Assembly: GCA_022827325.1 (NCBI GenBank)
Contig: JAJDTE010000067.1
Span: 41,120 to 105,119, forward strand
DNA length: 64,000 nucleotides
Reading direction: 5' to 3'
Source of the DNA: Gammaproteobacteria bacterium
GTDB lineage: Bacteria; Pseudomonadota; Gammaproteobacteria; Arenicellales; Poriferihabitantaceae
Shown here one piece after another: positions 1 through 64,000 of this stretch; within the stretch, counting starts at the first letter, position 1; every line of letters begins with the position of its first letter. Under the pieces are notes generated by a model, which had not been told where the DNA came from, did not search any database, and saw only the letters and a program-made list of their open reading frames with translations. The translations under genes were made by a program, and so were the position numbers.

Positions 1-107
1 CCAAGTTGAGGATCGCCCTTGCAAAGGGCAAGAAACAGCACGACAAGCGCCAGACCATCCGTCAGCGGGAATGGGAACGGGACAAAGCGAGGCTGCTGAA
101 GCGGTAG
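1..107 (+). CDS. smpB: SsrA-binding protein SmpB, C-terminal fragment (5' end lies outside the window)
   Basis: Translation from nt 3 gives [34 protein letters not shown] followed by TAG at 105-107. This is the conserved basic C-terminal tail of SmpB. The tmRNA gene follows 73 nt downstream, the canonical smpB-ssrA arrangement. Confidence 0.9.
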
Positions 108-139
108 CCGCGGCCGCCGCGGGCACTTGAAATTTCCTT

Positions 140-166
140 TTGTCACGCCACCTTCGGGTGTAGAAT
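140..166 (+). promoter_or_regulatory. Putative ssrA promoter (TTGTCA / TAGAAT)
   Basis: TTGTCA at 140-145 and TAGAAT at 161-166. The -10 lies 15 nt upstream of the mature tmRNA 5' end, which would give a short 5' leader. The spacer is only 15 nt, which is suboptimal, so confidence is low. Confidence 0.35.
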
Positions 167-180
167 CGCCTATCCATATG

Positions 181-537
181 GGGGTGACTGGCTTCGACGT
201 CGGTCGCGAAACCATCGGAGCATGCCGAGGTGCAGAGTTCCTCGCAAATCCAGCTGCACAACAATAGTTGCCAACGACGACAACTACGCACTGGCGGCTT
301 AAGTCCCGCTAGTCCTTCCACCCGGCTCGCCTGTCGGCTTGGGCTCGGAAGGTCATTCCAGACAGGATCGCTTGCCGGCTGTGCCTGTTAGCCGGCTGCT
401 AAAGGTAAGCAGGCTCGCCGTCCGGTAAGTTTGTCTGCCGACTGGCCGGACGGTTAACCTGAAGCGCAGACTAAGCATGTAGTTGCCGGTGAGCGTAGGG
501 CTTGCGGACGCGGGTTCAATTCCCGCCACCTCCACCA
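181..537 (+). ncRNA. ssrA: tmRNA (transfer-messenger RNA, one-piece)
   Basis: 5' GGGGTGACTGGCTTCGACG tRNA-like acceptor start at 181. Internal tag reading frame gcc aac gac gac aac tac gca ctg gcg gct taa at 270-302 (ANDDNYALAA stop). 3' T-arm/acceptor GGACGCGGGTTCAATTCCCGCCACCTCCACCA ends at 537. Confidence 0.95.
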
Positions 538-547
538 TTTCCCGACT

Positions 548-578
548 GAACATGTGCCCGATGGGCCATGTTCTTCGA
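548..578 (+). terminator. Probable ssrA terminator hairpin
   Basis: GAACATG (548-554) pairs with CATGTTC (567-573). An inner GCCC/GGGC stem lies between them. T-rich TTCTTCG follows immediately. Confidence 0.5.
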
Positions 579-750
579 AATGACTGCCCGGGAACAGGGA
601 CTTCCCGGCGGGGTTCTATTGCTATCCGCCTGACTTCAGGTGGTAAAATGGGGCGTTTCGTTCTTCTGCGCCTTGCCCAACCGATGTGTTCCGGCAAGGA
701 TATTCGTTTCCGGCGCCCCGAGCGCCGATTTGGAAATCCGGATAAAGACA

Positions 751-2130
751 ATGAGAATTCATCTCGGAGCCAAGTTGCTTTTACTTTCCACAGCGCTGTG
801 CCTTGCCTTGCTGCCCGGGACCGTACTTGCCAGCGTTGGCGGTGAAACTGCGTTCGTCTTCAACACCTTTTCATTCCTGATCTGGGGCGCGCTGGTGATG
901 TGGATGTGCGCCGGCTTCACCATGCTTGAAGCAGGTTCGGTCCGTACCAAGAATGCATCGGTCATCTGCCTCAAGAACATCGGCCTGTACTCCATTGCGG
1001 GCATTTCATACTACATCGTGGGGTACAACCTCATGTATGTGGAGGTCAATGATCTGGTCGGTACTCTCACCCTGTTCTACAACTCGACACCGGAGGAAAT
1101 CGCGCTCCTGAGCGACGGGTCCGAAAGCGCGGCCGCATCGGTGGTGAGCAACGGCTATTCGACCATGTCGGACTGGTTCTTCCAGATGGTGTTCGTCGCG
1201 ACCACGGCATCCATCGTGTCCGGAACACTGGCCGAAAGGGTGAAGCTGTGGTCCTTCTTCGCCTTCATACTGATTCTCACCGCCTTCATTTACCCCATTA
1301 TCGGCGCATGGACCTGGGGGGGAGGTTGGCTGAACCAGATGGGCTTCAAGGACTTTGCCGGTTCCACCATCGTCCACTCCACCGGCGGTTGGGCCGCCCT
1401 GGCGGGCGCCATTGTCATCGGCGCAAGGTCCGGCAAATTCCGCAAGGACGGAACCGTAAAGCTCACACCGCCCTCCAATGTGCCTGCGGTCACGCTGGGT
1501 GTCTTTATCCTGTGGCTCGGCTGGTTTGGTTTCAACGGCGGTTCCCAGCTTGCCCTCGGCAGTGCCGCGGATGCGGTGGCCATGGGCATTGTGCTCGCGA
1601 ACACCAACCTGGCCGCAGCGGCCGGCGTGCTGGTGGCCGTCAGCGTTTCCCGGCCGATATTCGGTAGAGTGGACCTGTTGAGCGTCCTGAACGGGGCGAT
1701 CGGCGGCCTGGTCGCGATCACCGCGGGACCGGACATGGTCAATCACAGCTGGGCGATCCTGATCGGCGGCATTGGCGGCCTGGTGTGCACTGTCGGCATG
1801 CGGCTGCTTGAGCGATGGCGGATTGACGACGTGGTTGGCGCCATTCCGGCACACCTGTTCGCCGGGGTCTGGGGTACACTCGCCGTCTGCATCGTGTCCG
1901 GCGGAAACTTCCTGACCCAGTTGATCGGGATCGTCGCCATCGGCGCCTTTGTATTTGCCACTTCCTATCTCGCCTGGTTTGTCCTTAGCCGGACGATGGG
2001 GTGTCGCGTATCCCCCACGGTGGAGGAATTGGGGCAGGATACCGCGGAACTTGGTATCGAGGCCTACCCCGAATTCGTGGTGATGCCGGATATGGAGACT
2101 TCAGAGGACATGGAAAAAATCGATGATTGA
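751..2130 (+). CDS. amt: Ammonium transporter (Amt family)
   Basis: ORF 640-2130. The likely start is ATG 751, giving a signal-like N-terminus MRIHLGAKLLLLSTALCLALLPGTVLA. Multi-TM protein with Amt-type motifs (FTMLEAGSVRTKN, AGSTIVHSTGGWAALAGAIVIGAR, LWLGWFGFNGGS). Confidence 0.9.
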   Translation: MRIHLGAKLLLLSTALCLALLPGTVLASVGGETAFVFNTFSFLIWGALVMWMCAGFTMLEAGSVRTKNASVICLKNIGLYSIAGISYYIVGYNLMYVEVNDLVGTLTLFYNSTPEEIALLSDGSESAAASVVSNGYSTMSDWFFQMVFVATTASIVSGTLAERVKLWSFFAFILILTAFIYPIIGAWTWGGGWLNQMGFKDFAGSTIVHSTGGWAALAGAIVIGARSGKFRKDGTVKLTPPSNVPAVTLGVFILWLGWFGFNGGSQLALGSAADAVAMGIVLANTNLAAAAGVLVAVSVSRPIFGRVDLLSVLNGAIGGLVAITAGPDMVNHSWAILIGGIGGLVCTVGMRLLERWRIDDVVGAIPAHLFAGVWGTLAVCIVSGGNFLTQLIGIVAIGAFVFATSYLAWFVLSRTMGCRVSPTVEELGQDTAELGIEAYPEFVVMPDMETSEDMEKIDD

Positions 2131-2199
2131 TATATAATCCGCCTCTGAACGCCCTTCAGTGAGTTTCCTGTAATTCCCATTTACGAGAAAGCAACGATC

Positions 2200-2532
2200 A
2201 TGTTGGAAGTCGAGCACGAGCAGAACACCTTAATTTTGAAGATCTCCGGCCGGATTGACGGCAGCAACGCTGGAGACTTCCAGACAAAGGTTCAGGAGTC
2301 GATACCCCAGGATACCGGATCGGTTATTCTGGATATGAATGATCTGATCTATATCAGCAGTGCCGGACTGCGTGTCATTCTGTTGCTGGCCAAGAACCTC
2401 AGGAGCAAAAAGGGGAAACTCGCCATGTGTTCCGTGGCCGGGCCGGTGAAGGACGTCTTCACGATCAGCGGTTTCAGTGCCATCATTCCCACCTATGACG
2501 ACCGGCCCAGTGCCCTCAGCGCCATAGCCTAG
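2200..2532 (+). CDS. STAS-domain anti-sigma-factor antagonist (SpoIIAA/RsbV-like)
   Basis: 110 aa with the typical STAS layout and the conserved phosphorylatable motif DLIYISSAGLRVIL (Ser53/Ser54). Confidence 0.85.
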   Translation: MLEVEHEQNTLILKISGRIDGSNAGDFQTKVQESIPQDTGSVILDMNDLIYISSAGLRVILLLAKNLRSKKGKLAMCSVAGPVKDVFTISGFSAIIPTYDDRPSALSAIA

Positions 2533-2917
2533 CGCATCTCCCCATCCCCAGGGCATCAAGCACTGAACCGCTCGCCTCCCTGCAAGGAAGACCAATCGAA
2601 CCCCAATGTGCGATCAACTGGAGGCTCGCCGAGCAATATGCGGCTCTGGAGCTTGGCAGGTTGTAGTGCGTGCGGCCGGGACCCTGCACTGCCCGGGGAC
2701 CGGAGCCGGGAGGCTATCCGCGCAGTCCTGCCGTTGATGCGCGCGGCGGCAGGCGTACCAGATATCCTTGCTCCCTGCGAAAATGCCGACGCCACCCGTT
2801 TTGATCATCCGCCGCGCAGGCCCCTGAACACCTCCGGACACCGTGGTCCGGCCTGTGCGGGACGGCCCGGCAAACAGTTTACCGGCATCATTGCACCATA
2901 GGCCCAGAATTTTCCAC

Positions 2918-4396
2918 ATGAGCGATCGATTCTCATATCCCCAGGCGCTGTCACCCGAGGAATTCCGCCGTTTGGGTTCCCAGGTCATCGAGATCGCGGC
3001 ACGGCATCTGGAGACCGTGGTGGAACTGCCGATTCGTCCGGTCCCCCCGGAAGAGGTCAAGCAGCAGTTGCTGGAGCAGCCGTTGCCCCTGGAGGGGCGG
3101 TCCCCTGCGGACATGCTTGCCTTTCTGGAGCAGAACCTGATGCCCTATGCGCGCGGCAATGGCCATCCGGGCTACATGGGCTGGGTGATCTCCCCCCCGG
3201 CCCACATGGCCATCTTGACGGATCTGCTGGGTGCGGCAATCGACACGAATTGCGGCGGCGGCCATCCGGCCGCCACCTGGCTGGAAAGATGCGCGATCCG
3301 CTGGATCAAGGCGCTCCTTGGCTACGAGTCCCCTGACAGTCATGGCCTGCTGGTTTCCGGGGGGTCGATGGCGAACCTCAACGCCATTGCGGCAGCCCGG
3401 TACGCCGCTGCCCGGCGTGCGGACTGGGACATCCGCGAGCAGGGCATGTGCGGGGGTCCGGACCTGGTCCTTTATGCTTCCCGCGAGACGCATTCCTGTG
3501 TTACCAAGGCGGTGGAACTGATGGGAATGGGCCAGAGGGCCATCCGGTTCTTGGATACCGATGAACAGTACCGGATCGACCTTGATGCCCTTGAATCCGC
3601 GGTTGCAGAGGATTTCCGGGACGGACGGGTGCCTTTCTGCATCGTCGGCAATGCCGGCACGGCCAACACGGGCGCCGTGGACAATCTGGCGGCCCTGGCC
3701 GACATCTGCGAAAAGCATGATATCTGGCTGCACGTGGACGGCTCCTACGGAGCGTTTGGCGTGATGGACCCCCGACGCGCGGACCTGTTCGCCGGCATGG
3801 ACCGGGCGGATTCCATCGCTCTCGACCCGCACAAGTGGCTTTCGACCCCGTTTGACTGCGGCTGCGTACTGGTGCGGGACAGGCATATCCTCCGGGACTG
3901 CTTTTCCCTGATGTCACCACTCATCCGCCAGGTGGGCATGGACACCGATGATCTTGGCGCACAGCATGAGTACGGACTTGAACTCAGCCGCTCGTTCCGG
4001 GCACTCAAGGTCTGGTCGGTTCTGTCCCATGTCGGCGTGGAGGGATTCCGCGACACCATCAGCCGTCAGAACACCATGGCAGCGGATCTTGCGGATTATG
4101 TTGAGCAGTCAGACGACCTTGAGCTTCTGGCGCCTCCGGTCCTTTCGGTCGTGTGCTTCCGTTACGTGCCGCCGGACCTGGATGCCGACGAAGAGCGTCT
4201 CAATGCCCTGAACAAGGATATCGTCGTGAAACTCCAGGCGGAAGGCCGGGTCTATCCCTCGAGCACGGAACTCGAGGGACGGTTTGCCATACGGGCGAAC
4301 ATTTTCCACTATGCGGCCGACCGCAGTGATGTGGACACCCTGATCGAGGATGTGCGGCGATATGGCGGCGAACTGATGCAGGGCAGTACCCCGTAG
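2918..4396 (+). CDS. Pyridoxal-dependent decarboxylase, group II (aromatic-L-amino-acid/glutamate decarboxylase-like)
   Basis: ORF 2843-4396; the likely start is ATG 2918 (MSDRFSYPQALSPEEF). Contains SGGSMANL, HVDGSYGAF and the PLP-lysine motif DPHKW. Confidence 0.85.
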   Translation: MSDRFSYPQALSPEEFRRLGSQVIEIAARHLETVVELPIRPVPPEEVKQQLLEQPLPLEGRSPADMLAFLEQNLMPYARGNGHPGYMGWVISPPAHMAILTDLLGAAIDTNCGGGHPAATWLERCAIRWIKALLGYESPDSHGLLVSGGSMANLNAIAAARYAAARRADWDIREQGMCGGPDLVLYASRETHSCVTKAVELMGMGQRAIRFLDTDEQYRIDLDALESAVAEDFRDGRVPFCIVGNAGTANTGAVDNLAALADICEKHDIWLHVDGSYGAFGVMDPRRADLFAGMDRADSIALDPHKWLSTPFDCGCVLVRDRHILRDCFSLMSPLIRQVGMDTDDLGAQHEYGLELSRSFRALKVWSVLSHVGVEGFRDTISRQNTMAADLADYVEQSDDLELLAPPVLSVVCFRYVPPDLDADEERLNALNKDIVVKLQAEGRVYPSSTELEGRFAIRANIFHYAADRSDVDTLIEDVRRYGGELMQGSTP

Positions 4397-4404
4397 ACCG
4401 GAAG

Positions 4405-4428
4405 CCGCCCGCCATGGGCGGTATCTCC
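4405..4428. terminator. Weak hairpin between convergent genes
   Basis: CCGCCC (4405-4410), loop gccat, GGGCGG (4416-4421), followed by tatctcc. There is no strong U-tract. Confidence 0.25.
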
Positions 4429-4586
4429 ACAACCCCTCCAGCATGAACCGGACCCGGTTTCCGGACAATGCATACCGGCCGCCTGTGCCCTTTGCCTGAC
4501 GGATGGAAGCATCCCTTGCCCCTCCCGGCATGGTTCCACGATGCCGATCTCAACTGCCCCGGCGCCAGTGGCCGGCACGTCCCAGG

Positions 4587-5021
4587 CTATTGTTCCTTGG
4601 ATTCCTGTACGAGCGTGACCCGGTTTATGCCGTCAATTCTCTGGTAATTGTAGTCACTGGCGATTGTCTTGACGAAAAACACGCCCAGCCCGCCGATGTT
4701 CCGGTCATCGACATCGGCATCGAGGTCGGGGACGGGGGCCTCCTCGAACGGATTGAATGGAGCCCCGTCATCTTCCATGACAACCGTCAGCGTGCCATCG
4801 TCAACATGCAGCATCACCCTGATCGCGTCATCCCTGTCATCAAGTGCCCCATAGCTGATGGAATTGGTGATCAGTTCGTCAAGCGCCAGATTGGTATTGT
4901 AGATCCATTGCATTTCCCAGCCATGGGCTTCTCCGAAGGCCTCGATTTCATCGGCAATGCGAGCGATTTCGGTCAGATCGTTGCGCAAGGACAATGTAAG
5001 GGTTTGCTGGCCAGGCATCAC
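4587..5021 (-). CDS. RsbW/SpoIIAB-like anti-sigma regulatory factor, serine protein kinase (HATPase_c_2)
   Basis: 144 aa. Motifs LALDELITNSISYG, VVMEDDGAPFNP and GGLGVFFVK are typical of GHKL-type partner-switching kinases. The gene lies 30 nt downstream of the PP2C gene on the same strand. Confidence 0.8.
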   Translation of the reverse strand: MMPGQQTLTLSLRNDLTEIARIADEIEAFGEAHGWEMQWIYNTNLALDELITNSISYGALDDRDDAIRVMLHVDDGTLTVVMEDDGAPFNPFEEAPVPDLDADVDDRNIGGLGVFFVKTIASDYNYQRIDGINRVTLVQESKEQ

Positions 5022-5051
5022 ACTCGTCCCCCTTTCGCCATCACTCTTGAT

Positions 5052-7160
5052 TCAACCGGCTGAATAGTGCAGGACCACGCAGGTAATGTCATCAAACTGC
5101 GGGGCATCGCCAACGAACTCTTCCACGGAACTGACCAGTTGCTTGATATCCTCTTCCGGGGATTGCCCGGGAATCAGGGCATCGATCGTTTCCAGGGTTC
5201 TGTCATCCCCGTACGCCTCCCCTTCGCCGTTGAAGGCCTCGGGTATGCCATCGGTCATCATGATGATTCTTGAGCCGTCCTCCAGCAGGACGGTCGTCTC
5301 ACTGTAAACCAGGTCGTCAATCAATGCCAGCACGGCCCCTTCAGTCTGTTCCAGCACACGGGTGCCCTTGCTGTCTGAAACAATCGGCGGGTTGTGCCCC
5401 CCGGTGGAATACGTCAGGGTTCCGCTCGCCTCGTCCAGGATGCCGTAGAAAAGGGTCACGAACAACTGTTCGTCGTTGTTCTTCTCCAGGTAATCGTTCA
5501 TGTATTCCAGCACGGCAGCCGGGGAGTCGATGTGGAATACGGTACTGCGTAGCAGGGTCCGGGCCATGACCATGAACAGGGCTGCCGGCACCCCCTTGCC
5601 CGAAACATCCGCAATGGCGACGCCGATCCGTTTCTCGTCAAGACGGAACAGGTCGAAAAAGTCGCCGCCGACCTCTTTCGCCGGCGTCATGTAGCCGGAC
5701 GCGGGAAACGGCCCCGACAGTTCCAGGTCGTCGGGGATCAGGGAAAGCTGGACGCGGGTCGCGATATCCAGTTCCTTCTGTATCGAGGCCAGGGCTTCCT
5801 TGGTGCGCAACGCCTCGCGCAGCCGGTCATGCTGATCCTGCACCCGGCCCGACATGTGCTGGAATGCAATGGCCATCATGGCCATGGAGTCGGGCGGTTT
5901 CGCGTCTTCTTCAGCGTCTTCCGAGAGATTGTGCAGGGCCCGCGCCTGCTGGTCGAAATCCGTCGGGGTTTCCTGGACAATGGACCGGAGCTTTTCCAGT
6001 TCGTGCAGCACCTTTTCACGCTCCTCGCCATCCAGGGTCTCCGACAGACCGGTCATTTCCCGAATGATGAACCGCTTCTGGCGCGCCTGCTGCCGCTCCC
6101 GGGAGCGCCGGAACCGGTTCAGTGTCACCAGGTCGATACGGAACCTGCTGATGGCGTTGGATATCTGGCCGACCTCGTTGTCGTCGGATGCCGAGTCCTC
6201 GATCTGCGCCTGCAGATCGCCCTTGGACAGGGCGTTGAGAACCCTGACACTTTCCGCCAACGGGGAAAAAGCCCGGGACATGTAGTAGTTCAGGCCGATC
6301 AGCAGGACCAGCAGGAGGCCGCCGATCACGAACGCCGAGGGCGTACTGATCGCCTGTTGCCGGGCGATCAGTCCGGTGATGTCCCTGACGATGACGATCC
6401 GTCCGAGAAGGCCGGAGAGCTCGGCGTTCTGCGGCAGCACCGACACCGAGAAGTACTGGTCCTCCACCCTGATGGTCTGGAGTACGTCAATGTTCCGCAG
6501 GTCGATCTGCTTGCGCAGTTTGCCCCACAGCGTCCTGTCGGATGACGAAATCAATCGGCCACGCCGGTTCACAAACACCACTGACGAATCCGTGACACGC
6601 TCCATTTCCTCAATGGCCATCAGCATGTCGGTGAAGAATATCGCCATGCCGACCGGGATTTCCCGGTCGGAATACAACGGAAATCCGTACACGACTCCGG
6701 TATTTCTTTGCGCATCGTTACCGATACCCCGCGCCACGGTGCCGTCCTCGATATTCGTTTTCGCGATGCCTGATGCAATGGCCGGGGACTGGAACACGGT
6801 CGGCAGGGATGAAAAGGCCAGTGAGCCGTCCGCATAAACCAGATCGAAACGCCCGATCGCCCCCTCTTCGTTGAGCCGCTCGAACATACCCCGGCCCAGT
6901 GACTGGATCGACGCGGTATCCTGGCGTCCGATGGCGCCGATCAGTTCACTGTTGTCGGTGACCAGCGTTTCGCTGGCCTCCATCTGCTGGATGATCTCGT
7001 TCTTGATCTTGTTCCACAGGCTGATCTGGTCGCTGACCGACTCCCGGGCGAACTGGTCCTTGATCAGTTCTTCCCGTTCAAGCCCGACAAATATGATGCT
7101 GGCGCAGATGACCCCTATCGTCAGGGTCACAAAGAAACTTATTCGGTTGCGGAGCAGCAT
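5052..7160 (-). CDS. Membrane sensor phosphatase: TM, periplasmic Cache-like domain, TM, HAMP, coiled coil, PP2C/SpoIIE (RsbU-like)
   Basis: 702 aa. N-terminal TM (FFVTLTIGVICASIIFVGL), a ~250-aa extracytoplasmic region, and a second TM (FVIGGLLLVLLIGLNYY). A HAMP-like segment follows (PLAESVRVLNALSKGDLQAQI...EVGQISNAISRF). The C-terminal SpoIIE domain carries GGDFFDLF and AIADVSGKGVPAALFM. Confidence 0.85.
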   Translation of the reverse strand: MLLRNRISFFVTLTIGVICASIIFVGLEREELIKDQFARESVSDQISLWNKIKNEIIQQMEASETLVTDNSELIGAIGRQDTASIQSLGRGMFERLNEEGAIGRFDLVYADGSLAFSSLPTVFQSPAIASGIAKTNIEDGTVARGIGNDAQRNTGVVYGFPLYSDREIPVGMAIFFTDMLMAIEEMERVTDSSVVFVNRRGRLISSSDRTLWGKLRKQIDLRNIDVLQTIRVEDQYFSVSVLPQNAELSGLLGRIVIVRDITGLIARQQAISTPSAFVIGGLLLVLLIGLNYYMSRAFSPLAESVRVLNALSKGDLQAQIEDSASDDNEVGQISNAISRFRIDLVTLNRFRRSRERQQARQKRFIIREMTGLSETLDGEEREKVLHELEKLRSIVQETPTDFDQQARALHNLSEDAEEDAKPPDSMAMMAIAFQHMSGRVQDQHDRLREALRTKEALASIQKELDIATRVQLSLIPDDLELSGPFPASGYMTPAKEVGGDFFDLFRLDEKRIGVAIADVSGKGVPAALFMVMARTLLRSTVFHIDSPAAVLEYMNDYLEKNNDEQLFVTLFYGILDEASGTLTYSTGGHNPPIVSDSKGTRVLEQTEGAVLALIDDLVYSETTVLLEDGSRIIMMTDGIPEAFNGEGEAYGDDRTLETIDALIPGQSPEEDIKQLVSSVEEFVGDAPQFDDITCVVLHYSAG

Positions 7161-7189
7161 GGTTCAGCAGATCAATCCCGGACAGCCGT

Positions 7190-8233
7190 TTATTGCAGAC
7201 CGCTGTCCTTGAAGTCGGCGATGGATATCATGTTCATGGGGGGGTAGACCCCAAGGGCCTTCACGACGTCAATGTTGACCCAAAACTTGAAGCGGCTGAG
7301 CTGGGCGATTGGCAGGTTTCTCGGGTTGATTCCGTCCACCAGGATTTTTTCCGCCTGCAGGCCCGCCAGCTTGCCAAGCGTGTGGTAGTTCGATACCAGG
7401 CCGAACATGCTGTGCGAACTCTTCAGCGTGACCTGCGTGGACGCGAAGACCGGCAGGCCCGCCTCGATCGCGGTCCTGGTGTACATGACCCCGTGCCGGG
7501 TGAAGAAAGCGTCCGGACCGATGTAGAGCACATCCGCCCCCTCGGACTTCACCTGGCGGATCAGGTCCGGCAATGTATCCGGATCCGGCTTCCCGTCCTC
7601 GTTCAGGGGAACCGGCACGGCCAGGAATTCCATGCCCGATTTTGGCACGGCTTCCTGAAGCTGTTCGATATTGATCCTGGAATTCCTGGCGGTCTTGTCG
7701 TAGATGGCGGCCAGTTTCCGGAAGGGACGATAGGCCCGTATGACGTTGAGCTGCACATCCAGCGGGGCGAGAAATGAGACTCCCGAGACCATGCGGCCGG
7801 TACTTTCATAGCTCTTGATGATATTGGCCACCTGGGGATATGCCACCAGCACGAAGATGGTCGGGATATCGCGTATGAATTTTTCCGGCGTGTCCGTATC
7901 CACACTGCCGACAATGCTCAAGGTCGCACCCGTGCCCCATGTGTAGACCAGATCCGGTTTTGTCCGCCGGATCTCCTCGACGATCGGCGGGGCGTTCGCC
8001 CGGTCAAGTTCAAGACTGCGGACGGTCAGTTCATAGGGAATTCCCCGTTGGTTGAGGTAGTCCCTGAACCCTGCCTCCACCTCGGTTTCCCCGCGCCAGA
8101 CCACCGCGAAAATCCTGTAGGGCCGGCCATTTTCCCCGCCGCCCGTTCCCTGGGCATAACCCGGAACCGGCACCACCAGCAGGATGGCCAGCAGCCCGGT
8201 GACGAGAGTCAGCAGCGTGCGCCGGAAATTCAT
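7190..8233 (-). CDS. Periplasmic substrate-binding protein, ABC_sub_bind (COG2984-like) family, orphan
   Basis: 347 aa with a signal peptide (LLTLVTGLLAILLVVPVPGYAQG). The overall sequence pattern matches the 'putative ABC transport system substrate-binding protein' family. No ABC permease or ATPase is adjacent. The start ATG overlaps the upstream gene's stop (ATGA). Confidence 0.8.
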   Translation of the reverse strand: MNFRRTLLTLVTGLLAILLVVPVPGYAQGTGGGENGRPYRIFAVVWRGETEVEAGFRDYLNQRGIPYELTVRSLELDRANAPPIVEEIRRTKPDLVYTWGTGATLSIVGSVDTDTPEKFIRDIPTIFVLVAYPQVANIIKSYESTGRMVSGVSFLAPLDVQLNVIRAYRPFRKLAAIYDKTARNSRINIEQLQEAVPKSGMEFLAVPVPLNEDGKPDPDTLPDLIRQVKSEGADVLYIGPDAFFTRHGVMYTRTAIEAGLPVFASTQVTLKSSHSMFGLVSNYHTLGKLAGLQAEKILVDGINPRNLPIAQLSRFKFWVNIDVVKALGVYPPMNMISIADFKDSGLQ

Positions 8234-10389
8234 GCCGTGACCCCTCCCGGAACCCTGCGCCGGTCGGCATTGATGGCCACCAGGGTCAGCAGCACGGCGA
8301 GTATGACCAGACCGCCAATGGTTGCCATCGCCCCGGGATAGGACAACTGCTGCACCAGCAAGGCGGCCAGCAGGGGCCCGATCACCAGGCCGATCCGGTC
8401 CACGAAACGGTATATGCTGATCGCGACCGGGATCTCGATCTGGTCGCGATAGCTGTAGATGATCTGCTGCATGATGGCATAGAGCGGCGACATGACCAGG
8501 CAGTGTCCGGTGCCGACGGCGATGATCGCGATCAGCACGGCACGGGATTCACCGCCCAGCAGACCACTCGCCATTCCCGCAAACAGCCCCAGTCCACTCA
8601 GCGAAGCGCCCGCGACGGTGAAGGTGACATACCTTCTCGTATGGTCGGCCAGACGCGCGATGACGGGTGTCCCGACCACGATCAGCACCCCGTACAGCAT
8701 CATCATCTGGCCGATCTCGGTATTGCTGTGGCCGAGATGGTTCAGATACAGCGGGACCAGGAAGAACAGGAACGCGGAAAGCGTGGCCCTGGTCGGCACC
8801 GCCGTCAGCACGGTACCGATGAACCGGGCGTTCCCGAACAGGATCTTCCACGGCTCAAGGCCGGTTGCCTTCGATTCCGGGGAGGGTATGGGCTTGACGT
8901 TCGACTCGGCGTCCAGATCCCTGAGCAGCTGGTACGCCACCAGCCCGGAGACCACGGACAGGCCTGCCGAAATGAGAAACGTCATCTGCTGCCCCACGTA
9001 GTCGGCGAACATCCCCCCCATGGAAGGGCCGCATACGTAGCCCGCGAAAATGGCGCCCACGAATGCCGATGCACTGTACGCCCGGTTCGTTTCCTTGGCA
9101 TACAGGGCCACCCAGGTTTCACAGGCATTGAATATCAGGCCGTAGCCAATACCGTTCAGACAGCGCCACAGGATCAGCTCGGTGTAGCTGTCGCTGAAAT
9201 AGGTACCGCAATAACCGACGAACGCGCAGCAGATACCGGCGAGGAAAAGCCTTGAACTGCCCAGGCGCTGGGTCAGCTTCCCGGCAAACAGGGTCGCGAC
9301 AAAGATCGCTGCCATGAACAGGGTGATCGGCAGGCTGATCATCACCTCATAGGAGAAAACCGGCTCGATCGGGATGAAGCTGCCAACGAAGAGCGGGAAG
9401 AAGGACCGGGACAGCTCCTCCGAGAAGATGAACAGGAAAAACGGAACGCGGATCAGGGACGGGGTCTTCTCGACGAGACCGAGCCGGTCCGAAAACCAGT
9501 ACCGCCTGTTGGCCTGCGTTTTCAGCATGGCGATCTTCTGGCTGACCAACGGATCAATCTGCGCATCCCTGAGTTCCCGGAGTTCGAACTGGAAATCCAG
9601 ATACCGCTGCTCCAGGTGGTACATCAGTCGATTGAGGTTGGAGACCATCAGGCCGATTTCATTCCGGGCCCTGAGAAACACCCGCTGGGTGAACTCTCCC
9701 TTCGAGCCCGCTTCAAGCACCTTCTGGATGTGCGCCGTGGGATCCAGAATGCGCAGGCTCATGAACATCATGAGAAATTCAAGGGTGATCACCATCGACA
9801 CGATAATCACGGCGATGATCTCATAGAGTACCGTGGCGAGCTGCCGCCGGACGTTGTCTCCGCTGACCCCCACATGCAGGGTGGCGTTCAGGTTGCCGTT
9901 CGAATAGATGGGGAACCCGCTGTCGATATACTTGCCGATATTCCCTGTCCAGTACGCCTGCGCGGGCGCACGCGGGTCGTAGGCGTTTTCCTTGAGCCGG
10001 CCCCGAAGATCTTGCGGCAGGTTGCGCTCGTACATGAGCCGGGAAGATCCGTCCACCAGGGCGAGGAACTGGATGTCCGTATTGGCATCCAGGATATGTC
10101 TGAAGTACTCGTCGACCCCGACCAGCTCACTCGGCGGTATGCCGAGATCGTTGATGGCATAGGACAGTTCGGAGGTCAGGGCCCGGCCCACAGCAATGGC
10201 CTTGCGGTTCAGTTCGGGCTTGAGGTCATCCTCGAATCCCTGCAGGGCGATCCAGGATATGACAATCTGACTGACCAGCATGACGACTCCGCCCAATACC
10301 AGGAGCCGGAGAAAGAGCCCTCTTTGCTGGGCCGAAACCTGCACGCCGACCGAACCCTGCTTCGCTGCCCGGTTCGCGCTCACACTCAT
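8230..10389 (-). CDS. Fusion protein: N-terminal TM, periplasmic domain, TM, HAMP-like linker, fused to a 12-TM MFS transporter domain
   Basis: 719 aa. Residues ~25-50 form a TM, followed by a ~150-aa extracytoplasmic segment and a second TM (IIAVIIVSMVITLEFLMMFM). A HAMP-like stretch follows (LRILDPTAHIQKVLEAGSKGEFTQRV...NEIGLMVSNLNRLMYHLEQ). The remaining ~400 aa are a polytopic MFS-like region (LNGIGYGLIF, GPSMGGMFADYVG). ATGA overlaps occur at both ends of the gene. Confidence 0.75.
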   Translation of the reverse strand: MSVSANRAAKQGSVGVQVSAQQRGLFLRLLVLGGVVMLVSQIVISWIALQGFEDDLKPELNRKAIAVGRALTSELSYAINDLGIPPSELVGVDEYFRHILDANTDIQFLALVDGSSRLMYERNLPQDLRGRLKENAYDPRAPAQAYWTGNIGKYIDSGFPIYSNGNLNATLHVGVSGDNVRRQLATVLYEIIAVIIVSMVITLEFLMMFMSLRILDPTAHIQKVLEAGSKGEFTQRVFLRARNEIGLMVSNLNRLMYHLEQRYLDFQFELRELRDAQIDPLVSQKIAMLKTQANRRYWFSDRLGLVEKTPSLIRVPFFLFIFSEELSRSFFPLFVGSFIPIEPVFSYEVMISLPITLFMAAIFVATLFAGKLTQRLGSSRLFLAGICCAFVGYCGTYFSDSYTELILWRCLNGIGYGLIFNACETWVALYAKETNRAYSASAFVGAIFAGYVCGPSMGGMFADYVGQQMTFLISAGLSVVSGLVAYQLLRDLDAESNVKPIPSPESKATGLEPWKILFGNARFIGTVLTAVPTRATLSAFLFFLVPLYLNHLGHSNTEIGQMMMLYGVLIVVGTPVIARLADHTRRYVTFTVAGASLSGLGLFAGMASGLLGGESRAVLIAIIAVGTGHCLVMSPLYAIMQQIIYSYRDQIEIPVAISIYRFVDRIGLVIGPLLAALLVQQLSYPGAMATIGGLVILAVLLTLVAINADRRRVPGGVTA

Positions 10390-11174
10390 GTCCCCTTGCC
10401 CTCGTCCAGTTCCCTGGCCCTGTCGACCGTGGTGTCCATGTCCTTGTAGGTCGCCAGCACCGCGGCGACGAACCTGCGGTAGATCGGGTGCTTGATGTCC
10501 GCCCCCTTGAGCACCGAGACATCCTTCTGTTTCGCCGTGGAGATGTTATCCATGATCTGCCCCATCAGCTTCAGTTCCCTGCAGGTCCGATTGAGCAGGA
10601 ACATGGCGCCGAGAAACGCGATGATGATCGAGATCCCCGCGGCAATGGAGTTGACGGCAAACAGGCGGCCAGCCTGTTCCTCTATTCTCTGGTCCAGAAA
10701 TTCCCGGGAATACCGGAGCACCAGGGAACCGACATGCTGGCCGAGGTTGTTCCTGATTGAAGTACCGACCACTACGGCGTCATGGTCCTGGGTCGACCAG
10801 GACGCGTTGTTGGAATTCAGGCGCCAGGTGCTGATCCATTCCTCCGGAACCAGGTCCCCCACGGAACTCGAGTCGGAGCTGTAAAGGACCACACCGTATT
10901 CATCGAACACCTCGATGGACAGGATCTGGCGGTCATCAAGGGCATATGCCTCCAGCACTTCCGTGATTTCGAGATTTTCCAGCACAAGGCCCAGGTCCAT
11001 CTGGTTCTCGACGTCGTTCCTGATCTCGCTCGTCACGAATTCGAACCGGGAAGTCAGCAGCTGTGAAAATGTCTGCCCGAACTTGTGCACGCTCAGAGCG
11101 CTGGTCGTGACGATTCCCAGTATCAGGATCGGCACCAGGAGCAACGCAACGCGGAATGCGAAACCGAAAAACAT
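10386..11174 (-). CDS. Sensor-like membrane protein (TM, periplasmic domain, TM, short cytoplasmic tail), no output domain
   Basis: 262 aa and the first gene of the operon. Two predicted TM helices (ALLLVPILILGIVTT and IAAGISIIIAFLGAMFLL) flank a ~150-aa segment. I recognise no specific family. Confidence 0.6.
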   Translation of the reverse strand: MFFGFAFRVALLLVPILILGIVTTSALSVHKFGQTFSQLLTSRFEFVTSEIRNDVENQMDLGLVLENLEITEVLEAYALDDRQILSIEVFDEYGVVLYSSDSSSVGDLVPEEWISTWRLNSNNASWSTQDHDAVVVGTSIRNNLGQHVGSLVLRYSREFLDQRIEEQAGRLFAVNSIAAGISIIIAFLGAMFLLNRTCRELKLMGQIMDNISTAKQKDVSVLKGADIKHPIYRRFVAAVLATYKDMDTTVDRARELDEGKGT

Positions 11175-11600
11175 CCGCTACTTCCCCATGGCGCCCGGGG
11201 ATGGGTTGCCGGCACCCGGGACCGGAGGGCTTCCTGACGGAACGGGATGACAAATGCTCTCCGCCAGTGCAACTCTGGAATGCTGACGGAATTCGGAAAG
11301 CAAGATCATGATGGGGTTGGGGTAATATTATTCAGCCGAGTTCCGGCCGGTCGGGCCAAAACCTGACACAACGAGGTCGCAACAACCTTGCCAATGGAAT
11401 ACTCAGGACAGTTCCAGTAACTAACGCACACTGTATCGGACAAACGGCACGGATAGCAAGGGCAATTGTAACCCGCCAACCCCCCGGCAAGGCCACCTGA
11501 CCGGACACCCGGGTCCGGCCGGGCAGGGTGACTGAACATGCCGGGCGGCGGCTGTCCCGGCACCGGCAGTCCATAAAATGTCCGCGAACCGGTTTTCAAT

Positions 11601-11629
11601 ATGACCGCCGACATACACTAAGATATACT
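11601..11629 (+). promoter_or_regulatory. Putative sigma70-type promoter for the ATP-grasp operon
   Basis: ATGACC (11601-11606), a 17-nt spacer, then TATACT (11624-11629), about 34 nt upstream of ATG 11663. Confidence 0.3.
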
Positions 11630-11662
11630 TTGGCATCGCAAGATTCCCGACAGTCCGTACCA

Positions 11663-13159
11663 ATGACCACGGAAACGCCGAGGCCAGGTTCTTCCGCGGC
11701 GGGCGAAATAACCACTTCGGGCGCACGCCTATTTGCCGACTACCAGGTCCATCCGTCCTGTTACGACGAGATGTTCAGGGCCAGCGGCATTCCGCACGAC
11801 CATTGCCTGGAACTGTGGAAGGCGCTCGATGCCATGTCCCGCACCGACATCAAGGCCATGCAGGAACGTGCCGAAAGGTCCTTCCTGCACGAGGGGATCA
11901 CGTTTGCCGTTTACGGTGATGAGAGTGCGCAGGAGCGGATCATCCCGATCGACCTGCTGCCGAGGATACTCGACGCCGGGACCTGGGATTTCATCGAGCG
12001 GGGACTGCGCCAGCGGATCAAGGCCCTGAACCTGTTCCTCGCGGACGTCTACGGACCGGCCCGGATTCTTGCCGACGGCGTCCTGCCGGGCGAACTCGTC
12101 TACAGTTGCCCCCAGTACCGCATTGAAATGCGCGGGGTGGAGGTGCCGCATGGCGCATACGTTTCACTTTGCGGGACTGACATTGTCCGGACGCACGACG
12201 GCTTCATGGTGCTCGAAGACAACTTGCGCGTGCCGTCCGGGGTGTCATACATGCTGGCAAACCGCAGGGCACTGAAAGCCAGTTTCCGGAACCTGTTCCG
12301 ACAGCACCGCGTGCGCGGCATCGAGGACTACGGTCTGCTGCTTCTCCAGACCCTGAAGGAACTGGCCCCTCCCGACATTTCCAACCCCTGTATCGTCCTT
12401 CTGACCCCGGGCGTCTACAACTCGGCATTCTACGAGCACATGTTCCTTGCCCGCGAAATGGGGATCGAGCTCGTGCAGGGCAAGGATCTTCTGGTCCATG
12501 ACGGTTTCGTCTACATGCGGACGACCGGCGGCCTGCGCCGTGTGGACGTGATATACCGCAGGGTCGATGACGATTTTCTGGATCCCCTGGCTTTCCGTCC
12601 CGACTCGCAACTGGGTGTGCCCGGCCTGTTCTACGCCTACCGGCTGGGAAATGTGGTCATCGCCAACGCCCCGGGCACGGGGGTTGCCGACGACAAGAGC
12701 GTCTACCCCTTCGTCCCTGACATGATCCGATACTATCTGGCAGAGGACCCGTTGCTCGCCAATGTTGAAACCCATCTCTGCCGGCAGCCCGAAGGCCTGG
12801 AATACACCCTCGACAATCTCGAGCATCTGGTCGTGAAGATGGTCGGCGAATCGGGGGGGTACGGCATGCTGGTCGGGCCCCACGCAACACCCGACGAACG
12901 CGCCGAATATGCACGGGAAATTCGCAAGGATCCGTCCAATTTCATCTCCCAACCCACCCTCGACCTTTCCTGCGCGCCCTGCCTGACGGGCGACGGGGTT
13001 GCGCCAAGACATGTTGATCTGCGCCCTTTCGTACTGCATGGCCAGAACACGCGGCTGGTGCCCGGCGCATTCTGCCGGGTCGCCCTCACCCCCGGCTCCC
13101 TGGTTGTAAACTCCAGTCAGGGCGGTGGCGGCAAGGATTTCTGGGTACTTTCCTCCTGA
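11663..13159 (+). CDS. Circularly permuted type-2 ATP-grasp protein (COG2308 family)
   Basis: ORF 11528-13159; the likely start is ATG 11663. Family-typical stretches include CYDEMF, ERSFLHEGITFAVYG, IPIDLLPRIL, VLEDNLRVPSGVSYML, IANAPGTGVADDKSVY and VVKMVGESGGYGML. Confidence 0.85.
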   Translation: MTTETPRPGSSAAGEITTSGARLFADYQVHPSCYDEMFRASGIPHDHCLELWKALDAMSRTDIKAMQERAERSFLHEGITFAVYGDESAQERIIPIDLLPRILDAGTWDFIERGLRQRIKALNLFLADVYGPARILADGVLPGELVYSCPQYRIEMRGVEVPHGAYVSLCGTDIVRTHDGFMVLEDNLRVPSGVSYMLANRRALKASFRNLFRQHRVRGIEDYGLLLLQTLKELAPPDISNPCIVLLTPGVYNSAFYEHMFLAREMGIELVQGKDLLVHDGFVYMRTTGGLRRVDVIYRRVDDDFLDPLAFRPDSQLGVPGLFYAYRLGNVVIANAPGTGVADDKSVYPFVPDMIRYYLAEDPLLANVETHLCRQPEGLEYTLDNLEHLVVKMVGESGGYGMLVGPHATPDERAEYAREIRKDPSNFISQPTLDLSCAPCLTGDGVAPRHVDLRPFVLHGQNTRLVPGAFCRVALTPGSLVVNSSQGGGGKDFWVLSS

Positions 13160-13169
13160 CCGTATCGAA

Positions 13170-14147
13170 ATGCTGTCGCACAACGCCCAGGGACTGTACT
13201 GGATCGGCCGGTACCTTGAGCGGGCGGAGCATGGCTGCCGCCTGCTCGCGGACCAGCTCGAAGCCCTCCAGGACCGGCCGGTGGACGATATCGACCGCAT
13301 GTGGCGGCGCCTGTATGCAAGCCTGAAGCGCAGCCCGGCGGGCGGCAGCCTGGAATCCAACCTGAGCGATGAGGAATTCATGCTGGCGGATTCCTTTACG
13401 CTCGCCGACGACCTGACTTTCGAGCCGAGCAATCCTGGTGCCATCCGGAACTGCGTTGCGTCCGCGCGCGAGAATGCCCGCCAGGTCCGAAACTCGATCG
13501 GCAAGGACATGTGGTACTGCCTCAACACGGTTCATCTGGAACTGTCCGGCATCGAGATCGGGGACATCTGGAACAATCAGCCGGGGGATTTCTATTCCCA
13601 TACCAAGGACGCCATCCGGACGTTCTCCGGGGCCGCCGACAGCACCATGTACCGTGATTGCGGGTGGCATTTCCTGCAACTGGGCCGGTTTATCGAGCGG
13701 GCCCAGTTGCTCGCTTCCCTGCTGGACGCGCAGGTTTCAACCTTCCCCACCGGGGAACAGCAGATCGAGTCCGACTGGTGCTCCCTGCTGCGGGTCTGCG
13801 AGGCCAGGTTCGCCTACAGCCGCCGCCATTCGCTGGAATACCTGCCGTGCAACGTGATCGGATTCCTGGTTTCCGATCCCCTGCTGTCACATTCGATCCG
13901 ATATTCGCTGGCACGGATTACCGATGCACTTGACGCCGTTTCCGAGGAGCAGCCCGCCATGGAGGCGAGCCACCTGGGAGGGCGCATGTCGGCATACATC
14001 GACTACGAGTGGCCGGGCCGTGACCCCGAGGATGATCAGGCCACGCGCCATGCATTGCAAAGAATCCACGATACCTGCTGTCATCTTCACGACAACATCG
14101 AGGCGACCTATTTCAACTACATCATCGAGGACAGCCCGCGGTCATGA
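13170..14147 (+). CDS. Alpha-E domain protein (COG2307 family)
   Basis: Likely start ATG 13170 (MLSHNAQGLYWIGRYLERAEH), the hallmark N-terminus of alpha-E proteins. It immediately follows the ATP-grasp gene. Confidence 0.85.
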   Translation: MLSHNAQGLYWIGRYLERAEHGCRLLADQLEALQDRPVDDIDRMWRRLYASLKRSPAGGSLESNLSDEEFMLADSFTLADDLTFEPSNPGAIRNCVASARENARQVRNSIGKDMWYCLNTVHLELSGIEIGDIWNNQPGDFYSHTKDAIRTFSGAADSTMYRDCGWHFLQLGRFIERAQLLASLLDAQVSTFPTGEQQIESDWCSLLRVCEARFAYSRRHSLEYLPCNVIGFLVSDPLLSHSIRYSLARITDALDAVSEEQPAMEASHLGGRMSAYIDYEWPGRDPEDDQATRHALQRIHDTCCHLHDNIEATYFNYIIEDSPRS

Positions 14148-15103
14148 AGACGCCGCCACAGAGGTTCCTGGTCGAGCACCACTCCCACTTCCACTACACG
14201 GCACCGGCATACCATAGCGTGATGCTCCTTCGCCTGCACCCCCGGGAAGACTGTGGACAGCGGGTGCTGAAGTTCAGCCTGCGTTCGGACCCTGCCGCTG
14301 CACTCGCCTCCTTCGACGACGCGTTCGGCAATACGTGCCACCTGCTCAATATCCACCGCGAACACCGGCAGACCATCCTGAACTCCCGGGTACAGGTTGA
14401 AACCTGCCCGGCGCCTTCGCTCGAGACCCATGCCGAAAGCGACGACTGGGACGCACTATCAGAAATGGCAAACCCGATCCAGCTCTGGGAATACCTGAAT
14501 CCCAGCCGATTCGTCTACACCTGCCCGGCCCTAGAGTCATTCGTGACCGAGAACGGCATCCGCCGCGGTACCGGCCCGATTTCCTCGCTGCTCGAAACTG
14601 CATCCATACTGTACAAGACGTTCCGCTACGAACCCGGCAGCACCGAGGTGTACTCCCCGATCGAACATATTCTGGAGACCGGGCGCGGGGTCTGCCAGGA
14701 CTACACGCACGTCATGATCGCCATTGCCCGTTCCTGGGGAATACCGGGCCGTTACGTGTCGGGGTATCTTCACCTGGAAGGAATCGCAGGCGAACAGGTT
14801 CCCGCAGGCGCCAGCCATTCCTGGGGCGAGTTCCTGCTGCCCGGCCTGGGCTGGGTCGGCATCGACCCGACCAATGACACGCTCTCCGATCACCGGCACA
14901 TACGCATTGCCGTAGGCCGCGACTACGCGGACGCGGCACCGACCCAGGGGACCCTATTCAGTGGCGGTGAATCCGGCCTCGAGGTGCAGGTAACGGTCCG
15001 GGAGAGCGACGAGCCGGTGCCGGCGGTCAAACTGTACGCACAGCATGCGAATCTCATCGCCACCAGGGCGCCGATCCCGTCACAGCATCGCTCCGACCAG
15101 TAG
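14144..15103 (+). CDS. Transglutaminase-like cysteine peptidase family protein (Bact_transglu_N + transglutaminase core)
   Basis: 319 aa. Core motif GRGVCQDYTHVMIAIARSWGIPGRYVSGYLH...SHSWGEFLLPGLGWVGIDPTN contains the Cys/His/Asp triad. Its ATGA start overlaps the alpha-E gene's stop. Confidence 0.9.
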   Translation: MKTPPQRFLVEHHSHFHYTAPAYHSVMLLRLHPREDCGQRVLKFSLRSDPAAALASFDDAFGNTCHLLNIHREHRQTILNSRVQVETCPAPSLETHAESDDWDALSEMANPIQLWEYLNPSRFVYTCPALESFVTENGIRRGTGPISSLLETASILYKTFRYEPGSTEVYSPIEHILETGRGVCQDYTHVMIAIARSWGIPGRYVSGYLHLEGIAGEQVPAGASHSWGEFLLPGLGWVGIDPTNDTLSDHRHIRIAVGRDYADAAPTQGTLFSGGESGLEVQVTVRESDEPVPAVKLYAQHANLIATRAPIPSQHRSDQ

Positions 15104-15130
15104 CCCGCCACTTCCCCTTCCTGTCCTGCC

Positions 15131-15574
15131 GTGACCCTGCCCGCGGAACTTCTCAGGGCCTACACCGAAACCGCGTACCGCGTGTACGACGGGAACCATG
15201 TCGAAACCCTCCAGATCGGGAAAGCGAGCGACTTCATGGTTGCGCGCATGCGGCAACTCGAGGTGACCACGGCCTGCCTGATCACCGCCTGGAATCCATA
15301 CAGCGAACCGGCCGTCGAAACGGATAACCGGGCCCGGAACGCCGCCCTTGAGACCGAGATACGGAATGCGGGGTTTTTCCTGCTTCCGGGAAAGGGCGAG
15401 AACACCCGGGGTGAATGGCCCGGGGAGGAGAGCATTCTGGCTTTCGGTCCGACCCGGGCCCAGGCAACCGGGTGGTGCCGCCAATACCGGCAGCATGCAG
15501 TGGTCTGGGTCCGGAGCGACGGCATCCCGCTCCTTCTCCTGCAGGATGGGACCCTGCTGGAAGGGGAAAGCTAG
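15131..15574 (+). CDS. Hypothetical protein, DUF3293-like
   Basis: 147 aa with a GTG start, 27 nt after the transglutaminase gene. The ITAWNP motif and the size resemble DUF3293 as I recall it. This is not verified. Confidence 0.5.
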   Translation: MTLPAELLRAYTETAYRVYDGNHVETLQIGKASDFMVARMRQLEVTTACLITAWNPYSEPAVETDNRARNAALETEIRNAGFFLLPGKGENTRGEWPGEESILAFGPTRAQATGWCRQYRQHAVVWVRSDGIPLLLLQDGTLLEGES

Positions 15575-15640
15575 CGGGGATGTCGCCGCCGGGCGGGAGA
15601 TGTCCGGAGGCAGCGGCGATGGCCCGCCTAGCGGGAAAAA

Positions 15641-16972
15641 TCAACCGAGCAACGACGCGATCGATTCCTCGAGAATATCCAGTCCCCGCCCGAGCTGATC
15701 GTCCGGCACGGTGAGCGGCACCAGCAGCCGGATCACGTTTCCGTAAGTACCGCAGGACAGGAGGATCAGCCCCCTGTCCCTGGCCGTGGCGAGGATTTTC
15801 CCGGTGAGCTCGGCATCGGGCTGGTGGATGTCGCCATCCCGGAACAGTTCCATCGCCACCATGGCCCCGAGGCCCCGCACTTCGCCGATTTCCCGGTATT
15901 TCCCCGCCAGGGTGTTCAGCCGGTCGGTCATCATGCCACCGATGGTCCGGGAGCGGTCCACGAGGCTCTCCTCCTCGAACGCCTCCAGTACCGCAAGGGC
16001 CGCCGCGCAGGCAATGGGGCTGCCGCCGTAGGTGCCGCCGAGACCCCCGGCACCGATGGCGTCGACGACATCCTCCCGTCCGGTCATGCCGGAAAGCGGG
16101 AAGCCGCCGGCGATGGACTTGGCGAAGGCCGTGATATCCGCGGCAACCCCCATCTGTTCCATGGCGAAGAAGGTGCCGGTACGACCGGCGCCGGTCTGCA
16201 CCTCGTCCGCTATCAGCAGGATCCCGTGCTCGTCACACAGGGCACGCAGGCGCTGCATGAACGACGGCGTGGCGACGTAGAACCCGCCTTCTCCCTGCAC
16301 GGGCTCCAGAAGGACCGCCGCGATGTCGCCGGGTTCCGCGTCATTCTTGAAGATCCGGTGAATCGAGGCGATGGCGTCGTCCTCACTCACACCGTGGAGC
16401 GCACAGGGATAGTCCGCGCGGAACACTCCGCCCGGCATCAGGCCCATGCCGGTACGGTACGGCGCCACCTTGCCGGTCAGCGCCAGGGTCGCCAGAGTGC
16501 GGCCGTGGTAGCCGGATGTGAAGGCAATCACGCCGGTGCGTCCGGTAAAGGCCCGCGCGGCTTTCACCGCGTTCTCCACCGCCTCCGCGCCGGTAACGAA
16601 CAGCGCACTCTTCTTCGCGAAATCCCCCGGGACGAGACGGTTCAGCCGCTCACAAACGGAAATGTAGTTCTCGTATCCCAGCACCATGAAGCAGGTATGG
16701 GAAAAGGCCTCCATCTGCTCCAGGACCGCGGCCTTCACCCTGGGATGCATGTGGCCGGTGTTGAGCACCGCGATACCGCCGGCGAAGTCGAGGTATTCGC
16801 GGCCTTCCACGTCCCAGACCGTGGCGTTTTCCGCGCGCTCGACGTAGATGGGATGGATCGCCCCGACACCCCGGGCCACCGCCGCCTGGCGCCTGGCCAG
16901 CAGGGATTCGTTGGTTGCGGTACCGGACTGGAGGCCGGACACGGATTTCAGTTGTTCTGCGCTGGCTGACAT
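15641..16972 (-). CDS. gabT: 4-aminobutyrate--2-oxoglutarate aminotransferase
   Basis: ORF 15641-17044; the likely start is ATG 16972. Long near-identical stretches to E. coli GabT include VWDVEGREYLDFAGGIAVLNTGH, GDFAKK, SEDDAIASIHRIFKNDA, EPVQGEGGFY, FMQRLRALCDEHGI.LIADEVQ.GAGRTGT.FAMEQMGV and FAKSIAGGFPL. Confidence 0.93.
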   Translation of the reverse strand: MSASAEQLKSVSGLQSGTATNESLLARRQAAVARGVGAIHPIYVERAENATVWDVEGREYLDFAGGIAVLNTGHMHPRVKAAVLEQMEAFSHTCFMVLGYENYISVCERLNRLVPGDFAKKSALFVTGAEAVENAVKAARAFTGRTGVIAFTSGYHGRTLATLALTGKVAPYRTGMGLMPGGVFRADYPCALHGVSEDDAIASIHRIFKNDAEPGDIAAVLLEPVQGEGGFYVATPSFMQRLRALCDEHGILLIADEVQTGAGRTGTFFAMEQMGVAADITAFAKSIAGGFPLSGMTGREDVVDAIGAGGLGGTYGGSPIACAAALAVLEAFEEESLVDRSRTIGGMMTDRLNTLAGKYREIGEVRGLGAMVAMELFRDGDIHQPDAELTGKILATARDRGLILLSCGTYGNVIRLLVPLTVPDDQLGRGLDILEESIASLLG

Positions 16973-17199
16973 GTTCGTCTCGCTCTCAGGGTGGTGATGC
17001 CCGCCGTGACAGACCGGATTGCGGCTGCCCGGACGGGATGGCAAATCATATGGTAGTCCCCGGCCCTGCTGTTTTCCAGCATCCCGCGCAATTTATTACT
17101 GGTTTCTTCCTTCCGGTTATCCGGCAGTCCGACAAGACCGCAACCACGGTATGAACCGTCCCCGCAGTCCTGCCTCCTGCCGGCAGACCCCCCGCAGGT

Positions 17200-18060
17200 T
17201 CAGCCGGGCGGCCGCACGAGACACCCCACCTTGGCGCCCAGACTCCTGGCCGTACGCATCTGCCGGTAGAGCCGCGAGAAACCGTGAAGGAAGATCACGG
17301 CGGGATTGACAGTCTCCAGCGGCGGCAAGACGCCGTAGACCACCTTTTCGCGCTCTTCCTCGAACGTGCCGAACAGCCGGTCCCACACGATGAAGACGCC
17401 GCCGTAGTTCTTGTCCACGTACTGCGGGTTCGAGCCGTGGTGAACGCGGTGGTGCGAGGGCGTGTTCATCACCGCCTCGACGGGCCGGGGCAACTTGCCG
17501 ATTGCCTCGGTGTGAAGCAACGTCTGGTAGAGCTGCACGAAGGCCTCGGCGAAGAACACGACGAGGGGGTCGAAGCCCGCGATCACCAGCGGGATATGGA
17601 AGGGCAGCGGGAACACACCGTCGAGCGGGCCGAAGCGGTAGGCCACCGAGATGTTGAAGAACGGCGATGAATGGTGGACCGTGTGGGTCGCCCACCCGAT
17701 CCCCACCCGGTGCGTGAACCGGTGCTCCCAGTAGTAGGCGAGATCGGCCAGCACAACGCACAGCGCGATGGACCAGGCCGTGGTCGGGATGTCGAACACC
17801 CGCCAGTAATAGTGGACGTGGTAATAGGCAGCGATGTAGAACGTCGCGAGCAGTCCGTAGGCAATCAGCAGGAAGGCGATCAGCGTGGCGAAGTTGGCGA
17901 GGGTGTCGCCGATCAGGGTCCAGGTAAGCGTCTTCCTGAAGGCGTAGCGGACGAGTTCGAACAGCAGGAAGGCGCTCGCGGCGAGGAAGATCCACTCGTC
18001 GAGCAGAATCTCCCAGTCGTAGACCCGATTGACCGGGATGGGTCGGTCAAGAAAATCCAT
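17200..18060 (-). CDS. Fatty acid hydroxylase / sterol desaturase family membrane protein
   Basis: ORF 17200-18147; the likely start is ATG 18060. Histidine-box motifs HRFTHR, HTVHH and HHRVHH in a polytopic protein. Confidence 0.8.
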   Translation of the reverse strand: MDFLDRPIPVNRVYDWEILLDEWIFLAASAFLLFELVRYAFRKTLTWTLIGDTLANFATLIAFLLIAYGLLATFYIAAYYHVHYYWRVFDIPTTAWSIALCVVLADLAYYWEHRFTHRVGIGWATHTVHHSSPFFNISVAYRFGPLDGVFPLPFHIPLVIAGFDPLVVFFAEAFVQLYQTLLHTEAIGKLPRPVEAVMNTPSHHRVHHGSNPQYVDKNYGGVFIVWDRLFGTFEEEREKVVYGVLPPLETVNPAVIFLHGFSRLYRQMRTARSLGAKVGCLVRPPG

Positions 18061-18375
18061 GGCCGTCCCTCCAGGTTCGGCAGAAAACGATGAGATAGGC
18101 TGACACCCCCAGAGCATGGCGAGCATCCACGGCAACCGGAGCGTCATCTCACGCCGAGTCGCATGGCCGATTCCGGTGGGCGGACAGTGCTGGTTCAGAA
18201 ACTGATGAAAGTTGCAGCCCTGTCAACCAGCGGATATAAGCCCCAAAGGAAAAAATACAAGGTCATGAAACGATGCCGGAATTGCCTTGTTCACGGGTGG
18301 GCTCAAGATGACCGTACCAGGATCACAGCCGTCACCGAAGTGCGCCATGCCCACACGAGTCCTTTCTCCATCCCG

Positions 18376-19596
18376 CTAGTAACCTGTGAGTTCCATGTAA
18401 CCCCAACCGGATACCGGCGCACCGTTCCAGGTTCCGTCTACATTCACCAGTCCCTCGTAATAGCGAAAGGCCATGTCCATCACCTGGTCGTCAATTGCCG
18501 GCGTGACGGTGAGTGCCCAGGGGACTTCCGGGGAGTCTGCCCGCAGACGCCAGGCGACGGGATACGTGGTTTCATGGCCAGGGGCGGTCCAGTACCCGGT
18601 GGGTTCAAGGCTGATACCGCCGGGGTCCAGTGAGGTTTTTCGATTCGCCGGGTCAAGCAGCGCGGCGGACAGGTACGGAGGATTGCCTGCCTCCCTGACC
18701 TGGAAAATCACCAGCCTGTACCCGTTGTCGAGATTGAGGGAGAACCAGTCCCATCCGCTTTGCCCGGGTGCCAGTACCGCGCTGGACCATTCCCTGTCCA
18801 TCCAGGTCTGTCCCCGGACGGAAAAGATCTCCTCCCCGAGGCGCACCGTTCCCCGGGTCGACAGACCGGGCATGGAATAGTAGTAGCTGGCGGCCCGTTC
18901 GTCCGCGGTTTTGACGCTGTATCCACGATCGCCCTGCAGCACGGGCGGCAGTGCGGCCTCCACGACGAGGTCCAGCGCCAGTTCACCGGTCCCGGCAGTC
19001 AACCGGGCGGTAAAGCAGCCATCACAGGCTTCATTCCTGCCGGTCGCCCTTGCCGACCAGCCGTTGACCCAGATGGCGAGCGGCGCCGCCTCGGCCCCGG
19101 CGAGTCCCAGCGCCCCGCGGGCGAAGTCTTCCCGGGCGGTGAAGCGTTCTCCATCCACGTCCGTCAGCGCCAGGTGCGCCATCCATGACTGGTCCGAAGA
19201 CCAGGCGGAATCGGGCCGGACGCCGGCGCCCCCCGTACGGAAGCGAAAGAATGTGAGCTGATAGCCGAACACCCTGCCCGCGGGACTCTCCAGCCGGCCC
19301 GTGAAATACCACCATTCCTGGCGGAAATCGGGGTGGGGACCGTGGTCCCGGGGAAACTCGATGGCGTAACCCGGAACCACCGGCCTGAACTGCTCCTCTG
19401 CCGGCATGGACAGAAAGGCGATAAGATCCTCCCGGGACCGGGATTCGTCCTCGGACCCGGTTTCCGCACCACGGAACAATACGGTCAGCAGTCCGGCCAG
19501 GGCCAGCATGACCGCTATGACCGCCCACCGAAGGACGCGGCCTGCCGTGAAATGCGCGTACTCAGTCTTCACGAAGCCTCCGGATCTCCTCTCCAC
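18376..19596 (-). CDS. AttH-like secreted lipocalin/CrtC (hydroxyneurosporene synthase)-family protein
   Basis: 406 aa with an N-terminal TM/signal. The motif HPDFRQEWWYFTGRL...GYQLTFFR is typical of the CrtC/AttH family. It lies directly downstream of an FtsX-type permease, as in attEFGH-type loci. The start is uncertain because the ORF overlaps the permease gene by 35 nt. Confidence 0.75.
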   Translation of the reverse strand: MERRSGGFVKTEYAHFTAGRVLRWAVIAVMLALAGLLTVLFRGAETGSEDESRSREDLIAFLSMPAEEQFRPVVPGYAIEFPRDHGPHPDFRQEWWYFTGRLESPAGRVFGYQLTFFRFRTGGAGVRPDSAWSSDQSWMAHLALTDVDGERFTAREDFARGALGLAGAEAAPLAIWVNGWSARATGRNEACDGCFTARLTAGTGELALDLVVEAALPPVLQGDRGYSVKTADERAASYYYSMPGLSTRGTVRLGEEIFSVRGQTWMDREWSSAVLAPGQSGWDWFSLNLDNGYRLVIFQVREAGNPPYLSAALLDPANRKTSLDPGGISLEPTGYWTAPGHETTYPVAWRLRADSPEVPWALTVTPAIDDQVMDMAFRYYEGLVNVDGTWNGAPVSGWGYMELTGY

Positions 19597-22057
19597 CCCG
19601 GAAGCGCCATGCCGGGTAGACCGCTGCCGCCAGGGCGGCCGCCACCGACAGCGCCACCGCCTGCCATGCCAGGTTCCAGTTCACCAGGCTTTCCATGGAC
19701 CAGCCGAAGGACCGCACATTGATGACCCGGATGAGGATCAGGGACAACAGCATTCCCAGGGGCACGGCCACCAGCCCCGCAGCCAGACCGGCAAGCCCGG
19801 ACTCCAGAACCAGCAGGCCCCCGATCTGCCGCCGGCTGAAACCGATCGCCGACAGCATGGCGAACTCCCGCCGGCGTTCCAGCAGCAATGCCATCAGCGC
19901 CGACAGAATCCCAATCACCGCTACGATCACCGCAAGCAGACGCAGTACCGCCGTGATCCGGAATGTATGGTCAAACACCGCGAGCGAGGTCTGCCGCAGG
20001 TCGCGGTTGGAACGGATGAACATTCCGTAGGGTGCGCCGGGACGGCTCTGGACGGTCCCGATCGTCTGCGCCACATCGGCGCCGGGCGCCAGATACAGGG
20101 CGGCCGAGACCTGGCGGCGATCATCGAAGTACCGGTTCCAGGTACGCCGGTCCATGGTCACCAGGCCGTGTTCGCTGGAGTAGTCCCGGTACACCGCGGC
20201 AATGGAAAATCCGTGCATTCCACGATCCGTGGGCAACTCGACCCGGTCACCCGGGACAAGGCGCAGCCGGAGGGCCAGCGATTCGGTGATCAGGACCTCG
20301 CCGTCCCTGTGGAACCGGCTCCAGAGATCCTGGTCCTGGCCGTCGATGATCCGGAAACCGTCGAATCCCTCCCTAGGCATGTCCACCGCGAATACGGTGA
20401 GGGGTCCGTGGTCGGTACCGAGGTCGACCCGGCGCCCGGTACTCAGGTAGCGCAGCTTCGGCAATCCGCGCAGTTCCGCGAGGAAATCTTCCGTCAGGGC
20501 AGAGTCCCCTTCCTGGCCGGTACTGAGGTATACGTCGGCGCGCAGGTAGTGGGCAAGCCAGTCTTCCACGGAGAAACGGAAACTCTGGATCATCAGTTCA
20601 ATGCCCAGGGTGGCGGAAACCGCCACCGACAGCGCCGCAACGGCCACGCCGGTCCGGTCCAGGTGGCGGCCGGCATTGCCGAGCGCCACCTTCGGCACCA
20701 GTTGCCAGTTTCCCGGCCGGAAGACGGCGCCCGCCCGGGAACCCTGGTGGAGCAGCCACGGCCCGAGCAGTGACAGGGCGCATATCAGGAAGAACAGTCC
20801 GGCAAAGGGCAGGACCAGAGTATCCTCCGGCCAGAGAATCAGCATGGCCGCGAGGACCCCAAACCCCAGTGCCGACGGAAACAGCCATGGCAGCAGGCGC
20901 TCAAGTCTCCGGGCTCCCGCCGTTTCGTGGAGCAGCACCACCGGCGCCTCCCGGGTGGCCGCCAGAATAGGTGCGAGCCCGGCAAGCACGCTGGCCGCCA
21001 GGCCCACCAGCAGGGCCTTGGCAGCCGTCCAGGCGGAAAGGACCGGTACCGGATTCCCGAGCTCGTGGTACAGGGCGTCGATCGTGCCGCCCACCAGCAC
21101 TGTCAGCACATCCGCCAGGACGCCGCCGAGCAGTATTCCGGAGACGGTGCCGAACGCCCCGATCAGCACCACTTCGGTCAGCAGCACCAGGGAGACCTGG
21201 CCGCCGGTGACGCCCATCGCGCCCAGCAATCCCAGTAACCGCCTGCGCCTGATCACCTGGAAGCTGACCGCACTGTAGACCAGGAACATGGCGACCACCA
21301 GGGCGAGCAGGCTGAGCGCGGTGAGGTTGATTCGAAACGCGCGGCTCATGTCCTGCCGGGCACCATGGTGGATGCCGAGATCGATCAGCCTCGTATCGGC
21401 GGGCAGCAGGGCGCGCAGGACACTTTCTTCCCCCGGCCGAAGGCGCAGGTCCACGTGGCTGATGCGGCCCTGCATGGCAAGAAAATCCTGGGCCCAGGAA
21501 ATGTCCGTCACCAGCAGCCTGGATTCCGATTCGCCGGGGATCGTGAGCGTGCCGGCCCATTGAAAGGCCTGCCTGCGGCTGCCATGCTCCAGCACCACGT
21601 AGTCGTCTTTCATCCCCGCCAGACCATCCGGCCCGAACAATGGCCAGGGGATTTCCGCCTCGCCTTCCGGACCGGGTTCGCCCGTGAACTGGTCAAGGTG
21701 AAAATTCCGCAGCCGGTAATCGCTCAGCGGGTCCACCCCCATCAGGGTCCAGCGTTCCCCGCTGCCCGCGATCGACACCCGGGCACTGATCACCGGCGCG
21801 GCAGCCTGGATACCCGCATCCACGCGCACGACGCGGTAGAGCGATTCATCCAGCGCCCGGGTACTTCCGGAGAGGCGGTGGGTGGCGGCCCCGTCCATGA
21901 TCCGGCCTGCCCGGTGGAATTCCGCCATCGCCGAATCGTTGGCGATGTCGACGCCCACGACCACGGACACGCCCGCGGCCACGCTGAGCACAGTCAGCAC
22001 CAGCTGCCAGGGACTCCTCAGCAGGTCCCGGGCAAGCGCGAGTACTACCAGTCCCAT
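19562..22057 (-). CDS. ABC transporter permease, FtsX/MacB-like, two-module (AttF/G-like)
   Basis: ORF 19562-22483. The likely start is ATG 22057, which overlaps the ATPase stop (ATGGGACTGGTAG). This gives [30 protein letters not shown], the typical FtsX N-terminus. The protein has two 4-TM FtsX modules. Confidence 0.85.
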   Translation of the reverse strand: MGLVVLALARDLLRSPWQLVLTVLSVAAGVSVVVGVDIANDSAMAEFHRAGRIMDGAATHRLSGSTRALDESLYRVVRVDAGIQAAAPVISARVSIAGSGERWTLMGVDPLSDYRLRNFHLDQFTGEPGPEGEAEIPWPLFGPDGLAGMKDDYVVLEHGSRRQAFQWAGTLTIPGESESRLLVTDISWAQDFLAMQGRISHVDLRLRPGEESVLRALLPADTRLIDLGIHHGARQDMSRAFRINLTALSLLALVVAMFLVYSAVSFQVIRRRRLLGLLGAMGVTGGQVSLVLLTEVVLIGAFGTVSGILLGGVLADVLTVLVGGTIDALYHELGNPVPVLSAWTAAKALLVGLAASVLAGLAPILAATREAPVVLLHETAGARRLERLLPWLFPSALGFGVLAAMLILWPEDTLVLPFAGLFFLICALSLLGPWLLHQGSRAGAVFRPGNWQLVPKVALGNAGRHLDRTGVAVAALSVAVSATLGIELMIQSFRFSVEDWLAHYLRADVYLSTGQEGDSALTEDFLAELRGLPKLRYLSTGRRVDLGTDHGPLTVFAVDMPREGFDGFRIIDGQDQDLWSRFHRDGEVLITESLALRLRLVPGDRVELPTDRGMHGFSIAAVYRDYSSEHGLVTMDRRTWNRYFDDRRQVSAALYLAPGADVAQTIGTVQSRPGAPYGMFIRSNRDLRQTSLAVFDHTFRITAVLRLLAVIVAVIGILSALMALLLERRREFAMLSAIGFSRRQIGGLLVLESGLAGLAAGLVAVPLGMLLSLILIRVINVRSFGWSMESLVNWNLAWQAVALSVAAALAAAVYPAWRFRGGEEIRRLRED

Positions 22058-22734
22058 GGACCCAGCACACCGTCCGCGATGCGCAGCCGGCGCCCGGCCG
22101 CGGAGGCGGCCCGGCGGCTGTGGGTCGCCATCACGACGCAGGTCCCCTGTTCCGCAAGGCTGCCCAGCAATCCGATCACCGCCTCCCCCCGTTCCCGGTC
22201 GAGATTGCCCGTCGGCTCGTCCGCAAGGACCACGGGCGGCCCGTGCACTGCCGCACGCAGTACCGCCAGTCTCTGCTGCTCCCCACCGGACAGGGTTTCC
22301 GGATAGGCATTGCGCCGCTCCGCCAGGCCGAATTCCGAGAGCATGCTGTCGATTCGGTCCCCGGGCCCGTCGATACCGTTGAGAGCCAGCGGCAACTGCA
22401 GGTTCTCCGTCACCGTGAGCGTGGGCACCAGGTTGAAAAACTGGAACACCAGGCCGATGTATCGGCGCCGGTGACGGGTACACGCGTCACCGCCCAGCGC
22501 GGCGAGATCTTCGCCCGCCACACGGACGATCCCGGTGTCCGGGCGGTCCAGGCCGGCGAGGAGATTCAGCAGGGTGGATTTGCCGGAGCCGCTGGGCCCG
22601 CCGATCGCGACAAAATCGCCGGCTCGTGCGGTAAAATCCAGCGAAGTGAGGATCCGGCGGGTGCTGTCGCCCTCGCGGTAGGATTTGGCGACTCCCTGGA
22701 GATCGATCACCGCTTCGCTGTCTTTCGCCATCAC
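22045..22734 (-). CDS. ABC transporter ATP-binding protein (LolD/MacB-type)
   Basis: Walker [10 protein letters not shown], signature LSGGEQQR and Walker [13 protein letters not shown]. Confidence 0.92.
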
Positions 22735-23071
22735 TCTACCTTTTTCCCGCGATCACGAATTTCTGTTAATGGGTAAACCTTATGTTTCCGCGAAGCAACA
22801 CCCACGGATTACAGCAGGAAAACCGCGATCTCTCCTGAAAGAGCACCCGCAACACCGTCTTTCGCGGGGTGCCGGCATGCTGGGACGGGCCCATGCAAGG
22901 ATCTGCCGATGTCCATTCCCAACCTGTGCAGTTCATTGCATACCTCCGGCATCCTTCGCAATTGTGCGGACGCGTGGCTTGGGTCAAGATCATCGGATTC
23001 TCCATTTTGATGCTCACGGAGAGTAGCAACCCCCTCTAATCACTCAACTGAATTTACGTTTGGGCTCTGAG

Positions 23072-24403
23072 ATGAACTGGCGGCAATTATTGATCATACC
23101 CCCGATCCTGGTGGGGATTGCGTTTTTCTATTGGATGAACCTGGAGGACAGGCGCGGAGAAGAGGCCGCTCCCCGGGAAGAGGCGCTCGCAGTGCGGGTC
23201 ACCGAAGTTGCGGCGACACCGTTCCGGCCTTCGGTCACCGGTTACGGCCGCGTCGCGGCCGCATCGACCTGGTCTGCGATCAGCCAGGTCCAGGGGCGGG
23301 CCTTGGAAGTGAATCCCGAAATTTCTCCCGGCCGGATCGTGGATGAAGGAGACCTTCTCGTCGCCATCGATCCGCGCGACTACGAGATCGCGCTGGCGAA
23401 AGCCGAGACTGCGAGGGACAGTGCAACGGCCTCGCTTCGCGAACTGGATGCGACGGCCGCAAACACGAGGGAAACCCTGAAACTCGAACGGCGCATCGAG
23501 GCTTTCCTGCAGACCGAGTTCGAACGGCAGTCGAACCTCCTCGAGCGCGGCAATGTTGCGCAGTCCGTCGTGGACCAGTCGACGCGGACGCTGCTTGCCC
23601 AGCAGAAGGTCGTCCTGGAGCTGGAGAACCGGCTGAACCTGGTGCCGGTGCAGCGCGAGATCCACGAAACATCCCTTGCCACCCGGCGCGCCGAAATCGA
23701 GGAGGCCGGACGGAACCTGCAACGAACCCGGATCGTGGCGCCCCTGACGGGCAGGATATCCCGGAAATCGGTGTCTCTAGGGCAGTTCGTCCGGACCGGC
23801 GACAACCTACTGACCATCGAGTCCATCGATACCGCGGAAATCCTGGCCGAATTCCGCCCGCAGACGCTCAACAACTTTTTCCGGCTGCTCTTCGGTGACG
23901 ACCTGCCCGACCTGGTGGTCAGCGAGGACATGAAGGAAGCGTTCGAGATCGTCGCAGGCCTCGACCTCGTCGTCACCGTCCACTCGACGATCAACGACAG
24001 ATTTGTCTGGCCGGCGAAACTGACGCGTTTTTCCGGCCGCGCGGATGAGCAGACAGGCGCGGTCGGCATCGTGGTTGAGGTCGACGACCCCGGATTCCCC
24101 GACCCGGCCACCCGGCGGCCGCCCCTGATCAACGGCTCCTTCGTCGAAGTCCGCCTGTCTGCGCCCGAACCGGCCAGTTCCATCCGCATCGAGCGGAACG
24201 CCCTGCGGACAGACCCGGACGGAGTCGACTTCGTGTTCCTGGCAGACGGGGACTCCCGCCTTGCGCGCCGCGATGTCGTTGTCGGTCCGGTTGCCGGCGA
24301 CCAGGTCGTCGTGCTTGCCGGTCTCGCCGAGGGCGACAGGGTCGTTCTGTCGGACCCGCAGCCGGCCGTCTACGGCATGTTGCTAGCCCCCGTGACGAAC
24401 TGA
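23072..24403 (+). CDS. Efflux RND transporter periplasmic adaptor subunit (HlyD/MFP family)
   Basis: ORF 23060-24403; ATG 23072 is the preferred start. It has an N-terminal TM, a coiled-coil hairpin region and beta-barrel motifs (TRIVAPLTGRISRKSVSLGQFV). Confidence 0.85.
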   Translation: MNWRQLLIIPPILVGIAFFYWMNLEDRRGEEAAPREEALAVRVTEVAATPFRPSVTGYGRVAAASTWSAISQVQGRALEVNPEISPGRIVDEGDLLVAIDPRDYEIALAKAETARDSATASLRELDATAANTRETLKLERRIEAFLQTEFERQSNLLERGNVAQSVVDQSTRTLLAQQKVVLELENRLNLVPVQREIHETSLATRRAEIEEAGRNLQRTRIVAPLTGRISRKSVSLGQFVRTGDNLLTIESIDTAEILAEFRPQTLNNFFRLLFGDDLPDLVVSEDMKEAFEIVAGLDLVVTVHSTINDRFVWPAKLTRFSGRADEQTGAVGIVVEVDDPGFPDPATRRPPLINGSFVEVRLSAPEPASSIRIERNALRTDPDGVDFVFLADGDSRLARRDVVVGPVAGDQVVVLAGLAEGDRVVLSDPQPAVYGMLLAPVTN

Positions 24404-24416
24404 GAGGCCGGGACGG

Positions 24417-27400
24417 ATGATCGCCTACTTCACCCGCCACCCGGTCGCGGCAAATCTCCTGCTGCTGGGCACGATGATTCTCGGCGGGCTTTCCCTGCCG
24501 GACCTCGAACGGGAGAGCTTTCCGGAGTTTTCCCCCTCCAGGGTTTCGGTATCCGTCGCCTATCCGGGCGCCTCCGCGGCGGATGTCGATGAACTGGTCT
24601 GCCTGGAACTCGACGCCGAGCTCGGCGCGGTGAATGCCCTGGATGTTCTCGACTGTGTCTCGGTGGACGGCAGGGCGACGGCGACGCTGACCATGATGGA
24701 GGGCGGCGACATCAGCCAGTTCTACAACGATGTACTGTCCACCGTGTCGGCAATCGGCGATCTTCCGGCGGAGGCCGAGACACCGGCGGTGTCGATCCTC
24801 GGGCAGAGCGAGCTTGTTGCCTTGCTTGCAGTCTCCGGTATTGCAACCGAAGACAGCCTGATCCGCTACGCCGACGGGCTCGCAAAGGACATCGCCGCCC
24901 TGGAACTGGTCGAGTCGGTGGATGTCACCGGAATCTCCGAGAGCGAATTCCGGATTTCCCTGGACCAGAACGCGCTTCGCCGTTTCGGGATCAGCGCGAA
25001 ATCGGTCTCCGACGAGATCAGCGCCCGGTCGCTTCGTGTGCCCATCGGCACGGTCCGGACCGAGGGTCGGGATATCTTCCTCAGGTATTCCGACGCACGG
25101 CGCACCATTTCAGACCTCGAGAACCTGGTCATCCTGCAGAACGACACCGGAGGGCTGGTCTTTCTTTCCGACCTCGCAACGGTCACGCTCGAGGAACTGA
25201 CGCCGGAGCTGCGCGCCTTCGTGGACGGGGAAAGGACCGCGATCCTGAGAATCAACAAGACCGGGACCGCCGATGCCATTGATGCCTTCGACCAGGTGGA
25301 GACGCTCCTTGGCCGGGAACGGGCAAGGTTTTCCGAACCCTTCCGGATCACCGTGATCAACAATACGACCACGGTCGTGCGGGACCGCATCGCGCTGGTC
25401 TCCGGGAACGCGGTCGTCAGCCTTGCCCTGGTGATCCTCGTCATGTGTTTCTTCTTCACCGTGCGGGAGGCGGTCTGGATTTCCCTGGCACTGCCGTTTT
25501 CGTTTTTCGCCGCGGTTTTCGTGATGGGTATCGTCGGGGTTTCGATCAACATGATCAGCCTCGTGGCGCTCCTCATGGCGATCGGTCTCATCATGGACGA
25601 CAGCATCGTGATCGCGGAAAACATCGCGAAAAAGCGTGACGGGGGCGGCGGGGATTCCGTCGCGCGCAGCGTCCTCGAGGTCATGCCCGGCGTGATTTCC
25701 TCCTTCCTGACGACTACCTGCGTCTTCGTCCCCCTGATGTTCATTTCAGGCGAAATCGGGGCCATCCTGAAGGTGATTCCCGTCGTTCTTCTGATTACGC
25801 TCGGTGCGAGCCTGCTTGAGGCCTTCCTGGTGCTTCCGAACCACATGCACCATGTCCGGACCGACCCCCAGGCCAATGCCCGGCGCCTGGCCCACCGCAT
25901 GCTGGTGCGGATCAGGGATGATTTCGTCCTGCCGACGGCATCCTTGCTTGCGCGCTGGCGGTACCTGACCCTCGGTTCCGTCTTCGCGATCCTGATTTTC
26001 AGCGTCGGCCTGATTGCCTCGGGCACCGTCAAGGTCATCGGCTTCCCGACCATCGAGGGCGATACGGTCGAGGCACGCATCGCACTGACCCCCGGACTGC
26101 CGCTCGAACGCACACAGGCGGTCGTCAGCCAGCTCGAGGACGCCCTGAAAAGGGTTGACGAAGAGCTGACCACCGGCACCGTGGGCAAAGAACCGCTGGT
26201 CCTGCGTGTGCTGACGAGGTTTGCCTTCAACCCGGATGTCAAGGACAACGGTCCGCACACGGCAACCATCACCGTTGACCTGTTGGCCAGTGAACGAAGG
26301 AATGTCTCCGCCGACGAGGTGCTGAACGCATGGCGGGCCGCGGCCGGACCCATCCCGGACCTGGTGCAGGCCAACTTCACCCAGACGGCCCTGGGTCCGG
26401 GCGGGCATGACCTCGATGTCCAGTTGTCCGGACAGGATCTCGCGGAACTCGAACTTGCTGCAACCGAACTGCGAAGCAGCCTGCTCGCACGCGACGACGT
26501 GACGGAGGCTTACCAGGATTTCTATGGGGGCCTGCTGGAGGTCCGGCTGACCCTCAACGAATTCGCCCACGTGAACAACCTGACGCCGCAGGTGGTCGCC
26601 GAGCTGCGCAGCGCTTTCTCCGGAACGGAGACTGACAGCTTTCGCGTCGGGCAGTCGGATATGACGGTGCAGGTCGAACTCGGCGACAGCATTCCTTCGA
26701 TCGATGATCTTGAGGATTTCCCGGTTGCGATTGCCGGCGGCAAACAGGTTTCACTCGGTTCGATTGCCGACATGGATCGTTCGTACGCCTACGGGCAGAT
26801 CACGCGCGAGGACGGCCGGGCCGTCGCCAGGATCCTCGGAAAGATCGACCGCGAATCCACCACTTCCGCCGTCATATCCCGAGTGGTCACCGACGAGCTT
26901 GCGCCTTCGCTGAAGAAGAAATTCCCTGCCGTAAGTATCGAGATCGGCGGTGGCGCCGAAGAGCAGGTTGAGACCCAGAGCTCGATCATCATGGGATTTC
27001 TGTTCGGATTGTTCGGCGTCTACATCGTCCTTGCATTCCAGTTCCGCAGCTACACGCTTCCGCTCATGATCATGCTGTCCATCCCGTTCGCGCTTGTCGG
27101 GACGGTATTCGGGCATCTCCTGATGGGATTGGACATCTCGATGCCGAGCCTGATCGGGTTCGCTTCGCTCTCTGGCGTGGTCGTGAACAATGCCATTCTT
27201 TTCGTGACCTTTTTCATCTCCGAGATTCGCGGGAGCGACTATCTGGCCGCCGCGGTGGAAGCGGTCCGGCACAGGTTCCGGCCTGTGGTGCTTTCCACGC
27301 TCACTACCTTCATCGGCCTGATGCCGATCGTGACCGAGACCAGTCCGCAGGCGCAAGTGCTGGTTCCGCTCGTCGTCTCCGTCGCGTTCGGGCTGCTCTC

Positions 27401-27512
27401 GTCCACCCTGATTGTCGTCTTCGTCTTTCCCTGCATCCTCGGCATCTACTTCGACTTCAGGAATGTCGGGAAATGGCATGCCACATTCCAAGTCAAGTCG
27501 GCTGCAGCTTGA
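24417..27512 (+). CDS. Efflux RND transporter permease subunit (AcrB/AcrD/AcrF family)
   Basis: 1031 aa with the 12-TM, two-large-periplasmic-loop architecture. The N-terminus MIAYFTRHPVAANLLLLGTMILGG is typical of the family. Confidence 0.92.
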   Translation: MIAYFTRHPVAANLLLLGTMILGGLSLPDLERESFPEFSPSRVSVSVAYPGASAADVDELVCLELDAELGAVNALDVLDCVSVDGRATATLTMMEGGDISQFYNDVLSTVSAIGDLPAEAETPAVSILGQSELVALLAVSGIATEDSLIRYADGLAKDIAALELVESVDVTGISESEFRISLDQNALRRFGISAKSVSDEISARSLRVPIGTVRTEGRDIFLRYSDARRTISDLENLVILQNDTGGLVFLSDLATVTLEELTPELRAFVDGERTAILRINKTGTADAIDAFDQVETLLGRERARFSEPFRITVINNTTTVVRDRIALVSGNAVVSLALVILVMCFFFTVREAVWISLALPFSFFAAVFVMGIVGVSINMISLVALLMAIGLIMDDSIVIAENIAKKRDGGGGDSVARSVLEVMPGVISSFLTTTCVFVPLMFISGEIGAILKVIPVVLLITLGASLLEAFLVLPNHMHHVRTDPQANARRLAHRMLVRIRDDFVLPTASLLARWRYLTLGSVFAILIFSVGLIASGTVKVIGFPTIEGDTVEARIALTPGLPLERTQAVVSQLEDALKRVDEELTTGTVGKEPLVLRVLTRFAFNPDVKDNGPHTATITVDLLASERRNVSADEVLNAWRAAAGPIPDLVQANFTQTALGPGGHDLDVQLSGQDLAELELAATELRSSLLARDDVTEAYQDFYGGLLEVRLTLNEFAHVNNLTPQVVAELRSAFSGTETDSFRVGQSDMTVQVELGDSIPSIDDLEDFPVAIAGGKQVSLGSIADMDRSYAYGQITREDGRAVARILGKIDRESTTSAVISRVVTDELAPSLKKKFPAVSIEIGGGAEEQVETQSSIIMGFLFGLFGVYIVLAFQFRSYTLPLMIMLSIPFALVGTVFGHLLMGLDISMPSLIGFASLSGVVVNNAILFVTFFISEIRGSDYLAAAVEAVRHRFRPVVLSTLTTFIGLMPIVTETSPQAQVLVPLVVSVAFGLLSSTLIVVFVFPCILGIYFDFRNVGKWHATFQVKSAAA

Positions 27513-27621
27513 TAACTTGTGCAGCTACCGGGGAATTGCGCGCACTCGACATGTGCCCGGGGTTGCCGCCCGGGATACGGTGCCATTCAAGGCTGCCGGA
27601 TTGAAAACGCTCGATCCCTGC

Positions 27622-28362
27622 TCAGAAATGAAAGCGCAGTGAGACCCCAAGCTTTCTGATGTTGTCGAAATTGTCGTCGGTGTGCCTGCTGTAGGAAAAG
27701 AAGGCACCAACCGACAAACCGTTTTCGGGATAAACATGCCCCCCGATCCTGAGCATGGTCTCGGAGTCCGAAATTTCTGCACCGGTGCGAAGGACATCCG
27801 CCCGGGTATGGATTCGCGAGAGCTGGACTTCGACCTCCAGTCCATCCCTGATCCAGTGGCGTATGCCAAGCGCGGCGCTGAATCCATTACCTTCAATGCT
27901 GGACTCTACGGTGGATACGGCCGGCGGCCCGGACCGGGAGGGCACGACAACCGGAACCAGGTGCTCGACGTTGAAGTCCACTATCGCCAGCGCCTCGGTG
28001 TAGATGCCGGTCCGTTCTCCAGCGTCCCAGTGATACCCGCCGCCCAGGGCAATGGCAGTTTGCTCGCTGTCGAGATCCACGGGAGTGAGCGCCACCTCGT
28101 TCCCGAATTCCTTGGTCTCTCTCGACCATGCGTACTTCACGTAGACTGAATCGGAAACCTCCCAGGAGCCGCTGATCCCGAAGGACCTGCCGTCCGCATC
28201 GACCTCCAAAGGGGCGGCGGCGGTGTTTTCGGTCTTCGACAGGTCCGCCACCAGTTCCAGGTAGCTGTAGCTGAATTCCGCCGCGCTGCCGTTTCCCGAC
28301 AGTCCCGAGAAAACAACGAAGGCGATCAGTGTTCCGTATCTTGTCACGCTCCACCTCCACAT
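27622..28362 (-). CDS. Outer-membrane beta-barrel protein (small porin-like)
   Basis: Signal-like N-terminus ending GSAAEF, an alternating amphipathic beta-strand pattern, and a C-terminal LRFHF with terminal Phe. The start is ambiguous between ATG 28362 and GTG 28347. Confidence 0.65.
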   Translation of the reverse strand: MWRWSVTRYGTLIAFVVFSGLSGNGSAAEFSYSYLELVADLSKTENTAAAPLEVDADGRSFGISGSWEVSDSVYVKYAWSRETKEFGNEVALTPVDLDSEQTAIALGGGYHWDAGERTGIYTEALAIVDFNVEHLVPVVVPSRSGPPAVSTVESSIEGNGFSAALGIRHWIRDGLEVEVQLSRIHTRADVLRTGAEISDSETMLRIGGHVYPENGLSVGAFFSYSRHTDDNFDNIRKLGVSLRFHF

Positions 28363-28586
28363 TCCTGTAAGCCGTGGGAGCGGCCCTTCTGCTTGTATTT
28401 GACGCAGGCTCGAAATCGAAGTTCCAGTGCAGCAGAATATTGTTTATCCCAAAACCATCCGGAACTTTTCTCCAGTTCTTTTCTGGTGGGAATCGGAACT
28501 TTTCTTGCTCGCTCCGGGTCAAGGCGCATTCCAGCCAGAGCCGATGCGGATGATTCCATTGCCCGGTTCTTTTCTGTCTGTTTCAT
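28344..28586 (-). CDS. Hypothetical small basic protein (80 aa), uncertain
   Basis: ORF lying in a visibly lower-GC patch. Its TGA stop overlaps a possible GTG start of the OMP gene (GTGA at 28344-28347). I recognise no family. Confidence 0.25.
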   Translation of the reverse strand: MKQTEKNRAMESSASALAGMRLDPERARKVPIPTRKELEKSSGWFWDKQYSAALELRFRACVKYKQKGRSHGLQECGGGA

Positions 28587-28757
28587 GGGGTCCTTGCCGC
28601 TTAAACACCGTGTCCGGATCCCTGCCGATATATTCGAGGATGATGGCGTAATTGGGAACGAGACTGATATTCCCGGTGCTGCTGCGGGCAGAGCGAACCG
28701 GAGAAAGTTCGCAAGCTGACTTTGCGAGAGGATCGGACAACCCGCCCTGTCCGGAAT

Positions 28758-30431
28758 TCAATCTTCCGTTGGTGCCTTGAACAGATCCTTGCGCAGGGTC
28801 ATCAGTGCCCCGGGATCGATCTTGCCCTGGATCACGGTCGTCTCGTTGCTGGCCAGCGCGTTCGTCAGTGCCGGGCCCATCTCACCCGGACCTTCGACCC
28901 AGATTCCCTGTCCGCCGCAAAGTTCGGCGAACTTGTCGAACCGTGGCGATGTGATTTCGGCTCCGAGAAGCCGCCCGCCGTAGAATTCCTGCTGATAGGC
29001 CATCTCGGCCCCCCAGGCCGCATTGTCGAGAACAACGATCACGACAGGCAAATCGTGGGAGATGGCCGTCTGGATCTCGATCATCGTATAGCCGATGGCG
29101 CCGTCGCCCATGACAGCCACGACCGGACGGTCGGGAGCCGCAGCCTTGGCTCCGATGGCGGCAGCCAGGCCAAAGCCCACCAGCCCGAAGTCCAGGGGCG
29201 TGATCAGGGACCTGGGCTCGAAATGAGCCAGCCGGTCGGCGGCCTGCAGGCAGGTATTTCCCGTGTCGAGTGTCACGATGGCGTTCTTCGGCAGAGCGTC
29301 CCTGATTTCGGCCAATGCGCGGCGTGGATGCAAGGGCAGCGTATCGATGGAGGCCTCCTCGGCGCGTTCTTCCCACAGGCTCTCCATTCCGGAATGGAAC
29401 TCCTCTCTCCATTCGTCGCAATCAGGGCGGCGGGCCGTCATGGACAATGCCTCGGCAGTCAGCCGGGCGTCGCCCTGGGCGGCAATCTCGGCCGGGAAGT
29501 AGCGACCCACCGCCGAGCCTTCGATGTCCACATGGGCGATGCGTGTATCCGGTCCCACGTAGTCATTGCTGTGGAAGGTGGAGTTGAACCCCAGCCGGGC
29601 GCCAAGGACAACCATCACATCGGCCTCCCTGGTCAGGCGGCTGGCCACCCGGTTGCCGCGTGGGCCCGCCTGTCCCGCAAACCACGGATGGCGATGAGGC
29701 ATGACGTCCGCATGGCCGGTCGAGGCGACCACCGGCACCTCCAGCCTTTCCGCCAGGGCCGTCAGGGCATCGCGCCCCGCGCCCCACTTGAAACCGGCGC
29801 CCGCGAAGATGACGGGGCGCCTCGCCTCCGCCATCATTCCCGCAATGGCGGCAACCTCATCGGGTGCCGCAGGCCCCGGCCGGACGAAATTCACCGGCGA
29901 GGGTTCCATGGCGGGAAGTTCGGCTGCAAAGAGATCCCGCGGCACATGCAGCACCACGGGACCGCGCCGCCCGCTATTTGCGAGCCGGATCGCGTCTTCG
30001 AGCATCGGGGGCAGTCGCGAGGGCTCGGTCACCAGGATCGAGCGCTTGCAGATCGGCGCAAACAGCGCCACCTGATCGACCTCCTGAAACGTATCCTTGG
30101 CAAGGTCGGCCCGGGTGATTGCCCCGGCGATGACCACCAGGGGTGAATAGGCCAGGTGCGCCTCGGCCACCGCGGTCACGATGTTAACCACACCCGGCCC
30201 TGCCTGCGCGCCCAGGACGACACCGGGCTTGCCGGTCATGCGGGCCCAGGCATCGGCCATGTGGCCTGCCGCACGTTCGTCCCTGGACCCGACATAGGCG
30301 ATCTCGCCACCCTGATACATGGCATCGTAAAGTTCGAGCATCGACCCGCCCAGCAGGCCGAACACTGTATCGATGCCATTGGCTTTCAGAACTCGATAGA
30401 CGGCTTCGCCGCCATTGATCATTGCCATCAT
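28758..30431 (-). CDS. Thiamine pyrophosphate-binding enzyme (acetolactate synthase large subunit / sulfoacetaldehyde acetyltransferase-like)
   Basis: 557 aa with the three-domain TPP enzyme pattern. The TPP-binding motif is GDGAIGYTMIEIQTAISHDLPVVIVVLDNAAWG. The start ATG immediately follows the upstream gene's TAA stop (TAAATG). Confidence 0.85.
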   Translation of the reverse strand: MMAMINGGEAVYRVLKANGIDTVFGLLGGSMLELYDAMYQGGEIAYVGSRDERAAGHMADAWARMTGKPGVVLGAQAGPGVVNIVTAVAEAHLAYSPLVVIAGAITRADLAKDTFQEVDQVALFAPICKRSILVTEPSRLPPMLEDAIRLANSGRRGPVVLHVPRDLFAAELPAMEPSPVNFVRPGPAAPDEVAAIAGMMAEARRPVIFAGAGFKWGAGRDALTALAERLEVPVVASTGHADVMPHRHPWFAGQAGPRGNRVASRLTREADVMVVLGARLGFNSTFHSNDYVGPDTRIAHVDIEGSAVGRYFPAEIAAQGDARLTAEALSMTARRPDCDEWREEFHSGMESLWEERAEEASIDTLPLHPRRALAEIRDALPKNAIVTLDTGNTCLQAADRLAHFEPRSLITPLDFGLVGFGLAAAIGAKAAAPDRPVVAVMGDGAIGYTMIEIQTAISHDLPVVIVVLDNAAWGAEMAYQQEFYGGRLLGAEITSPRFDKFAELCGGQGIWVEGPGEMGPALTNALASNETTVIQGKIDPGALMTLRKDLFKAPTED

Positions 30432-32843
30432 TTACTCCTCGGATCGGGGCCGCAGGTTTTGCGGGTCATAAAGGGCGTCGCTGTGGACGGTAACGGGGAT
30501 TTCACGGTTCAGGATCTGGACCGTCAGGCCATCGCGCGGGGTGCCTTCGCGGACAAAGAGCCAGCCCAGCGATTTCCCGATGGTGTAGCCGTAACCGCCA
30601 GAGGTGGTCAGGCCTACCGGCCTGCCGCCCCGCAGGACAGGTTCGCCGCCGTGAATATCCATGTCGTCGGCATGCAGTTCCGCGTAGAACAGTTCCCACT
30701 CCGGCGCGCGCCTCAACAAAGCCTCCCTGCCGATGAAATCACGGCCCTCGGTCGCGACAAATCGGTCAAGCCCCACGTCAAATGGACCGATATCCGGGGT
30801 GAGTTCGCCGGAGGCGGGAAAGGCTTTTTCCATCCGCATCCCGTTGAAGGCGTAGGAGCCAAGATCGGTCAGCCCGTGCTGCTCCCCGCCCTCGAACATC
30901 GCATCGTAAAGCTGCCCGATCCGCTCGAGAGGGACGTGGAGTTCCCAGCCCAACTCCCCGACGAAGGACATCCTGAGAGCGTAGCAGGGAATGCCCGCGA
31001 CCGCGATCTCCTGCCCCGACAGCCACGGAAATGCGCCATTGGACAGGTCGGCGTCCGTCAGTTCCGAAAGAATTCGCCGGGACATCGGCCCGGAAAGCGC
31101 CAACATTCCCCAGGCATCCGACCTGTCGACCAGCTGCACGTCATCGCCCGGGCGAATATGCGACTCGATCCACTGGAAGTCTGGACCCGAACGGGCAATG
31201 GCGGATCCGGTGAAATACCGGTCCCCCGCGATCCGCCAGATGGTCATCTCGGTTTCGAACCGCCCCCTGGGGGTCAGCAGGTGGTTCAGGCTGATCCGTC
31301 CGTCCGTGCGGGGAATGCGGTTCGCGGAGAGACGATCCAGCACCGCTCCCGCGTCCTGTCCCGTGATTTCGAACTGGGCAAAGGCCGAGAGATCAATGAC
31401 GCCGGCGGCGGTGCGTGCAGCCCTGGCCTCGCGCCTGGCGTTTTCATGTCAGGACTGGCGGCCCCAGCCGATCTTCTCCCGCTCGCCGACCTCGCCGAAA
31501 TAGCGCGGGCGTTCCCAGCCCGCGACTTCGCCAAAGACCGCCCCCTTGGCGGCCAGTCGCCCGTAGAGCGGATGCCTGCGTAACGGGCGCAGGCTTTCGA
31601 GCTGCCCTCCGGGGCAGGGAGTGTCATGCCGCCGCATGAATTCGTCCTTGGTTCTTTCGACGATATAGGTGTCGTCCGCAAAGCTGCAGAAGCGGCGGGG
31701 GTCGAAGCCGCGGGTGCTGATCTCGGCCTCGCCGTGCACCATCCAGTCCGCCAGGACCTTGCCCGCGCCGCCGCCCCAAGCGAGACCGATGGACGATCCG
31801 CAGGACAACCAGACATTCGGTGCTCCCGACGGGCCGACCAGCATGCCGCCGTCGGGCGTATGGGTAATGGCGCCGCGGACCACGCGCTTGATGCCCAGTT
31901 CGCCGAGTACCGGCATCTTTTCGAAAGCGACCGCCAGGAAATCGCCGATCGAGTCATAGTCGGCCGCGAACAACTCGTTCTCCGCTTCCCAGGGCGCGCC
32001 CTGGGGCATCTGCCAGACGGTCGGGCAGACATGGCCTTCGTAAATGCCGATCAGCCCCGATTTCTGCTCCTGCCGGATGTAGCCGCCAAAGGCATTGTCA
32101 CGCATCACCGGCAACTCGGGCCGTCCGGCGAATTCGGGCACCGTATCGGTGACGAGGTAGTGGTGAAGACAACTGACCGAAGGAATCCTGAGCCCGAACC
32201 ATTCGCCCACCTGATTGGCGTAGGACCCGGCGGCGACGATCACGTGCTCGGCCAGCACTTCGCCCTTTTCCGTTCGCAGGAGCCACAGATCGCCCCGGCG
32301 CGAGGCGCCCGTGACCCTGTTATGCCGCTCGATCATCGCCCCCCGTGCACGCGTGGCGGCGGCCAGTGCCATGGTGACGCCCGACGGATCGACATGGCCG
32401 TCCTCGAAGGTCTGGACCGCAGCCCTGATGTCCGAGGTCCTGTAGAACGGATTGCCCCTGGCCACTTCCGCGGGTCCGACCAGTTCCATGGGCAGATCCA
32501 GCAGCCTGCCGACGCCCATGATGGACTTCATCCAATCCACCTCGTCTTCGGTGGTGGCAATGCGAAAGCCGCCCACCCCGTGCCATCCGATGCTCTGACC
32601 GGTTTCCGCCTCGGCGCGTTGATAGACTTCGATCGATTTCTTGTTGATCCAGCCCATGATCCGGCTGCCCACCGCATGGGCGATCTGACCCGCGGCGTGC
32701 CAGGTGGAGCCGCTGGTGAGTTCCGCCTTTTCGAAGAGGATCGTGTCGGTCCACCCGTTTTCGGCCAGTTGGTACTGGGCCGCGACCCCCATGATCCCGC
32801 CGCCGATGATGGCCACCCGCGTGGTCCGGATCGCATCCGTCAT
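30432..32843 (-). pseudogene. FAD-dependent oxidoreductase + GcvT-fold (dimethylglycine/sarcosine dehydrogenase-like) gene interrupted by one in-frame TGA
   Basis: ORFs 31449-32843 (DAO domain, VAIIGGGIMGVAAQYQL) and 30432-31343 (GcvT C-terminal part) are in the same frame. The frame is 804 codons long and is broken only by TGA at 31449-31451. The intact paralogs next door are 800 and 807 aa. Confidence 0.8.
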
Positions 32844-35242
32844 GCAAAGGCCTCTTTCGCGGGCTTGAGGGTGGCGCGGGCCGCGAACCGGGTGCAGGCG
32901 ATCTCGACCTCGAAACCCGGGACGATGGTTTCGCGTGCCAGCCGGTCAAGCGGGGCTGTCAGCATCGCGAGCGCCACAGAACGCCCGAAGCGGTAACTCC
33001 ACGTCGCCGAGGTGATCTGGCCCGCCACGGCGCCGTCGAAAAAGACGGGTTCGTCATGGATGGGGATCGCGTCCGGTTGATCGAACAGGATCGATGCGAT
33101 GCGGCGGGCGGGTTCCTCGGCCCCCCGCAGGGCCTCTTCCCCCACGAAGCCCGATCCCATGGCACAGAATCGGCTGAGTCCGGCCTCGAGTGGTGTCGTG
33201 CCGGGCGTGAGTTCGTGGCCAAAGGCGCGAAAGCCGCTTTCGATCCGCAGGCTGCCACTGGCGTACAGCCCGGCATGGGCGGCGCCCGCGGCCACCAGAC
33301 GTTCATGCGCGGCCATCGCCATTTCAGCGGGAATATAGAGCTCGAATCCCTCTTCGCCGGTATAGCTGAGCCGCCCGGCCCAACCGCGTGCGAGTCCGAT
33401 TTCCACCGGGGCAAAATGAAACCGTTTGAGATCGGGAACCGGAGTGTTTGTCGTGGCCTGCAGTACATCCCGCGCTTGCGCCCCGGCAAGGCCAAGGATC
33501 GCGTAGCCGCTGGTGACATCGACGAATTCAACCCGAAGATTCCCACGGGTTTCCCGGATGCGCTTGAGGCCCCGCACCACTTCGCCCGCGCCGACGATCA
33601 TCAGGTAGCGGTCCGGCCCGTGGCGCTGCACCGTCAGGTCGCTTTCGATTCCTCCGCGCGCGTTCAGGATCTGGGTGTAGGCAATCCGACCCTCGGGAAT
33701 ATCCATCTGCGCGGTGCAAAGCTGATTGAGAAACGCACAGGCATCCGGCCCTTGAATCCAGATTTTGCCGAAGGCGCTCTGATCGAGAATGGCCGCCCCA
33801 TGGCGGCAGGCGTCCACCTCGCGGCCGACCTGTCCGCGCCAGGCGGGCACCCCGAAGGTCAGCGGCAGATGCGCCGCCTCGCCGTCGAAATGCACCGCCC
33901 GTTCCCAGCCGCCCCTGGCCTCGAACCGCGCGCCCGCTGCCAACAGCCCGGCATGCACCGGCGACCGGCGCTGCCCGCGTGCGGTCTCCATCGAGCGCCC
34001 CGGATAGGGATTTTCGTAGTGGCGTCCCAACACTTCGGGGATGCGCGACTCCAGCGCGCCAAGCACATTCATCTCGGGGCCGTAGCGTCGGATGTCGGCC
34101 TCGTTCAGTTCCATCGTTGGCTCACCGGCGATGATCCATTCCGCCATTGCCTTGCCCGCACCACCGGCCAATGCGATGCCGGTGGAGTTCATGCCGCCCA
34201 TCAGGAAAAGCCCCGGCACCTCGGGGCTTTCCCCGAGCATGAACTGGCCGTCAAGGGTAAAGCTCTCCGGCCCGTTCAGCAGCATCCGCACCTCTGCCCG
34301 CTCCAGGGCCGGGATTCGCCGCAGTGCGTTTTCCATCATCGGCATGAAATGATCCCAGTCCTCGTCCAGCAAGTCGAAGCTGAAATCGGCGGGCAGACGA
34401 TCCAGCGGCAGGCCCTTGGCATGCGGTTCGAAACACCCGACCAGCAGTCCCTCGACGTCGTCACGGGCGTAAAGACACCCGTCCTGGTCGTTCAGCGTGG
34501 GCAGATGGGCGCCGGGGCCGAGGGCCTGAATCTCGGGGATGGGCCTGGTCAGTATGTAGAAATGCTCGCAGGCATAGAGCGGCATATCGGCGCCCGCCAT
34601 CGCCGCCACCTCGCGCGACCAGAGCCCGCAGGCAACAACCACCTCCCCGGCCTCGATGACATGGTCACCCACTTCAACGCCCGATATCCGCCCGGATTTC
34701 CTTCGCAGGCCGGTAACTCTTGTGTCCTCAAAGAAGCGCACCCCCTTCGCCTTTGCCCCTTTCGACAGGGCAAGCGCCACATCCGAGGGATTCACCCGCC
34801 CGTCGGCAGGCGACCAGACGGCGCCCATCACGTCATCCGTTTCGATCAGGGGCCACAGGTCCCTGGCGCGGGCGGCATCGACCACCTGCGCTTCCAGCCC
34901 GAAGGCACGGCCCAACGACACCTGCCGTTTGATATTGGTAAGCCGATCCTCATTCGTGGCGAGCGTGAGGCTGCCGGTTTGTACCCAACCCGTGGCCTGC
35001 CCGGTCTCCCGCTCCAACTTGCCGTAGAGGTCCACAGAATAGTCTATGAGCCTGGTCAGTGTGGCCGACGGCCGCAATCTGCGCACCAGTCCTGCGGCAT
35101 GCCACGTGGTGCCCGAGGTCAGTTTGGCACGTTCCAGCACCACGATGTCCTGCCGCCCCTCGCGGGCGAGGTGGTAGGCGACAGAACAACCGATCACACC
35201 GCCACCGATGATGACCGTGCGGGACTGGCCGGGAAGCGTCAC
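32840..35242 (-). CDS. FAD-dependent oxidoreductase fused to aminomethyltransferase (GcvT) fold, dimethylglycine/sarcosine dehydrogenase-like
   Basis: 800 aa. N-terminal dinucleotide-binding motif VIIGGGVIGCSVAYHLA and a DAO domain. The C-terminal GcvT-like folate-binding region contains SYTGEEGFELY. Confidence 0.88.
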   Translation of the reverse strand: MTLPGQSRTVIIGGGVIGCSVAYHLAREGRQDIVVLERAKLTSGTTWHAAGLVRRLRPSATLTRLIDYSVDLYGKLERETGQATGWVQTGSLTLATNEDRLTNIKRQVSLGRAFGLEAQVVDAARARDLWPLIETDDVMGAVWSPADGRVNPSDVALALSKGAKAKGVRFFEDTRVTGLRRKSGRISGVEVGDHVIEAGEVVVACGLWSREVAAMAGADMPLYACEHFYILTRPIPEIQALGPGAHLPTLNDQDGCLYARDDVEGLLVGCFEPHAKGLPLDRLPADFSFDLLDEDWDHFMPMMENALRRIPALERAEVRMLLNGPESFTLDGQFMLGESPEVPGLFLMGGMNSTGIALAGGAGKAMAEWIIAGEPTMELNEADIRRYGPEMNVLGALESRIPEVLGRHYENPYPGRSMETARGQRRSPVHAGLLAAGARFEARGGWERAVHFDGEAAHLPLTFGVPAWRGQVGREVDACRHGAAILDQSAFGKIWIQGPDACAFLNQLCTAQMDIPEGRIAYTQILNARGGIESDLTVQRHGPDRYLMIVGAGEVVRGLKRIRETRGNLRVEFVDVTSGYAILGLAGAQARDVLQATTNTPVPDLKRFHFAPVEIGLARGWAGRLSYTGEEGFELYIPAEMAMAAHERLVAAGAAHAGLYASGSLRIESGFRAFGHELTPGTTPLEAGLSRFCAMGSGFVGEEALRGAEEPARRIASILFDQPDAIPIHDEPVFFDGAVAGQITSATWSYRFGRSVALAMLTAPLDRLARETIVPGFEVEIACTRFAARATLKPAKEAFA

Positions 35243-36528
35243 TCAAACGCCCCGTCGCGGACCATGTCAGACAGCGTTGCGCGAAACGCCCCAAGCGCCT
35301 CGTCGATCAGATCGGGAGTATGGGCAGCAGATGTCAGCCCCGACGTATGGGACATCATGTCCACGCCGTGCGCCAGCATGCCGTCGCGATAGGCGCGGAC
35401 CTGCGCCTTCGGCAGCCCGCGGATCTCGGCGGGGGTCAGGGTATCCGGGCTGCCTCGCCCGAAATACAGGTGGATGACCGAACTGTCGCCATAGGCGAGG
35501 CCCGATATGCCCGATTCGGCCATTGCCGCGTTCATTCCATCGCGCATCCGGGTTGCCATGGCATCGGCCTTGGCCTGCGCTTCCCCTGACGCAAGCAGAG
35601 GCATCGCGGCACAGGCGGCGGCAGCGACCAATGGGGATCCGTTGAATGTGCCCTTGTGGCTGACGGCCGGCGCGAAACCTTCACGCTCCGTGGCATTGTT
35701 CATCAGTTCCATGATCTCGGCCCGTCCGCAGACCGCGCCCCCCGGGAGCCCCCCGGTAACGATCTTGGCCAGGGTGGTCAGGTCCGGCTCGATCCCGTCA
35801 CGTGCCTGACGTCCCCCGGGGGACCAGCGGAACCCGGTAATGATCTCGTCAAAGATCACCACCGCGTTGAAGCGGCGCGCCACGTCGCGAAGGGCGCGCA
35901 GGGTATCCGTGGGCAAGGGCACGCACCCGTAATTCGCCCCGGAAGCCTCGATAATCACGGTGCCGATCCGATCGTCCTGCAATGCGCTTTCCATCGCCCG
36001 GGGGTCGGCGGCGCACACCTGGACCAGATCGTCGATCGCAGCGGGAATGCCCAGGGAAGCGGCCTGGCCGCTTCCGGGTGTTGCCCCTTTCAGCACCTGA
36101 TCGTGCCAGCCATGATAATGGCCGTCCACCCGCAGTACATGCTCCCTGCCCGACCACGCCCGCCCAAGCCGGATGGCCAGCATTGTGGCCTCGGTTCCGG
36201 ATGCCGTGAAACGGGTGCGTTCAGCACAGGGATAAAGCCGGTTGATCCATTCCGCCCAATGAATCTCGGCCTCGTGGCAATCCGCCGAGAAGATCGAGCG
36301 CCCGGCCTGCTTCTGCACGGCCTCCACGATCGCCGGGTGGCAGTGACCCAGCATCTGGCTGGCTGATCCCATCTTGAAGTCGATATAGCGCCGTCCTTCG
36401 GCGTCCCATTTTTCAGCGCCCAATGCCCGGTCTATGAAAATCGGATGCGGTTCGCGAAATCGAAGCTCGTGGCTGATCCCGCCGGGCAGGGCCCTTTTCG
36501 CCCGCAAGGAAAGGGATTTGCTCGTCAT
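35239..36528 (-). CDS. Class-III aminotransferase (glutamate-1-semialdehyde aminomutase-like)
   Basis: 429 aa with RAKRALPGGISH, FTASGTEATMLAIRLGRA and FDEIITGFR. It has 4-nt overlaps with both neighbouring genes. Confidence 0.85.
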   Translation of the reverse strand: MTSKSLSLRAKRALPGGISHELRFREPHPIFIDRALGAEKWDAEGRRYIDFKMGSASQMLGHCHPAIVEAVQKQAGRSIFSADCHEAEIHWAEWINRLYPCAERTRFTASGTEATMLAIRLGRAWSGREHVLRVDGHYHGWHDQVLKGATPGSGQAASLGIPAAIDDLVQVCAADPRAMESALQDDRIGTVIIEASGANYGCVPLPTDTLRALRDVARRFNAVVIFDEIITGFRWSPGGRQARDGIEPDLTTLAKIVTGGLPGGAVCGRAEIMELMNNATEREGFAPAVSHKGTFNGSPLVAAAACAAMPLLASGEAQAKADAMATRMRDGMNAAMAESGISGLAYGDSSVIHLYFGRGSPDTLTPAEIRGLPKAQVRAYRDGMLAHGVDMMSHTSGLTSAAHTPDLIDEALGAFRATLSDMVRDGAFE

Positions 36529-38069
36529 GCGTCTCTCCCGATACGGGCGCGGCTCAGCCGGATATCGAACCGCTCCCGCAAGGCGCGGTCCGTCGCATCA
36601 TCGATGTGGGTTGGGAAATGGGTCCCCAGCACGGCACGGGCCTTTTCGCGGGCCACATCCCCAATGGGACGGGCGCCGTCGTCGGCCCAGTCAGACGGGC
36701 TGCGCCTGTCACCCGCAACCGGATAGAAATAGTCGGATTTCATCCGGTCAAACGTGTGCGTCTCGCCCAGATAGTGCCCCGGTCCCTGGCACACATTGGT
36801 GATGACATCGGCGGCGATGTTATCCGGGGTCGCCTCGACCCCCCTGACCGTCCGCAGGATATTGCCCAGGAGATCGTTGTCACTGACATACCCCTCAAGC
36901 GACACCGCCAGAAGACTGGCATGACTGCCGGCGGCCTGGGTGATGATGTTCGATCCGGCATGGGCCGCGAGCGCCACGGCAAGCGACTTTTCGGCCCCAT
37001 ACTGCGCGTCGAGCGTTTTGGAGTCGGTGATTCCGGCAATCGAACTGGTAGGCAGATCGAAATGCCGTCCCATCTGCGCCGCCGCGGCCATCAGGATTGC
37101 CTGCTCGCCGCCCCCGCCTGACATCGAGCCGGTGCGCAGATCGGCGACCAGGGGCTTCGGGGCGAAGATCGCCATGACCCCGGGATCAACCAGCCGGGCA
37201 AAGACAAGTCCCGCCAGGGTCTCGGCCACCGCCTGTGCCAATGATCCGGCAATGGTTGCCGGGCTTGTCGCGCCTGCCTGGCCTGCGCTGATGAGCTGCA
37301 CCGGAAAACCCGCCCGAATCGCTTCTTCCAGAACCTCGCAGGCTTCTTCGGCAAATCGCATGGGCGGTACGACGTGGCAGACCAGGACCGTCATGAAAGG
37401 CCGGGCGCGGAATGCGGCCTCGTCCCCGGCGATGGCATAGCAGAGATCGGCAATGGGCCGGACGTTTGCAGCCTCGGTGATCGAGATCGACACGTGCTTG
37501 GCCGTACCCGCCAGACAGGCATAGGCCGTATTCAGGTCCATCGCACAATTGTCTTCCACATCCCGCGCGACTACAGGGCGGCTGAAATGGTGGATGTTCT
37601 CCATGGCATCGACGAGCCGTGCGGAATCGTAGAGATCGGCCAGGGTCGATTCACGATATTCGCCGGTGTCGATGTCGAAAATCCCCGGGGCCGCGCCGCC
37701 GGTCGATGTGTGCACCCGGGCATGATCGATCTTCAGATCATGCTCGGGTCTCTGGCCCCGCAGGTGAAACCGCCGGTGGGCCTCTTTGACCGATTGCCGA
37801 ACCAAATCCCTGGGGAACAGCAGCCGTCCCTCGCTGGACAGTTCACCGCCGGCACCGCAGACCATTTCGATCATGGAAGGGATGGCCTGGCTCAAGCCCA
37901 GGGTTTCCAGCAACGTCAGCGCGGCCTCCTCGATCAAGTCCACTTCTGCGGGAGCAAGGGGCTTGAATCGTCCACCGACGACGCCCGGCCAGACAGACAG
38001 GGCATCGTCTTGGGTTTCGGACTGGGACAGGCGCTCCTTGCGACCGCGGCGGCGGGCATTTCTGGACAT
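36525..38069 (-). CDS. Trimethylamine methyltransferase (MttB) superfamily protein, non-pyrrolysine type, copy 1
   Basis: ORF 36525-38111; the likely start is ATG 38069 (MSRNARRRGRK...), which parallels the MMTRSARRR N-terminus of copy 2. The size (~515 aa) and sequence pattern match COG5598/MttB-like proteins. There is no in-frame TAG. Confidence 0.8.
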   Translation of the reverse strand: MSRNARRRGRKERLSQSETQDDALSVWPGVVGGRFKPLAPAEVDLIEEAALTLLETLGLSQAIPSMIEMVCGAGGELSSEGRLLFPRDLVRQSVKEAHRRFHLRGQRPEHDLKIDHARVHTSTGGAAPGIFDIDTGEYRESTLADLYDSARLVDAMENIHHFSRPVVARDVEDNCAMDLNTAYACLAGTAKHVSISITEAANVRPIADLCYAIAGDEAAFRARPFMTVLVCHVVPPMRFAEEACEVLEEAIRAGFPVQLISAGQAGATSPATIAGSLAQAVAETLAGLVFARLVDPGVMAIFAPKPLVADLRTGSMSGGGGEQAILMAAAAQMGRHFDLPTSSIAGITDSKTLDAQYGAEKSLAVALAAHAGSNIITQAAGSHASLLAVSLEGYVSDNDLLGNILRTVRGVEATPDNIAADVITNVCQGPGHYLGETHTFDRMKSDYFYPVAGDRRSPSDWADDGARPIGDVAREKARAVLGTHFPTHIDDATDRALRERFDIRLSRARIGRDA

Positions 38070-38316
38070 TATTTCATGAGAAAAACATTGTCCCAAAGAA
38101 ATAGAAGCCAAATTTCAGTTTCAAATCATAGTACAAAATGAATTTGACCTTTTGCAGGAAATATTGAAATTTATGACTGATAAAGATCAATTGACGACAT
38201 GACATGTACATGGCCATGAGTACTCAGACCACAGATCGAAAAAACGGTTTTCCGCCTTCACCCCGAAACCAGGCGAAAGCGCAGGCAGCGGACCCTCTGC
38301 ACAGGAATTGACCGGG
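38070..38316 (-). promoter_or_regulatory. AT-rich intergenic region inside the catabolic supercluster (probable internal promoter/operator)
   Basis: This is the only long gap (about 250 nt) in an otherwise overlapping gene chain, and it is conspicuously AT-rich at 38075-38200. It contains perfect palindromes TCAATTGA (38187-38194) and CATGTACATG (38203-38212). Confidence 0.4.
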
Positions 38317-40740
38317 TCATCCCCGGCAACGGTGATTTTCGGGATCATAAAATGCCTTTTCCGAGATGGTCGCCCTGCGGCCCTCACCCAATATCTCGAT
38401 TTCGAGATCAAGTCCGGTCAGCGGCACACGGCCCTGGAGGTATCCCAACGCGACCACTTTGCCAATGCGATACCCGCAACTGGCGGAAGTGACATAGCCA
38501 ACACGTTTCCCCCGATGGAGAATCGGATCACCGGGCATGGGTTCGCTGTCCGCAATGTCGACGATCAATCTGACGAATCGCCATTCCGGACCAGCCGCCC
38601 CTTGTCCCAAGACGGCTTCCCGACCGATGAAACCCGTCCTTTGGAGGTCGACATGCTTTTCCAACCCGGCGTCGAACATCGTGTATTCAACACCCAGCTC
38701 AGCCCCCCAGCCGTGATAGGCTTTCTCGATTCTCATGGCGTTCAACGCGTAGGAACCGAAATCGACCAGGCCGTGTCGGGTTCCAGCCTGACAAATCGCC
38801 AGATAGACCTGTTCAAGGTTCTCCGAGGACAGATGCAGTTCCCAGCCGAGTTCACCCACGTATGACACGCGCATCGCGGTGGCGGCAAAGTCTGCAATCC
38901 GAATTTCCTCTACTGACATCCACGGCATGTTTTCTCTCGACAGGTCTGCGTCGCACAAGCCCGACAGCAGATCCCTGGATCCGGGTCCCATCACCATCAG
39001 CACCCCGTCACGTCGGCTTCCGCGACGCAGCTGCACCGAGTCGTCTTCGGGCAGATAGCGGCACAGCCAGTCGTAGTCACGCTGATCGGCGAGAGTTGGC
39101 CCGCACAGCAGATACTGATTCCGGTCCAACCTGGCAATGGTCGCTTCACTCCAGATCCTTCCTTTGGCGGTCAGCATGTATGCGAGCCGGACCCGGCCGA
39201 CTCCGGGCAGGCGCCCGCAGAAGACCCGGGCGAGAAATGCGGTCGATCCCGGACCCTCGATTTCAAACTTGGTAAAGCCGCCGTGATCCATGATCCCGAC
39301 TGCGTCCCGTACCGCCTCGCACTCACGGCGGACCGGGTCACGCCAGGGTTCGATGGTACGGAAACTGAGAAGATCCGAATGGCCCCGATGATCCTGATCG
39401 AACCAGAATGCCCGTTCCCAGCCGGCGATCTGGCCGAATACGGCGCCCCTGTTCCAGAGTGCCTGATACAGCGGTGTTTTCTGCACAGGCCTGCCGGACC
39501 GGATGTTCCGGTTGGGAAATGGAATGGCGTATTGCAAATCATAGAGTTCGACAATGCGCCGCCGGGCATATTCCGGCGTTGCCCAGTCGCCGAAACGCCT
39601 CGGATCCCAGGCGGCATGGTCCCATTCGGTTTCACCTGCAGTAATCCATTCGGCGATCGCCTTGCCGACCGCGGCCGAATGGGTGATGCCGACCTGGATA
39701 CCACAGGCATGATAGAAATCGGGCAGGCCGCCGGCCGGTCCGCAAAGCGGCAGCGCGTCCGGTGAATATGCGATCGGTCCGTTTACAAAACGCTGAATCC
39801 GTATGTCGGCGAGTAGTGAAACATGCACTGCCGCCCGCCCGATCAGGTCTACGATGTCATCGACCGAATCCTCGAACAGGGAATGCGCGAATTCATCGGG
39901 AAGGCCATCAGGAAACGCCAGTCTCCCGGGATGTCCATAGGAGCCGAACAGCAGGCCGGCACGCTCACGGCGCAGGTAAAACCGGATGTCGGGATCGCGC
40001 ACCAACGGGAACAGGGCCTTGTCTTCGTCCAGGGCATCGATCGACTCGGTGACAATATACTGATGCTCGAGTGTTGCGATGGGCAGGCTTTGGCCCGTCA
40101 TAGCCGCAATCCTGTTGCCGTAAAATCCGGTGGCGTTGACGATTGCTTCGCAAACCACCTCTCCCCTGTCGGTTTCCACCACCCATTCTCCACCCGTATT
40201 TCGCCTGATCCCGATCACTGTGGTGAATCGCGCGACCTCGGCGCCGGCGTCACGTCCCCCCTTGGCCAGTGCCTGGGTCAGCTGACTTGGGTCTATATCA
40301 CCCTCGTAAGGATCGTAAATGCCGCCAATCACCGTATCTCCGGCCTTGTAGTATGGATGCAATGCTTCCATTTCAGGCGGGTCCAGCATCGTCAGTTCGT
40401 AGCCTGCCGATTTCGATACACCGACGACATGCCGGAACGAATCCATGCGGTCGCGGGTATGTGCCGGCCAGAATGCGCCGGTATGACGATAGGTGATCGG
40501 AGAGTCCGCCGCTTCAGACAGATTCCGGTAGAGTTGCCAGGCATAGTTGCCGGCGCGCATTCCGAGCCAGCTGTTGGCGTAGGTCGGTACGTTTCCGGCC
40601 GCGTGCCAGGTTGACCCTGAGGTCAACTCGTTTTTTTCAATCAACAGGCAATCGCGGACTCCAGCCAGGCAGAGATGGTACAGGCAGGAAGCGCCGACCA
40701 CGCCGCCGCCGATGATGACCACCCTCGCACCGGTTCTCAC
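38317..40740 (-). CDS. FAD-dependent oxidoreductase fused to GcvT fold, dimethylglycine/sarcosine dehydrogenase-like
   Basis: 807 aa. N-terminal VVIIGGGVVGASCLYHL and a DAO domain. The C-terminal GcvT-like region contains SYVGELGWELH. Confidence 0.88.
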   Translation of the reverse strand: MRTGARVVIIGGGVVGASCLYHLCLAGVRDCLLIEKNELTSGSTWHAAGNVPTYANSWLGMRAGNYAWQLYRNLSEAADSPITYRHTGAFWPAHTRDRMDSFRHVVGVSKSAGYELTMLDPPEMEALHPYYKAGDTVIGGIYDPYEGDIDPSQLTQALAKGGRDAGAEVARFTTVIGIRRNTGGEWVVETDRGEVVCEAIVNATGFYGNRIAAMTGQSLPIATLEHQYIVTESIDALDEDKALFPLVRDPDIRFYLRRERAGLLFGSYGHPGRLAFPDGLPDEFAHSLFEDSVDDIVDLIGRAAVHVSLLADIRIQRFVNGPIAYSPDALPLCGPAGGLPDFYHACGIQVGITHSAAVGKAIAEWITAGETEWDHAAWDPRRFGDWATPEYARRRIVELYDLQYAIPFPNRNIRSGRPVQKTPLYQALWNRGAVFGQIAGWERAFWFDQDHRGHSDLLSFRTIEPWRDPVRRECEAVRDAVGIMDHGGFTKFEIEGPGSTAFLARVFCGRLPGVGRVRLAYMLTAKGRIWSEATIARLDRNQYLLCGPTLADQRDYDWLCRYLPEDDSVQLRRGSRRDGVLMVMGPGSRDLLSGLCDADLSRENMPWMSVEEIRIADFAATAMRVSYVGELGWELHLSSENLEQVYLAICQAGTRHGLVDFGSYALNAMRIEKAYHGWGAELGVEYTMFDAGLEKHVDLQRTGFIGREAVLGQGAAGPEWRFVRLIVDIADSEPMPGDPILHRGKRVGYVTSASCGYRIGKVVALGYLQGRVPLTGLDLEIEILGEGRRATISEKAFYDPENHRCRG

Positions 40741-40742
40741 GA

Positions 40743-41447
40743 CTAGGCTTCATTCAGCAAATGACCGTACCCCGGAACCGCATCCCGGATTCCGGCTGCG
40801 CGCAGGGTCTGCCAGTAAACGGCGGCGTTGCAGGCAATGATGGTTTTCCCGGTTTCCCGCTCGAGTTCCTCGATCAGACCGATCAAGGGCAGGGCAGTGC
40901 CGACCTGTGCGATCGCATCGCAGTCGGAGGCAGCCAGTTCGTGAACCAGTTCGCGAATCCGGGACAGTGGCGTTTCGCAGATAGCCTCCAGGCTGGCCGC
41001 TTCGGTTCCCCTTACCGCAACTGCCTCGAATCCGCCATTCTCGATATTGGTCCTGACCACCCGGTTGACTTCCGCGTTGAACGGGGTGAGCACCGCAATC
41101 CGGCGGGCCCCCACCGCCTGCAGTGCATTCTGGAGTGCGACCGACGCATTGAAAACCGGGATACCCAGCCTGGCGGCCAGCATATCGCAACGGGCCGCCA
41201 GCTTGGCAACACCGTCCGGTCCGGCATCAGTGGTCAGGCCGATTGCCAGGGCCGCCGGTTTCACATCCATCAGTTTTTCCGCTTCTTCCGCCAGGTCGTC
41301 GGATATGTGGCTGCCGCCGAGACGAAAGCGTTGCATTTGATTGGTCACGCCGACGGGACGGAGCAATTCGAGTTCCGGCTGGACTACGCTGTTCATCGCC
41401 GGGGTCATGACGCCGATAATGGCGCGTGGTGCTAGCGTGTCCGGCAT
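40743..41447 (-). CDS. Asp/Glu/hydantoin racemase-superfamily protein (maleate isomerase / arylmalonate decarboxylase / EutA-like)
   Basis: 234 aa. The layout is typical of the COG3473-type family: IGVMTP...N, a central RIAVLTPF and a C-terminal GKTIIACNAAVYWQTLR. The catalytic residues are unclear. Confidence 0.6.
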   Translation of the reverse strand: MPDTLAPRAIIGVMTPAMNSVVQPELELLRPVGVTNQMQRFRLGGSHISDDLAEEAEKLMDVKPAALAIGLTTDAGPDGVAKLAARCDMLAARLGIPVFNASVALQNALQAVGARRIAVLTPFNAEVNRVVRTNIENGGFEAVAVRGTEAASLEAICETPLSRIRELVHELAASDCDAIAQVGTALPLIGLIEELERETGKTIIACNAAVYWQTLRAAGIRDAVPGYGHLLNEA

Positions 41448-41884
41448 TATGCTTTCTCCCGGAGATATTGGTCGAGCGCCAACTGGGCGTCACGGTAGAT
41501 CCTGTCACCAATGATTGATTCGAGTTCGTCGGCATCGGCGGGGTCGCAGTCAAACTCTCCCTGCCAGATCCCGAGCGTTCCGGCACCCTCGGTGATTTCA
41601 ATGAAACGATGGCAGGAAACATAGTTCCTGCATCGCAATGGGGATTCGATGATGTCGTAGACGTAAAAGTGTTCGAGATCCGAATGCGCCAGCAGGGTTT
41701 CCCGAAACTGCGTGCCATCCGCGATGCCGAGCACCCGGATCGATCCGACTTCGGTCGGCGAGCCCGTTTCCATACGTGCGTCCGTGACCCCCGGATTCCA
41801 GTCGGCCACGCGGTCGAAGCGGCGCACGGTGGACCAGACCCTGTCGATGGGCGCATGGATGACTACACTTCGCATTACTCTCAT
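41447..41884 (-). CDS. SRPBCC (START/polyketide cyclase-dehydrase-like) family protein
   Basis: 145 aa. The N-terminus IHAPIDRVWSTVRRFDRVADWNPGV and the overall pattern are typical of SRPBCC ligand-binding proteins. Confidence 0.6.
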   Translation of the reverse strand: MRVMRSVVIHAPIDRVWSTVRRFDRVADWNPGVTDARMETGSPTEVGSIRVLGIADGTQFRETLLAHSDLEHFYVYDIIESPLRCRNYVSCHRFIEITEGAGTLGIWQGEFDCDPADADELESIIGDRIYRDAQLALDQYLREKA

Positions 41885-43395
41885 GTTTTTTCCTCGATCA
41901 GCCTGATGTCGAACTCCCTGCGTATCGCGATTTCAGCCCGGCGCGGCAGATGTTCCGGCGGCTCCTGGCACAGGATATCCTGAACTCGCCGGTGCGCGCG
42001 CTGCCAGATCGACCGACTTCCCGATTCGACCCATTCCGGCACCGACTGGCGATCACCCAGTTGCGGATAAACGTACTCGGTCATCATCAAATCCAGAGTC
42101 TGGGGTTCACCAAGATAATGACCTTCACCACGGACCACGCGATCAATACTGCCGATGTCGAGAAAATCATCGCTGACTTCGATACCGCGCACAGTGCGCA
42201 GGACGGCGCCACACATTTCATTGTCGATGACCAGCGTCTCGGGGGACGCCACCATGATTGAGCCGAGCATTCCTACCGACAGGTTGATCATGTCGGCACC
42301 GGCCTGTGCGGCCAACGCGACACTATAGCCTTTTTCGTAACCGGCCTGGATGTCACCTACCTTCGAGTCGGTCATGCCGGCAGCAACCGTGGACGGCATT
42401 TCAAGCCTGCCAAGCAATTGCGCGGCGGCGGCATTGGCCAATGCCGATTCACCACTGCCACCGGTCATGGCCCCGGTGCGCAAATCCGAAATGAACGGCA
42501 GGAAGGCATGGATGCAAGCATGCCCGGGCTTTATCGCATCGACTACAACCGTTCCGGCAATCGATTCCGCCAGCCCCTGCGCCAGCGCACCTGCCAGCGA
42601 GGCCGGACTGGTGGCACCGGCCTGACCGGCGGTACATATCTGCAGCGGCATCCCGGCTGTGATCGCGGCACGCATGATTTCCACGCCTTCGGGGGAAAAT
42701 TTCAGCGGGGAAACGACATGCACGATGATGCCCATGCAGAACGGCTGCCGGCGAAATCCACCGTCACATCCCAGGGCCAGGTCGAACAGCCTGCAGACCT
42801 GCGCCACGTGCGCGGCATTGTCGAAACTGACGCCGATCGGTTTGCCGGTTGCCTTCAGGCAGGCAAACGCGGTATTGATATCAAGGTCGAGCGGGGTCGG
42901 CATGTCACGTGCTATCAGCAAACGGATGCCGTAGTGCACGTTTTCGCAGGCATCCAGTACCCTGGTAACCTGATACAGGTCAGCCAGGGTCGAGTCACGG
43001 TACTCGCCGGTTTCGGAATCAAGCGTTTGTACTGCCGCACCACCGGTACCGATATGAACGTAGCCGCCACCGATATCCAGACCCCGGTTTTCGTCGAAGC
43101 CGGGCAAGCTGACCCGGCCAGAGGCGCGCTTCAGCGCCCGTTCGGCCAGTATCCGCGGGATGGTCAGGCGACCGTCATCGCGCAGCCCCGCACCTTTGTC
43201 CAGCAATCGTTTTTCCAGCCATTCCGGTGATCCGGCAACACCCACGGCCTGTAGAATTTCGAAAGCGCTGTCGATTATCCGGTCGCATTCGCGATCACCC
43301 AGCGGTTGATAACGGCCGCCCTTGTACAGGGTCACGGGGGCAGTCCGGCCGGCAGATACGGGCGGTGCCCGGCGACGGGCGGAACGGGTCATCAC
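41881..43395 (-). CDS. Trimethylamine methyltransferase (MttB) superfamily protein, non-pyrrolysine type, copy 2
   Basis: 504 aa and a clear paralog of copy 1. Shared blocks include RESTLADLYD/RDSTLADLYQ, ISAGQAGATSPATIAGSLAQ/CTAGQAGATSPASLAGALAQ and GHYLGE. There is no in-frame TAG. Confidence 0.8.
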   Translation of the reverse strand: MMTRSARRRAPPVSAGRTAPVTLYKGGRYQPLGDRECDRIIDSAFEILQAVGVAGSPEWLEKRLLDKGAGLRDDGRLTIPRILAERALKRASGRVSLPGFDENRGLDIGGGYVHIGTGGAAVQTLDSETGEYRDSTLADLYQVTRVLDACENVHYGIRLLIARDMPTPLDLDINTAFACLKATGKPIGVSFDNAAHVAQVCRLFDLALGCDGGFRRQPFCMGIIVHVVSPLKFSPEGVEIMRAAITAGMPLQICTAGQAGATSPASLAGALAQGLAESIAGTVVVDAIKPGHACIHAFLPFISDLRTGAMTGGSGESALANAAAAQLLGRLEMPSTVAAGMTDSKVGDIQAGYEKGYSVALAAQAGADMINLSVGMLGSIMVASPETLVIDNEMCGAVLRTVRGIEVSDDFLDIGSIDRVVRGEGHYLGEPQTLDLMMTEYVYPQLGDRQSVPEWVESGSRSIWQRAHRRVQDILCQEPPEHLPRRAEIAIRREFDIRLIEEKT

Positions 43396-44762
43396 CTGAC
43401 CTCTTTCCAGACCCGGTCAAGAGCGCGCTTCAGCCGTCCGAGTGCGAGATCGATTTCCGAACGCTGAATGACCAGGGGCGGCATGAAGCTGATTCGGTCA
43501 GGAGGTATCGAACGCAGATAGAGTCCTTCGGCGTGCGCGGCATCCTGGACCCGCTGGCCAACCCTGAGTTCCGGGTCGAATTGCTCGCGGGTCTTTTTGT
43601 CCTTGACCAGCTCGATGCCGCAAAACAGGCCAATGCCACGGGCGTCCCCGACCAGGGGATGGTCCATGAGCGCATGGCACCCGTCGAGGAAATGGCCCGA
43701 GACTTCGTGGACCCGTCCAATCAAATCCATTTCTTCATAGATGTCCAGGGCCTCCAGAGCAACTGCTGCCCCGACCGGGTGTCCGGAGTAGGTAAAGCCA
43801 TGCCCGAGTACGCCGACCACATCGGAGTTGTGCATCATGTCCTGATAGAAGTCCTCCTTGAACATCAGCGCTGAAAGCGGAAAAAACGCAGCGGTCAGCG
43901 CCTTCGCGCAGGAAATGGAGTCGGGCTGCAGATTGAAGGCCTCGGCCCCCCACCAATGCCCGGTGCGCCCAAATCCGCAGACGACTTCGTCGACGTGAAA
44001 ATGGATATCGTATTTTCGAATGACTGCCTGCATCTCATCCCAGTATCCACTGGGTGGCAGGATTGCACCGCCACCGCTTTGCATCGGTTCCGCCACGAAG
44101 GCGGCGATACGATCAGGCCCGGTTTCAAGCACCAGGTTTTCGAACTCCTGCGCCATCCGTGCGGAAAATTCCCGCTCGCTTTCGCCATCCTGATGGAAGC
44201 GGTAGTAGTTTGGCGTGGACAGCTTGAGAAATTCTTCCATCGGCAAGCCGAATCGCTGGTGCATATGCGGCTGGCCGGAAAGGCTGACCGCGGCCACCGT
44301 ATTGCCGTAATACCCTCTCCACCGGGAAATCAGCTTTCGGCGATGCGGCTGTCCGCGCCCAATATTCCGGTACCAGAGAAACTTGATCATCGCGTCGTTC
44401 GCTTCCGATCCGGAACACTGAAACATGACCCGGTCCATCGGCACAGGCGTCATGCCCACCAGCCGGGCTGCAAGTTGGGCCACCTTGGGGTGGGAGCGCC
44501 CGTAAAATGTCGGCGCGAACGGCAAGGTGTCCATCTGCCGTTTGGCCGCCTCGGCGAGGCGGTCGTTGTGATAACCGAGTGAAGCACAGCCGAGTCCCGA
44601 AAAGCCGTCGATCAACTCCCGGCCATCTTCGGTCCTGATATAGACCCCATGACCCTCGACCACCATCGCCACGGGACCGTCCTGTTGGTGCTGGCGCAGA
44701 TTCGTCTGTCCGTGAACGTGATGGTTGCGGTCCAGGTCAAGAAGAGACTCAACTGTCGACAT
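43392..44762 (-). CDS. Class-III (omega) aminotransferase, beta-alanine/putrescine--pyruvate aminotransferase-like
   Basis: ORF 43392-44903; the likely start is ATG 44762 (MSTVESLLDLDRNHHVH). Motifs SGSEANDAMIKF, VAEPMQSGGGAILPP, HVDEVVCGFGRTG and the SCAKALT PLP-lysine region. Confidence 0.88.
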   Translation of the reverse strand: MSTVESLLDLDRNHHVHGQTNLRQHQQDGPVAMVVEGHGVYIRTEDGRELIDGFSGLGCASLGYHNDRLAEAAKRQMDTLPFAPTFYGRSHPKVAQLAARLVGMTPVPMDRVMFQCSGSEANDAMIKFLWYRNIGRGQPHRRKLISRWRGYYGNTVAAVSLSGQPHMHQRFGLPMEEFLKLSTPNYYRFHQDGESEREFSARMAQEFENLVLETGPDRIAAFVAEPMQSGGGAILPPSGYWDEMQAVIRKYDIHFHVDEVVCGFGRTGHWWGAEAFNLQPDSISCAKALTAAFFPLSALMFKEDFYQDMMHNSDVVGVLGHGFTYSGHPVGAAVALEALDIYEEMDLIGRVHEVSGHFLDGCHALMDHPLVGDARGIGLFCGIELVKDKKTREQFDPELRVGQRVQDAAHAEGLYLRSIPPDRISFMPPLVIQRSEIDLALGRLKRALDRVWKEVR

Positions 44763-44993
44763 GTTCAGGTCCTGGCGGATTCCCGTGAATTGTTTCGGGG
44801 ATTGCAACCACCATGGGATGGAGGAAGCTCGGAAAAACTTGCCCTTGTGTCCGGCGACTGATTCCGGGAAATTCAGCCGGCCAGGCCCACTGAAGTTCCG
44901 CATTCTTGAATTGCCGCCCGATCACCCTGCGGAGCAGGTCATTGTTGATGGTATGCTACAATTCATGAACTTCAATCACATTTTTCTCATGTT

Positions 44994-45941
44994 TTGTTGA
45001 ATATTTCTAACAAAAGGCCATCACTGGACATCAAGCACCTTGAGATGATGGTGGCCCTGGCCGAAACGCCGCGTGTTACGGAGGCCGCGGAAAAACTGCG
45101 CATCACTCCTTCGGCGCTCTCGCACCGGATCAAGGAGGTGGAAAGACGCCTCGACGTACCGCTGTTCGGACGCATTCACAAGCGATTGCGCCCTACCCCG
45201 GCTGCGGACTATCTTGCCCAGGTGGCCAGCAGGTTGCTTGCCGACATGTTACGAGCAGAAGATGATGTTCGCAGGATGGCGCGTGGAGTGAGCCATGTGG
45301 TCCGGCTCGTGGTCGATCTGTACAATGCCTATCAGTGGCTGCCGGAATTCTTGCGCCATTTACGTGAAGTCGAACCGGAAATCGGCATTGAAGTCAGGGT
45401 AGCGGCGGCGCGAAACACGCTTTCCAGCCTGCACGAACGCACGGTCGATCTGATCATTGTATCCGGCGAAATCAATCAGGCCGGCACCGTCATGGAGCAC
45501 TTGTTTGACGATCAGTTGAGTTTCATCATGTCGCCGAACCATCGACTTGCGGGAAATGCCTATATCGAAGGGAGTGACATTGTCGGCGAGGATTTCATCA
45601 CCTACACCCGGGTTCCCGAGCCGGACCGCGAATATGCACGTCTGTTTCGGCCCAGCAATTGCTATCCCAACTGGACCGAAACGGTGGAGGTGCCCGAAGC
45701 CATTGTCGAGATGGTTGCTGCCGGGCTAGGCATTTCGGTACTTTCTTCCTGGGCGGTTTCCGGGGCAATCGGGTCAGGGCGCATTGTTGCCGCCCGCGTG
45801 GGTGAACAGGGCATCACCCTGCCCTGGTATGCCGTCACACGGAGCGGGACGAGTTTCGAGGACCAATGCAATCAGAGACTGGCCGCGATACTGGCCCGAT
45901 GGTGCCGGGACAATGGCGGAATCATGCGGAGGACAGGGTGA
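44994..45941 (+). CDS. LysR-family transcriptional regulator
   Basis: 315 aa, apparently with a TTG start. The N-terminal wHTH is IKHLEMMVALAETPRVTEAAEKLRITPSALSHRIKEVE. The gene is divergent from the catabolic supercluster. Confidence 0.88.
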   Translation: MLNISNKRPSLDIKHLEMMVALAETPRVTEAAEKLRITPSALSHRIKEVERRLDVPLFGRIHKRLRPTPAADYLAQVASRLLADMLRAEDDVRRMARGVSHVVRLVVDLYNAYQWLPEFLRHLREVEPEIGIEVRVAAARNTLSSLHERTVDLIIVSGEINQAGTVMEHLFDDQLSFIMSPNHRLAGNAYIEGSDIVGEDFITYTRVPEPDREYARLFRPSNCYPNWTETVEVPEAIVEMVAAGLGISVLSSWAVSGAIGSGRIVAARVGEQGITLPWYAVTRSGTSFEDQCNQRLAAILARWCRDNGGIMRRTG

Positions 45942-46798
45942 AGGTAGGATTTATCGGGTTGGGGACAATGGGCGTGCCAATGGCAAAATGCCTGATACAC
46001 GGCGGGTTCGACCTGTTGGGTTGGGATACCGATGAGGAAACACTGCTGGGTTTTGATTCCGCTGCAGATTCACTTGAGCAGATCGCGCAGTCCTGCGATA
46101 CCTTTATCACCATGCTGCCCGAAGGACAGCATGTCAGGTCAGTGTACGAAAAGTTGCTCAGCCAGATCGAGACGCCCCACCTGTTCCTGGACTGCTCGAC
46201 TATCGATGTCGCAAGCACACGGGACCTTGCAATGCAACTGACCGCACTGGGTCACGGATTCGTGGATGCGCCCGTATCGGGCGGCCGCGAGGCGGCTTCG
46301 AGCGGTTCCCTGAGCTTCATGATTGGCGGAGATGCAGAACATGTGGATGCAGCCCGCCCGCTGCTGGCGTCCATGGGTAAAAAGCTGATCGAGTTCGGTG
46401 ATGCCGGCACGGGCCAGGCGGCCAAGGCGTGCCACAACATGATCTGCGGCATTACTGCGCTCGGAGTTTCAGAGGCTTTTGCCCTGGCCGATGCCCTTGA
46501 ACTCGATCTCGGCAAGTTCTTTCACCTGTGCAGCGGCGCCGCCGCACAGAGTTGGATTCTTGAAAACCGGTGTCCGGTGCCCGGACCTGCGCCGAATGCG
46601 CCCGCTTCCAGCGATTACACTCCCGGTTTCGCCGCATACCTGATGGCCAAGGATTTGGAACTGGCCCGGCAGGCTGCCGAAGCCAGCAATCAGCAAACGG
46701 AATTCGGTGCCGCCGCCGCACGGCGCTTTCGCGAATTCGTCGAAGCCGGTAATGGAGACCTCGATTTTTCGGCGATCTATCGTAGTATTCGGAAATGA
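45938..46798 (+). CDS. 3-hydroxyisobutyrate dehydrogenase-family NAD(P)-dependent oxidoreductase
   Basis: ORF 45866-46798. The likely GTG start at 45938 overlaps the LysR stop. Contains the Rossmann motif KVGFIGLGTMG, plus DAPVSGG and GTGQAAKACHNM. Confidence 0.85.
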   Translation: MKVGFIGLGTMGVPMAKCLIHGGFDLLGWDTDEETLLGFDSAADSLEQIAQSCDTFITMLPEGQHVRSVYEKLLSQIETPHLFLDCSTIDVASTRDLAMQLTALGHGFVDAPVSGGREAASSGSLSFMIGGDAEHVDAARPLLASMGKKLIEFGDAGTGQAAKACHNMICGITALGVSEAFALADALELDLGKFFHLCSGAAAQSWILENRCPVPGPAPNAPASSDYTPGFAAYLMAKDLELARQAAEASNQQTEFGAAAARRFREFVEAGNGDLDFSAIYRSIRK

Positions 46799-46874
46799 TG
46801 AAAAAAACGGAATCTCATGTTCACCCATGGTTCAGGGCCACCGATCACATTGACAACTCTTTCCCCGGTGACAC

Positions 46875-47498
46875 ATGAAAACTATGAAGATCGGTGCCCT
46901 TATCTTTCCCGGCTTTGAACTGCTGGACCTGTTCGGTCCGTTGGAAATGTTCGGACTGTACTCGGAGAATTTCGACATCCGGCTGGTTGCGGAGACCGGC
47001 GACCCCGTCACGAGCAGCCAGAAGCCGGTCTCTTTGCCGGACCACACTTTTACCGACGGCGAACGGTTCGACCTGCTGCTGGTCCCCGGAGGAAAGGGGA
47101 CTCGGCAAGCGGTGAATCAACCGGTCGTCATGGAATGGTTGCGAAAACAGTCCGAGGGCGCCCAGCTGATTACCTCGGTGTGCACCGGGTCCGCCCTCCT
47201 CGCCCAAGCCGGCATCCTGGATGGCCGGAGAGCCACCACCAACAAGAATGCCTTCAACTGGGTGTCCGGTTTCGGCAACGGGGTGCAGTGGATCAGACAG
47301 GCGAGATGGGTGCAGGACGGAAACATCTACACTTCATCCGGCGTCTCCGCGGGCACGGACATGTCCCTGGCGGTGATCGCCGATGTTCTCGGTATGGACA
47401 AGGCGCTGCAGGCCGCGGACTGGGCTGAATACTTCTGGAACGAGGACCCGGGAAACGATCCCTTCGCCGTGAAGGCGGGACTGGTGCCGGATCGGTGA
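46875..47498 (+). CDS. DJ-1/PfpI family protein
   Basis: 207 aa. IGALIFPGFELLDLFGP and the nucleophile-elbow motif ITSVCTGSALLAQAG. Confidence 0.85.
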   Translation: MKTMKIGALIFPGFELLDLFGPLEMFGLYSENFDIRLVAETGDPVTSSQKPVSLPDHTFTDGERFDLLLVPGGKGTRQAVNQPVVMEWLRKQSEGAQLITSVCTGSALLAQAGILDGRRATTNKNAFNWVSGFGNGVQWIRQARWVQDGNIYTSSGVSAGTDMSLAVIADVLGMDKALQAADWAEYFWNEDPGNDPFAVKAGLVPDR

Positions 47499-47570
47499 TC
47501 CGGCGTTTGCCGTCCCCCTATTTCCGGAAGACCCCGTCCGGGTTGTCGCCATGTTCGCGATGTGCCCGCA

Positions 47571-48557
47571 TCAGGATGACAGTGCCAATGCGGCCAGGGC
47601 CAGCATGCCGATCATTCCAACCAGGCTGCGCACATACAGCCTGAGCGCATTGCCAAGGTCACTGGTTCCGGGATCCGCAAAACCCGGGTTCACCCACGGC
47701 TCGTCGGCAACCCGGTCCGCATAGACCCGGGGTCCGGAGAGCCGGACACCGAGTGCTCCTGCCATGGCCGCCTCGGGCCAGCCGGCATTGGGGGAACGGT
47801 GGTGTCCCGAATCCCGCATCATGCAGCGCAGGGACTCCCGGGGTCTGGCCGAGAACACCGCGAACAGCAACCCCGTCAACCGTGCAGGTATGAAGTTCAC
47901 GGCGTCGTCAAGCCTGGCAGATGCCCAGCCGAACGCCGCATGACGTTCCGTACGGTGTCCCACCATCGAGTCCAGGGTATTGATCGTCTTGTAGGCGACA
48001 ATGCCCGGAAAGCCAAGGATCGCCCCCCAGAAAACGGGGGCGATGATGCCGTCCGAGGTGTTCTCCGCCAGGCTTTCCAGCGCGGCGCGGCCGACACCAG
48101 CCTCGTCGAGTGGTGAAGTTTCACGCCCGACGATCCGGGATACTTCTTGCCTCGCCTCATCCAGATTTCCTTGGGAGAGAGGCTGAAACACCGCGCCGAC
48201 ATGCTCGTACAGGGATCGTGCCGCGATCAGCGGCCAACTGAGACAGGCACCGATCAGCAGGCCCGCGATACCTGCTGGCAGGGACTGCTGGATCAGGACC
48301 GCGGGAAAGACGGTAACCGTGACCACGAACAGCATAGCCAGGATGCCGGCTGCCCGGCGAACGGATTCGACATGCCCGGGGACATTCAGCCACGCATCCA
48401 GCAACCCGATCAGGTGGCCAAGCCATGAGACCGGATGGCCGATCCGTACGAAGAGTCCCCGCGGCCAGCCGACCGCGGCATCCATGAGGACCGCCAGCAG
48501 CATCATGGAGCAATACACGGCCGGTTCAGGACCTGCCAGGACGCCGGTGGACATCAA
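47571..48557 (-). CDS. cobD: Adenosylcobinamide-phosphate synthase CobD/CbiB
   Basis: 328 aa membrane protein. Motifs VGRETSPLDEAGVGRAALESLAENTSDGIIAPVFW, YKTINTLDSMVGH and HRSPNAGWPEAAMAGALGVRL. Confidence 0.88.
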   Translation of the reverse strand: MMSTGVLAGPEPAVYCSMMLLAVLMDAAVGWPRGLFVRIGHPVSWLGHLIGLLDAWLNVPGHVESVRRAAGILAMLFVVTVTVFPAVLIQQSLPAGIAGLLIGACLSWPLIAARSLYEHVGAVFQPLSQGNLDEARQEVSRIVGRETSPLDEAGVGRAALESLAENTSDGIIAPVFWGAILGFPGIVAYKTINTLDSMVGHRTERHAAFGWASARLDDAVNFIPARLTGLLFAVFSARPRESLRCMMRDSGHHRSPNAGWPEAAMAGALGVRLSGPRVYADRVADEPWVNPGFADPGTSDLGNALRLYVRSLVGMIGMLALAALALSS

Positions 48558-48712
48558 TTCGGTCGGCTCTACTCGGGATGCCGGAAACGCCGGGCTTCAT
48601 GCCGGCAATGTCGACGACGTGTCCTCGCCGGAACTTTCCACAAACTGTTTCGGATGATCCCGGCGGTCGATGCCGGTGGGACGGACGACGCGCCCATGCT
48701 GGCCGCTGGCCG

Positions 48713-50092
48713 TCAGCCGTTGACCGCTATCCGGGTTGCCGTGCCGGCGCGATCGTTCTTCAACAGCTCCGCCACCAGAAATGCCAGTTCCACCGCCTGT
48801 TCCGCATTCAGCCTGGGGTCGCAGTGGGTATGGTAGCGGTCTGAAAGATTGTCCTCCGAAATGTCCCGCGCACCGCCGGTACACTCGGTGACATTCTTGC
48901 CGGTCATTTCGATATGGATACCGCCAGGATGGACGCCTTCCGCCTTGGTCACATCGAAGAACCGCTGCACCTCCGCCAGTATCCGCTGGAACGGACGGGT
49001 CTTGTACCCGTTGGCCGTGATCGTGTTGCCGTGCATCGGATCGCAGGACCAGACCACCTTCCGGCCCTCCCTTTCCACGGCACGGATCAGCCGCGGCAGA
49101 AACTGCTCCACCCGGTCATGGCCGAAACGCGCGATCAGGGTCAGCCTGCCAGGCATATTGTCCGGGTTGAGTACGTCAATCAGGGACAGGAGATCATCCG
49201 GCTCCAGCGACGGCCCGCACTTGAGCCCGATGGGATTGTGCACACCCCGGCAGAACTCCACGTGGGCGTGATCCCGCTGCCTGGTGCGGTCCCCAATCCA
49301 GATCATGTGTCCCGAAGTGGCATACCATTCACCGGTGGTGGAATCGGTTCGGGTCAACGCTTCCTCGTAACCGAGAAGCAGGGCTTCGTGGCTGGTGTAG
49401 AAACTGGTTTCCCGGATCTGCGGGTTGTTTTTCGCATTGATGCCGATGGCGGACATGAAAGCCATGGACTCGGATATTCGATCCGCGAGTTCCCGATACC
49501 GGTCCGCCTGGGGACTGCCCGCGACAAACTCCAGCATCCACTCATGCACGTTCTCAAGGTTTGAATAACCTCCCTGGGCAAAGGCGCGCAGCAGGTTCAG
49601 CGTGGCCGCAGACTGCCGGTATGCCATCCTCAACCGTTCCGGGTCCGGAACCCTTGCGACCTCGTCGAACTCGATCCCGTTGATGATGTCCCCGCGGTAG
49701 GATGGCAGGCTGACACCGTCCCGCGTCTCGAAATCCGCCGACCTTGGCTTGGCGAACTGGCCCGCGATACGCCCGACCTTGACCACCGGTCTTGACGCAC
49801 CGCATGTGAGCACGATGGACATCTGGAGAAACACGCGGAAAAAGTCCCGGATATTGTCCGCGCCATGCTCGCTGAAACTCTCCGCGCAGTCGCCCCCCTG
49901 GAGCAGGAAGGCGCGGCCTTCGCATACCTCGCCCAGGGACGTCCGGAGCGCACGGGCCTCGCCCGCGAACACCAGGGGCGGCCAGGTGGCGATATGCTCC
50001 TCGGCGAACCGTAGGGCTTCCGGGTCGGGGTAGCTCGGCGCCTGGCAAATGGGCTTGTCGCGCCAACTGGATGGCGTCCATTGTCGGGTCAT
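48713..50092 (-). CDS. 3-deoxy-7-phosphoheptulonate (DAHP) synthase, class II
   Basis: 459 aa with the class II (plant-type) pattern. Motifs [44 protein letters not shown] and IWIGDRTRQ. Confidence 0.92.
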
Positions 50093-50208
50093 GGTAAATC
50101 CGGCGTCGTGGTATTTTAAACGGCCGCCTATTTTACCGTGATTTCAGGAATTTGGCTGGCACAATTCCGGTGGGGACTGCACCGGGAAACCAGCCCCTCC
50201 CCCGCCGG

Positions 50209-51339
50209 TCAGGGCCTGATCCGGGTTCCCGGAACCTGCTTCGGAAAGAAATCCTCGCAGCCCCCTTCCCGGTAAACGTCGGCGGTGGAACAGTGCAGGC
50301 CGCCGCCGAACGGATACGCGTCACGGAACGGCAACGGAATCACGTTCATCCCCAGACGATCCAGCTGTTCCATCTGCTGCACCTCGCTGGCCTCAACGAT
50401 CACGGTTCCGTGATCCAGCACCAGGCAGTTCATGGACAGCCAGACACTGGAGTAACAGAGCGGCGGCGGGGTCTCATGGGCAGGCTGGGCGGCGTCCACG
50501 ATTTCCCAGTCATTGGCCTCGAAAATCTTCCGTTGCGCCTCCGGCAGGCGACGGTTGGGATTGTTGATGATGAGGCCCGGCCGAAGCGGCACGAAGGTGG
50601 CATCGATATGGATCGGATAGGGGTCGCCGGGAAAATTCACGGCATGGACGCGGTGGTCGGGAAAATGTCGTTGCAGCCATTCCATGGCCCGGCGGTTGGT
50701 GGTGAGTCCATGCTGGCAGAACAGGTCCTTGCCGAGGCGCATGACGTCGGCCGCGTCGAACAGCGGTTCGGCCTCCGTGGTCACGAAATCCAGCGCGGCG
50801 GTGCGCTCAAGCCGCTCCTTGATGGTGATGTCGTCAAAATAGCCCGCCTTGTAGGAGCGGTCATCCAGGCGGGGACGGGGCGCCTGCTCCCAGCGGAAGT
50901 TGGGATCCTCATCGAAATACCGCTGCATCAGGTCGTGATAGGCGAGGTACTCGAAGTAGCGGCAGCGAAAGGACATTGCCGCGGAAAGAATCTCGTTCCC
51001 CACCGTGAGCAGAACGTCACGGGGCGGCATGCAGCCGAACTGGCTGCCGGTCGTGAAGTCCGGCGTCACCACGGCCTGATTCCACTGGATCGGTGTCGGC
51101 CGGTCCACCCGGATACCCCTTTCCTCCAGCACCCTGACCAGGCTGTCCAGCTGGGCGTTGGCCTTCTCCACGGTCTCCAGGGGCCGAGGGCCCCACATGC
51201 CGTGCATGTCGCTGTCCTCGGGAACCTTGGCCTCGGTGGCAGGCTCGCTGGGAGGGATGCAGGTATGGTCGGCCCGGCCGACGATGATGTGCTTCAGCGG
51301 ATCGAACTCGTTCCAGGAATTGACGACGGTATTGGCCAT
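50209..51339 (-). CDS. Amidinotransferase family protein (glycine/inosamine-phosphate amidinotransferase-like)
   Basis: ORF 50209-51510; the likely start is ATG 51339 (MANTVVNSWNEFDPLKHIIVG). Contains IHIDATF and the C-terminal catalytic-Cys motif GGGLHCSTADVYREG, which resembles the GGGFHC motif of AGAT/StrB1. Confidence 0.85.
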   Translation of the reverse strand: MANTVVNSWNEFDPLKHIIVGRADHTCIPPSEPATEAKVPEDSDMHGMWGPRPLETVEKANAQLDSLVRVLEERGIRVDRPTPIQWNQAVVTPDFTTGSQFGCMPPRDVLLTVGNEILSAAMSFRCRYFEYLAYHDLMQRYFDEDPNFRWEQAPRPRLDDRSYKAGYFDDITIKERLERTAALDFVTTEAEPLFDAADVMRLGKDLFCQHGLTTNRRAMEWLQRHFPDHRVHAVNFPGDPYPIHIDATFVPLRPGLIINNPNRRLPEAQRKIFEANDWEIVDAAQPAHETPPPLCYSSVWLSMNCLVLDHGTVIVEASEVQQMEQLDRLGMNVIPLPFRDAYPFGGGLHCSTADVYREGGCEDFFPKQVPGTRIRP

Positions 51340-51510
51340 GGCAAAAAAGGGAAAGGACTCACCAGAGAAAACCGCGCTAATATAGTCGAAGTCGGTGGCA
51401 CATTGCAGCAAAATCATCCGGCCCCGTCTTGCCGAATTCCCGATCCATGAACCAAGGACCGGCACCGTGCGGCGTACGGCAACCGGTCGCGACCGGGTTC
51501 GGCGCCACAA

Positions 51511-52710
51511 TCAGACACCAGCAACCATGTTGCCGGGCCGCCTCCTTGCAATCCACGCGGCAATGACCAGGCTTGCCAGAGCCAGCACGAGAATAAGGCC
51601 AACCAGCACCTCCGCCCTCGGCTGGACTTCCATGACATGCCCGGTGATTGCGGTGACGGCCGCACCCACGACCACAACGACCGCACCGGACAGGCCTGAT
51701 GCGCTCGCCGACAGTTCCTTGCGCATGAACATGACCAGGGAGCTTGCGCCCGGCATCGTCAGGCCGTTTCCAAATCCCACGAAGACAATGCCGCCAAACA
51801 GGCTCCATGGCGTCACCCATCCCGCCAACAGCACCGCCAGACATCCAACAAGTCCCAGGTTCGCCATGATGCGGCCGAACACAATCATCGTATCCAGATC
51901 ACGGGAAGCGGAATACCTGCCGGACAGGAAGCTGCCGAACAGGAAGCCAACGGTGATCGTCGCCATTCCAAGACCGATCTGGGACTCCGGCAACCCCAGC
52001 TGCTCGCCAGCGACATACGGTATGCCGGTGATAAAGGCAAAGAACCCGCCAACCGAGAAAGCCATGATGAGCGTATATGCCCAGAAATGCAGGTTGGCCA
52101 GCAGTTCCCGGTAGGATCGCACAAAGGACGAACCGTTTCCGGCGTCTCCACCCGCGGTTTCCGGGAGTTGTACCAGAACCAAAACCCACAGACCGACCCC
52201 GGCAGCGGTGAACACCCAGAAATTGGCCCGCCATCCTGCTATTTCACCCAGAAACCCGCCAATGGACGGGCCGATGATCGGGGCAAGACTCATCGCCATG
52301 GCCATGTAGCCGAGTATGCTCGCTGTCTGCTTCAGTCCGGCGATATCGCTCACGACGGCCCGGGACAGGGCTGTGCCCGTGACCACCGCGCCCTGCAGTA
52401 CACGGAAAAAGAGAAACGATTCGAAACTGCCGGCAAATGCACAGCCGACCGATGCGGCGACAAACAGCGCCAAGCTCGCAAGAAGGACCGGCCGGCGGCC
52501 ATATCTGTCTGCAATCGGCCCCGCGAAGATCTGAATCACCGCCGTAAAGGCCAGATAGCCCGACACCGCCAGGGACATCGTGTCATACCCCACCCGGAAC
52601 TCACCGGCCATTACACCCAACGACGGCAGAAACATGTTGAGCGACAGCAGGGGAACCGATGTCAGCAGTATCAGCGTCAGAATCGGCTTTGAGTCGGATG
52701 CCTGTGCCAT
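51511..52710 (-). CDS. MFS transporter, Bcr/CflA subfamily
   Basis: ORF 51511-52740; the likely start is ATG 52710. A 12-TM protein with the motif GPIADRYGRRPVLL. Confidence 0.85.
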   Translation of the reverse strand: MAQASDSKPILTLILLTSVPLLSLNMFLPSLGVMAGEFRVGYDTMSLAVSGYLAFTAVIQIFAGPIADRYGRRPVLLASLALFVAASVGCAFAGSFESFLFFRVLQGAVVTGTALSRAVVSDIAGLKQTASILGYMAMAMSLAPIIGPSIGGFLGEIAGWRANFWVFTAAGVGLWVLVLVQLPETAGGDAGNGSSFVRSYRELLANLHFWAYTLIMAFSVGGFFAFITGIPYVAGEQLGLPESQIGLGMATITVGFLFGSFLSGRYSASRDLDTMIVFGRIMANLGLVGCLAVLLAGWVTPWSLFGGIVFVGFGNGLTMPGASSLVMFMRKELSASASGLSGAVVVVVGAAVTAITGHVMEVQPRAEVLVGLILVLALASLVIAAWIARRRPGNMVAGV

Positions 52711-52884
52711 GAAATTTCCCTGAAATTCGAAGCGACTCAACCGAGTCGGAGATCGTCGTGGGCGGTTTCAACCCGGCAGTTATCCATCAGCCCGTGCGCG
52801 CAGACCGATACCTGGGCGTTCCCGTGTTCTGCCCGGCGGCATCCCCCGACATGGGAACTCCCGTCCTTCGAGGCGCCGGCCTGG

Positions 52885-53298
52885 TCAGCCAATGTGCATG
52901 CCCATGCTCAGACGCTCTTCGGGCATGAAACCGATCGACTCGTAAAATTTCCGAACATCCGCATTGGTCGGCCGAATCTGGAGGTTGACCTTCGTGCAAC
53001 CCTTGGTACGCAAAGCGCGGACGGCATGATCCACGAGAGCCCTGGCGATTCCCCGCCGGCGGTACTCCGGCGCGACCGCCACCTTGTACAGCCATCCGCG
53101 GTGGCCGTCGTATCCCGCCATCGCAGTGCCGATAATCAGCCCGCTATCCTGCACGACAATCAGCATCCCGTCGCCCATGGCGAGTTTGGCGTCGAACACC
53201 TTCTCGGGTGCGTTGTGGGGCGGGTCGTCCGGGAAAATCCGATTCCACAATGCAATAACATCCGGGCGGTCGGCAACAGTGGCCGGTCGAATCTGCAA
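52885..53298 (-). CDS. GNAT family N-acetyltransferase
   Basis: 137 aa with the acetyl-CoA binding motif VAVAPEYRRRGIARALV. Confidence 0.8.
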   Translation of the reverse strand: MQIRPATVADRPDVIALWNRIFPDDPPHNAPEKVFDAKLAMGDGMLIVVQDSGLIIGTAMAGYDGHRGWLYKVAVAPEYRRRGIARALVDHAVRALRTKGCTKVNLQIRPTNADVRKFYESIGFMPEERLSMGMHIG

Positions 53299-53538
53299 TT
53301 GCCTGTACCTCGGCTATGGGGAAATTTTTACAGGGGATTACCCGGCCACAATTTTACGGATACGTAAACCCGAAGGCGTGGACATTACCCCGCCATGCAA
53401 GGAAATGAAAGCGGGCGGAGATTGCCACGTCTGCCCCTCGTTTAGTGAGTCAGGGATTTGTACAGGCTGCTGTTGACGGTCGACGGCTGCGGCGTCCGGA
53501 CGATGATCAGAAGTTCGTCACGACGGGGGGCATAATTC

Positions 53539-54315
53539 CTATATCGGCCTCCCGGCATCAGTCGGGATCGTCTTCCCTGCTAGAGATCTTGAACAGCGGT
53601 ACTGGGGTTTCCCGATATCGGGAGCATCCACAAAGAACGACGGACTGAACCCGAGCATGTCCACCAGGAACGTCCGCCCTGGTCCGGTGATGGCAACCGA
53701 CCGGTCATTCCGTGACCGGACGATGAACCCCCGCTCGAGCATTTTTCCGGCGATCGACGCGCCAAGGGCGCCCGCGACATGCGGGAGCCTCTCGGTCCAA
53801 TCCAGGCAGCGGGGACAAAGCTGGCGCCTTTTTGCCCGGACCCCGGCAAGGTCAACGCCGATCTCCCGGAATACCCGGTGTTCCTGCTCCGGCAGGCGGT
53901 AGCTGTCCCGGTCAAGGACCAATGCGCCCATTTCCATCAGGCTCTTCGAGATGCCCACCCCGAGTTCCCCTGCCAGATGGTCGTAACAGAACCGTGCTTT
54001 TTTCAGGTCATGCCTGACGGCGCGTCGGGGACCGCGGCCATTTCTCTCCGGCACATCGCAGGCGAGTCGCTCGATGAAGGCCGCAACTGACTCGCCGTTG
54101 ATTTCAAAGTAATGGAATCGCCCGCATTTCCGCCGGAACAGGAGGCCCGCCTGCACCAGTTCGCCCAGGTGGCTGCTCGCGGTCTGGTTGGTGATGCCGG
54201 CATGCCAGGCCAGCTCGGTTGCCGACAGTGCCCTTCCTCCCATGAGCGCATGCAGCATCGCCACCCGGCTCTCATGACCGATTGCCCTGCCAAATTCCGC
54301 CAAGCCCATTTTCAT
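53539..54315 (-). CDS. ArsR-type winged-helix transcriptional regulator with C-terminal extension
   Basis: ORF 53539-54372; the likely start is ATG 54315. The N-terminal wHTH is HESRVAMLHALMGGRALSATELAWHAGITNQTASSHLGELVQAGLL. Confidence 0.65.
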   Translation of the reverse strand: MKMGLAEFGRAIGHESRVAMLHALMGGRALSATELAWHAGITNQTASSHLGELVQAGLLFRRKCGRFHYFEINGESVAAFIERLACDVPERNGRGPRRAVRHDLKKARFCYDHLAGELGVGISKSLMEMGALVLDRDSYRLPEQEHRVFREIGVDLAGVRAKRRQLCPRCLDWTERLPHVAGALGASIAGKMLERGFIVRSRNDRSVAITGPGRTFLVDMLGFSPSFFVDAPDIGKPQYRCSRSLAGKTIPTDAGRPI

Positions 54316-54446
54316 TCCTCCTGTTCTGATATGAACAATACCGACAGAGCCGCATGGCATGGGAGCCTGCACACTTTCCCGTGATTCCGGGAAGGATTCT
54401 GCCGGTTTTCTTCAGCATCAGACTACCACATCCACCAATACCCGCC

Positions 54447-55325
54447 TCACGCCTCCTTCATGTCTCCGCCAGCAACTGTCCTGCCGGAGCTTGTGATGTA
54501 GACGACAGCAGCGAAGAGGATCATTGCCCCTCCCAGCAGTACAGGGAGGTTCACCCGCTCCCCGAACAGCACCCATGCCCAGACCGGCGCAAGCGGAATC
54601 TCGGTCAGGCCCACGAGGGCTGCGACCAGGGCGGACACCTTCTTCACACCGACCAGGTATACACCGAAACCCATACCCACGTTCACGGCGCCGTAAAGAA
54701 ACAGCCAGAGGTAATCGGCAGGGATGGTGTTGCCGAAAGTGGCGAACGGGGCGGTAACCACGGCCCCCATGAAGGCGGAGAGATACGTCGCCTTCGTACT
54801 GTCTGCATCCGGGAAGAACTTCGCCGCAACGGTCAGGGAGGCCATGAAAAGTGTCATCCCGAAAGCCAGCAGGATTCCGGCAAGATCGTTCGGCAGACTG
54901 TTCCCGGACACCATGACGGCCACTCCAGCGGCTGAAACCAGGCAGCAACCGAGCGACAGGTAATCGGCACGGATACCCAGGAATATCAGCGCCAGCACGA
55001 ATGTAACGAGCGGCATGGTGCCGTAGACGAAAGCCACGTTTGCGATGGTGGTGAAGAAAAACGCGGAAATGAAGCAGATCATTCCCGCTGTCGACAGGCC
55101 GGCAATCACCGTCTCCCCACGGGTGAACCTGAATACCGCCCAGATGTGGGCAGGTTTTTGCATGGCCATCGCGATTCCGAGCACGAAAAAACCGCCGAAC
55201 AATGACCGCCAGAACAGTGTCGTTGGAATATCCGTTGTAACGACGCGGGTAAAGAGACCGGCCGTGCTCCATGAAATCGCGGCCACAAGCACGAACAGCA
55301 CCCCCGCCACGTTCACTTTCGACAT
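54447..55325 (-). CDS. DMT-superfamily transporter (EamA family)
   Basis: ORF 54447-55448; the likely start is ATG 55325 (MSKVNVAGVLFVLVAAISWSTAG). The pattern is 10 TM helices as two EamA repeats. Confidence 0.8.
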   Translation of the reverse strand: MSKVNVAGVLFVLVAAISWSTAGLFTRVVTTDIPTTLFWRSLFGGFFVLGIAMAMQKPAHIWAVFRFTRGETVIAGLSTAGMICFISAFFFTTIANVAFVYGTMPLVTFVLALIFLGIRADYLSLGCCLVSAAGVAVMVSGNSLPNDLAGILLAFGMTLFMASLTVAAKFFPDADSTKATYLSAFMGAVVTAPFATFGNTIPADYLWLFLYGAVNVGMGFGVYLVGVKKVSALVAALVGLTEIPLAPVWAWVLFGERVNLPVLLGGAMILFAAVVYITSSGRTVAGGDMKEA

Positions 55326-55539
55326 TTTCTCTTTTGTCCAATGACGAGGGGCCGCAGTTCGCGGGCGGGTGCAATTTGCGGGCGGGCCATACCCCGAAAT
55401 ATATTTCCCGTGGTTACCCGATCCAATCACAATTGCTTCGACAGTCATCGAACTGCCTTACCGATATCTTTGACAATCCTCCGCCATCGTAGAATAAGCC
55501 GCCATCAGGAATTTTTTTCTGCATCACCAAGGGGTCGAA

Positions 55540-56229
55540 ATGTTCCAGACAGACGCAATTCGGAATTTGTCCACGGAGTGGTCGGAATTGACGGACTTGG
55601 TCGTGCAGGAATGCGATAGATCCAACAGAACCGCCAAGTTGCGGGATTTCCTCCATGTGATCCAGGACATCCCATATGGACGAGCCAGTTCAACGGATCC
55701 CGAATCTGTATTAAGAGATTGGCGCGGAACTTGCTCGGGTAAGCACCTGTTGGGGTACAAGCTGTTAAGTGCCTGTGATTATGCCCCAAGGCTCTACCTG
55801 GGCAGGTTCCAGCTCAAGCCGGAAGTCGTGCCAATTGAGTTTCCCGAGTTTGATGAAACACAGGATGCAGTCTGGGACGTACATAATTTCCTCAAAGCCG
55901 GTCCCGACTCGAACATCGTGGATCTTACCTGGCCCTCTTTTCTGATTGATCATGGATTCAAGACAACTCAGGACTGGAAAGAGTGGTCTGATTTTGAACT
56001 TGCAGCCCCTGTTACAGGAGTCGAGGAAATCGATCCAAGCCCCAAGGGACTTGAATACAAATCGACCATACTAAAAAAACTGAATGGCAAGAATCAGGCT
56101 GTACGTGAAAGGTACATCGCCGCCTTGACCCAACGAATTGCCGAACTATATGGAGATGAGAGCCATGATCGGGAACGAGTCATTTCTCATGCAGTATGCA
56201 GGGGCAACACTGCTTCAACGTACCTCTGA
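55540..56229 (+). CDS. Hypothetical protein with a possible transglutaminase/papain-like Cys-His-Asp fold
   Basis: 229 aa, visibly lower in GC than its neighbours. The candidate triad is Cys65 (WRGTCSGKH), His115 (WDVHNF) and Asp128 (NIVDLTW), with spacing typical of transglutaminase-like peptidases. I recognise no named family. Confidence 0.5.
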   Translation: MFQTDAIRNLSTEWSELTDLVVQECDRSNRTAKLRDFLHVIQDIPYGRASSTDPESVLRDWRGTCSGKHLLGYKLLSACDYAPRLYLGRFQLKPEVVPIEFPEFDETQDAVWDVHNFLKAGPDSNIVDLTWPSFLIDHGFKTTQDWKEWSDFELAAPVTGVEEIDPSPKGLEYKSTILKKLNGKNQAVRERYIAALTQRIAELYGDESHDRERVISHAVCRGNTASTYL

Positions 56230-56407
56230 GCGTGTATAGCCATACAGTGGCGGTGCTTGAAGCCATGCGACAGAACAATTCCGAACACAGCCGGACCTGG
56301 TGACCCTGTAAACGGTTTTTTACACCGTCCAATGCCAGATCTGCATCTGGAGAAGGTTTTGATCTCAAGAACGACAACCCGGATTACTGGCCTATGGCAA
56401 AATGAAG

Positions 56408-56436
56408 CGGGGACCGTCACCGGGTCCCGGTTTTTC
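56408..56436 (+). terminator. Rho-independent terminator candidate
   Basis: GGGACC (56410-56415) pairs with GGTCCC (56423-56428) around a 7-nt loop. After GG at 56429-56430, TTTTT follows at 56431-56435. Confidence 0.5.
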
Positions 56437-56457
56437 CCAGATGCACGGCAGGTTTCC

Positions 56458-56901
56458 ATGACACTGACCATTCGCCCTCTCGTCGCCGCCGACCGGTCCG
56501 CCTGGTGCGGACTATGGAATGCCTATCTGGAATTCCATGACAACAGCCTGCCGGATGAGATCTCGCGGATCACGTTCGACCGGCTTCTGGATCCGGATCG
56601 TCCGCAACAATGCGGGCTGCTTGCATTGGAGGACGGACAGGCGGTGGGTCTGGCCCATTACATATTTCACCCGCACTGCCGGCATGTCATGGACGTCTGC
56701 TACCTGCAGGACCTTTTCACCGACCCCGCCTATCGCGGCCAGGGTGTCGGACGGGCCCTGGTCAAGGGGGTTTACGAAGCGGCCGACCGTGTGGGAGCGC
56801 CGTCGGTGTACTGGATCACCCGGGATTCCAACGAAAACGCCCGGGCACTCTTTGACCGGGTGGGGGAGCTCACGCCGTTCATCAAATATCGCCGCAGGTA
56901 G
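56458..56901 (+). CDS. GNAT family N-acetyltransferase
   Basis: ORF 56257-56901; the likely start is ATG 56458 (MTLTIRPLVAADRSAW). Acetyl-CoA motif LFTDPAYRGQGVGRALV. Confidence 0.8.
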   Translation: MTLTIRPLVAADRSAWCGLWNAYLEFHDNSLPDEISRITFDRLLDPDRPQQCGLLALEDGQAVGLAHYIFHPHCRHVMDVCYLQDLFTDPAYRGQGVGRALVKGVYEAADRVGAPSVYWITRDSNENARALFDRVGELTPFIKYRRR

Positions 56902-57043
56902 TTCCGGATTGCCCGGCGGCAAATATTCATCCCCCTTTGGACGCCTGCCCCTGACTGAATCCGCTGTTGCAACCGGCGGCCCGCCCCTTTTATCCCGGAA
57001 GAAACTGAATCAGAATCGGGTATGGAAACCTTGAGACCGTCCC

Positions 57044-58003
57044 ATGACTGACCGCGAGACTCCACCCGTGCAACCGGTCAGCGGCACCGTGGTACCGCGC
57101 TTCGCGGGACCATCCACATTCTGCCGTCTGCCGGAACTAAGGGATGTGCCCTACTGCGATGTCGCCATTCTCGGGGTGCCGTTCGACGCCGGCACCAGCT
57201 ACCGGCCAGGTGCCCGTTTCGGGCCCCAGGCCATCCGCCAGGCATCGCGCCACCTTCGCTTCAACTTCCATCCCGCCTACGCCACCGAGCCGTTCCGGGA
57301 CATCCAGGTGGCCGACGCCGGCGATGTCACCTGCAATCCCTATAACATCGAGGAGGCCATCGGCCAGATTGAAACGGCGGCTTCCGAATTGCTGACCAAT
57401 TCGGGCAGCATGATCAGCCTGGGGGGCGATCACACCATCGCCCTGCCACTCCTCAGGGCCATGCATCGCCGCCACGGCCAGGTGGCACTGGTGCATTTCG
57501 ATGCCCACCTGGATACCTGGGACACATACTTCGGGGCGCCGTACACCCACGGCACCCCGTTTCGACGGGCTTCGGAGGAGGGTCTGTTCAATGACCAGAC
57601 CTCCATGCACGTGGGGATCCGTGGCCCCCTCTACAGCCGCGAGGATCTCGAACGTGACGCCGACCTGGGGTTCAAGGTCATACACTGCGACGAACTCGAA
57701 GAACACGGGCCCGGCCACGTCGCCCGCCGAATCCGCGACCGCGTCGGTGACGCCCCCCTGTACCTGTCCATCGATATCGACGTGCTCGATCCGGCCCATG
57801 CACCGGGAACCGGCACCCCGGAAGTGGCGGGGCTCACCAGCCGGGAACTGGTCAACATCCTGCGTGGACTGCAGGGGCTGAAACTGGTGGGCGGGGACGT
57901 GGTGGAAGTGGCCCCGGCCTATGACCACGCCGAGATCACCTCCCTGGCCGCCGCCACCGTGGTATTCGAACTGGTCAACCTGGTGCTCTGTGGGCAGGAA
58001 TGA
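57044..58003 (+). CDS. Agmatinase-family ureohydrolase (agmatinase/guanidinobutyrase/guanidinopropionase-like)
   Basis: 319 aa with the arginase-fold Mn-binding motifs GGDHTIALP, HFDAHLDTWD, SIDIDVLDPAHAPGTGTPE and GGDVVEVAP. Confidence 0.88.
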   Translation: MTDRETPPVQPVSGTVVPRFAGPSTFCRLPELRDVPYCDVAILGVPFDAGTSYRPGARFGPQAIRQASRHLRFNFHPAYATEPFRDIQVADAGDVTCNPYNIEEAIGQIETAASELLTNSGSMISLGGDHTIALPLLRAMHRRHGQVALVHFDAHLDTWDTYFGAPYTHGTPFRRASEEGLFNDQTSMHVGIRGPLYSREDLERDADLGFKVIHCDELEEHGPGHVARRIRDRVGDAPLYLSIDIDVLDPAHAPGTGTPEVAGLTSRELVNILRGLQGLKLVGGDVVEVAPAYDHAEITSLAAATVVFELVNLVLCGQE

Positions 58004-58004
58004 A

Positions 58005-58502
58005 GTGCCGGTGATCCGGCCGGGGAACGAGGGCGACACCACGCTGGTCAACCGGATCTACAATCACTTCGTTCTCCACACGACGGCGACCTTCGACATC
58101 GAACCATGGAGCGATGAAAGAAGGCGGGCATGGATTCTGGGTTTCGCAGAGCCGTATTTTCTGATGGTGGCGGAAATCTCGGGCGAAATCGTGGGTTTCG
58201 CCCACAACGGGAAGTTCCGCCCCAAGGCCGCCTATGACTCGTCCACCGACGTCACGGTATACACCGCCCCGGATGGGGCACCCCCCGGGACGGGCACCGC
58301 GCTGTACCAGGCGCTTTTCACGCGCCTCAACACTACCGACCTGCACCGCGCCTACGCAATCATCGCCCTGCCCAACGCCGCCTCCATTGCGCTGCATGAG
58401 AAATTCGGGTTCAATCTTGCCGGCGTGCTCGGCGAGGTCGGTACCAAGTTCGGTCGGCGGGTTGACGTGGCCTGGTACGAGAAGCCCCTGCCCCACCGGT
58501 GA
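58005..58502 (+). CDS. GNAT family N-acetyltransferase (phosphinothricin acetyltransferase-like)
   Basis: ORF 57921-58502. The likely GTG start at 58005 comes right after the agmatinase stop. The sequence IRPGNEGDTTLVNRIYNHFVLHTTATFDIEPWS resembles PAT/YwnH-type GNATs. Confidence 0.75.
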   Translation: MPVIRPGNEGDTTLVNRIYNHFVLHTTATFDIEPWSDERRRAWILGFAEPYFLMVAEISGEIVGFAHNGKFRPKAAYDSSTDVTVYTAPDGAPPGTGTALYQALFTRLNTTDLHRAYAIIALPNAASIALHEKFGFNLAGVLGEVGTKFGRRVDVAWYEKPLPHR

Positions 58503-58512
58503 ATCCCGTTCC

Positions 58513-58541
58513 CTGACTGCCGGGCCCGCAGCGCGTATAAT
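58513..58541 (+). promoter_or_regulatory. Putative sigma70 promoter of rph
   Basis: CTGACT (58513-58518), a 17-nt spacer, then a perfect TATAAT (58536-58541), 34 nt upstream of the rph ATG. Confidence 0.45.
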
Positions 58542-58574
58542 CGGCGTCCCCGCCCAATCCGATAACGCTTCACC

Positions 58575-59294
58575 ATGTCCAGACCCAGCGATCGCAACCC
58601 GGACGAGTTGCGGCCGGTCAGCATCATTCGCCACTACACCCGTCACGCGGAAGGTTCTGTCCTGATCAGCCTTGGCGACACGCGGGTACTGTGCACCGCC
58701 AGCATCGACGAGCGCGTGCCGCCGTTCCTCCGCCACCGGAAGAAGGGGTGGGTCACCGCCGAATACGGCATGCTGCCCAGGTCCACGACCACGCGCACCG
58801 ACCGGGAGGCCGCAAGGGGCAGGCGGTCCGGGCGTTCCCTGGAAATCCAGAGACTCATCGGCCGCTCGCTGCGCGCGGCGGTGGACGCCAGCGTGCTCGG
58901 TGAACGGACGATCACCGTGGACTGCGATGTGATCCAGGCCGACGGCGGCACCCGCACCACCGCCATCACCGGGGCCTGGGTGGCGCTCCGGGACGCCGTG
59001 AACTGGCTGTTGTACCACGATCTCATCGCGGACGATCCAGTCCACCGCGCGGTTTGCGCGGTCTCGGTGGGCGTGTTCGAGGGACAGGTGGTGACCGACC
59101 TCGACTACGCGGAGGACAACCGGGCGGAAACCGACATGAACGTTGTCATGGATGACCGGGGCGGCCTGATCGAGGTACAGGGAACCGCGGAACGCACTCC
59201 ATTCGACCGGGACACCCTGAACCGGATGCTGGATCACGCCGGCAAAGCCTGCGAGACCCTGTTCGCGAGCCAGCGGGACGCCCTGAAGAACTGA
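58575..59294 (+). CDS. rph: Ribonuclease PH
   Basis: 239 aa. Motifs [49 protein letters not shown] and [19 protein letters not shown]. Confidence 0.95.
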
Positions 59295-59306
59295 CCGGGT
59301 ACGACC

Positions 59307-59906
59307 ATGACGCGTTTCGTGCTCGCCACAGGCAATCCGGGCAAGCTCCGGGAGATGCGCCGCCTGTTGCCGGGATACGACGTCGCCCCGCAATCCGACT
59401 TCACCCGGGAACGCGTCGAGGAAACCGGTCTCACCTTCGTGGAGAACGCGATCCTGAAGGCGCGTCACGCCAGCGGCGCGAGCGGACTGCCCGCAGTGGC
59501 GGACGACTCCGGGCTGGAGGTGGACGCGCTTGATGGCGCGCCCGGAATCCTCTCGGCGCGCTATGCCGGGAAACACGCGGACGACCGGGAAAACGTGGCC
59601 AGGCTGCTCCGGGAACTGGAAGGCGTCTCCGGTCGAAGCGCCCGCTTCCGCTGCGTCATCGTGGCCCTGCGGCACCCCTCGGATCCGGCGCCCCTGATCT
59701 GCGATGGCGCCTGGGAAGGAGAGATCGCCCGGGCGCCGCGGGGGGACAACGGATTCGGTTACGATCCGGTGTTCCTGGTGCCGGAACTCGGCGTGACCGC
59801 GGCCGAGCTGTCCGCGGACGAGAAGAATGCCCGCAGCCATCGCGGTCAGGCACTGACGGCTCTGAAACGCGGACTTCGGTCCAAACCCATCCCCGGACAT
59901 CCGTGA
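59307..59906 (+). CDS. rdgB: dITP/XTP pyrophosphatase (non-canonical purine NTP pyrophosphatase)
   Basis: 199 aa. Motifs VLATGNPGKLREM, EETGLTFVENAILKA, ADDSGLEVDALDGAPG and GFGYDPVF. Confidence 0.92.
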   Translation: MTRFVLATGNPGKLREMRRLLPGYDVAPQSDFTRERVEETGLTFVENAILKARHASGASGLPAVADDSGLEVDALDGAPGILSARYAGKHADDRENVARLLRELEGVSGRSARFRCVIVALRHPSDPAPLICDGAWEGEIARAPRGDNGFGYDPVFLVPELGVTAAELSADEKNARSHRGQALTALKRGLRSKPIPGHP

Positions 59907-62071
59907 CAAGCAACATGCTCCTGGACAAACTGGTTACCCACAAGGGCCCCAAGGGCCCCCTGTTGCTGGTGGTGGCCGACGGCGTCGGGCTGGCGCCGGC
60001 GGGGCCCGCCAACGCGGTGTCCCTTGCCGAAACCCCGGTGTTGGATCGCCTGATCGCGTCCCGCCACAGCACCAGGCTGCACGCCCATGGCCCCTGGGTG
60101 GGCCTGCCCGGAGAGGACGACATGGGCAACAGCGAGGTGGGACACAACGCCCTCGGCAGTGGCCAGATCATCAGCCAGGGGGCAAAGCTGGTGAACGAGG
60201 CGTTTGCGTCCGGCGGCATTTTCGACAGCGAGTCCTGGCGGCAGGTGGAAAGCCGCGGCGGGGCCGGTGCCTGCGTGCACTTCATCGGGCTGTTGTCCGA
60301 CGGCAACGTGCACTCCCATATCGACCACCTGCTCGCCATGATACGGCGGTGCGCCGAATCGGGCATCGCCAGGGTCCGGGTGCACTGCCTGCTGGACGGA
60401 CGCGACGTGGACCCGCGGTCCGCGCCGGTCTATGTCGAGCGGCTCCAGAAAGCCCTTCTCGCCGCCGGCGACAACGGCAACCTCGACTACCGCATCGCCT
60501 CCGGCGGGGGCCGCATGGTGATCACCATGGACCGCTACCAGGCGGACTGGGACATGGTGAGGCGGGGATACGAAACCCATGTGCTCGGCGAGGGCCGCCC
60601 GGTTACCGACGTGATCGCCGAGATCCGGCGGCAGTACGAATCGGATTCCCGGATCTCCGACCAGACCCTTGAACCATTCGTGGTCACGGACGACGGGGGC
60701 AATCCCGTGGGGGCGGTGGCGGACGGGGACGCGGTGGTGTTCTTCAATTTCCGCGGCGACCGGGCCATCGAGTTTTCCCAGGCCATGGAATCCGGCTCAT
60801 TCAACGCGTTCGAGCGCAAACGCCGCCCCGACGCGTATTTCTGCGGCATGCTCGAGTACGATGGCGACCTCGGCGTTCCCTCGAACTACCTGGTGAATCC
60901 GCCGGTGATCGAGGGAACCATGGTGGAATATCTCTGCGCCGAGGAACTGAAGACCTTCGCCGTCAGTGAAACCCAGAAATTCGGTCACGTCACCTATTTC
61001 TGGAACGGCAACCGCTCCGGCCGCATCGACGAGGAGCTCGAAACCTGGGTCGAGATACCGTCGGACCGGGTCCCCTTCAACGAGGCCCCCGGAATGAAGG
61101 CGGAGGAAATCACCGAAGAGACCATCCGGCTGATGCATTCCGGGGAGTACCGTTTCGGCCGCATCAACTTCGCCAATGGTGACATGGTGGGGCACACCGG
61201 CGACATCCCCGCCACCGTGGCCGCCCTGGAAACCGTCGACCGGTGCCTCGGACGGCTTGAGCAGGCTACCCTGGAACTCGAAGGCACCATGATCCTCACC
61301 GCCGATCACGGCAACGCGGACGAGATGTTCATCCAGAAGGGGGACCTGCGGATACCGCGGACCGCCCATACCCTGAACCCGGTTCCGTTCGTGATCGTGG
61401 ATTCCGCGGATGATTGCGGCTACCGCCTGCGGGACGACATCGATGGCGGCCTGGCGAACGTGGCGGCCACCGTGTTCAACCTGCTGGGCTACCGGGCGCC
61501 GGCGAACTATGAGCCGTCACTCCTCGCCTTCCCGGACGAACCCCGAAGCCGCCGGCTGATCCATGCGGGGGCCGTGGTGAACCTGGGCCTGGAGACGGTC
61601 AAGATGCCCAACGGGGACATCCTGGCCCTGGAGGTCGTACGCCATCCGGGCGGCGTCGTGGTGATCGCCATGGACGACGATCGGCGCATCTGCCTGATCC
61701 GGCAGTTCCGCCACCCCGCAGGCGGATGGATCTGGGAGCTGCCGGCGGGGCTGACGGAGGGCCGCGAGGATCCTCTGTCCACCGCGCACCGCGAACTGAA
61801 AGAGGAGACCGGCTGCACCGCGGATGACTTGATTCCCCTCGGCTCCACCCTGACCACCCCGGGTTTCTGCAGCGAGCGGCTGCACATCTATCTTGCCGCC
61901 GGCGCCCGGCCCGGCGAAGCCGAACCCGAAGACTACGAGTTCATCGAGACCCACTGGATGACCGTGGCGGAAGCCCTTTCCATGGCAAGGGACGGCACCA
62001 TCGACGACGGCAAGACCATCGTGGCACTGTTCCGTCTCCAGGGGTGGCTCGAGCGCAGGGAAAACGGCTGA
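59903..62071 (+). CDS. gpmI: Fusion: 2,3-bisphosphoglycerate-independent phosphoglycerate mutase (iPGM) with a C-terminal Nudix hydrolase (ADP-ribose pyrophosphatase-like)
   Basis: A continuous 722-aa ORF. The N-terminal ~545 aa carry iPGM motifs (MGNSEVGHNALGSG, LLSDGNVHSH, DGRDV, FNFRGDRA, ANGDMVGHTG, ADHGNA). The C-terminal ~170 aa carry the Nudix box GLTEGREDPLSTAHRELKEETG (nt 61748-61813). The GTG start overlaps the rdgB stop (GTGA); an alternative ATG lies at 59915. Confidence 0.85.
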   Translation: MTSNMLLDKLVTHKGPKGPLLLVVADGVGLAPAGPANAVSLAETPVLDRLIASRHSTRLHAHGPWVGLPGEDDMGNSEVGHNALGSGQIISQGAKLVNEAFASGGIFDSESWRQVESRGGAGACVHFIGLLSDGNVHSHIDHLLAMIRRCAESGIARVRVHCLLDGRDVDPRSAPVYVERLQKALLAAGDNGNLDYRIASGGGRMVITMDRYQADWDMVRRGYETHVLGEGRPVTDVIAEIRRQYESDSRISDQTLEPFVVTDDGGNPVGAVADGDAVVFFNFRGDRAIEFSQAMESGSFNAFERKRRPDAYFCGMLEYDGDLGVPSNYLVNPPVIEGTMVEYLCAEELKTFAVSETQKFGHVTYFWNGNRSGRIDEELETWVEIPSDRVPFNEAPGMKAEEITEETIRLMHSGEYRFGRINFANGDMVGHTGDIPATVAALETVDRCLGRLEQATLELEGTMILTADHGNADEMFIQKGDLRIPRTAHTLNPVPFVIVDSADDCGYRLRDDIDGGLANVAATVFNLLGYRAPANYEPSLLAFPDEPRSRRLIHAGAVVNLGLETVKMPNGDILALEVVRHPGGVVVIAMDDDRRICLIRQFRHPAGGWIWELPAGLTEGREDPLSTAHRELKEETGCTADDLIPLGSTLTTPGFCSERLHIYLAAGARPGEAEPEDYEFIETHWMTVAEALSMARDGTIDDGKTIVALFRLQGWLERRENG

Positions 62072-62079
62072 ACGCCGTG

Positions 62080-62095
62080 GCCGGTCGGTACCGGC
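62080..62095. terminator. Hairpin between convergent genes (possible bidirectional terminator)
   Basis: GCCGGT, loop cggt, ACCGGC. There is no U-tract on either side. Confidence 0.3.
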
Positions 62096-62098
62096 GGC

Positions 62099-62545
62099 TC
62101 AGCTCAGGAGGGACTTCACCAGGCCGCTCAAGGCACCCATGTCGGCCCGTCCCTGAACCCGGGTTTTCAGGATTCCCATGACCTTGCCCATGTCCTTCAT
62201 TGAGGCGGCGGAGGTCTCGGTGATGGCCTGGCGTACCAGCTCCTCCAGTTCATCGCCGGACAGCTGTACGGGCAGGTACTTTTCAAGGATCAGGATATTG
62301 GCCCGTTCCTTCGCCACGAGGTCCTCTCGCCCGCCCTCACTGAACTGCTCGGCCGCATCGGTACACTGTTTGACCAGCTTCTGGATGATCTGCATGACAC
62401 CGTTGTCGTCCAGTTCGATACGCTCATCCACTTCGCGGCGCTGGACCGCGGCACGGATCATGCGGATGGTTTCCAAGGCAACGGCATCCTTCTGCCGCAT
62501 GGCAGATTTCATGTCGTCCAGGAGGCGCTGTTTGAGATCAGACAT
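62099..62545 (-). CDS. GatB/YqeY domain-containing protein
   Basis: 148 aa. The sequence MSDLKQRLLDDMKSAMRQKDAVALETIRMIRAAV...EKYLP is characteristic of YqeY-like proteins. Confidence 0.88.
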   Translation of the reverse strand: MSDLKQRLLDDMKSAMRQKDAVALETIRMIRAAVQRREVDERIELDDNGVMQIIQKLVKQCTDAAEQFSEGGREDLVAKERANILILEKYLPVQLSGDELEELVRQAITETSAASMKDMGKVMGILKTRVQGRADMGALSGLVKSLLS

Positions 62546-62667
62546 GGGGTAGTTCCATCGTCCGGGATTCAGGCCCTCGGGAATTTAATCCCGGACTGGG
62601 GCCATTAAGGGTGTGGGCTGGTGCCGGTCCGCACGGTGATTCCGCGCCCGGCGCCGGGTGGTCCGGA

Positions 62668-62883
62668 TCAGTACAGGCGCTTGCGCCTCGCCTTCTGTCG
62701 GGAGACGCGTTTCATCTCCCTGCGGACAGCGGCATCGGCATTGCGTTTGCGGATGGTGGTGGGCTTTTCGTAGTGCTGGCGGCGACGCGACTCGGCGAAA
62801 ACGCCTGCGCGCTCACAGGCGCGCCGGAAGCGGCGCAGGATCACGTCGAAGGGTTCGTTTTGTCGGACTTGTACCGAAGGCAT
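62668..62883 (-). CDS. rpsU: 30S ribosomal protein S21
   Basis: ORF 62668-62970. The true start is ATG 62883, giving a 71-aa protein: [71 protein letters not shown]. Confidence 0.95.
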
Positions 62884-63040
62884 AGACCAGTCAGCTCCTT
62901 GTTGAGGCGTTTCTAACGGGGGCGCGATTTTACTCGGGATCATCCCGCAAGTCGAGGCGGAAATGGTCAAAACCGGGAATTTCCGGGTTCCCGCCTGGAT
63001 TCCGCCTCCCCTGCCCGGAACGGCCCCGGCAGAGCCCGGG

Positions 63041-63062
63041 ATAACTTGCAGATAACTTGCAG
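63041..63062. repeat. Perfect tandem duplication of an 11-bp unit (ATAACTTGCAG x2)
   Basis: Read directly: ataacttgcag at 63041-63051 and again at 63052-63062. It lies in the divergent rpsU / aminotransferase intergenic region. Confidence 0.9.
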
Positions 63063-63121
63063 GGCCCTACGGGCCAATTCACGCTAGAATCGCCCCTTTC
63101 CGGCAGCAGGCAAAGACACCG

Positions 63122-64000
63122 ATGACATCCCCCGAAAACCGTAGCCGAAACAGAGAATCACTGCGCGCGGACCATGACCATTTCCTGGCCCGTTTCGAGG
63201 AAATCAAGGCCCGGGGACTGAATCTCGACCTTACCCGGGGCAAACCGTCCGCCAGCCAGCTGGACCTGTCGAACAGCCTTCTGGCCCTCCCCGGAGGAGA
63301 ATACCTGGACGACGGGGTCGACACCCGGAATTACGGTGGCATCGACGGCCTGCCGGCCATGAAGGCGCTGTTTGCCGAGATTCTCGAGGTGCCTGTCTCC
63401 AACGTGATCGTAGGGGGCAACTCCAGTCTCAACATGATGTTCGACACCCTGGCGCGGGCCTGCCTCTTTGGTGTGCCCGGCGGGGACAGCCCCTGGAGCG
63501 CTGTCGGCGGACGGAAATTCCTCTGCCCGGTGCCGGGATATGACCGCCATTTCCGTGTCACCGAGCACCTCGGATTTGAACTGGTCGCCGTGCCCATGAC
63601 GGACCACGGCCCCGACATGGACCGGGTCGAGTCACTGACTGCAGCGGACCACGACATCAAGGGTATCTGGTGCGTGCCCCGTTTCAGCAACCCCACCGGC
63701 TGCTGCTACAGCGAAGAGGTGGTGCGGCGCCTGGCGGCCATGCCGGCGGCAAGGGACTTCCGGATCATCTGGGACAATGCCTATGCGGAGCATCATCTCG
63801 GAGATCCCCCGCCGCCGCTCGCGAACATCTACGATCTTTGCGCCCAGGCGGGTAATCCCAACAGAGTGATCGAATTCGCCTCAACCTCGAAGATCTCCCA
63901 CCCGGGCTCCGGCGTGGCCGCCATGGCCGCGAGCGATGAGAACGTTGCCGACACCCTGCGTCACCTGTCCGTGCAGACCATCGGTCCCGACAAGGTGAAC
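63122..64000 (+). CDS. Class I/II-fold PLP-dependent aminotransferase, N-terminal 293 codons (3' end lies outside the window)
   Basis: My own translation from ATG 63122 stays open to the window end: MTSPENRSRNRESLRADHDHFLARFEEIKARGLNLDLTRGKPSASQLDL...PRFSNPTGCCYS...IIWDNAYAEHH...FASTSKISHPGSG. It contains the NPTG motif and the S-x-S-K PLP-lysine motif. It is absent from the ORF track because it has no stop codon in the window. Confidence 0.8.
   Translation, partial: MTSPENRSRNRESLRADHDHFLARFEEIKARGLNLDLTRGKPSASQLDLSNSLLALPGGEYLDDGVDTRNYGGIDGLPAMKALFAEILEVPVSNVIVGGNSSLNMMFDTLARACLFGVPGGDSPWSAVGGRKFLCPVPGYDRHFRVTEHLGFELVAVPMTDHGPDMDRVESLTAADHDIKGIWCVPRFSNPTGCCYSEEVVRRLAAMPAARDFRIIWDNAYAEHHLGDPPPPLANIYDLCAQAGNPNRVIEFASTSKISHPGSGVAAMAASDENVADTLRHLSVQTIGPDKVN

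Follow-up and report, generated by a model that had tools for sequence, protein, structure and literature searches.

Two adjacent operons combining MttB-family methyltransferases with dimethylglycine dehydrogenase-like enzymes in a gammaproteobacterial sponge symbiont

Gene content and organization of the locus

The window (the entire stretch of DNA analyzed, 64 kb in length) carries ten co-directional minus-strand genes and a divergent gene for a LysR-type regulator, and the positions and domains that an earlier note had assigned to them agreed with our Pfam searches in every case. The genes fall into two modules. Module 2 begins with MttB1 (36525..38069; 514 aa; PF06253, 450 bits), followed by a class-III aminotransferase (35239..36528; 429 aa; Aminotran_3) of the D-phenylglycine-aminotransferase/HemL-like branch, two dehydrogenases resembling dimethylglycine and sarcosine dehydrogenases (DMGDH/SARDH), DG2 (32840..35242; 800 aa) and DG3 (30432..32843; ∼803 aa), and a TPP enzyme of the acetolactate-synthase/Xsc superfamily (28758..30431; 557 aa; Pfam TPP_enzyme N, M and C domains). 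Module 1 comprises the LysR gene (44994..45941, plus strand; HTH_1 and LysR_substrate domains) and, diverging from it, an omega-amine:pyruvate-type class-III aminotransferase (43392..44762; 456 aa; Aminotran_3), MttB2 (41881..43395; ∼503 aa; PF06253, 298 bits), an SRPBCC ligand-binding-fold protein (41447..41884; 145 aa; PF10604, Polyketide_cyc2), a protein of the AMDase/maleate-isomerase fold (40743..41447; 234 aa; PF17645, 70 bits) and a third DMGDH/SARDH-like dehydrogenase, DG1 (38317..40740; 807 aa). The domain series DAO, FAO_M, GCV_T and GCV_T_C was found three times, once in each of the paralogs DG1, DG2 and DG3. Downstream of LysR lies the 3-hydroxyisobutyrate-dehydrogenase (HIBADH)-family gene already suspected there (45866..46798, plus strand), which passes model TIGR01692 narrowly (297.5 bits, cut-off 291.6) and also adjoins module 1 in two other loci (L007 and L014). 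A cobD/cbiB cobalamin-biosynthesis gene is located 1.6 kb from the cluster.

The genes are tightly packed, with overlaps or direct abutment throughout and one AT-rich gap. Starting from the TPP enzyme, the intergenic distances are 0, −4, −4 and −4 nt in module 2 and, past the gap, +2, −1, −4 and −4 nt in module 1. The gap itself (38070..38316) is a 247-nt inter-operon spacer with 41% G+C, compared to ∼62% in the window, and is presumed to be the promoter region of module 2. Its MttB1-proximal part aligns with the regions upstream of MttB1 in other genomes, where a palindrome, ATGAG-N5-CTCAT, is found that is degenerate in the window; a consensus scan of the spacer revealed no terminator-like site. 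The G+C content is ∼65% in module 2 and ∼59% in module 1.

DG3 had been described as TGA-interrupted, and it is indeed a single reading frame with one TGA, at 31449-31451, where the TGG codon of a Trp conserved in the orthologs has changed to TGA. Downstream of this codon, DG3 is 76–77% identical to intact orthologs, the same divergence as among the intact orthologs themselves, suggesting that the stop is either very recent or a sequencing error; the part upstream has a dN/dS of 0.11 relative to the related locus L005. Because the stop lies in one of the two dehydrogenases of module 2, the pathway of this module may be incomplete in this genome. The premature TGA could also indicate that a symbiont restricted to its host is losing the entire block, whose pathway would no longer function, and several other features point in the same direction: DG1 in related MAGs is interrupted by a 2.25-kb insertion that bears a transposase (L004) or internally deleted (L006), the window lacks the aldehyde dehydrogenase found beside the HIBADH gene in L004 and L005, module 2 no longer has a LysR of its own, and its operator-like palindrome has degenerated. 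However, dN/dS values relative to L005 range from 0.07 to 0.22 in all nine genes tested, from which we conclude that the genes are functional and under purifying selection. Furthermore, DG3 has not diverged faster after its stop than intact orthologs have from each other, the remaining reading frames are intact, the gene overlaps are kept in four independent assemblies, and the lesions vary from genome to genome, as would fit occasional hits but not general decay. We therefore regard ongoing loss of the pathway as unlikely.

Separate occurrence of the two modules in other genomes

The block had been interpreted as a single supercluster of two related modules; instead, it consists of two independent operons side by side, each of which occurs separately elsewhere with its own LysR gene. 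Module 2 stands alone, each time with a divergent LysR of its own, in Falsiruegeria litorea, Phaeobacter gallaeciensis, Tropicibacter, a Rhizobiaceae MAG and one 7.2-Mb genome. Several alpha- and gammaproteobacteria carry module 1 without module 2, either whole or as a core consisting of MttB2, the SRPBCC protein, the AMDase-fold protein and DG1; these are Tropicibacter, Ruegeria, Denitrobaculum and one MAG each of Puniceispirillales and Granulosicoccaceae, to which metagenome contigs can be added. Tropicibacter sp. Alg240-R139 has both modules, on different contigs. Nor are the modules related as assumed, given that their aminotransferases belong to unrelated subfamilies and share 21% identity. 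MttB1 and MttB2 are 41% identical, and DG1, DG2 and DG3 are mutually just 30–35% identical.

Each operon is well conserved across its hosts. MttB1 is 74–81% identical to proteins of Roseobacteraceae and Rhizobiaceae, and the TPP enzyme is 82% identical to the final gene product of the same operon in these families. For module 1, the window LysR shares 52–71% identity with the LysR beside lone copies of the module (L009, L014 and L025-L027), the aminotransferase is linked to MttB2 in L009 and L025-L027, and DG1 always follows or neighbors the genes for MttB2, the SRPBCC protein and the AMDase-fold protein in other genomes. Although no transporter gene is conserved beside either module, we consider it somewhat better than an even proposition that both are catabolic operons, horizontally mobile and independent of each other, each degrading a different quaternary amine other than glycine betaine and relying on a corrinoid protein supplied in trans. 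Both operons would then be uncharacterized variants of a known demethylation scheme.

Substrate-binding residues of the MttB proteins and their corrinoid partner

Both open reading frames belong to the MttB family, as proposed, and match 2QNE with 189 and 150 bits. They are also of the non-pyrrolysine type: neither gene contains an in-frame TAG, and the pyrrolysine position is Ile in MttB1 and Met in MttB2. The substrate-binding residues of MtgB are Y97, R312, H348 and F356, of which R312 binds the acid group of the substrate and is kept in all characterized non-pyrrolysine members (PMC13080624). The equivalent positions are G/S/Q/L in the MttB1 clade and G/T/L/I in the MttB2 clade. Because all four glycine-betaine-binding residues are absent, the substrates of MttB1 and MttB2 are predicted not to be glycine betaine. 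As candidate substrates, beta-alanine betaine, gamma-butyrobetaine or a methylated taurine had been put forward earlier. The absence of R312 argues weakly against simple carboxylate betaines, too, but since this residue is missing in most of the 105 nearest MttB cluster representatives, its loss places both proteins in the uncharacterized bulk of the family and constrains the specific substrate little.

These residues bear on the possibility that the block represents duplicated glycine betaine catabolism, proceeding from MtgB to dimethylglycine dehydrogenase and then sarcosine dehydrogenase. Glycine betaine demethylation is the only function so far shown for MttB-family proteins of aerobic marine bacteria (PMC12478193), DG2 finds its best solved homologs in the dimethylglycine dehydrogenases of rat and human (426 bits, E 3e-126), and module 2 contains a single MttB gene and precisely two for DMGDH-like enzymes. 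Yet none of the four binding residues is kept in the window, whereas a Paracoccus MttB linked to MtgC retains three of the four (Y, R and H) and is only 24–29% identical to the window proteins. Moreover, such a route would end in glycine and leave nothing for the conserved aminotransferase and the TPP enzyme to do, as glycine formed by betaine demethylation would need neither an omega-aminotransferase nor a TPP enzyme, and the modules exist as separate units, each with its own regulator. This renders glycine betaine catabolism highly unlikely. Since the MttB proteins of the operons are not of the glycine betaine type, the N-methyl substrates of DG1–DG3 are probably not dimethylglycine and sarcosine; the enzymes share with rat and human DMGDH, SARDH and Arthrobacter DMGO the DAO+FAO_M+GCV_T+GCV_T_C architecture and the TWHAAG flavin-attachment motif (TSGSTWHAAG in DG1, TSGTTWHAAG in DG2).

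The earlier statement that the window lacks a corrinoid or MtgA-like gene was borne out by two approaches. Pfam searches of essentially every long ORF in the 64 kb identified no B12-binding, pterin-binding or homocysteine-binding domain, and six-frame phmmer searches with the four modules of E. coli MetH and with Paracoccus MtgC, MtgD, RamA and DUF1638 gave no match in the window. In control loci, the same searches did recover corrinoid proteins encoded next to distant MttB genes. Within 10 kb, a corrinoid gene was found in none of the ∼27 loci orthologous to either module, compared to five of eight distant, anaerobe-type loci with such a gene near MttB. On a Paracoccus plasmid, the full proteobacterial set (MttB, MtgC, DUF1638, MetF2, MtgD and RamA) is encoded together.

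The missing corrinoid protein is, however, not the anomaly it was taken for, because in Ruegeria pomeroyi DSS-3 MtgC and MtgD are encoded far from the MttB genes. This MtgBCD glycine betaine demethylase, which doubles as a split methionine synthase, is among the closest known systems (Mausz et al. 2025, PMC12478193). Genetics and proteomics demonstrated that glycine betaine demethylation by the MttB-family enzyme requires the distal MtgC (corrinoid protein) and MtgD (pterin methyltransferase), both common to methionine synthesis; a single MtgC/MtgD core has been proposed to serve as many as seven MttB paralogs in one genome, and MttB genes adjoining THF-dependent demethylases have already been described (PMC12478193). 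The window resembles this aerobic marine proteobacterial system in its non-pyrrolysine MttB-family methyltransferases, in the presence of more than one MttB paralog, in the lack of adjacent genes for the corrinoid protein and the methyl-THF methyltransferase, and in the DMGDH/SARDH-type enzymes that carry out downstream demethylation in R. pomeroyi. It differs in that its MttB proteins lack the MtgB substrate-binding residues, in additional genes that are superfluous for glycine betaine (aminotransferases, TPP enzyme, SRPBCC and AMDase-fold proteins), and in its host, a gammaproteobacterial sponge symbiont in which MtgC and MtgD are presumed by analogy. Most likely, the corrinoid protein serving the window MttB proteins is encoded elsewhere in the genome. 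Desulfitobacterium hafniense MtgB and Eubacterium limosum MtpB, MtcB, MtyB and MthB share with the window proteins the PF06253 TIM-barrel family, the lack of pyrrolysine and quaternary amine substrates, but they come from anaerobes with three-component systems that include a cognate corrinoid protein, and they keep R312, which is Ser in MttB1 and Thr in MttB2. The host of the window, Ca. Poriferihabitaceae-like, is neither an anaerobe nor a roseobacter.

Alternatively, the MttB proteins could be independent of corrinoid. Tetrahydrofolate would then accept the methyl group directly, or a new carrier would do so, for which the SRPBCC/AMDase-fold pair is a candidate; the transfer might take place on the GcvT domain of the neighboring dehydrogenase, and no corrinoid protein would be needed anywhere in the genome. 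The consistent absence of corrinoid and pterin methyltransferase genes from the window and its ∼27 orthologous loci, when distant MttB loci often have one, would agree with this, as would the invariable proximity of the MttB genes to THF-binding GcvT-domain proteins and the two strongly conserved accessory proteins of module 1. On the other hand, the R. pomeroyi enzyme needs MtgC and MtgD despite their distant genes (PMC12478193), and all characterized family members methylate a corrinoid (PMC13080624). Module 2 has neither the SRPBCC/AMDase-fold pair nor a corrinoid gene, and the pair is therefore no general substitute; the group of roseobacters to which module-bearing strains belong has a split methionine synthase supplying MtgC and MtgD; and a cobD gene is nearby. 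Corrinoid-independent transfer thus appears very improbable.

Putative pathways and candidate substrates

With a corrinoid protein acting in trans, the MttB enzyme of each operon would transfer the first methyl group to the Co(I) corrinoid protein, from which a trans-encoded pterin-binding methyltransferase would move it to tetrahydrofolate; these MtgC-like and MtgD-like partners would be common to methionine synthesis and to other MttB paralogs. The DMGDH/SARDH-like flavoenzymes, two in module 2 and one in module 1, would oxidize the remaining N-methyl groups, and their GcvT domains would capture the carbon as 5,10-methylene-THF. The class-III aminotransferase would then turn the freed primary amine into a carbonyl compound, to be processed by the TPP enzyme in module 2 and by the HIBADH-family dehydrogenase in module 1, together with the aldehyde dehydrogenase in close relatives. 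The general logic set out earlier, with the methyltransferase acting first, DMGDH/SARDH-like enzymes next, and aminotransferase and carbon-skeleton enzymes last, is thus retained, and a literature search found no published pathway matching either module, in line with the view that the combined architecture is undescribed. The substrates should be quaternary, trimethylammonio-type amines, different for each operon, where both the order of steps and the substrate class are what we infer from gene content. The single DMGDH-like enzyme of module 1 counts against this scheme, as a trimethylated substrate retains two methyl groups after MttB.

The module 1 aminotransferase exceeds the cut-off of NCBIfam model NF004767 (566 bits, cut-off 517), and its best solved homologs are omega-transaminases (400–417 bits). 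The module 2 enzyme had been called GSA-aminomutase-like, but its closest solved homolog is D-phenylglycine aminotransferase (250 bits) rather than HemL (207 bits), and it scores 284 and 272 bits against HemL models, under their cut-offs of 398 and 527. For the TPP enzyme, which has the three-domain architecture common to Xsc and the large subunit of acetolactate synthase, the best NCBIfam matches are sulfoacetaldehyde acetyltransferase (Xsc; 407 bits, cut-off 620) and acetolactate synthase (364 bits), and among solved structures AHAS and oxalyl-CoA decarboxylase come closest (∼235–248 bits). The proposed scheme is further weakened in that neither this enzyme nor the module 2 aminotransferase lies above any curated NCBIfam cut-off.

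Specific substrates could be assigned on this basis, with module 2 acting on taurine betaine or a choline ester, i.e. a 2-substituted trimethylethylammonium compound degraded up to an Xsc-like cleavage to acetyl phosphate, and module 1 on an omega-amino-acid betaine, e.g. beta-alanine betaine. In favor of this, Xsc is the top family match of the TPP enzyme; module 1 has an omega-amine:pyruvate-type aminotransferase and, next to it, a dehydrogenase scoring above the HIBADH cut-off, to which an aldehyde dehydrogenase is added in close relatives. One metagenome contig has a sulfatase gene after module 1, and both taurine betaine and beta-alanine betaine are among the metabolites measured in marine environments. 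However, the Xsc score is well under the cut-off and barely over that of acetolactate synthase, and the similarity of the module 2 aminotransferase to D-phenylglycine aminotransferase, an enzyme of alpha-amino acids, would instead indicate a 2-oxo acid and a decarboxylase. Unlike Xsc systems, the window has no linked pta, sulfite exporter or taurine genes, nor other genes handling sulfite, phosphate or acetyl phosphate; the counterpart of R312 that binding of a carboxylate betaine would lead one to expect is absent; and for demethylation module 1 has a single dehydrogenase instead of two. Both the module 1 and the module 2 assignments, as well as the Xsc-like end of the latter, are accordingly doubtful.

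The scheme assigns no role to the two accessory proteins of module 1, which is a further point against it. Of these, the SRPBCC protein has as solved relatives only uncharacterized proteins, XoxI and PYR/PYL receptors. The other had been described as a racemase-fold protein; the fold is correct, as the match to the arylmalonate decarboxylase/maleate isomerase/Asp-Glu racemase superfamily, which includes EutA, spans residues 48–233, but the score against the EutA model is 71 bits (cut-off 318) and the canonical catalytic cysteines are missing. The positions of AMDase Gly74 (Cys in racemases) and Cys188 are occupied by Leu and Gly, and the orthologs, 65–75% identical across classes, carry the identical substitutions.

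Layout and origin of the two modules

The block most likely represents two separately acquired catabolic operons that act on two different quaternary amines, neither of them glycine betaine. It consists of ten co-directional minus-strand genes and one divergently transcribed LysR gene. Running Pfam on the block assigned, all on the minus strand, a three-domain TPP enzyme (28758-30431), three proteins with the domains DAO, FAO_M, GCV_T and GCV_T_C (30432-32843, 32840-35242 and 38317-40740; here DG3, DG2 and DG1), two class-III aminotransferases (35239-36528 and 43392-44762), two members of the MttB family (MttB1, 36525-38069, 450 bits; MttB2, 41881-43395, 298 bits), an AMDase-fold protein (40743-41447) and an SRPBCC protein (41447-41884). 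A HIBADH-type gene (45866-46798, plus strand, TIGR01692) adjoins the cluster. In order of rising coordinate, the gene junctions measure 0, -4, -4 and -4 nt, followed by a 247-nt spacer between the modules (G+C content 41%) and then +2, -1, -4 and -4 nt. The gene layout and all domain calls of the earlier note were borne out by this run. Scanning the 247-nt spacer for sigma-70 promoters and terminators yielded nothing usable.

The earlier note had regarded these genes as one supercluster of two related modules. This view was not upheld, as the modules are found separately elsewhere and their paralogs are distant. Module 2 (MttB1, its aminotransferase, DG2, DG3 and the TPP enzyme) occurs alone, each time with its own divergent LysR gene, in Falsiruegeria litorea R37, Phaeobacter gallaeciensis, a Rhizobiaceae MAG, a 7.2-Mb genome and Tropicibacter sp. 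Alg240-R139; in two of these genomes, the TPP gene is preceded by an inserted amidase gene with a small partner. Module 1 alone, with LysR and, divergently, the omega-aminotransferase, MttB2, SRPBCC, AMDase-fold and DG1 genes, is found in Denitrobaculum and three metagenome contigs. Its four-gene core of MttB2, SRPBCC, AMDase-fold and DG1 genes extends to Tropicibacter, Ruegeria, a Puniceispirillales MAG, a Granulosicoccaceae MAG and other MAGs, in several of which a HIBADH-type gene lies beside the core. Both modules are present in Tropicibacter sp. Alg240-R139, each on a contig of its own. Between paralogs, identity is 41% for MttB1 and MttB2, 30-35% among the three dehydrogenases and 21% for the two aminotransferases. 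The separate occurrence of the modules in other genomes, together with the distance between the paralogs, indicates that their side-by-side placement is specific to this symbiont lineage. In one Tropicibacter locus (L039; L numbers denote comparison loci fetched with 10-kb flanks from other genomes and metagenomes), module 2 adjoins polyamine biosynthesis genes. Transporters gave no conserved clue to the substrate, the neighbours varying from genome to genome between ABC, TRAP, TctA and none.

Within the window, module 2 is missing its own LysR gene, and the region upstream of MttB1 (38070-38200) still aligns with the other genomes. About 60 nt upstream of MttB1, genomes with the divergent LysR gene share a conserved ATGAG-N5-CTCAT palindrome (L002, about 9930-9950; also L020, L022 and L024), which resembles a LysR box in its sequence and is degenerate in the window. 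A CTCATG element directly before the MttB1 start codon is kept in nearly all aligned genomes.

MttB2 is 96% identical to its counterpart on a complete chromosome labelled Ca. Poriferihabitaceae (OZ241969.1; Gammaproteobacteria, Arenicellales), in a MAG labelled Gammaproteobacteria and on a contig binned as Dehalococcoidia, whose binning is probably wrong. The gene layout recurs, at 97-99% identity, on a sponge-associated metagenome scaffold. The sole Rfam match is a one-piece tmRNA at 180-537 on the plus strand (RF00023, 222 bits, tag ANDDNYALAA), the search giving no riboswitch or other RNA element in the cluster. Alphaproteobacteria have two-piece tmRNAs, so the one-piece form fits a gammaproteobacterial host. 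Proteins of Roseobacteraceae and Rhizobiaceae share 74-87% identity with those of module 2, which, combined with the gammaproteobacterial tmRNA, implies transfer between classes. The G+C content is about 65% in module 2 versus 59% in module 1, and horizontal acquisition is the simplest reading.

Family membership and substrate site of MttB1 and MttB2

Both proteins belong to PF06253, with scores of 449.8 bits (MttB1) and 297.9 bits (MttB2) against a cut-off of 25 and almost the full profile covered, and both match the MtgB structure 2QNE, that of the glycine betaine methyltransferase. A pyrrolysine-type trimethylamine methyltransferase was rejected for both, given scores of 326 and 287 bits against the TIGR02369 equivalog cut-off of 525. 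The two ORFs are uninterrupted and have no in-frame UAG; in the alignment, MttB1 has Ile and MttB2 has Met where 7XCL has its pyrrolysine.

In MtgB, the site for glycine betaine is formed by Y97, R312, H348 and F356; R312 is kept in every function-known family member, and the substrates of these enzymes are without exception acidic quaternary amines (Picking et al. 2026, PMC13080624). At these four positions MttB1 and its orthologs have G/S/Q/L, and MttB2 and its orthologs have G/T/L/I(L). The control, a Paracoccus MttB adjoining the gene for the corrinoid protein MtgC, reads Y/R/H/G and thus keeps Y, R and H; the R312 position is Arg in S. meliloti 4YYC and Tyr in the pyrrolysine enzyme 7XCL. 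With the MtgB binding residues missing, glycine betaine was rejected as a substrate, and MttB1 and MttB2 are not glycine betaine methyltransferases. Judged from these residues, their substrates may be without a carboxylate positioned as in the known substrates of the family. As a substrate indicator, R312 is weak, since of the 105 nearest cluster representatives of full length only 6 have Arg at this position, a figure that mainly shows how uncharted the family is. The MttB superfamily comprised 5,975 clusters at 50% identity in this search; substrates are known for only a handful of its members, nearly all of them from anaerobes.

Corrinoid partner and proposed route

The earlier note had seen no corrinoid protein in the window, which was confirmed in two ways. 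Pfam, run on essentially all long ORFs, gave no B12-binding, pterin-binding or homocysteine-binding domain in the window. For an ORF-independent test, six-frame translations of the window and each fetched locus were searched by phmmer with E. coli MetH, divided into its four modules, and with MtgC, DUF1638, MetF2, MtgD (the methyl-THF methyltransferase) and the reactivation protein RamA from a Paracoccus methylovorus plasmid; neither query set matched in the window or in any locus orthologous to either module. The method was shown to work on control loci, where it recovered B12-binding proteins beside distant MttB genes (L018 and L035-L038, E values of 1e-30 to 1e-52) and homocysteine-binding proteins adjoining MttB in Hyphomicrobiales loci. 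A three-component system of the anaerobe type was accordingly rejected for the window and the orthologous loci, neither of which contains an adjoining corrinoid protein or methylcorrinoid:THF methyltransferase.

This situation has a precedent in R. pomeroyi, where growth on glycine betaine requires an MttB-family protein together with the corrinoid protein MtgC (SPO2160) and the pterin methyltransferase MtgD (SPO1863), encoded by distant genes whose products also serve in a split methionine synthase (Mausz et al. 2025, PMC12478193). The same study reports mtgC from alpha-, gamma- and deltaproteobacteria and notes that the subsequent demethylation steps are often encoded in the vicinity of these genes; the PF06253 paralogs, of which one genome can have as many as seven, probably rely on this core to handle other methylated compounds (PMC12478193). 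Because the R. pomeroyi partners are encoded far away, the main surprise of the missing corrinoid protein is removed. A complete proteobacterial set in one locus is found on Paracoccus methylovorus plasmid p1 (L040, NZ_CP070369.1, 366832-383452), with an MttB-family gene divergent from genes for MtgC (B12-binding), DUF1638, a MetF2/two-part MTHFR, MtgD and a RamA-like ASKHA protein; it can usefully serve as a reference for the aerobic system. Adjoining this set are genes for a GlxA-family regulator and an ABC transporter of the polyamine type. The sole local hint of cobalamin use is a lone cobD/cbiB gene (47571-48557, minus strand) 1.6 kb from the cluster, flanked by a DJ-1 family gene and a class-II DAHP synthase gene, with no other cob genes nearby.

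The proposed route would begin with transfer of the first methyl group by the MttB enzyme to a corrinoid protein encoded elsewhere. The DMGDH-like enzymes would then remove the remaining methyl groups as methylene-THF, the aminotransferase would convert the amine to a carbonyl compound, and this product would be processed by the TPP enzyme in module 2 or by the dehydrogenase in module 1. The overall scheme is a variant of the known one. The absence of a dedicated corrinoid protein could alternatively mean that these MttB paralogs pass the methyl group to THF on the neighbouring GcvT-domain dehydrogenase, either directly or via the SRPBCC protein and the cysteine-less AMDase-fold protein as a conserved pair. 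If true, this corrinoid-independent transfer would be a new oxygen-compatible mechanism in the MttB superfamily; with the distantly encoded partners of R. pomeroyi in view, we regard it as very improbable. A less radical and more likely reading is that the two operons could, possibly rather than probably, be the first MttB-initiated catabolic routes for non-carboxylate quaternary amines in aerobic bacteria. A literature search that included taurine betaine and beta-alanine betaine catabolism, MttB in sponges and the homarine operon found no match to either block.

Downstream enzymes and condition of the genes

DG1, DG2 and DG3, the latter read across its stop codon, have the DAO, FAO_M, GCV_T and GCV_T_C domains of the DMGDH/SARDH family. 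All three carry the flavin-attachment motif TSG(S/T)TWHAAG, and DG2 matches rat DMGDH with an E value of 3e-126. For the TPP enzyme, Xsc is the best-scoring family, far under cut-off and barely over acetolactate synthase, and an Xsc identity was rejected (407 versus 620 for NF005713 and 393 versus 676 for TIGR03457). HemL was rejected for the module 2 aminotransferase (284 versus 398 and 272 versus 527), which is nearer to D-phenylglycine aminotransferase than to HemL structures; the module 1 enzyme is of the omega-amine:pyruvate type. For the AMDase-fold protein, an EutA identity was discarded, its score falling under the curated cut-off. This protein matches the fold and is 65-75% identical across classes, with Leu and Gly, invariant in nine orthologs, where AMDase has residue 74 and Cys188; as both catalytic cysteines are missing, a canonical racemase, decarboxylase or maleate isomerase role was rejected. 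For the SRPBCC protein, resemblances are limited to small proteins that bind ligands. The HIBADH-type gene passes TIGR01692 (3-hydroxyisobutyrate dehydrogenase) marginally, at 297.5 versus 291.6. In L026, a metagenome contig, a sulfatase-family gene (8174-9613, plus strand; arylsulfatase/choline-sulfatase-like, below cut-offs) directly follows module 1, a single instance that is a possible hint of a sulfated substrate.

Comparison of the window with L005 gave dN/dS values of 0.07-0.22 in all nine genes tested. DG3 is a single frame with one TGA (31449-31451), aligned with a conserved Trp of the Falsiruegeria ortholog. The part beyond the TGA is 76-77% identical to intact orthologs, which are equally distant from one another, indicating that the stop is very recent, a sequencing error or tolerated through read-through. 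Selenocysteine and a programmed split were both rejected, since this TGA stands in place of a conserved Trp and falls within the GcvT domain rather than where two domains meet; a simple nonsense mutation or a sequencing error accounts for it.

Other lesions, seen in relatives, affect DG1. On the Ca. Poriferihabitaceae chromosome (L004) a 2.25-kb insertion with a G+C content of 70% (13982-16234) interrupts the gene at residues 420-442, and in L006 residues 420-631 are deleted. The insertion codes for a 739-aa protein with a DruA-like domain (PF14236), a Tn5-type Tnp_DNA_bind domain and DDE domains; such a fusion of a DruA-like domain to a transposase is unusual, PF14236 being a Druantia defence protein. 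L004 (3349-5085) and L005 (3350-5086) also have, beside the HIBADH gene, a gene for a 578-aa betaine-aldehyde-dehydrogenase-like ALDH that the window does not have, and the interval from HIBADH to DJ-1, 77 nt in the window (46798-46875), is about 1.5 kb longer in both. The region is in flux without general decay.

Both operons are compact, evolve under purifying selection and are conserved in several lineages of marine alpha- and gammaproteobacteria; culturable carriers exist in Falsiruegeria litorea R37, Phaeobacter gallaeciensis and Tropicibacter. These properties make them practical entry points for tracing the abundant marine or host-derived methylated amines that feed one-carbon metabolism and the demand for cobalamin, both in aerobic bacteria and in sponge symbionts. 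New specificities are predicted for the DMGDH-like N-demethylases, the D-phenylglycine-aminotransferase-like transaminase, the Xsc/ALS-like TPP enzyme and the cysteine-less AMDase-fold protein.

Elsewhere in the window, amine metabolism is represented by a PLP-dependent decarboxylase similar to diaminobutyrate/aspartate decarboxylases (2843-4396, plus strand) and an arginase-family protein (57044-58003, plus strand), and a GABA aminotransferase (15641-17044, minus strand) passes its equivalog cut-off. A conserved trio encoding a circularly permuted ATP-grasp protein, an Alpha-E protein and a transglutaminase-like protein (11528-15103, plus strand) is unrelated to the operons. A 722-aa ORF (59903-62071, plus strand) fuses a cofactor-independent phosphoglycerate mutase (Metalloenzyme and iPGM_N domains) to a C-terminal NUDIX domain.

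Follow-up and report, generated by a model that had tools for sequence, protein, structure and literature searches.

The locus examined in this work raises the question of what a single in-frame TGA denotes when it is located exactly where related proteins have tryptophan. It could be an artefact of sequencing, a recoded or leaky codon, the boundary between two functional genes, or a nonsense mutation. The window, which refers to the whole stretch of 64,000 nucleotides that was analysed, has this TGA at 31451..31449 on the minus strand in the context GGC CGC CAG TCC TGA CAT GAA AAC GCC, where the next base is C. The translation of 32843..30432 (minus strand) gave 804 codons with codon 465 as the sole internal stop and TAA as the terminal stop. 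The sequence-only reading of this DNA had reported the TGA as the only break in a frame of 804 codons, and both the sequence and its translation agree with that report. The features of the interrupted gene are listed below.

30432..32843, minus strand: whole interrupted gene with 803 sense positions and a TAA, delimited by translation, Pfam, and intact 803-aa orthologs
31449..32843, minus strand: upstream ORF, the 464-aa product of which has DAO, FAO_M, and about 35 residues from the start of the GCV_T region
31449..31451, minus strand: in-frame TGA as codon 465, with TGG (Trp) as the ancestral codon (evidence from orthologous loci and the second sample, L089)
30432..31448, minus strand: 338 codons 3' of the stop, open and coding-like, with GCV_T from profile position 28 and GCV_T_C
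31341..31343, minus strand: GTG at codon 501, the first in-frame start candidate past the stop, which opens the 303-aa ORF of gene callers

The Pfam domains DAO (3e-50) and FAO_M (4e-09) were identified in the upstream ORF, and GCV_T (2e-61) and GCV_T_C (5e-13) were identified 3' of the TGA. The GC3 is coding-like on either side of the TGA (0.84 upstream and 0.77 downstream). Since both sides are coding-like in GC3 and together form one complete domain architecture, the arrangement is more than the chance adjacency of two ORFs. All four domains are found on one chain in the conceptual read-through product and not in the product as encoded. The intact ortholog P0001 (98% identical) was matched with the human DMGDH structure 5L46 over residues 10-795 (4e-147). 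Judging from these matches, the interrupted frame is a DMGDH/sarcosine-dehydrogenase-like FAD oxidoreductase fused to the GcvT folate-binding domain. The same four-domain architecture is exhibited by mitochondrial DMGDH from human and rat (5L46 and 4PAB, both matching P0001 over its full length with E about 1e-147) and by Arthrobacter dimethylglycine oxidase (1PJ5, E about 1e-77). However, the search of NCBIfam returned no model or equivalog at its cut-off for the family of the interrupted gene, and the operon context of an MttB-family methyltransferase, an aminotransferase, and a TPP enzyme suggests a methylated amine other than the substrate of DMGDH.

The stop is located close to where the flavin and folate modules meet, as would be expected if the gene were split but functional, in which case the 464-aa oxidase portion and a GcvT portion with its own start would form an active enzyme. 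The beta and alpha subunits of heterotetrameric sarcosine oxidase separate likewise, and the wider family includes enzymes with the modules on separate chains, where the match of the sarcosine oxidase alpha subunit covers residues 416-798. However, the stop is located about 27 profile positions into GCV_T and not at the domain edge. The first start candidate, the GTG at codon 501, is 36 codons past the TGA with a poorly spaced Shine-Dalgarno sequence, and a product initiated there would be without the conserved GCV_T residues 466-500. The orthologs at all 81 other loci are encoded as single chains, and intact 803-aa orthologs are abundant, with identity from 98% to 69%. We regard the functional split gene as highly improbable.

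The interrupted gene is accompanied by two intact paralogs and by other genes of an operon, as listed below.

36525..38069, minus strand: MttB-family methyltransferase, upstream in the operon (Pfam)
35239..36528, minus strand: class-III aminotransferase, upstream in the operon (Pfam)
32840..35242, minus strand: intact 800-aa paralog, directly upstream, the TGA of which overlaps the ATG of the interrupted gene (ATGA)
28758..30428, minus strand: TPP-dependent enzyme gene, downstream, the start of which abuts the TAA of the interrupted gene (GAGGAG TAA ATG ATG)
38317..40740, minus strand: intact second paralog in the adjacent cluster, an 807-codon ORF (801 aa as called in relatives)

The operon comprises, in order, the MttB-family methyltransferase, the class-III aminotransferase, the 800-aa paralog, the interrupted gene, and the TPP enzyme. 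The methyltransferase and aminotransferase genes overlap by ATGA, the aminotransferase and 800-aa genes by GTGA, and the 800-aa and interrupted genes by ATGA. These 4-nt overlaps imply translational coupling. The junction between the interrupted gene and the TPP-enzyme gene is GAGTAAATGATG. The junction sequences are as described in the earlier proposal of a translationally coupled operon in which the TAA of the interrupted gene abuts the ATG of the TPP enzyme. Both paralogs have all four domains (DAO, FAO_M, GCV_T, and GCV_T_C) on a single chain. The stop had been placed opposite a tryptophan conserved in both paralogs, and the formal MAFFT alignment put all three in the same column. The accompanying claim that the alignment is gapless from the GWER motif holds for the 800-aa paralog, which has 19 residues between the motif and the tryptophan, but not for the 807-codon paralog, which has 22 and needs three gap positions.

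The state of this codon in relatives was identified from 81 further loci with the ortholog. These loci were taken from genome collections and metagenome contigs, and their identity to the intact ortholog P0001 ranges from 99% to 67%. In 81/81 loci, TGG is found at the aligned codon. Tryptophan is present at the aligned position in all 100 of the 100 full-length orthologous proteins, and human DMGDH also has tryptophan there. The syntenic strains L003, L084, and L087 exhibit nucleotide identity of about 97% to the window, where L084 and L087 were taken from other samples of the study that gave the KELL22-1 scaffold. The samples SAMN22237338 and SAMN22237344 are among those with TGG. L003 has the same flanks as the window, CGCCAGTCC-TGG-CATGAAAAC, and L004 likewise has TGG with identical flanks. 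Since TGG is found in all relatives and the flanks are identical, the TGA is attributed to one G-to-A transition that is private to the strain lineage of the window. The proposal of a single change from TGG to TGA is therefore upheld, and the comparison with orthologs that had been suggested for it gave TGG throughout, including a strain of about 97% identity. The close relatives are labelled as Gammaproteobacteria or Candidatus Poriferihabitaceae, with which the one-piece tmRNA of the window agrees, and the sample label KELL22-1 appears to agree with the Ircinia sponge study of Kelly et al.

The Trp version of the window allele was absent in an exact look-up against a collection of 15 billion proteins, so no intact twin allele has been sampled there. 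The search of JGI metagenomes with a degenerate pattern identified no TGA allele, and the TGG control identified none either, which indicates that the lineage is absent from that collection. A 408-aa protein (P0134) was considered as an independent frameshift elsewhere and was rejected, since it is encoded on a long-read contig of 2x coverage with many broken genes.

The sequence-only reading had also allowed for a sequencing or assembly error, in which case the true base would be G. The source of the window is a metagenome assembly. The ENA scaffold KELL22-1_SAMN22237333 (L001) encodes exactly the 464-aa product; it has 4 mismatches in 13.4 kb relative to the window, none of them at the stop, and ends near window position 38,873. 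The four SNPs denote strain heterogeneity in the first sample. The NCBI contig of 117,893 bp also has the 464-aa product on record, and the TGA is found in the Logan contig L002 (SRR16351682), which is 100% identical to the window. These three assemblies (NCBI contig, L001, and L002) appear to derive from the first BioSample and to share one read set, which leaves room for an artefact. However, the TGA is also present in the independently sequenced second BioSample SAMN22237332 (L089 and L090), on a haplotype with 99.8-99.99% identity to the window across 20.7 kb, where three bases near codons 288-292 are the only differences inside the gene. The TGA allele is the assembled (majority) form in both samples, and hence no fleeting variant, which counts to some extent against a simple recent loss. 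The TGA haplotype has 19 further private substitutions in the gene, some of them 40-160 nt from the stop. When 22.4 kb with 13 genes was compared with L084, 664 mismatches and five indels (intergenic or in multiples of three) were identified, and the TGA is the only frame-breaking difference. An error is now very unlikely, given the recurrence of the TGA in three assemblies and in a second BioSample.

The window of 64 kb was also scanned for lone stops that divide coding-like stretches of one gene, and no second case was found. One candidate at 51511..51513, where 409 and 433 codons share one frame, was rejected as a split gene because the 409 codons by themselves encode a complete MFS transporter and no family match was returned for the 433-aa ORF.

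The location of a UGA exactly at a tryptophan position is the pattern of organisms that reassign UGA to tryptophan, and dedicated recoding of the UGA (as selenocysteine, through a UGA-to-Trp code, or by a suppressor tRNA) was considered for this reason. The leech Providencia symbiont is reportedly a case of UGA-to-Trp reassignment in a reduced symbiont. The present gene resembles those of UGA-to-Trp symbionts in having an in-frame TGA at a conserved tryptophan in a host-associated bacterium. However, the G+C content here is 62%, the genomes of relatives are roughly 5 Mb, TGA is the main terminator, and there is only one internal TGA site of this kind in 64 kb. The TGA terminates 27 of the 37 coding-like long ORFs in the window, including the gene directly upstream. 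A code in which UGA denotes tryptophan (table 4) was rejected on the grounds of this stop usage and of the single internal site. A bacterial symbiont with an evolving code of that kind is described in PMC10540940.

Selenocysteine was rejected because the homologs have tryptophan and not cysteine or selenocysteine, no SECIS-like structure was identified, and there was no Rfam match. The minimum free energy of the 86 nt from the stop is -24.9 kcal/mol compared with a shuffle mean of -30.2, and the segment is thus less stable than its shuffled counterparts (z = +1.5). The Rfam search of the window returned only the following feature at threshold.

180-537: one-piece tmRNA (Rfam)

A programmed read-through site is not supported, where the stop is conserved in 0/81 loci, no stimulatory structure is present, and the flanks are the same as those of the TGG alleles. 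Based on these findings, dedicated recoding is effectively refuted.

The findings together point to a real, recent, and lineage-specific nonsense allele, by which one of the three paralogs is probably lost or strongly knocked down, with at most trace read-through by tryptophan. In this proposed mechanism, the G-to-A transition would turn the invariant Trp465 codon TGG into TGA, and termination at codon 465 would release a 464-aa fragment without the folate-binding GcvT domain. Going by the domain content, enzyme activity would be lost or would persist in trace through read-through by near-cognate tRNA-Trp. The stop is found at a sense codon of the orthologs, is absent in close relatives, and is reproducible in independent data, as would be expected of a pseudogene that arose by nonsense mutation.

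The age of the stop was estimated from private sites, which are those where the window differs from L003, L005, L006, L084, and L087 while all five agree. The pairwise dN/dS of the gene is 0.136 relative to L003 and 0.177 relative to L004, and that of the neighbour genes is 0.105-0.189. The private-branch counts were used instead, since pairwise dN/dS is uninformative on recent relaxation. The gene acquired 14 synonymous and 5 non-synonymous private changes in addition to the stop. For the whole gene, which has 597 synonymous and 1812 non-synonymous sites, the private-branch omega is about 0.12, and for the region 3' of the stop it is about 0.17, where the power is low with only 9 changes (6 synonymous and 3 non-synonymous). 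Neutrality over the entire private branch is rejected for the whole gene (p = 1e-5) and downstream of the stop (p = 0.01), and the neutral share of the private branch is below about 0.2. The interrupted gene has no second stop or frameshift. Low omega and the absence of any other lesion indicate that the stop is young or that the gene is still constrained. Measured against the lineage's synonymous divergence of roughly 2%, the stop would be recent, unless the gene is still under constraint. The low downstream omega is also what a still-functional gene would exhibit, and to that extent counts against simple loss.

One of the private changes affects a second conserved position, as listed below.

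31686..31688, minus strand: private codon TGC (Cys386), where every relative has GGC (Gly) (ortholog and paralog alignment)

Gly386 is invariant in 100 of 100 full-length orthologs, in both paralogs, and in human DMGDH. Two of the five private amino-acid changes of the gene are located in invariant columns compared with 0/21 in other strains (p = 0.03 with the stop and 0.16 without it). G386C, as a second invariant residue changed in the same allele, is a weak hint of decay.

The low omega on both sides of the stop, the absence of further disabling lesions, and the presence of the allele in two samples are also expected of a leaky functional gene ("pseudo-pseudogene"), where near-cognate tRNA-Trp reads the TGA and restores the wild-type residue, full-length enzyme is made in amounts that suffice to maintain purifying selection, and the stop acts as an attenuator of expression. 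Any insertion of tryptophan at this codon would give back the wild-type protein. In-frame stops of bacteria in genes with dN/dS well below 1 have been reported in surveys (Belinky et al. 2021, PMC7918605), and the present gene is alike in having a lone nonsense codon in an otherwise intact gene. The present stop, by comparison, is limited to one strain lineage and two samples, where long-term retention or reversion is not evidenced. Low-level translation across nonsense stops has been documented in Salmonella Typhi and Paratyphi A (Feng et al. 2022, PMC9122581), and those pseudo-pseudogenes are similar to the present gene in that a gene of a host-associated bacterium is disrupted by nonsense and that a C is found by the stop. 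However, the read-through in that report is mostly of UAG, and the lone peptide-mapped UGA was read as arginine with a candidate SECIS.

In E. coli reporters, stop codons are read through at about 1%, and UGA is the leakiest and most misread of them (PMC10959953). It is decoded chiefly by near-cognate tRNA-Trp or tRNA-Cys (PMC5373646; PMC9122581). The sequence-only reading had added that UGA followed by C has been reported as the weakest termination context in E. coli. However, the 3' neighbour that favours suppression of UGA by tRNA-Trp is given as A and not C in one paper (PMC9122581). Much of the UGA leakiness of K-12 has been attributed to a defective RF2 variant of reduced function and is not seen with B-type RF2 (PMC5373646). 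Since most genes here are ended by TGA, efficient termination at TGA would be expected. The argument for read-through is weaker than it was put, given that K-12 leakiness derives largely from the RF2 variant and that TGA is the main stop codon here.

The evidence from the gene itself also bears against the leaky gene. The low omega is equally expected of a young stop and is of low power with 9 private changes downstream, the stop is found in none of the 81 relative loci, no stimulatory structure is located 3' of it, and the private G386C at an invariant glycine hints at relaxed rather than maintained constraint. A leaky functional gene is considered unlikely. The stronger proposal, that selection has kept the TGA as an expression-attenuating leaky stop which tunes down one paralog of three while the gene is retained, is considered quite unlikely. 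Such tuning would perhaps occur in the symbiont lineage of one host species, where the coupled TPP enzyme would perhaps be lowered as well. If true, it would be a natural case of Trp-restoring UGA read-through that tunes expression, a phenomenon that has already been proposed in the literature.

The recent nonsense allele with loss or strong knock-down, as the preferred explanation, would be tolerable because two intact paralogs are located in the same gene neighbourhood. The premature stop would leave approximately 1 kb of untranslated mRNA, and the TPP-enzyme gene could be exposed to polarity from it, where expression may drop through lost translational coupling or Rho-dependent polarity. 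An ordinary nonsense allele in a metagenome-assembled genome of a sponge symbiont is a known kind of event and not a surprising one. The value of the finding is chiefly for annotation, and it has little wider weight. The 464-aa and 303-aa ORFs would be better annotated as one disrupted DMGDH-like gene rather than two proteins, and the metabolic reconstruction of the MAG would include two intact paralogs in these clusters instead of three.

The interrupted gene (30432-32843, minus strand) encodes a DMGDH-like FAD oxidoreductase with a GcvT part, and its orthologs among Roseobacter-group Alphaproteobacteria (Ruegeria, Leisingera and Shimia; loci L008-L083) share 80-84% protein identity with it. 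The contig bearing this gene carries a tmRNA of the gammaproteobacterial one-piece type, and the close relatives of the contig are labelled Gammaproteobacteria or Ca. Poriferihabitaceae. The tmRNA was located as follows.

180-537, plus strand, one-piece tmRNA (found by ARAGORN and by Rfam RF00023, 222 bits)

Its tag peptide is ANDDNYALAA. No RNA family besides the tmRNA was detected in the 64-kb window, and the same 64 kb exhibits no tRNA genes. The presence of an alphaproteobacterial-like gene on a contig with a gammaproteobacterial tmRNA and gammaproteobacterial relatives suggests that the operon with the interrupted gene moved between classes.

The interrupted gene carries 20 lineage-private substitutions, which are sites where the window differs from five related loci that all agree. 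Seven of them lie inside the 107 codons that flank the stop (31368-31688, minus strand, codons 386-492; Poisson p ~0.02), and these include G386C, R413G, W465* and A478T. One possible explanation for this cluster is a short tract recombined in from a lineage that is not sampled; another is locally relaxed constraint. Within the interrupted gene, the two TGA-bearing samples differ only by three SNPs in 15 bp (window 31968-31982; positions 1362-1376 of L089, the locus of the second sample). One of the three is E288Q, and the same variant occurs in strains that carry TGG. The three-SNP patch looks like a micro-recombination tract, or like a strain mixture that the assemblers resolved differently.

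Two adjacent gene clusters were identified (28758-44903, minus strand). Both clusters contain DMGDH-like paralogs together with an MttB-family methyltransferase of the non-pyrrolysine type and a class-III aminotransferase. The last gene of the first cluster encodes the TPP enzyme. Among NCBIfam models, this enzyme scores best with those for sulfoacetaldehyde acetyltransferase (Xsc), without reaching their cut-offs (407 bits vs 620). The second cluster additionally contains an Amdase gene (Pfam), and that of the syntenic relatives L003 and L084 has Polyketide_cyc2 genes. The gene content would fit a pathway that removes methyl groups step by step from a quaternary or N-methylated amine until a primary amine is left, which is then converted to an aldehyde. 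We speculate that a taurine-derived betaine is a candidate substrate. Many cluster genes are fragmented in a related locus on a long-read contig of 2x coverage (L086; ENA ERZ26693581 ctg345225_2x_l). These breaks resemble frameshifts caused by assembly errors rather than a biological feature, and this locus is a warning for interpreting truncated members in protein clusters.

In this genome, whose G+C content is 62%, a conspicuously AT-rich stretch of ~150 bp is located 5' of the MttB-family gene (38050-38220, minus strand). Gene callers called a 47-aa ORF within this stretch in close relatives, and none in the 90%-identity lineage L004. A promoter or regulatory region is a likelier reading of this stretch than a gene.

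Elsewhere (50152-51510), a minus-strand ORF that has no Pfam match (50209..51510) overlaps almost completely with a plus-strand ORF (50152..51450), both of ~432 aa.
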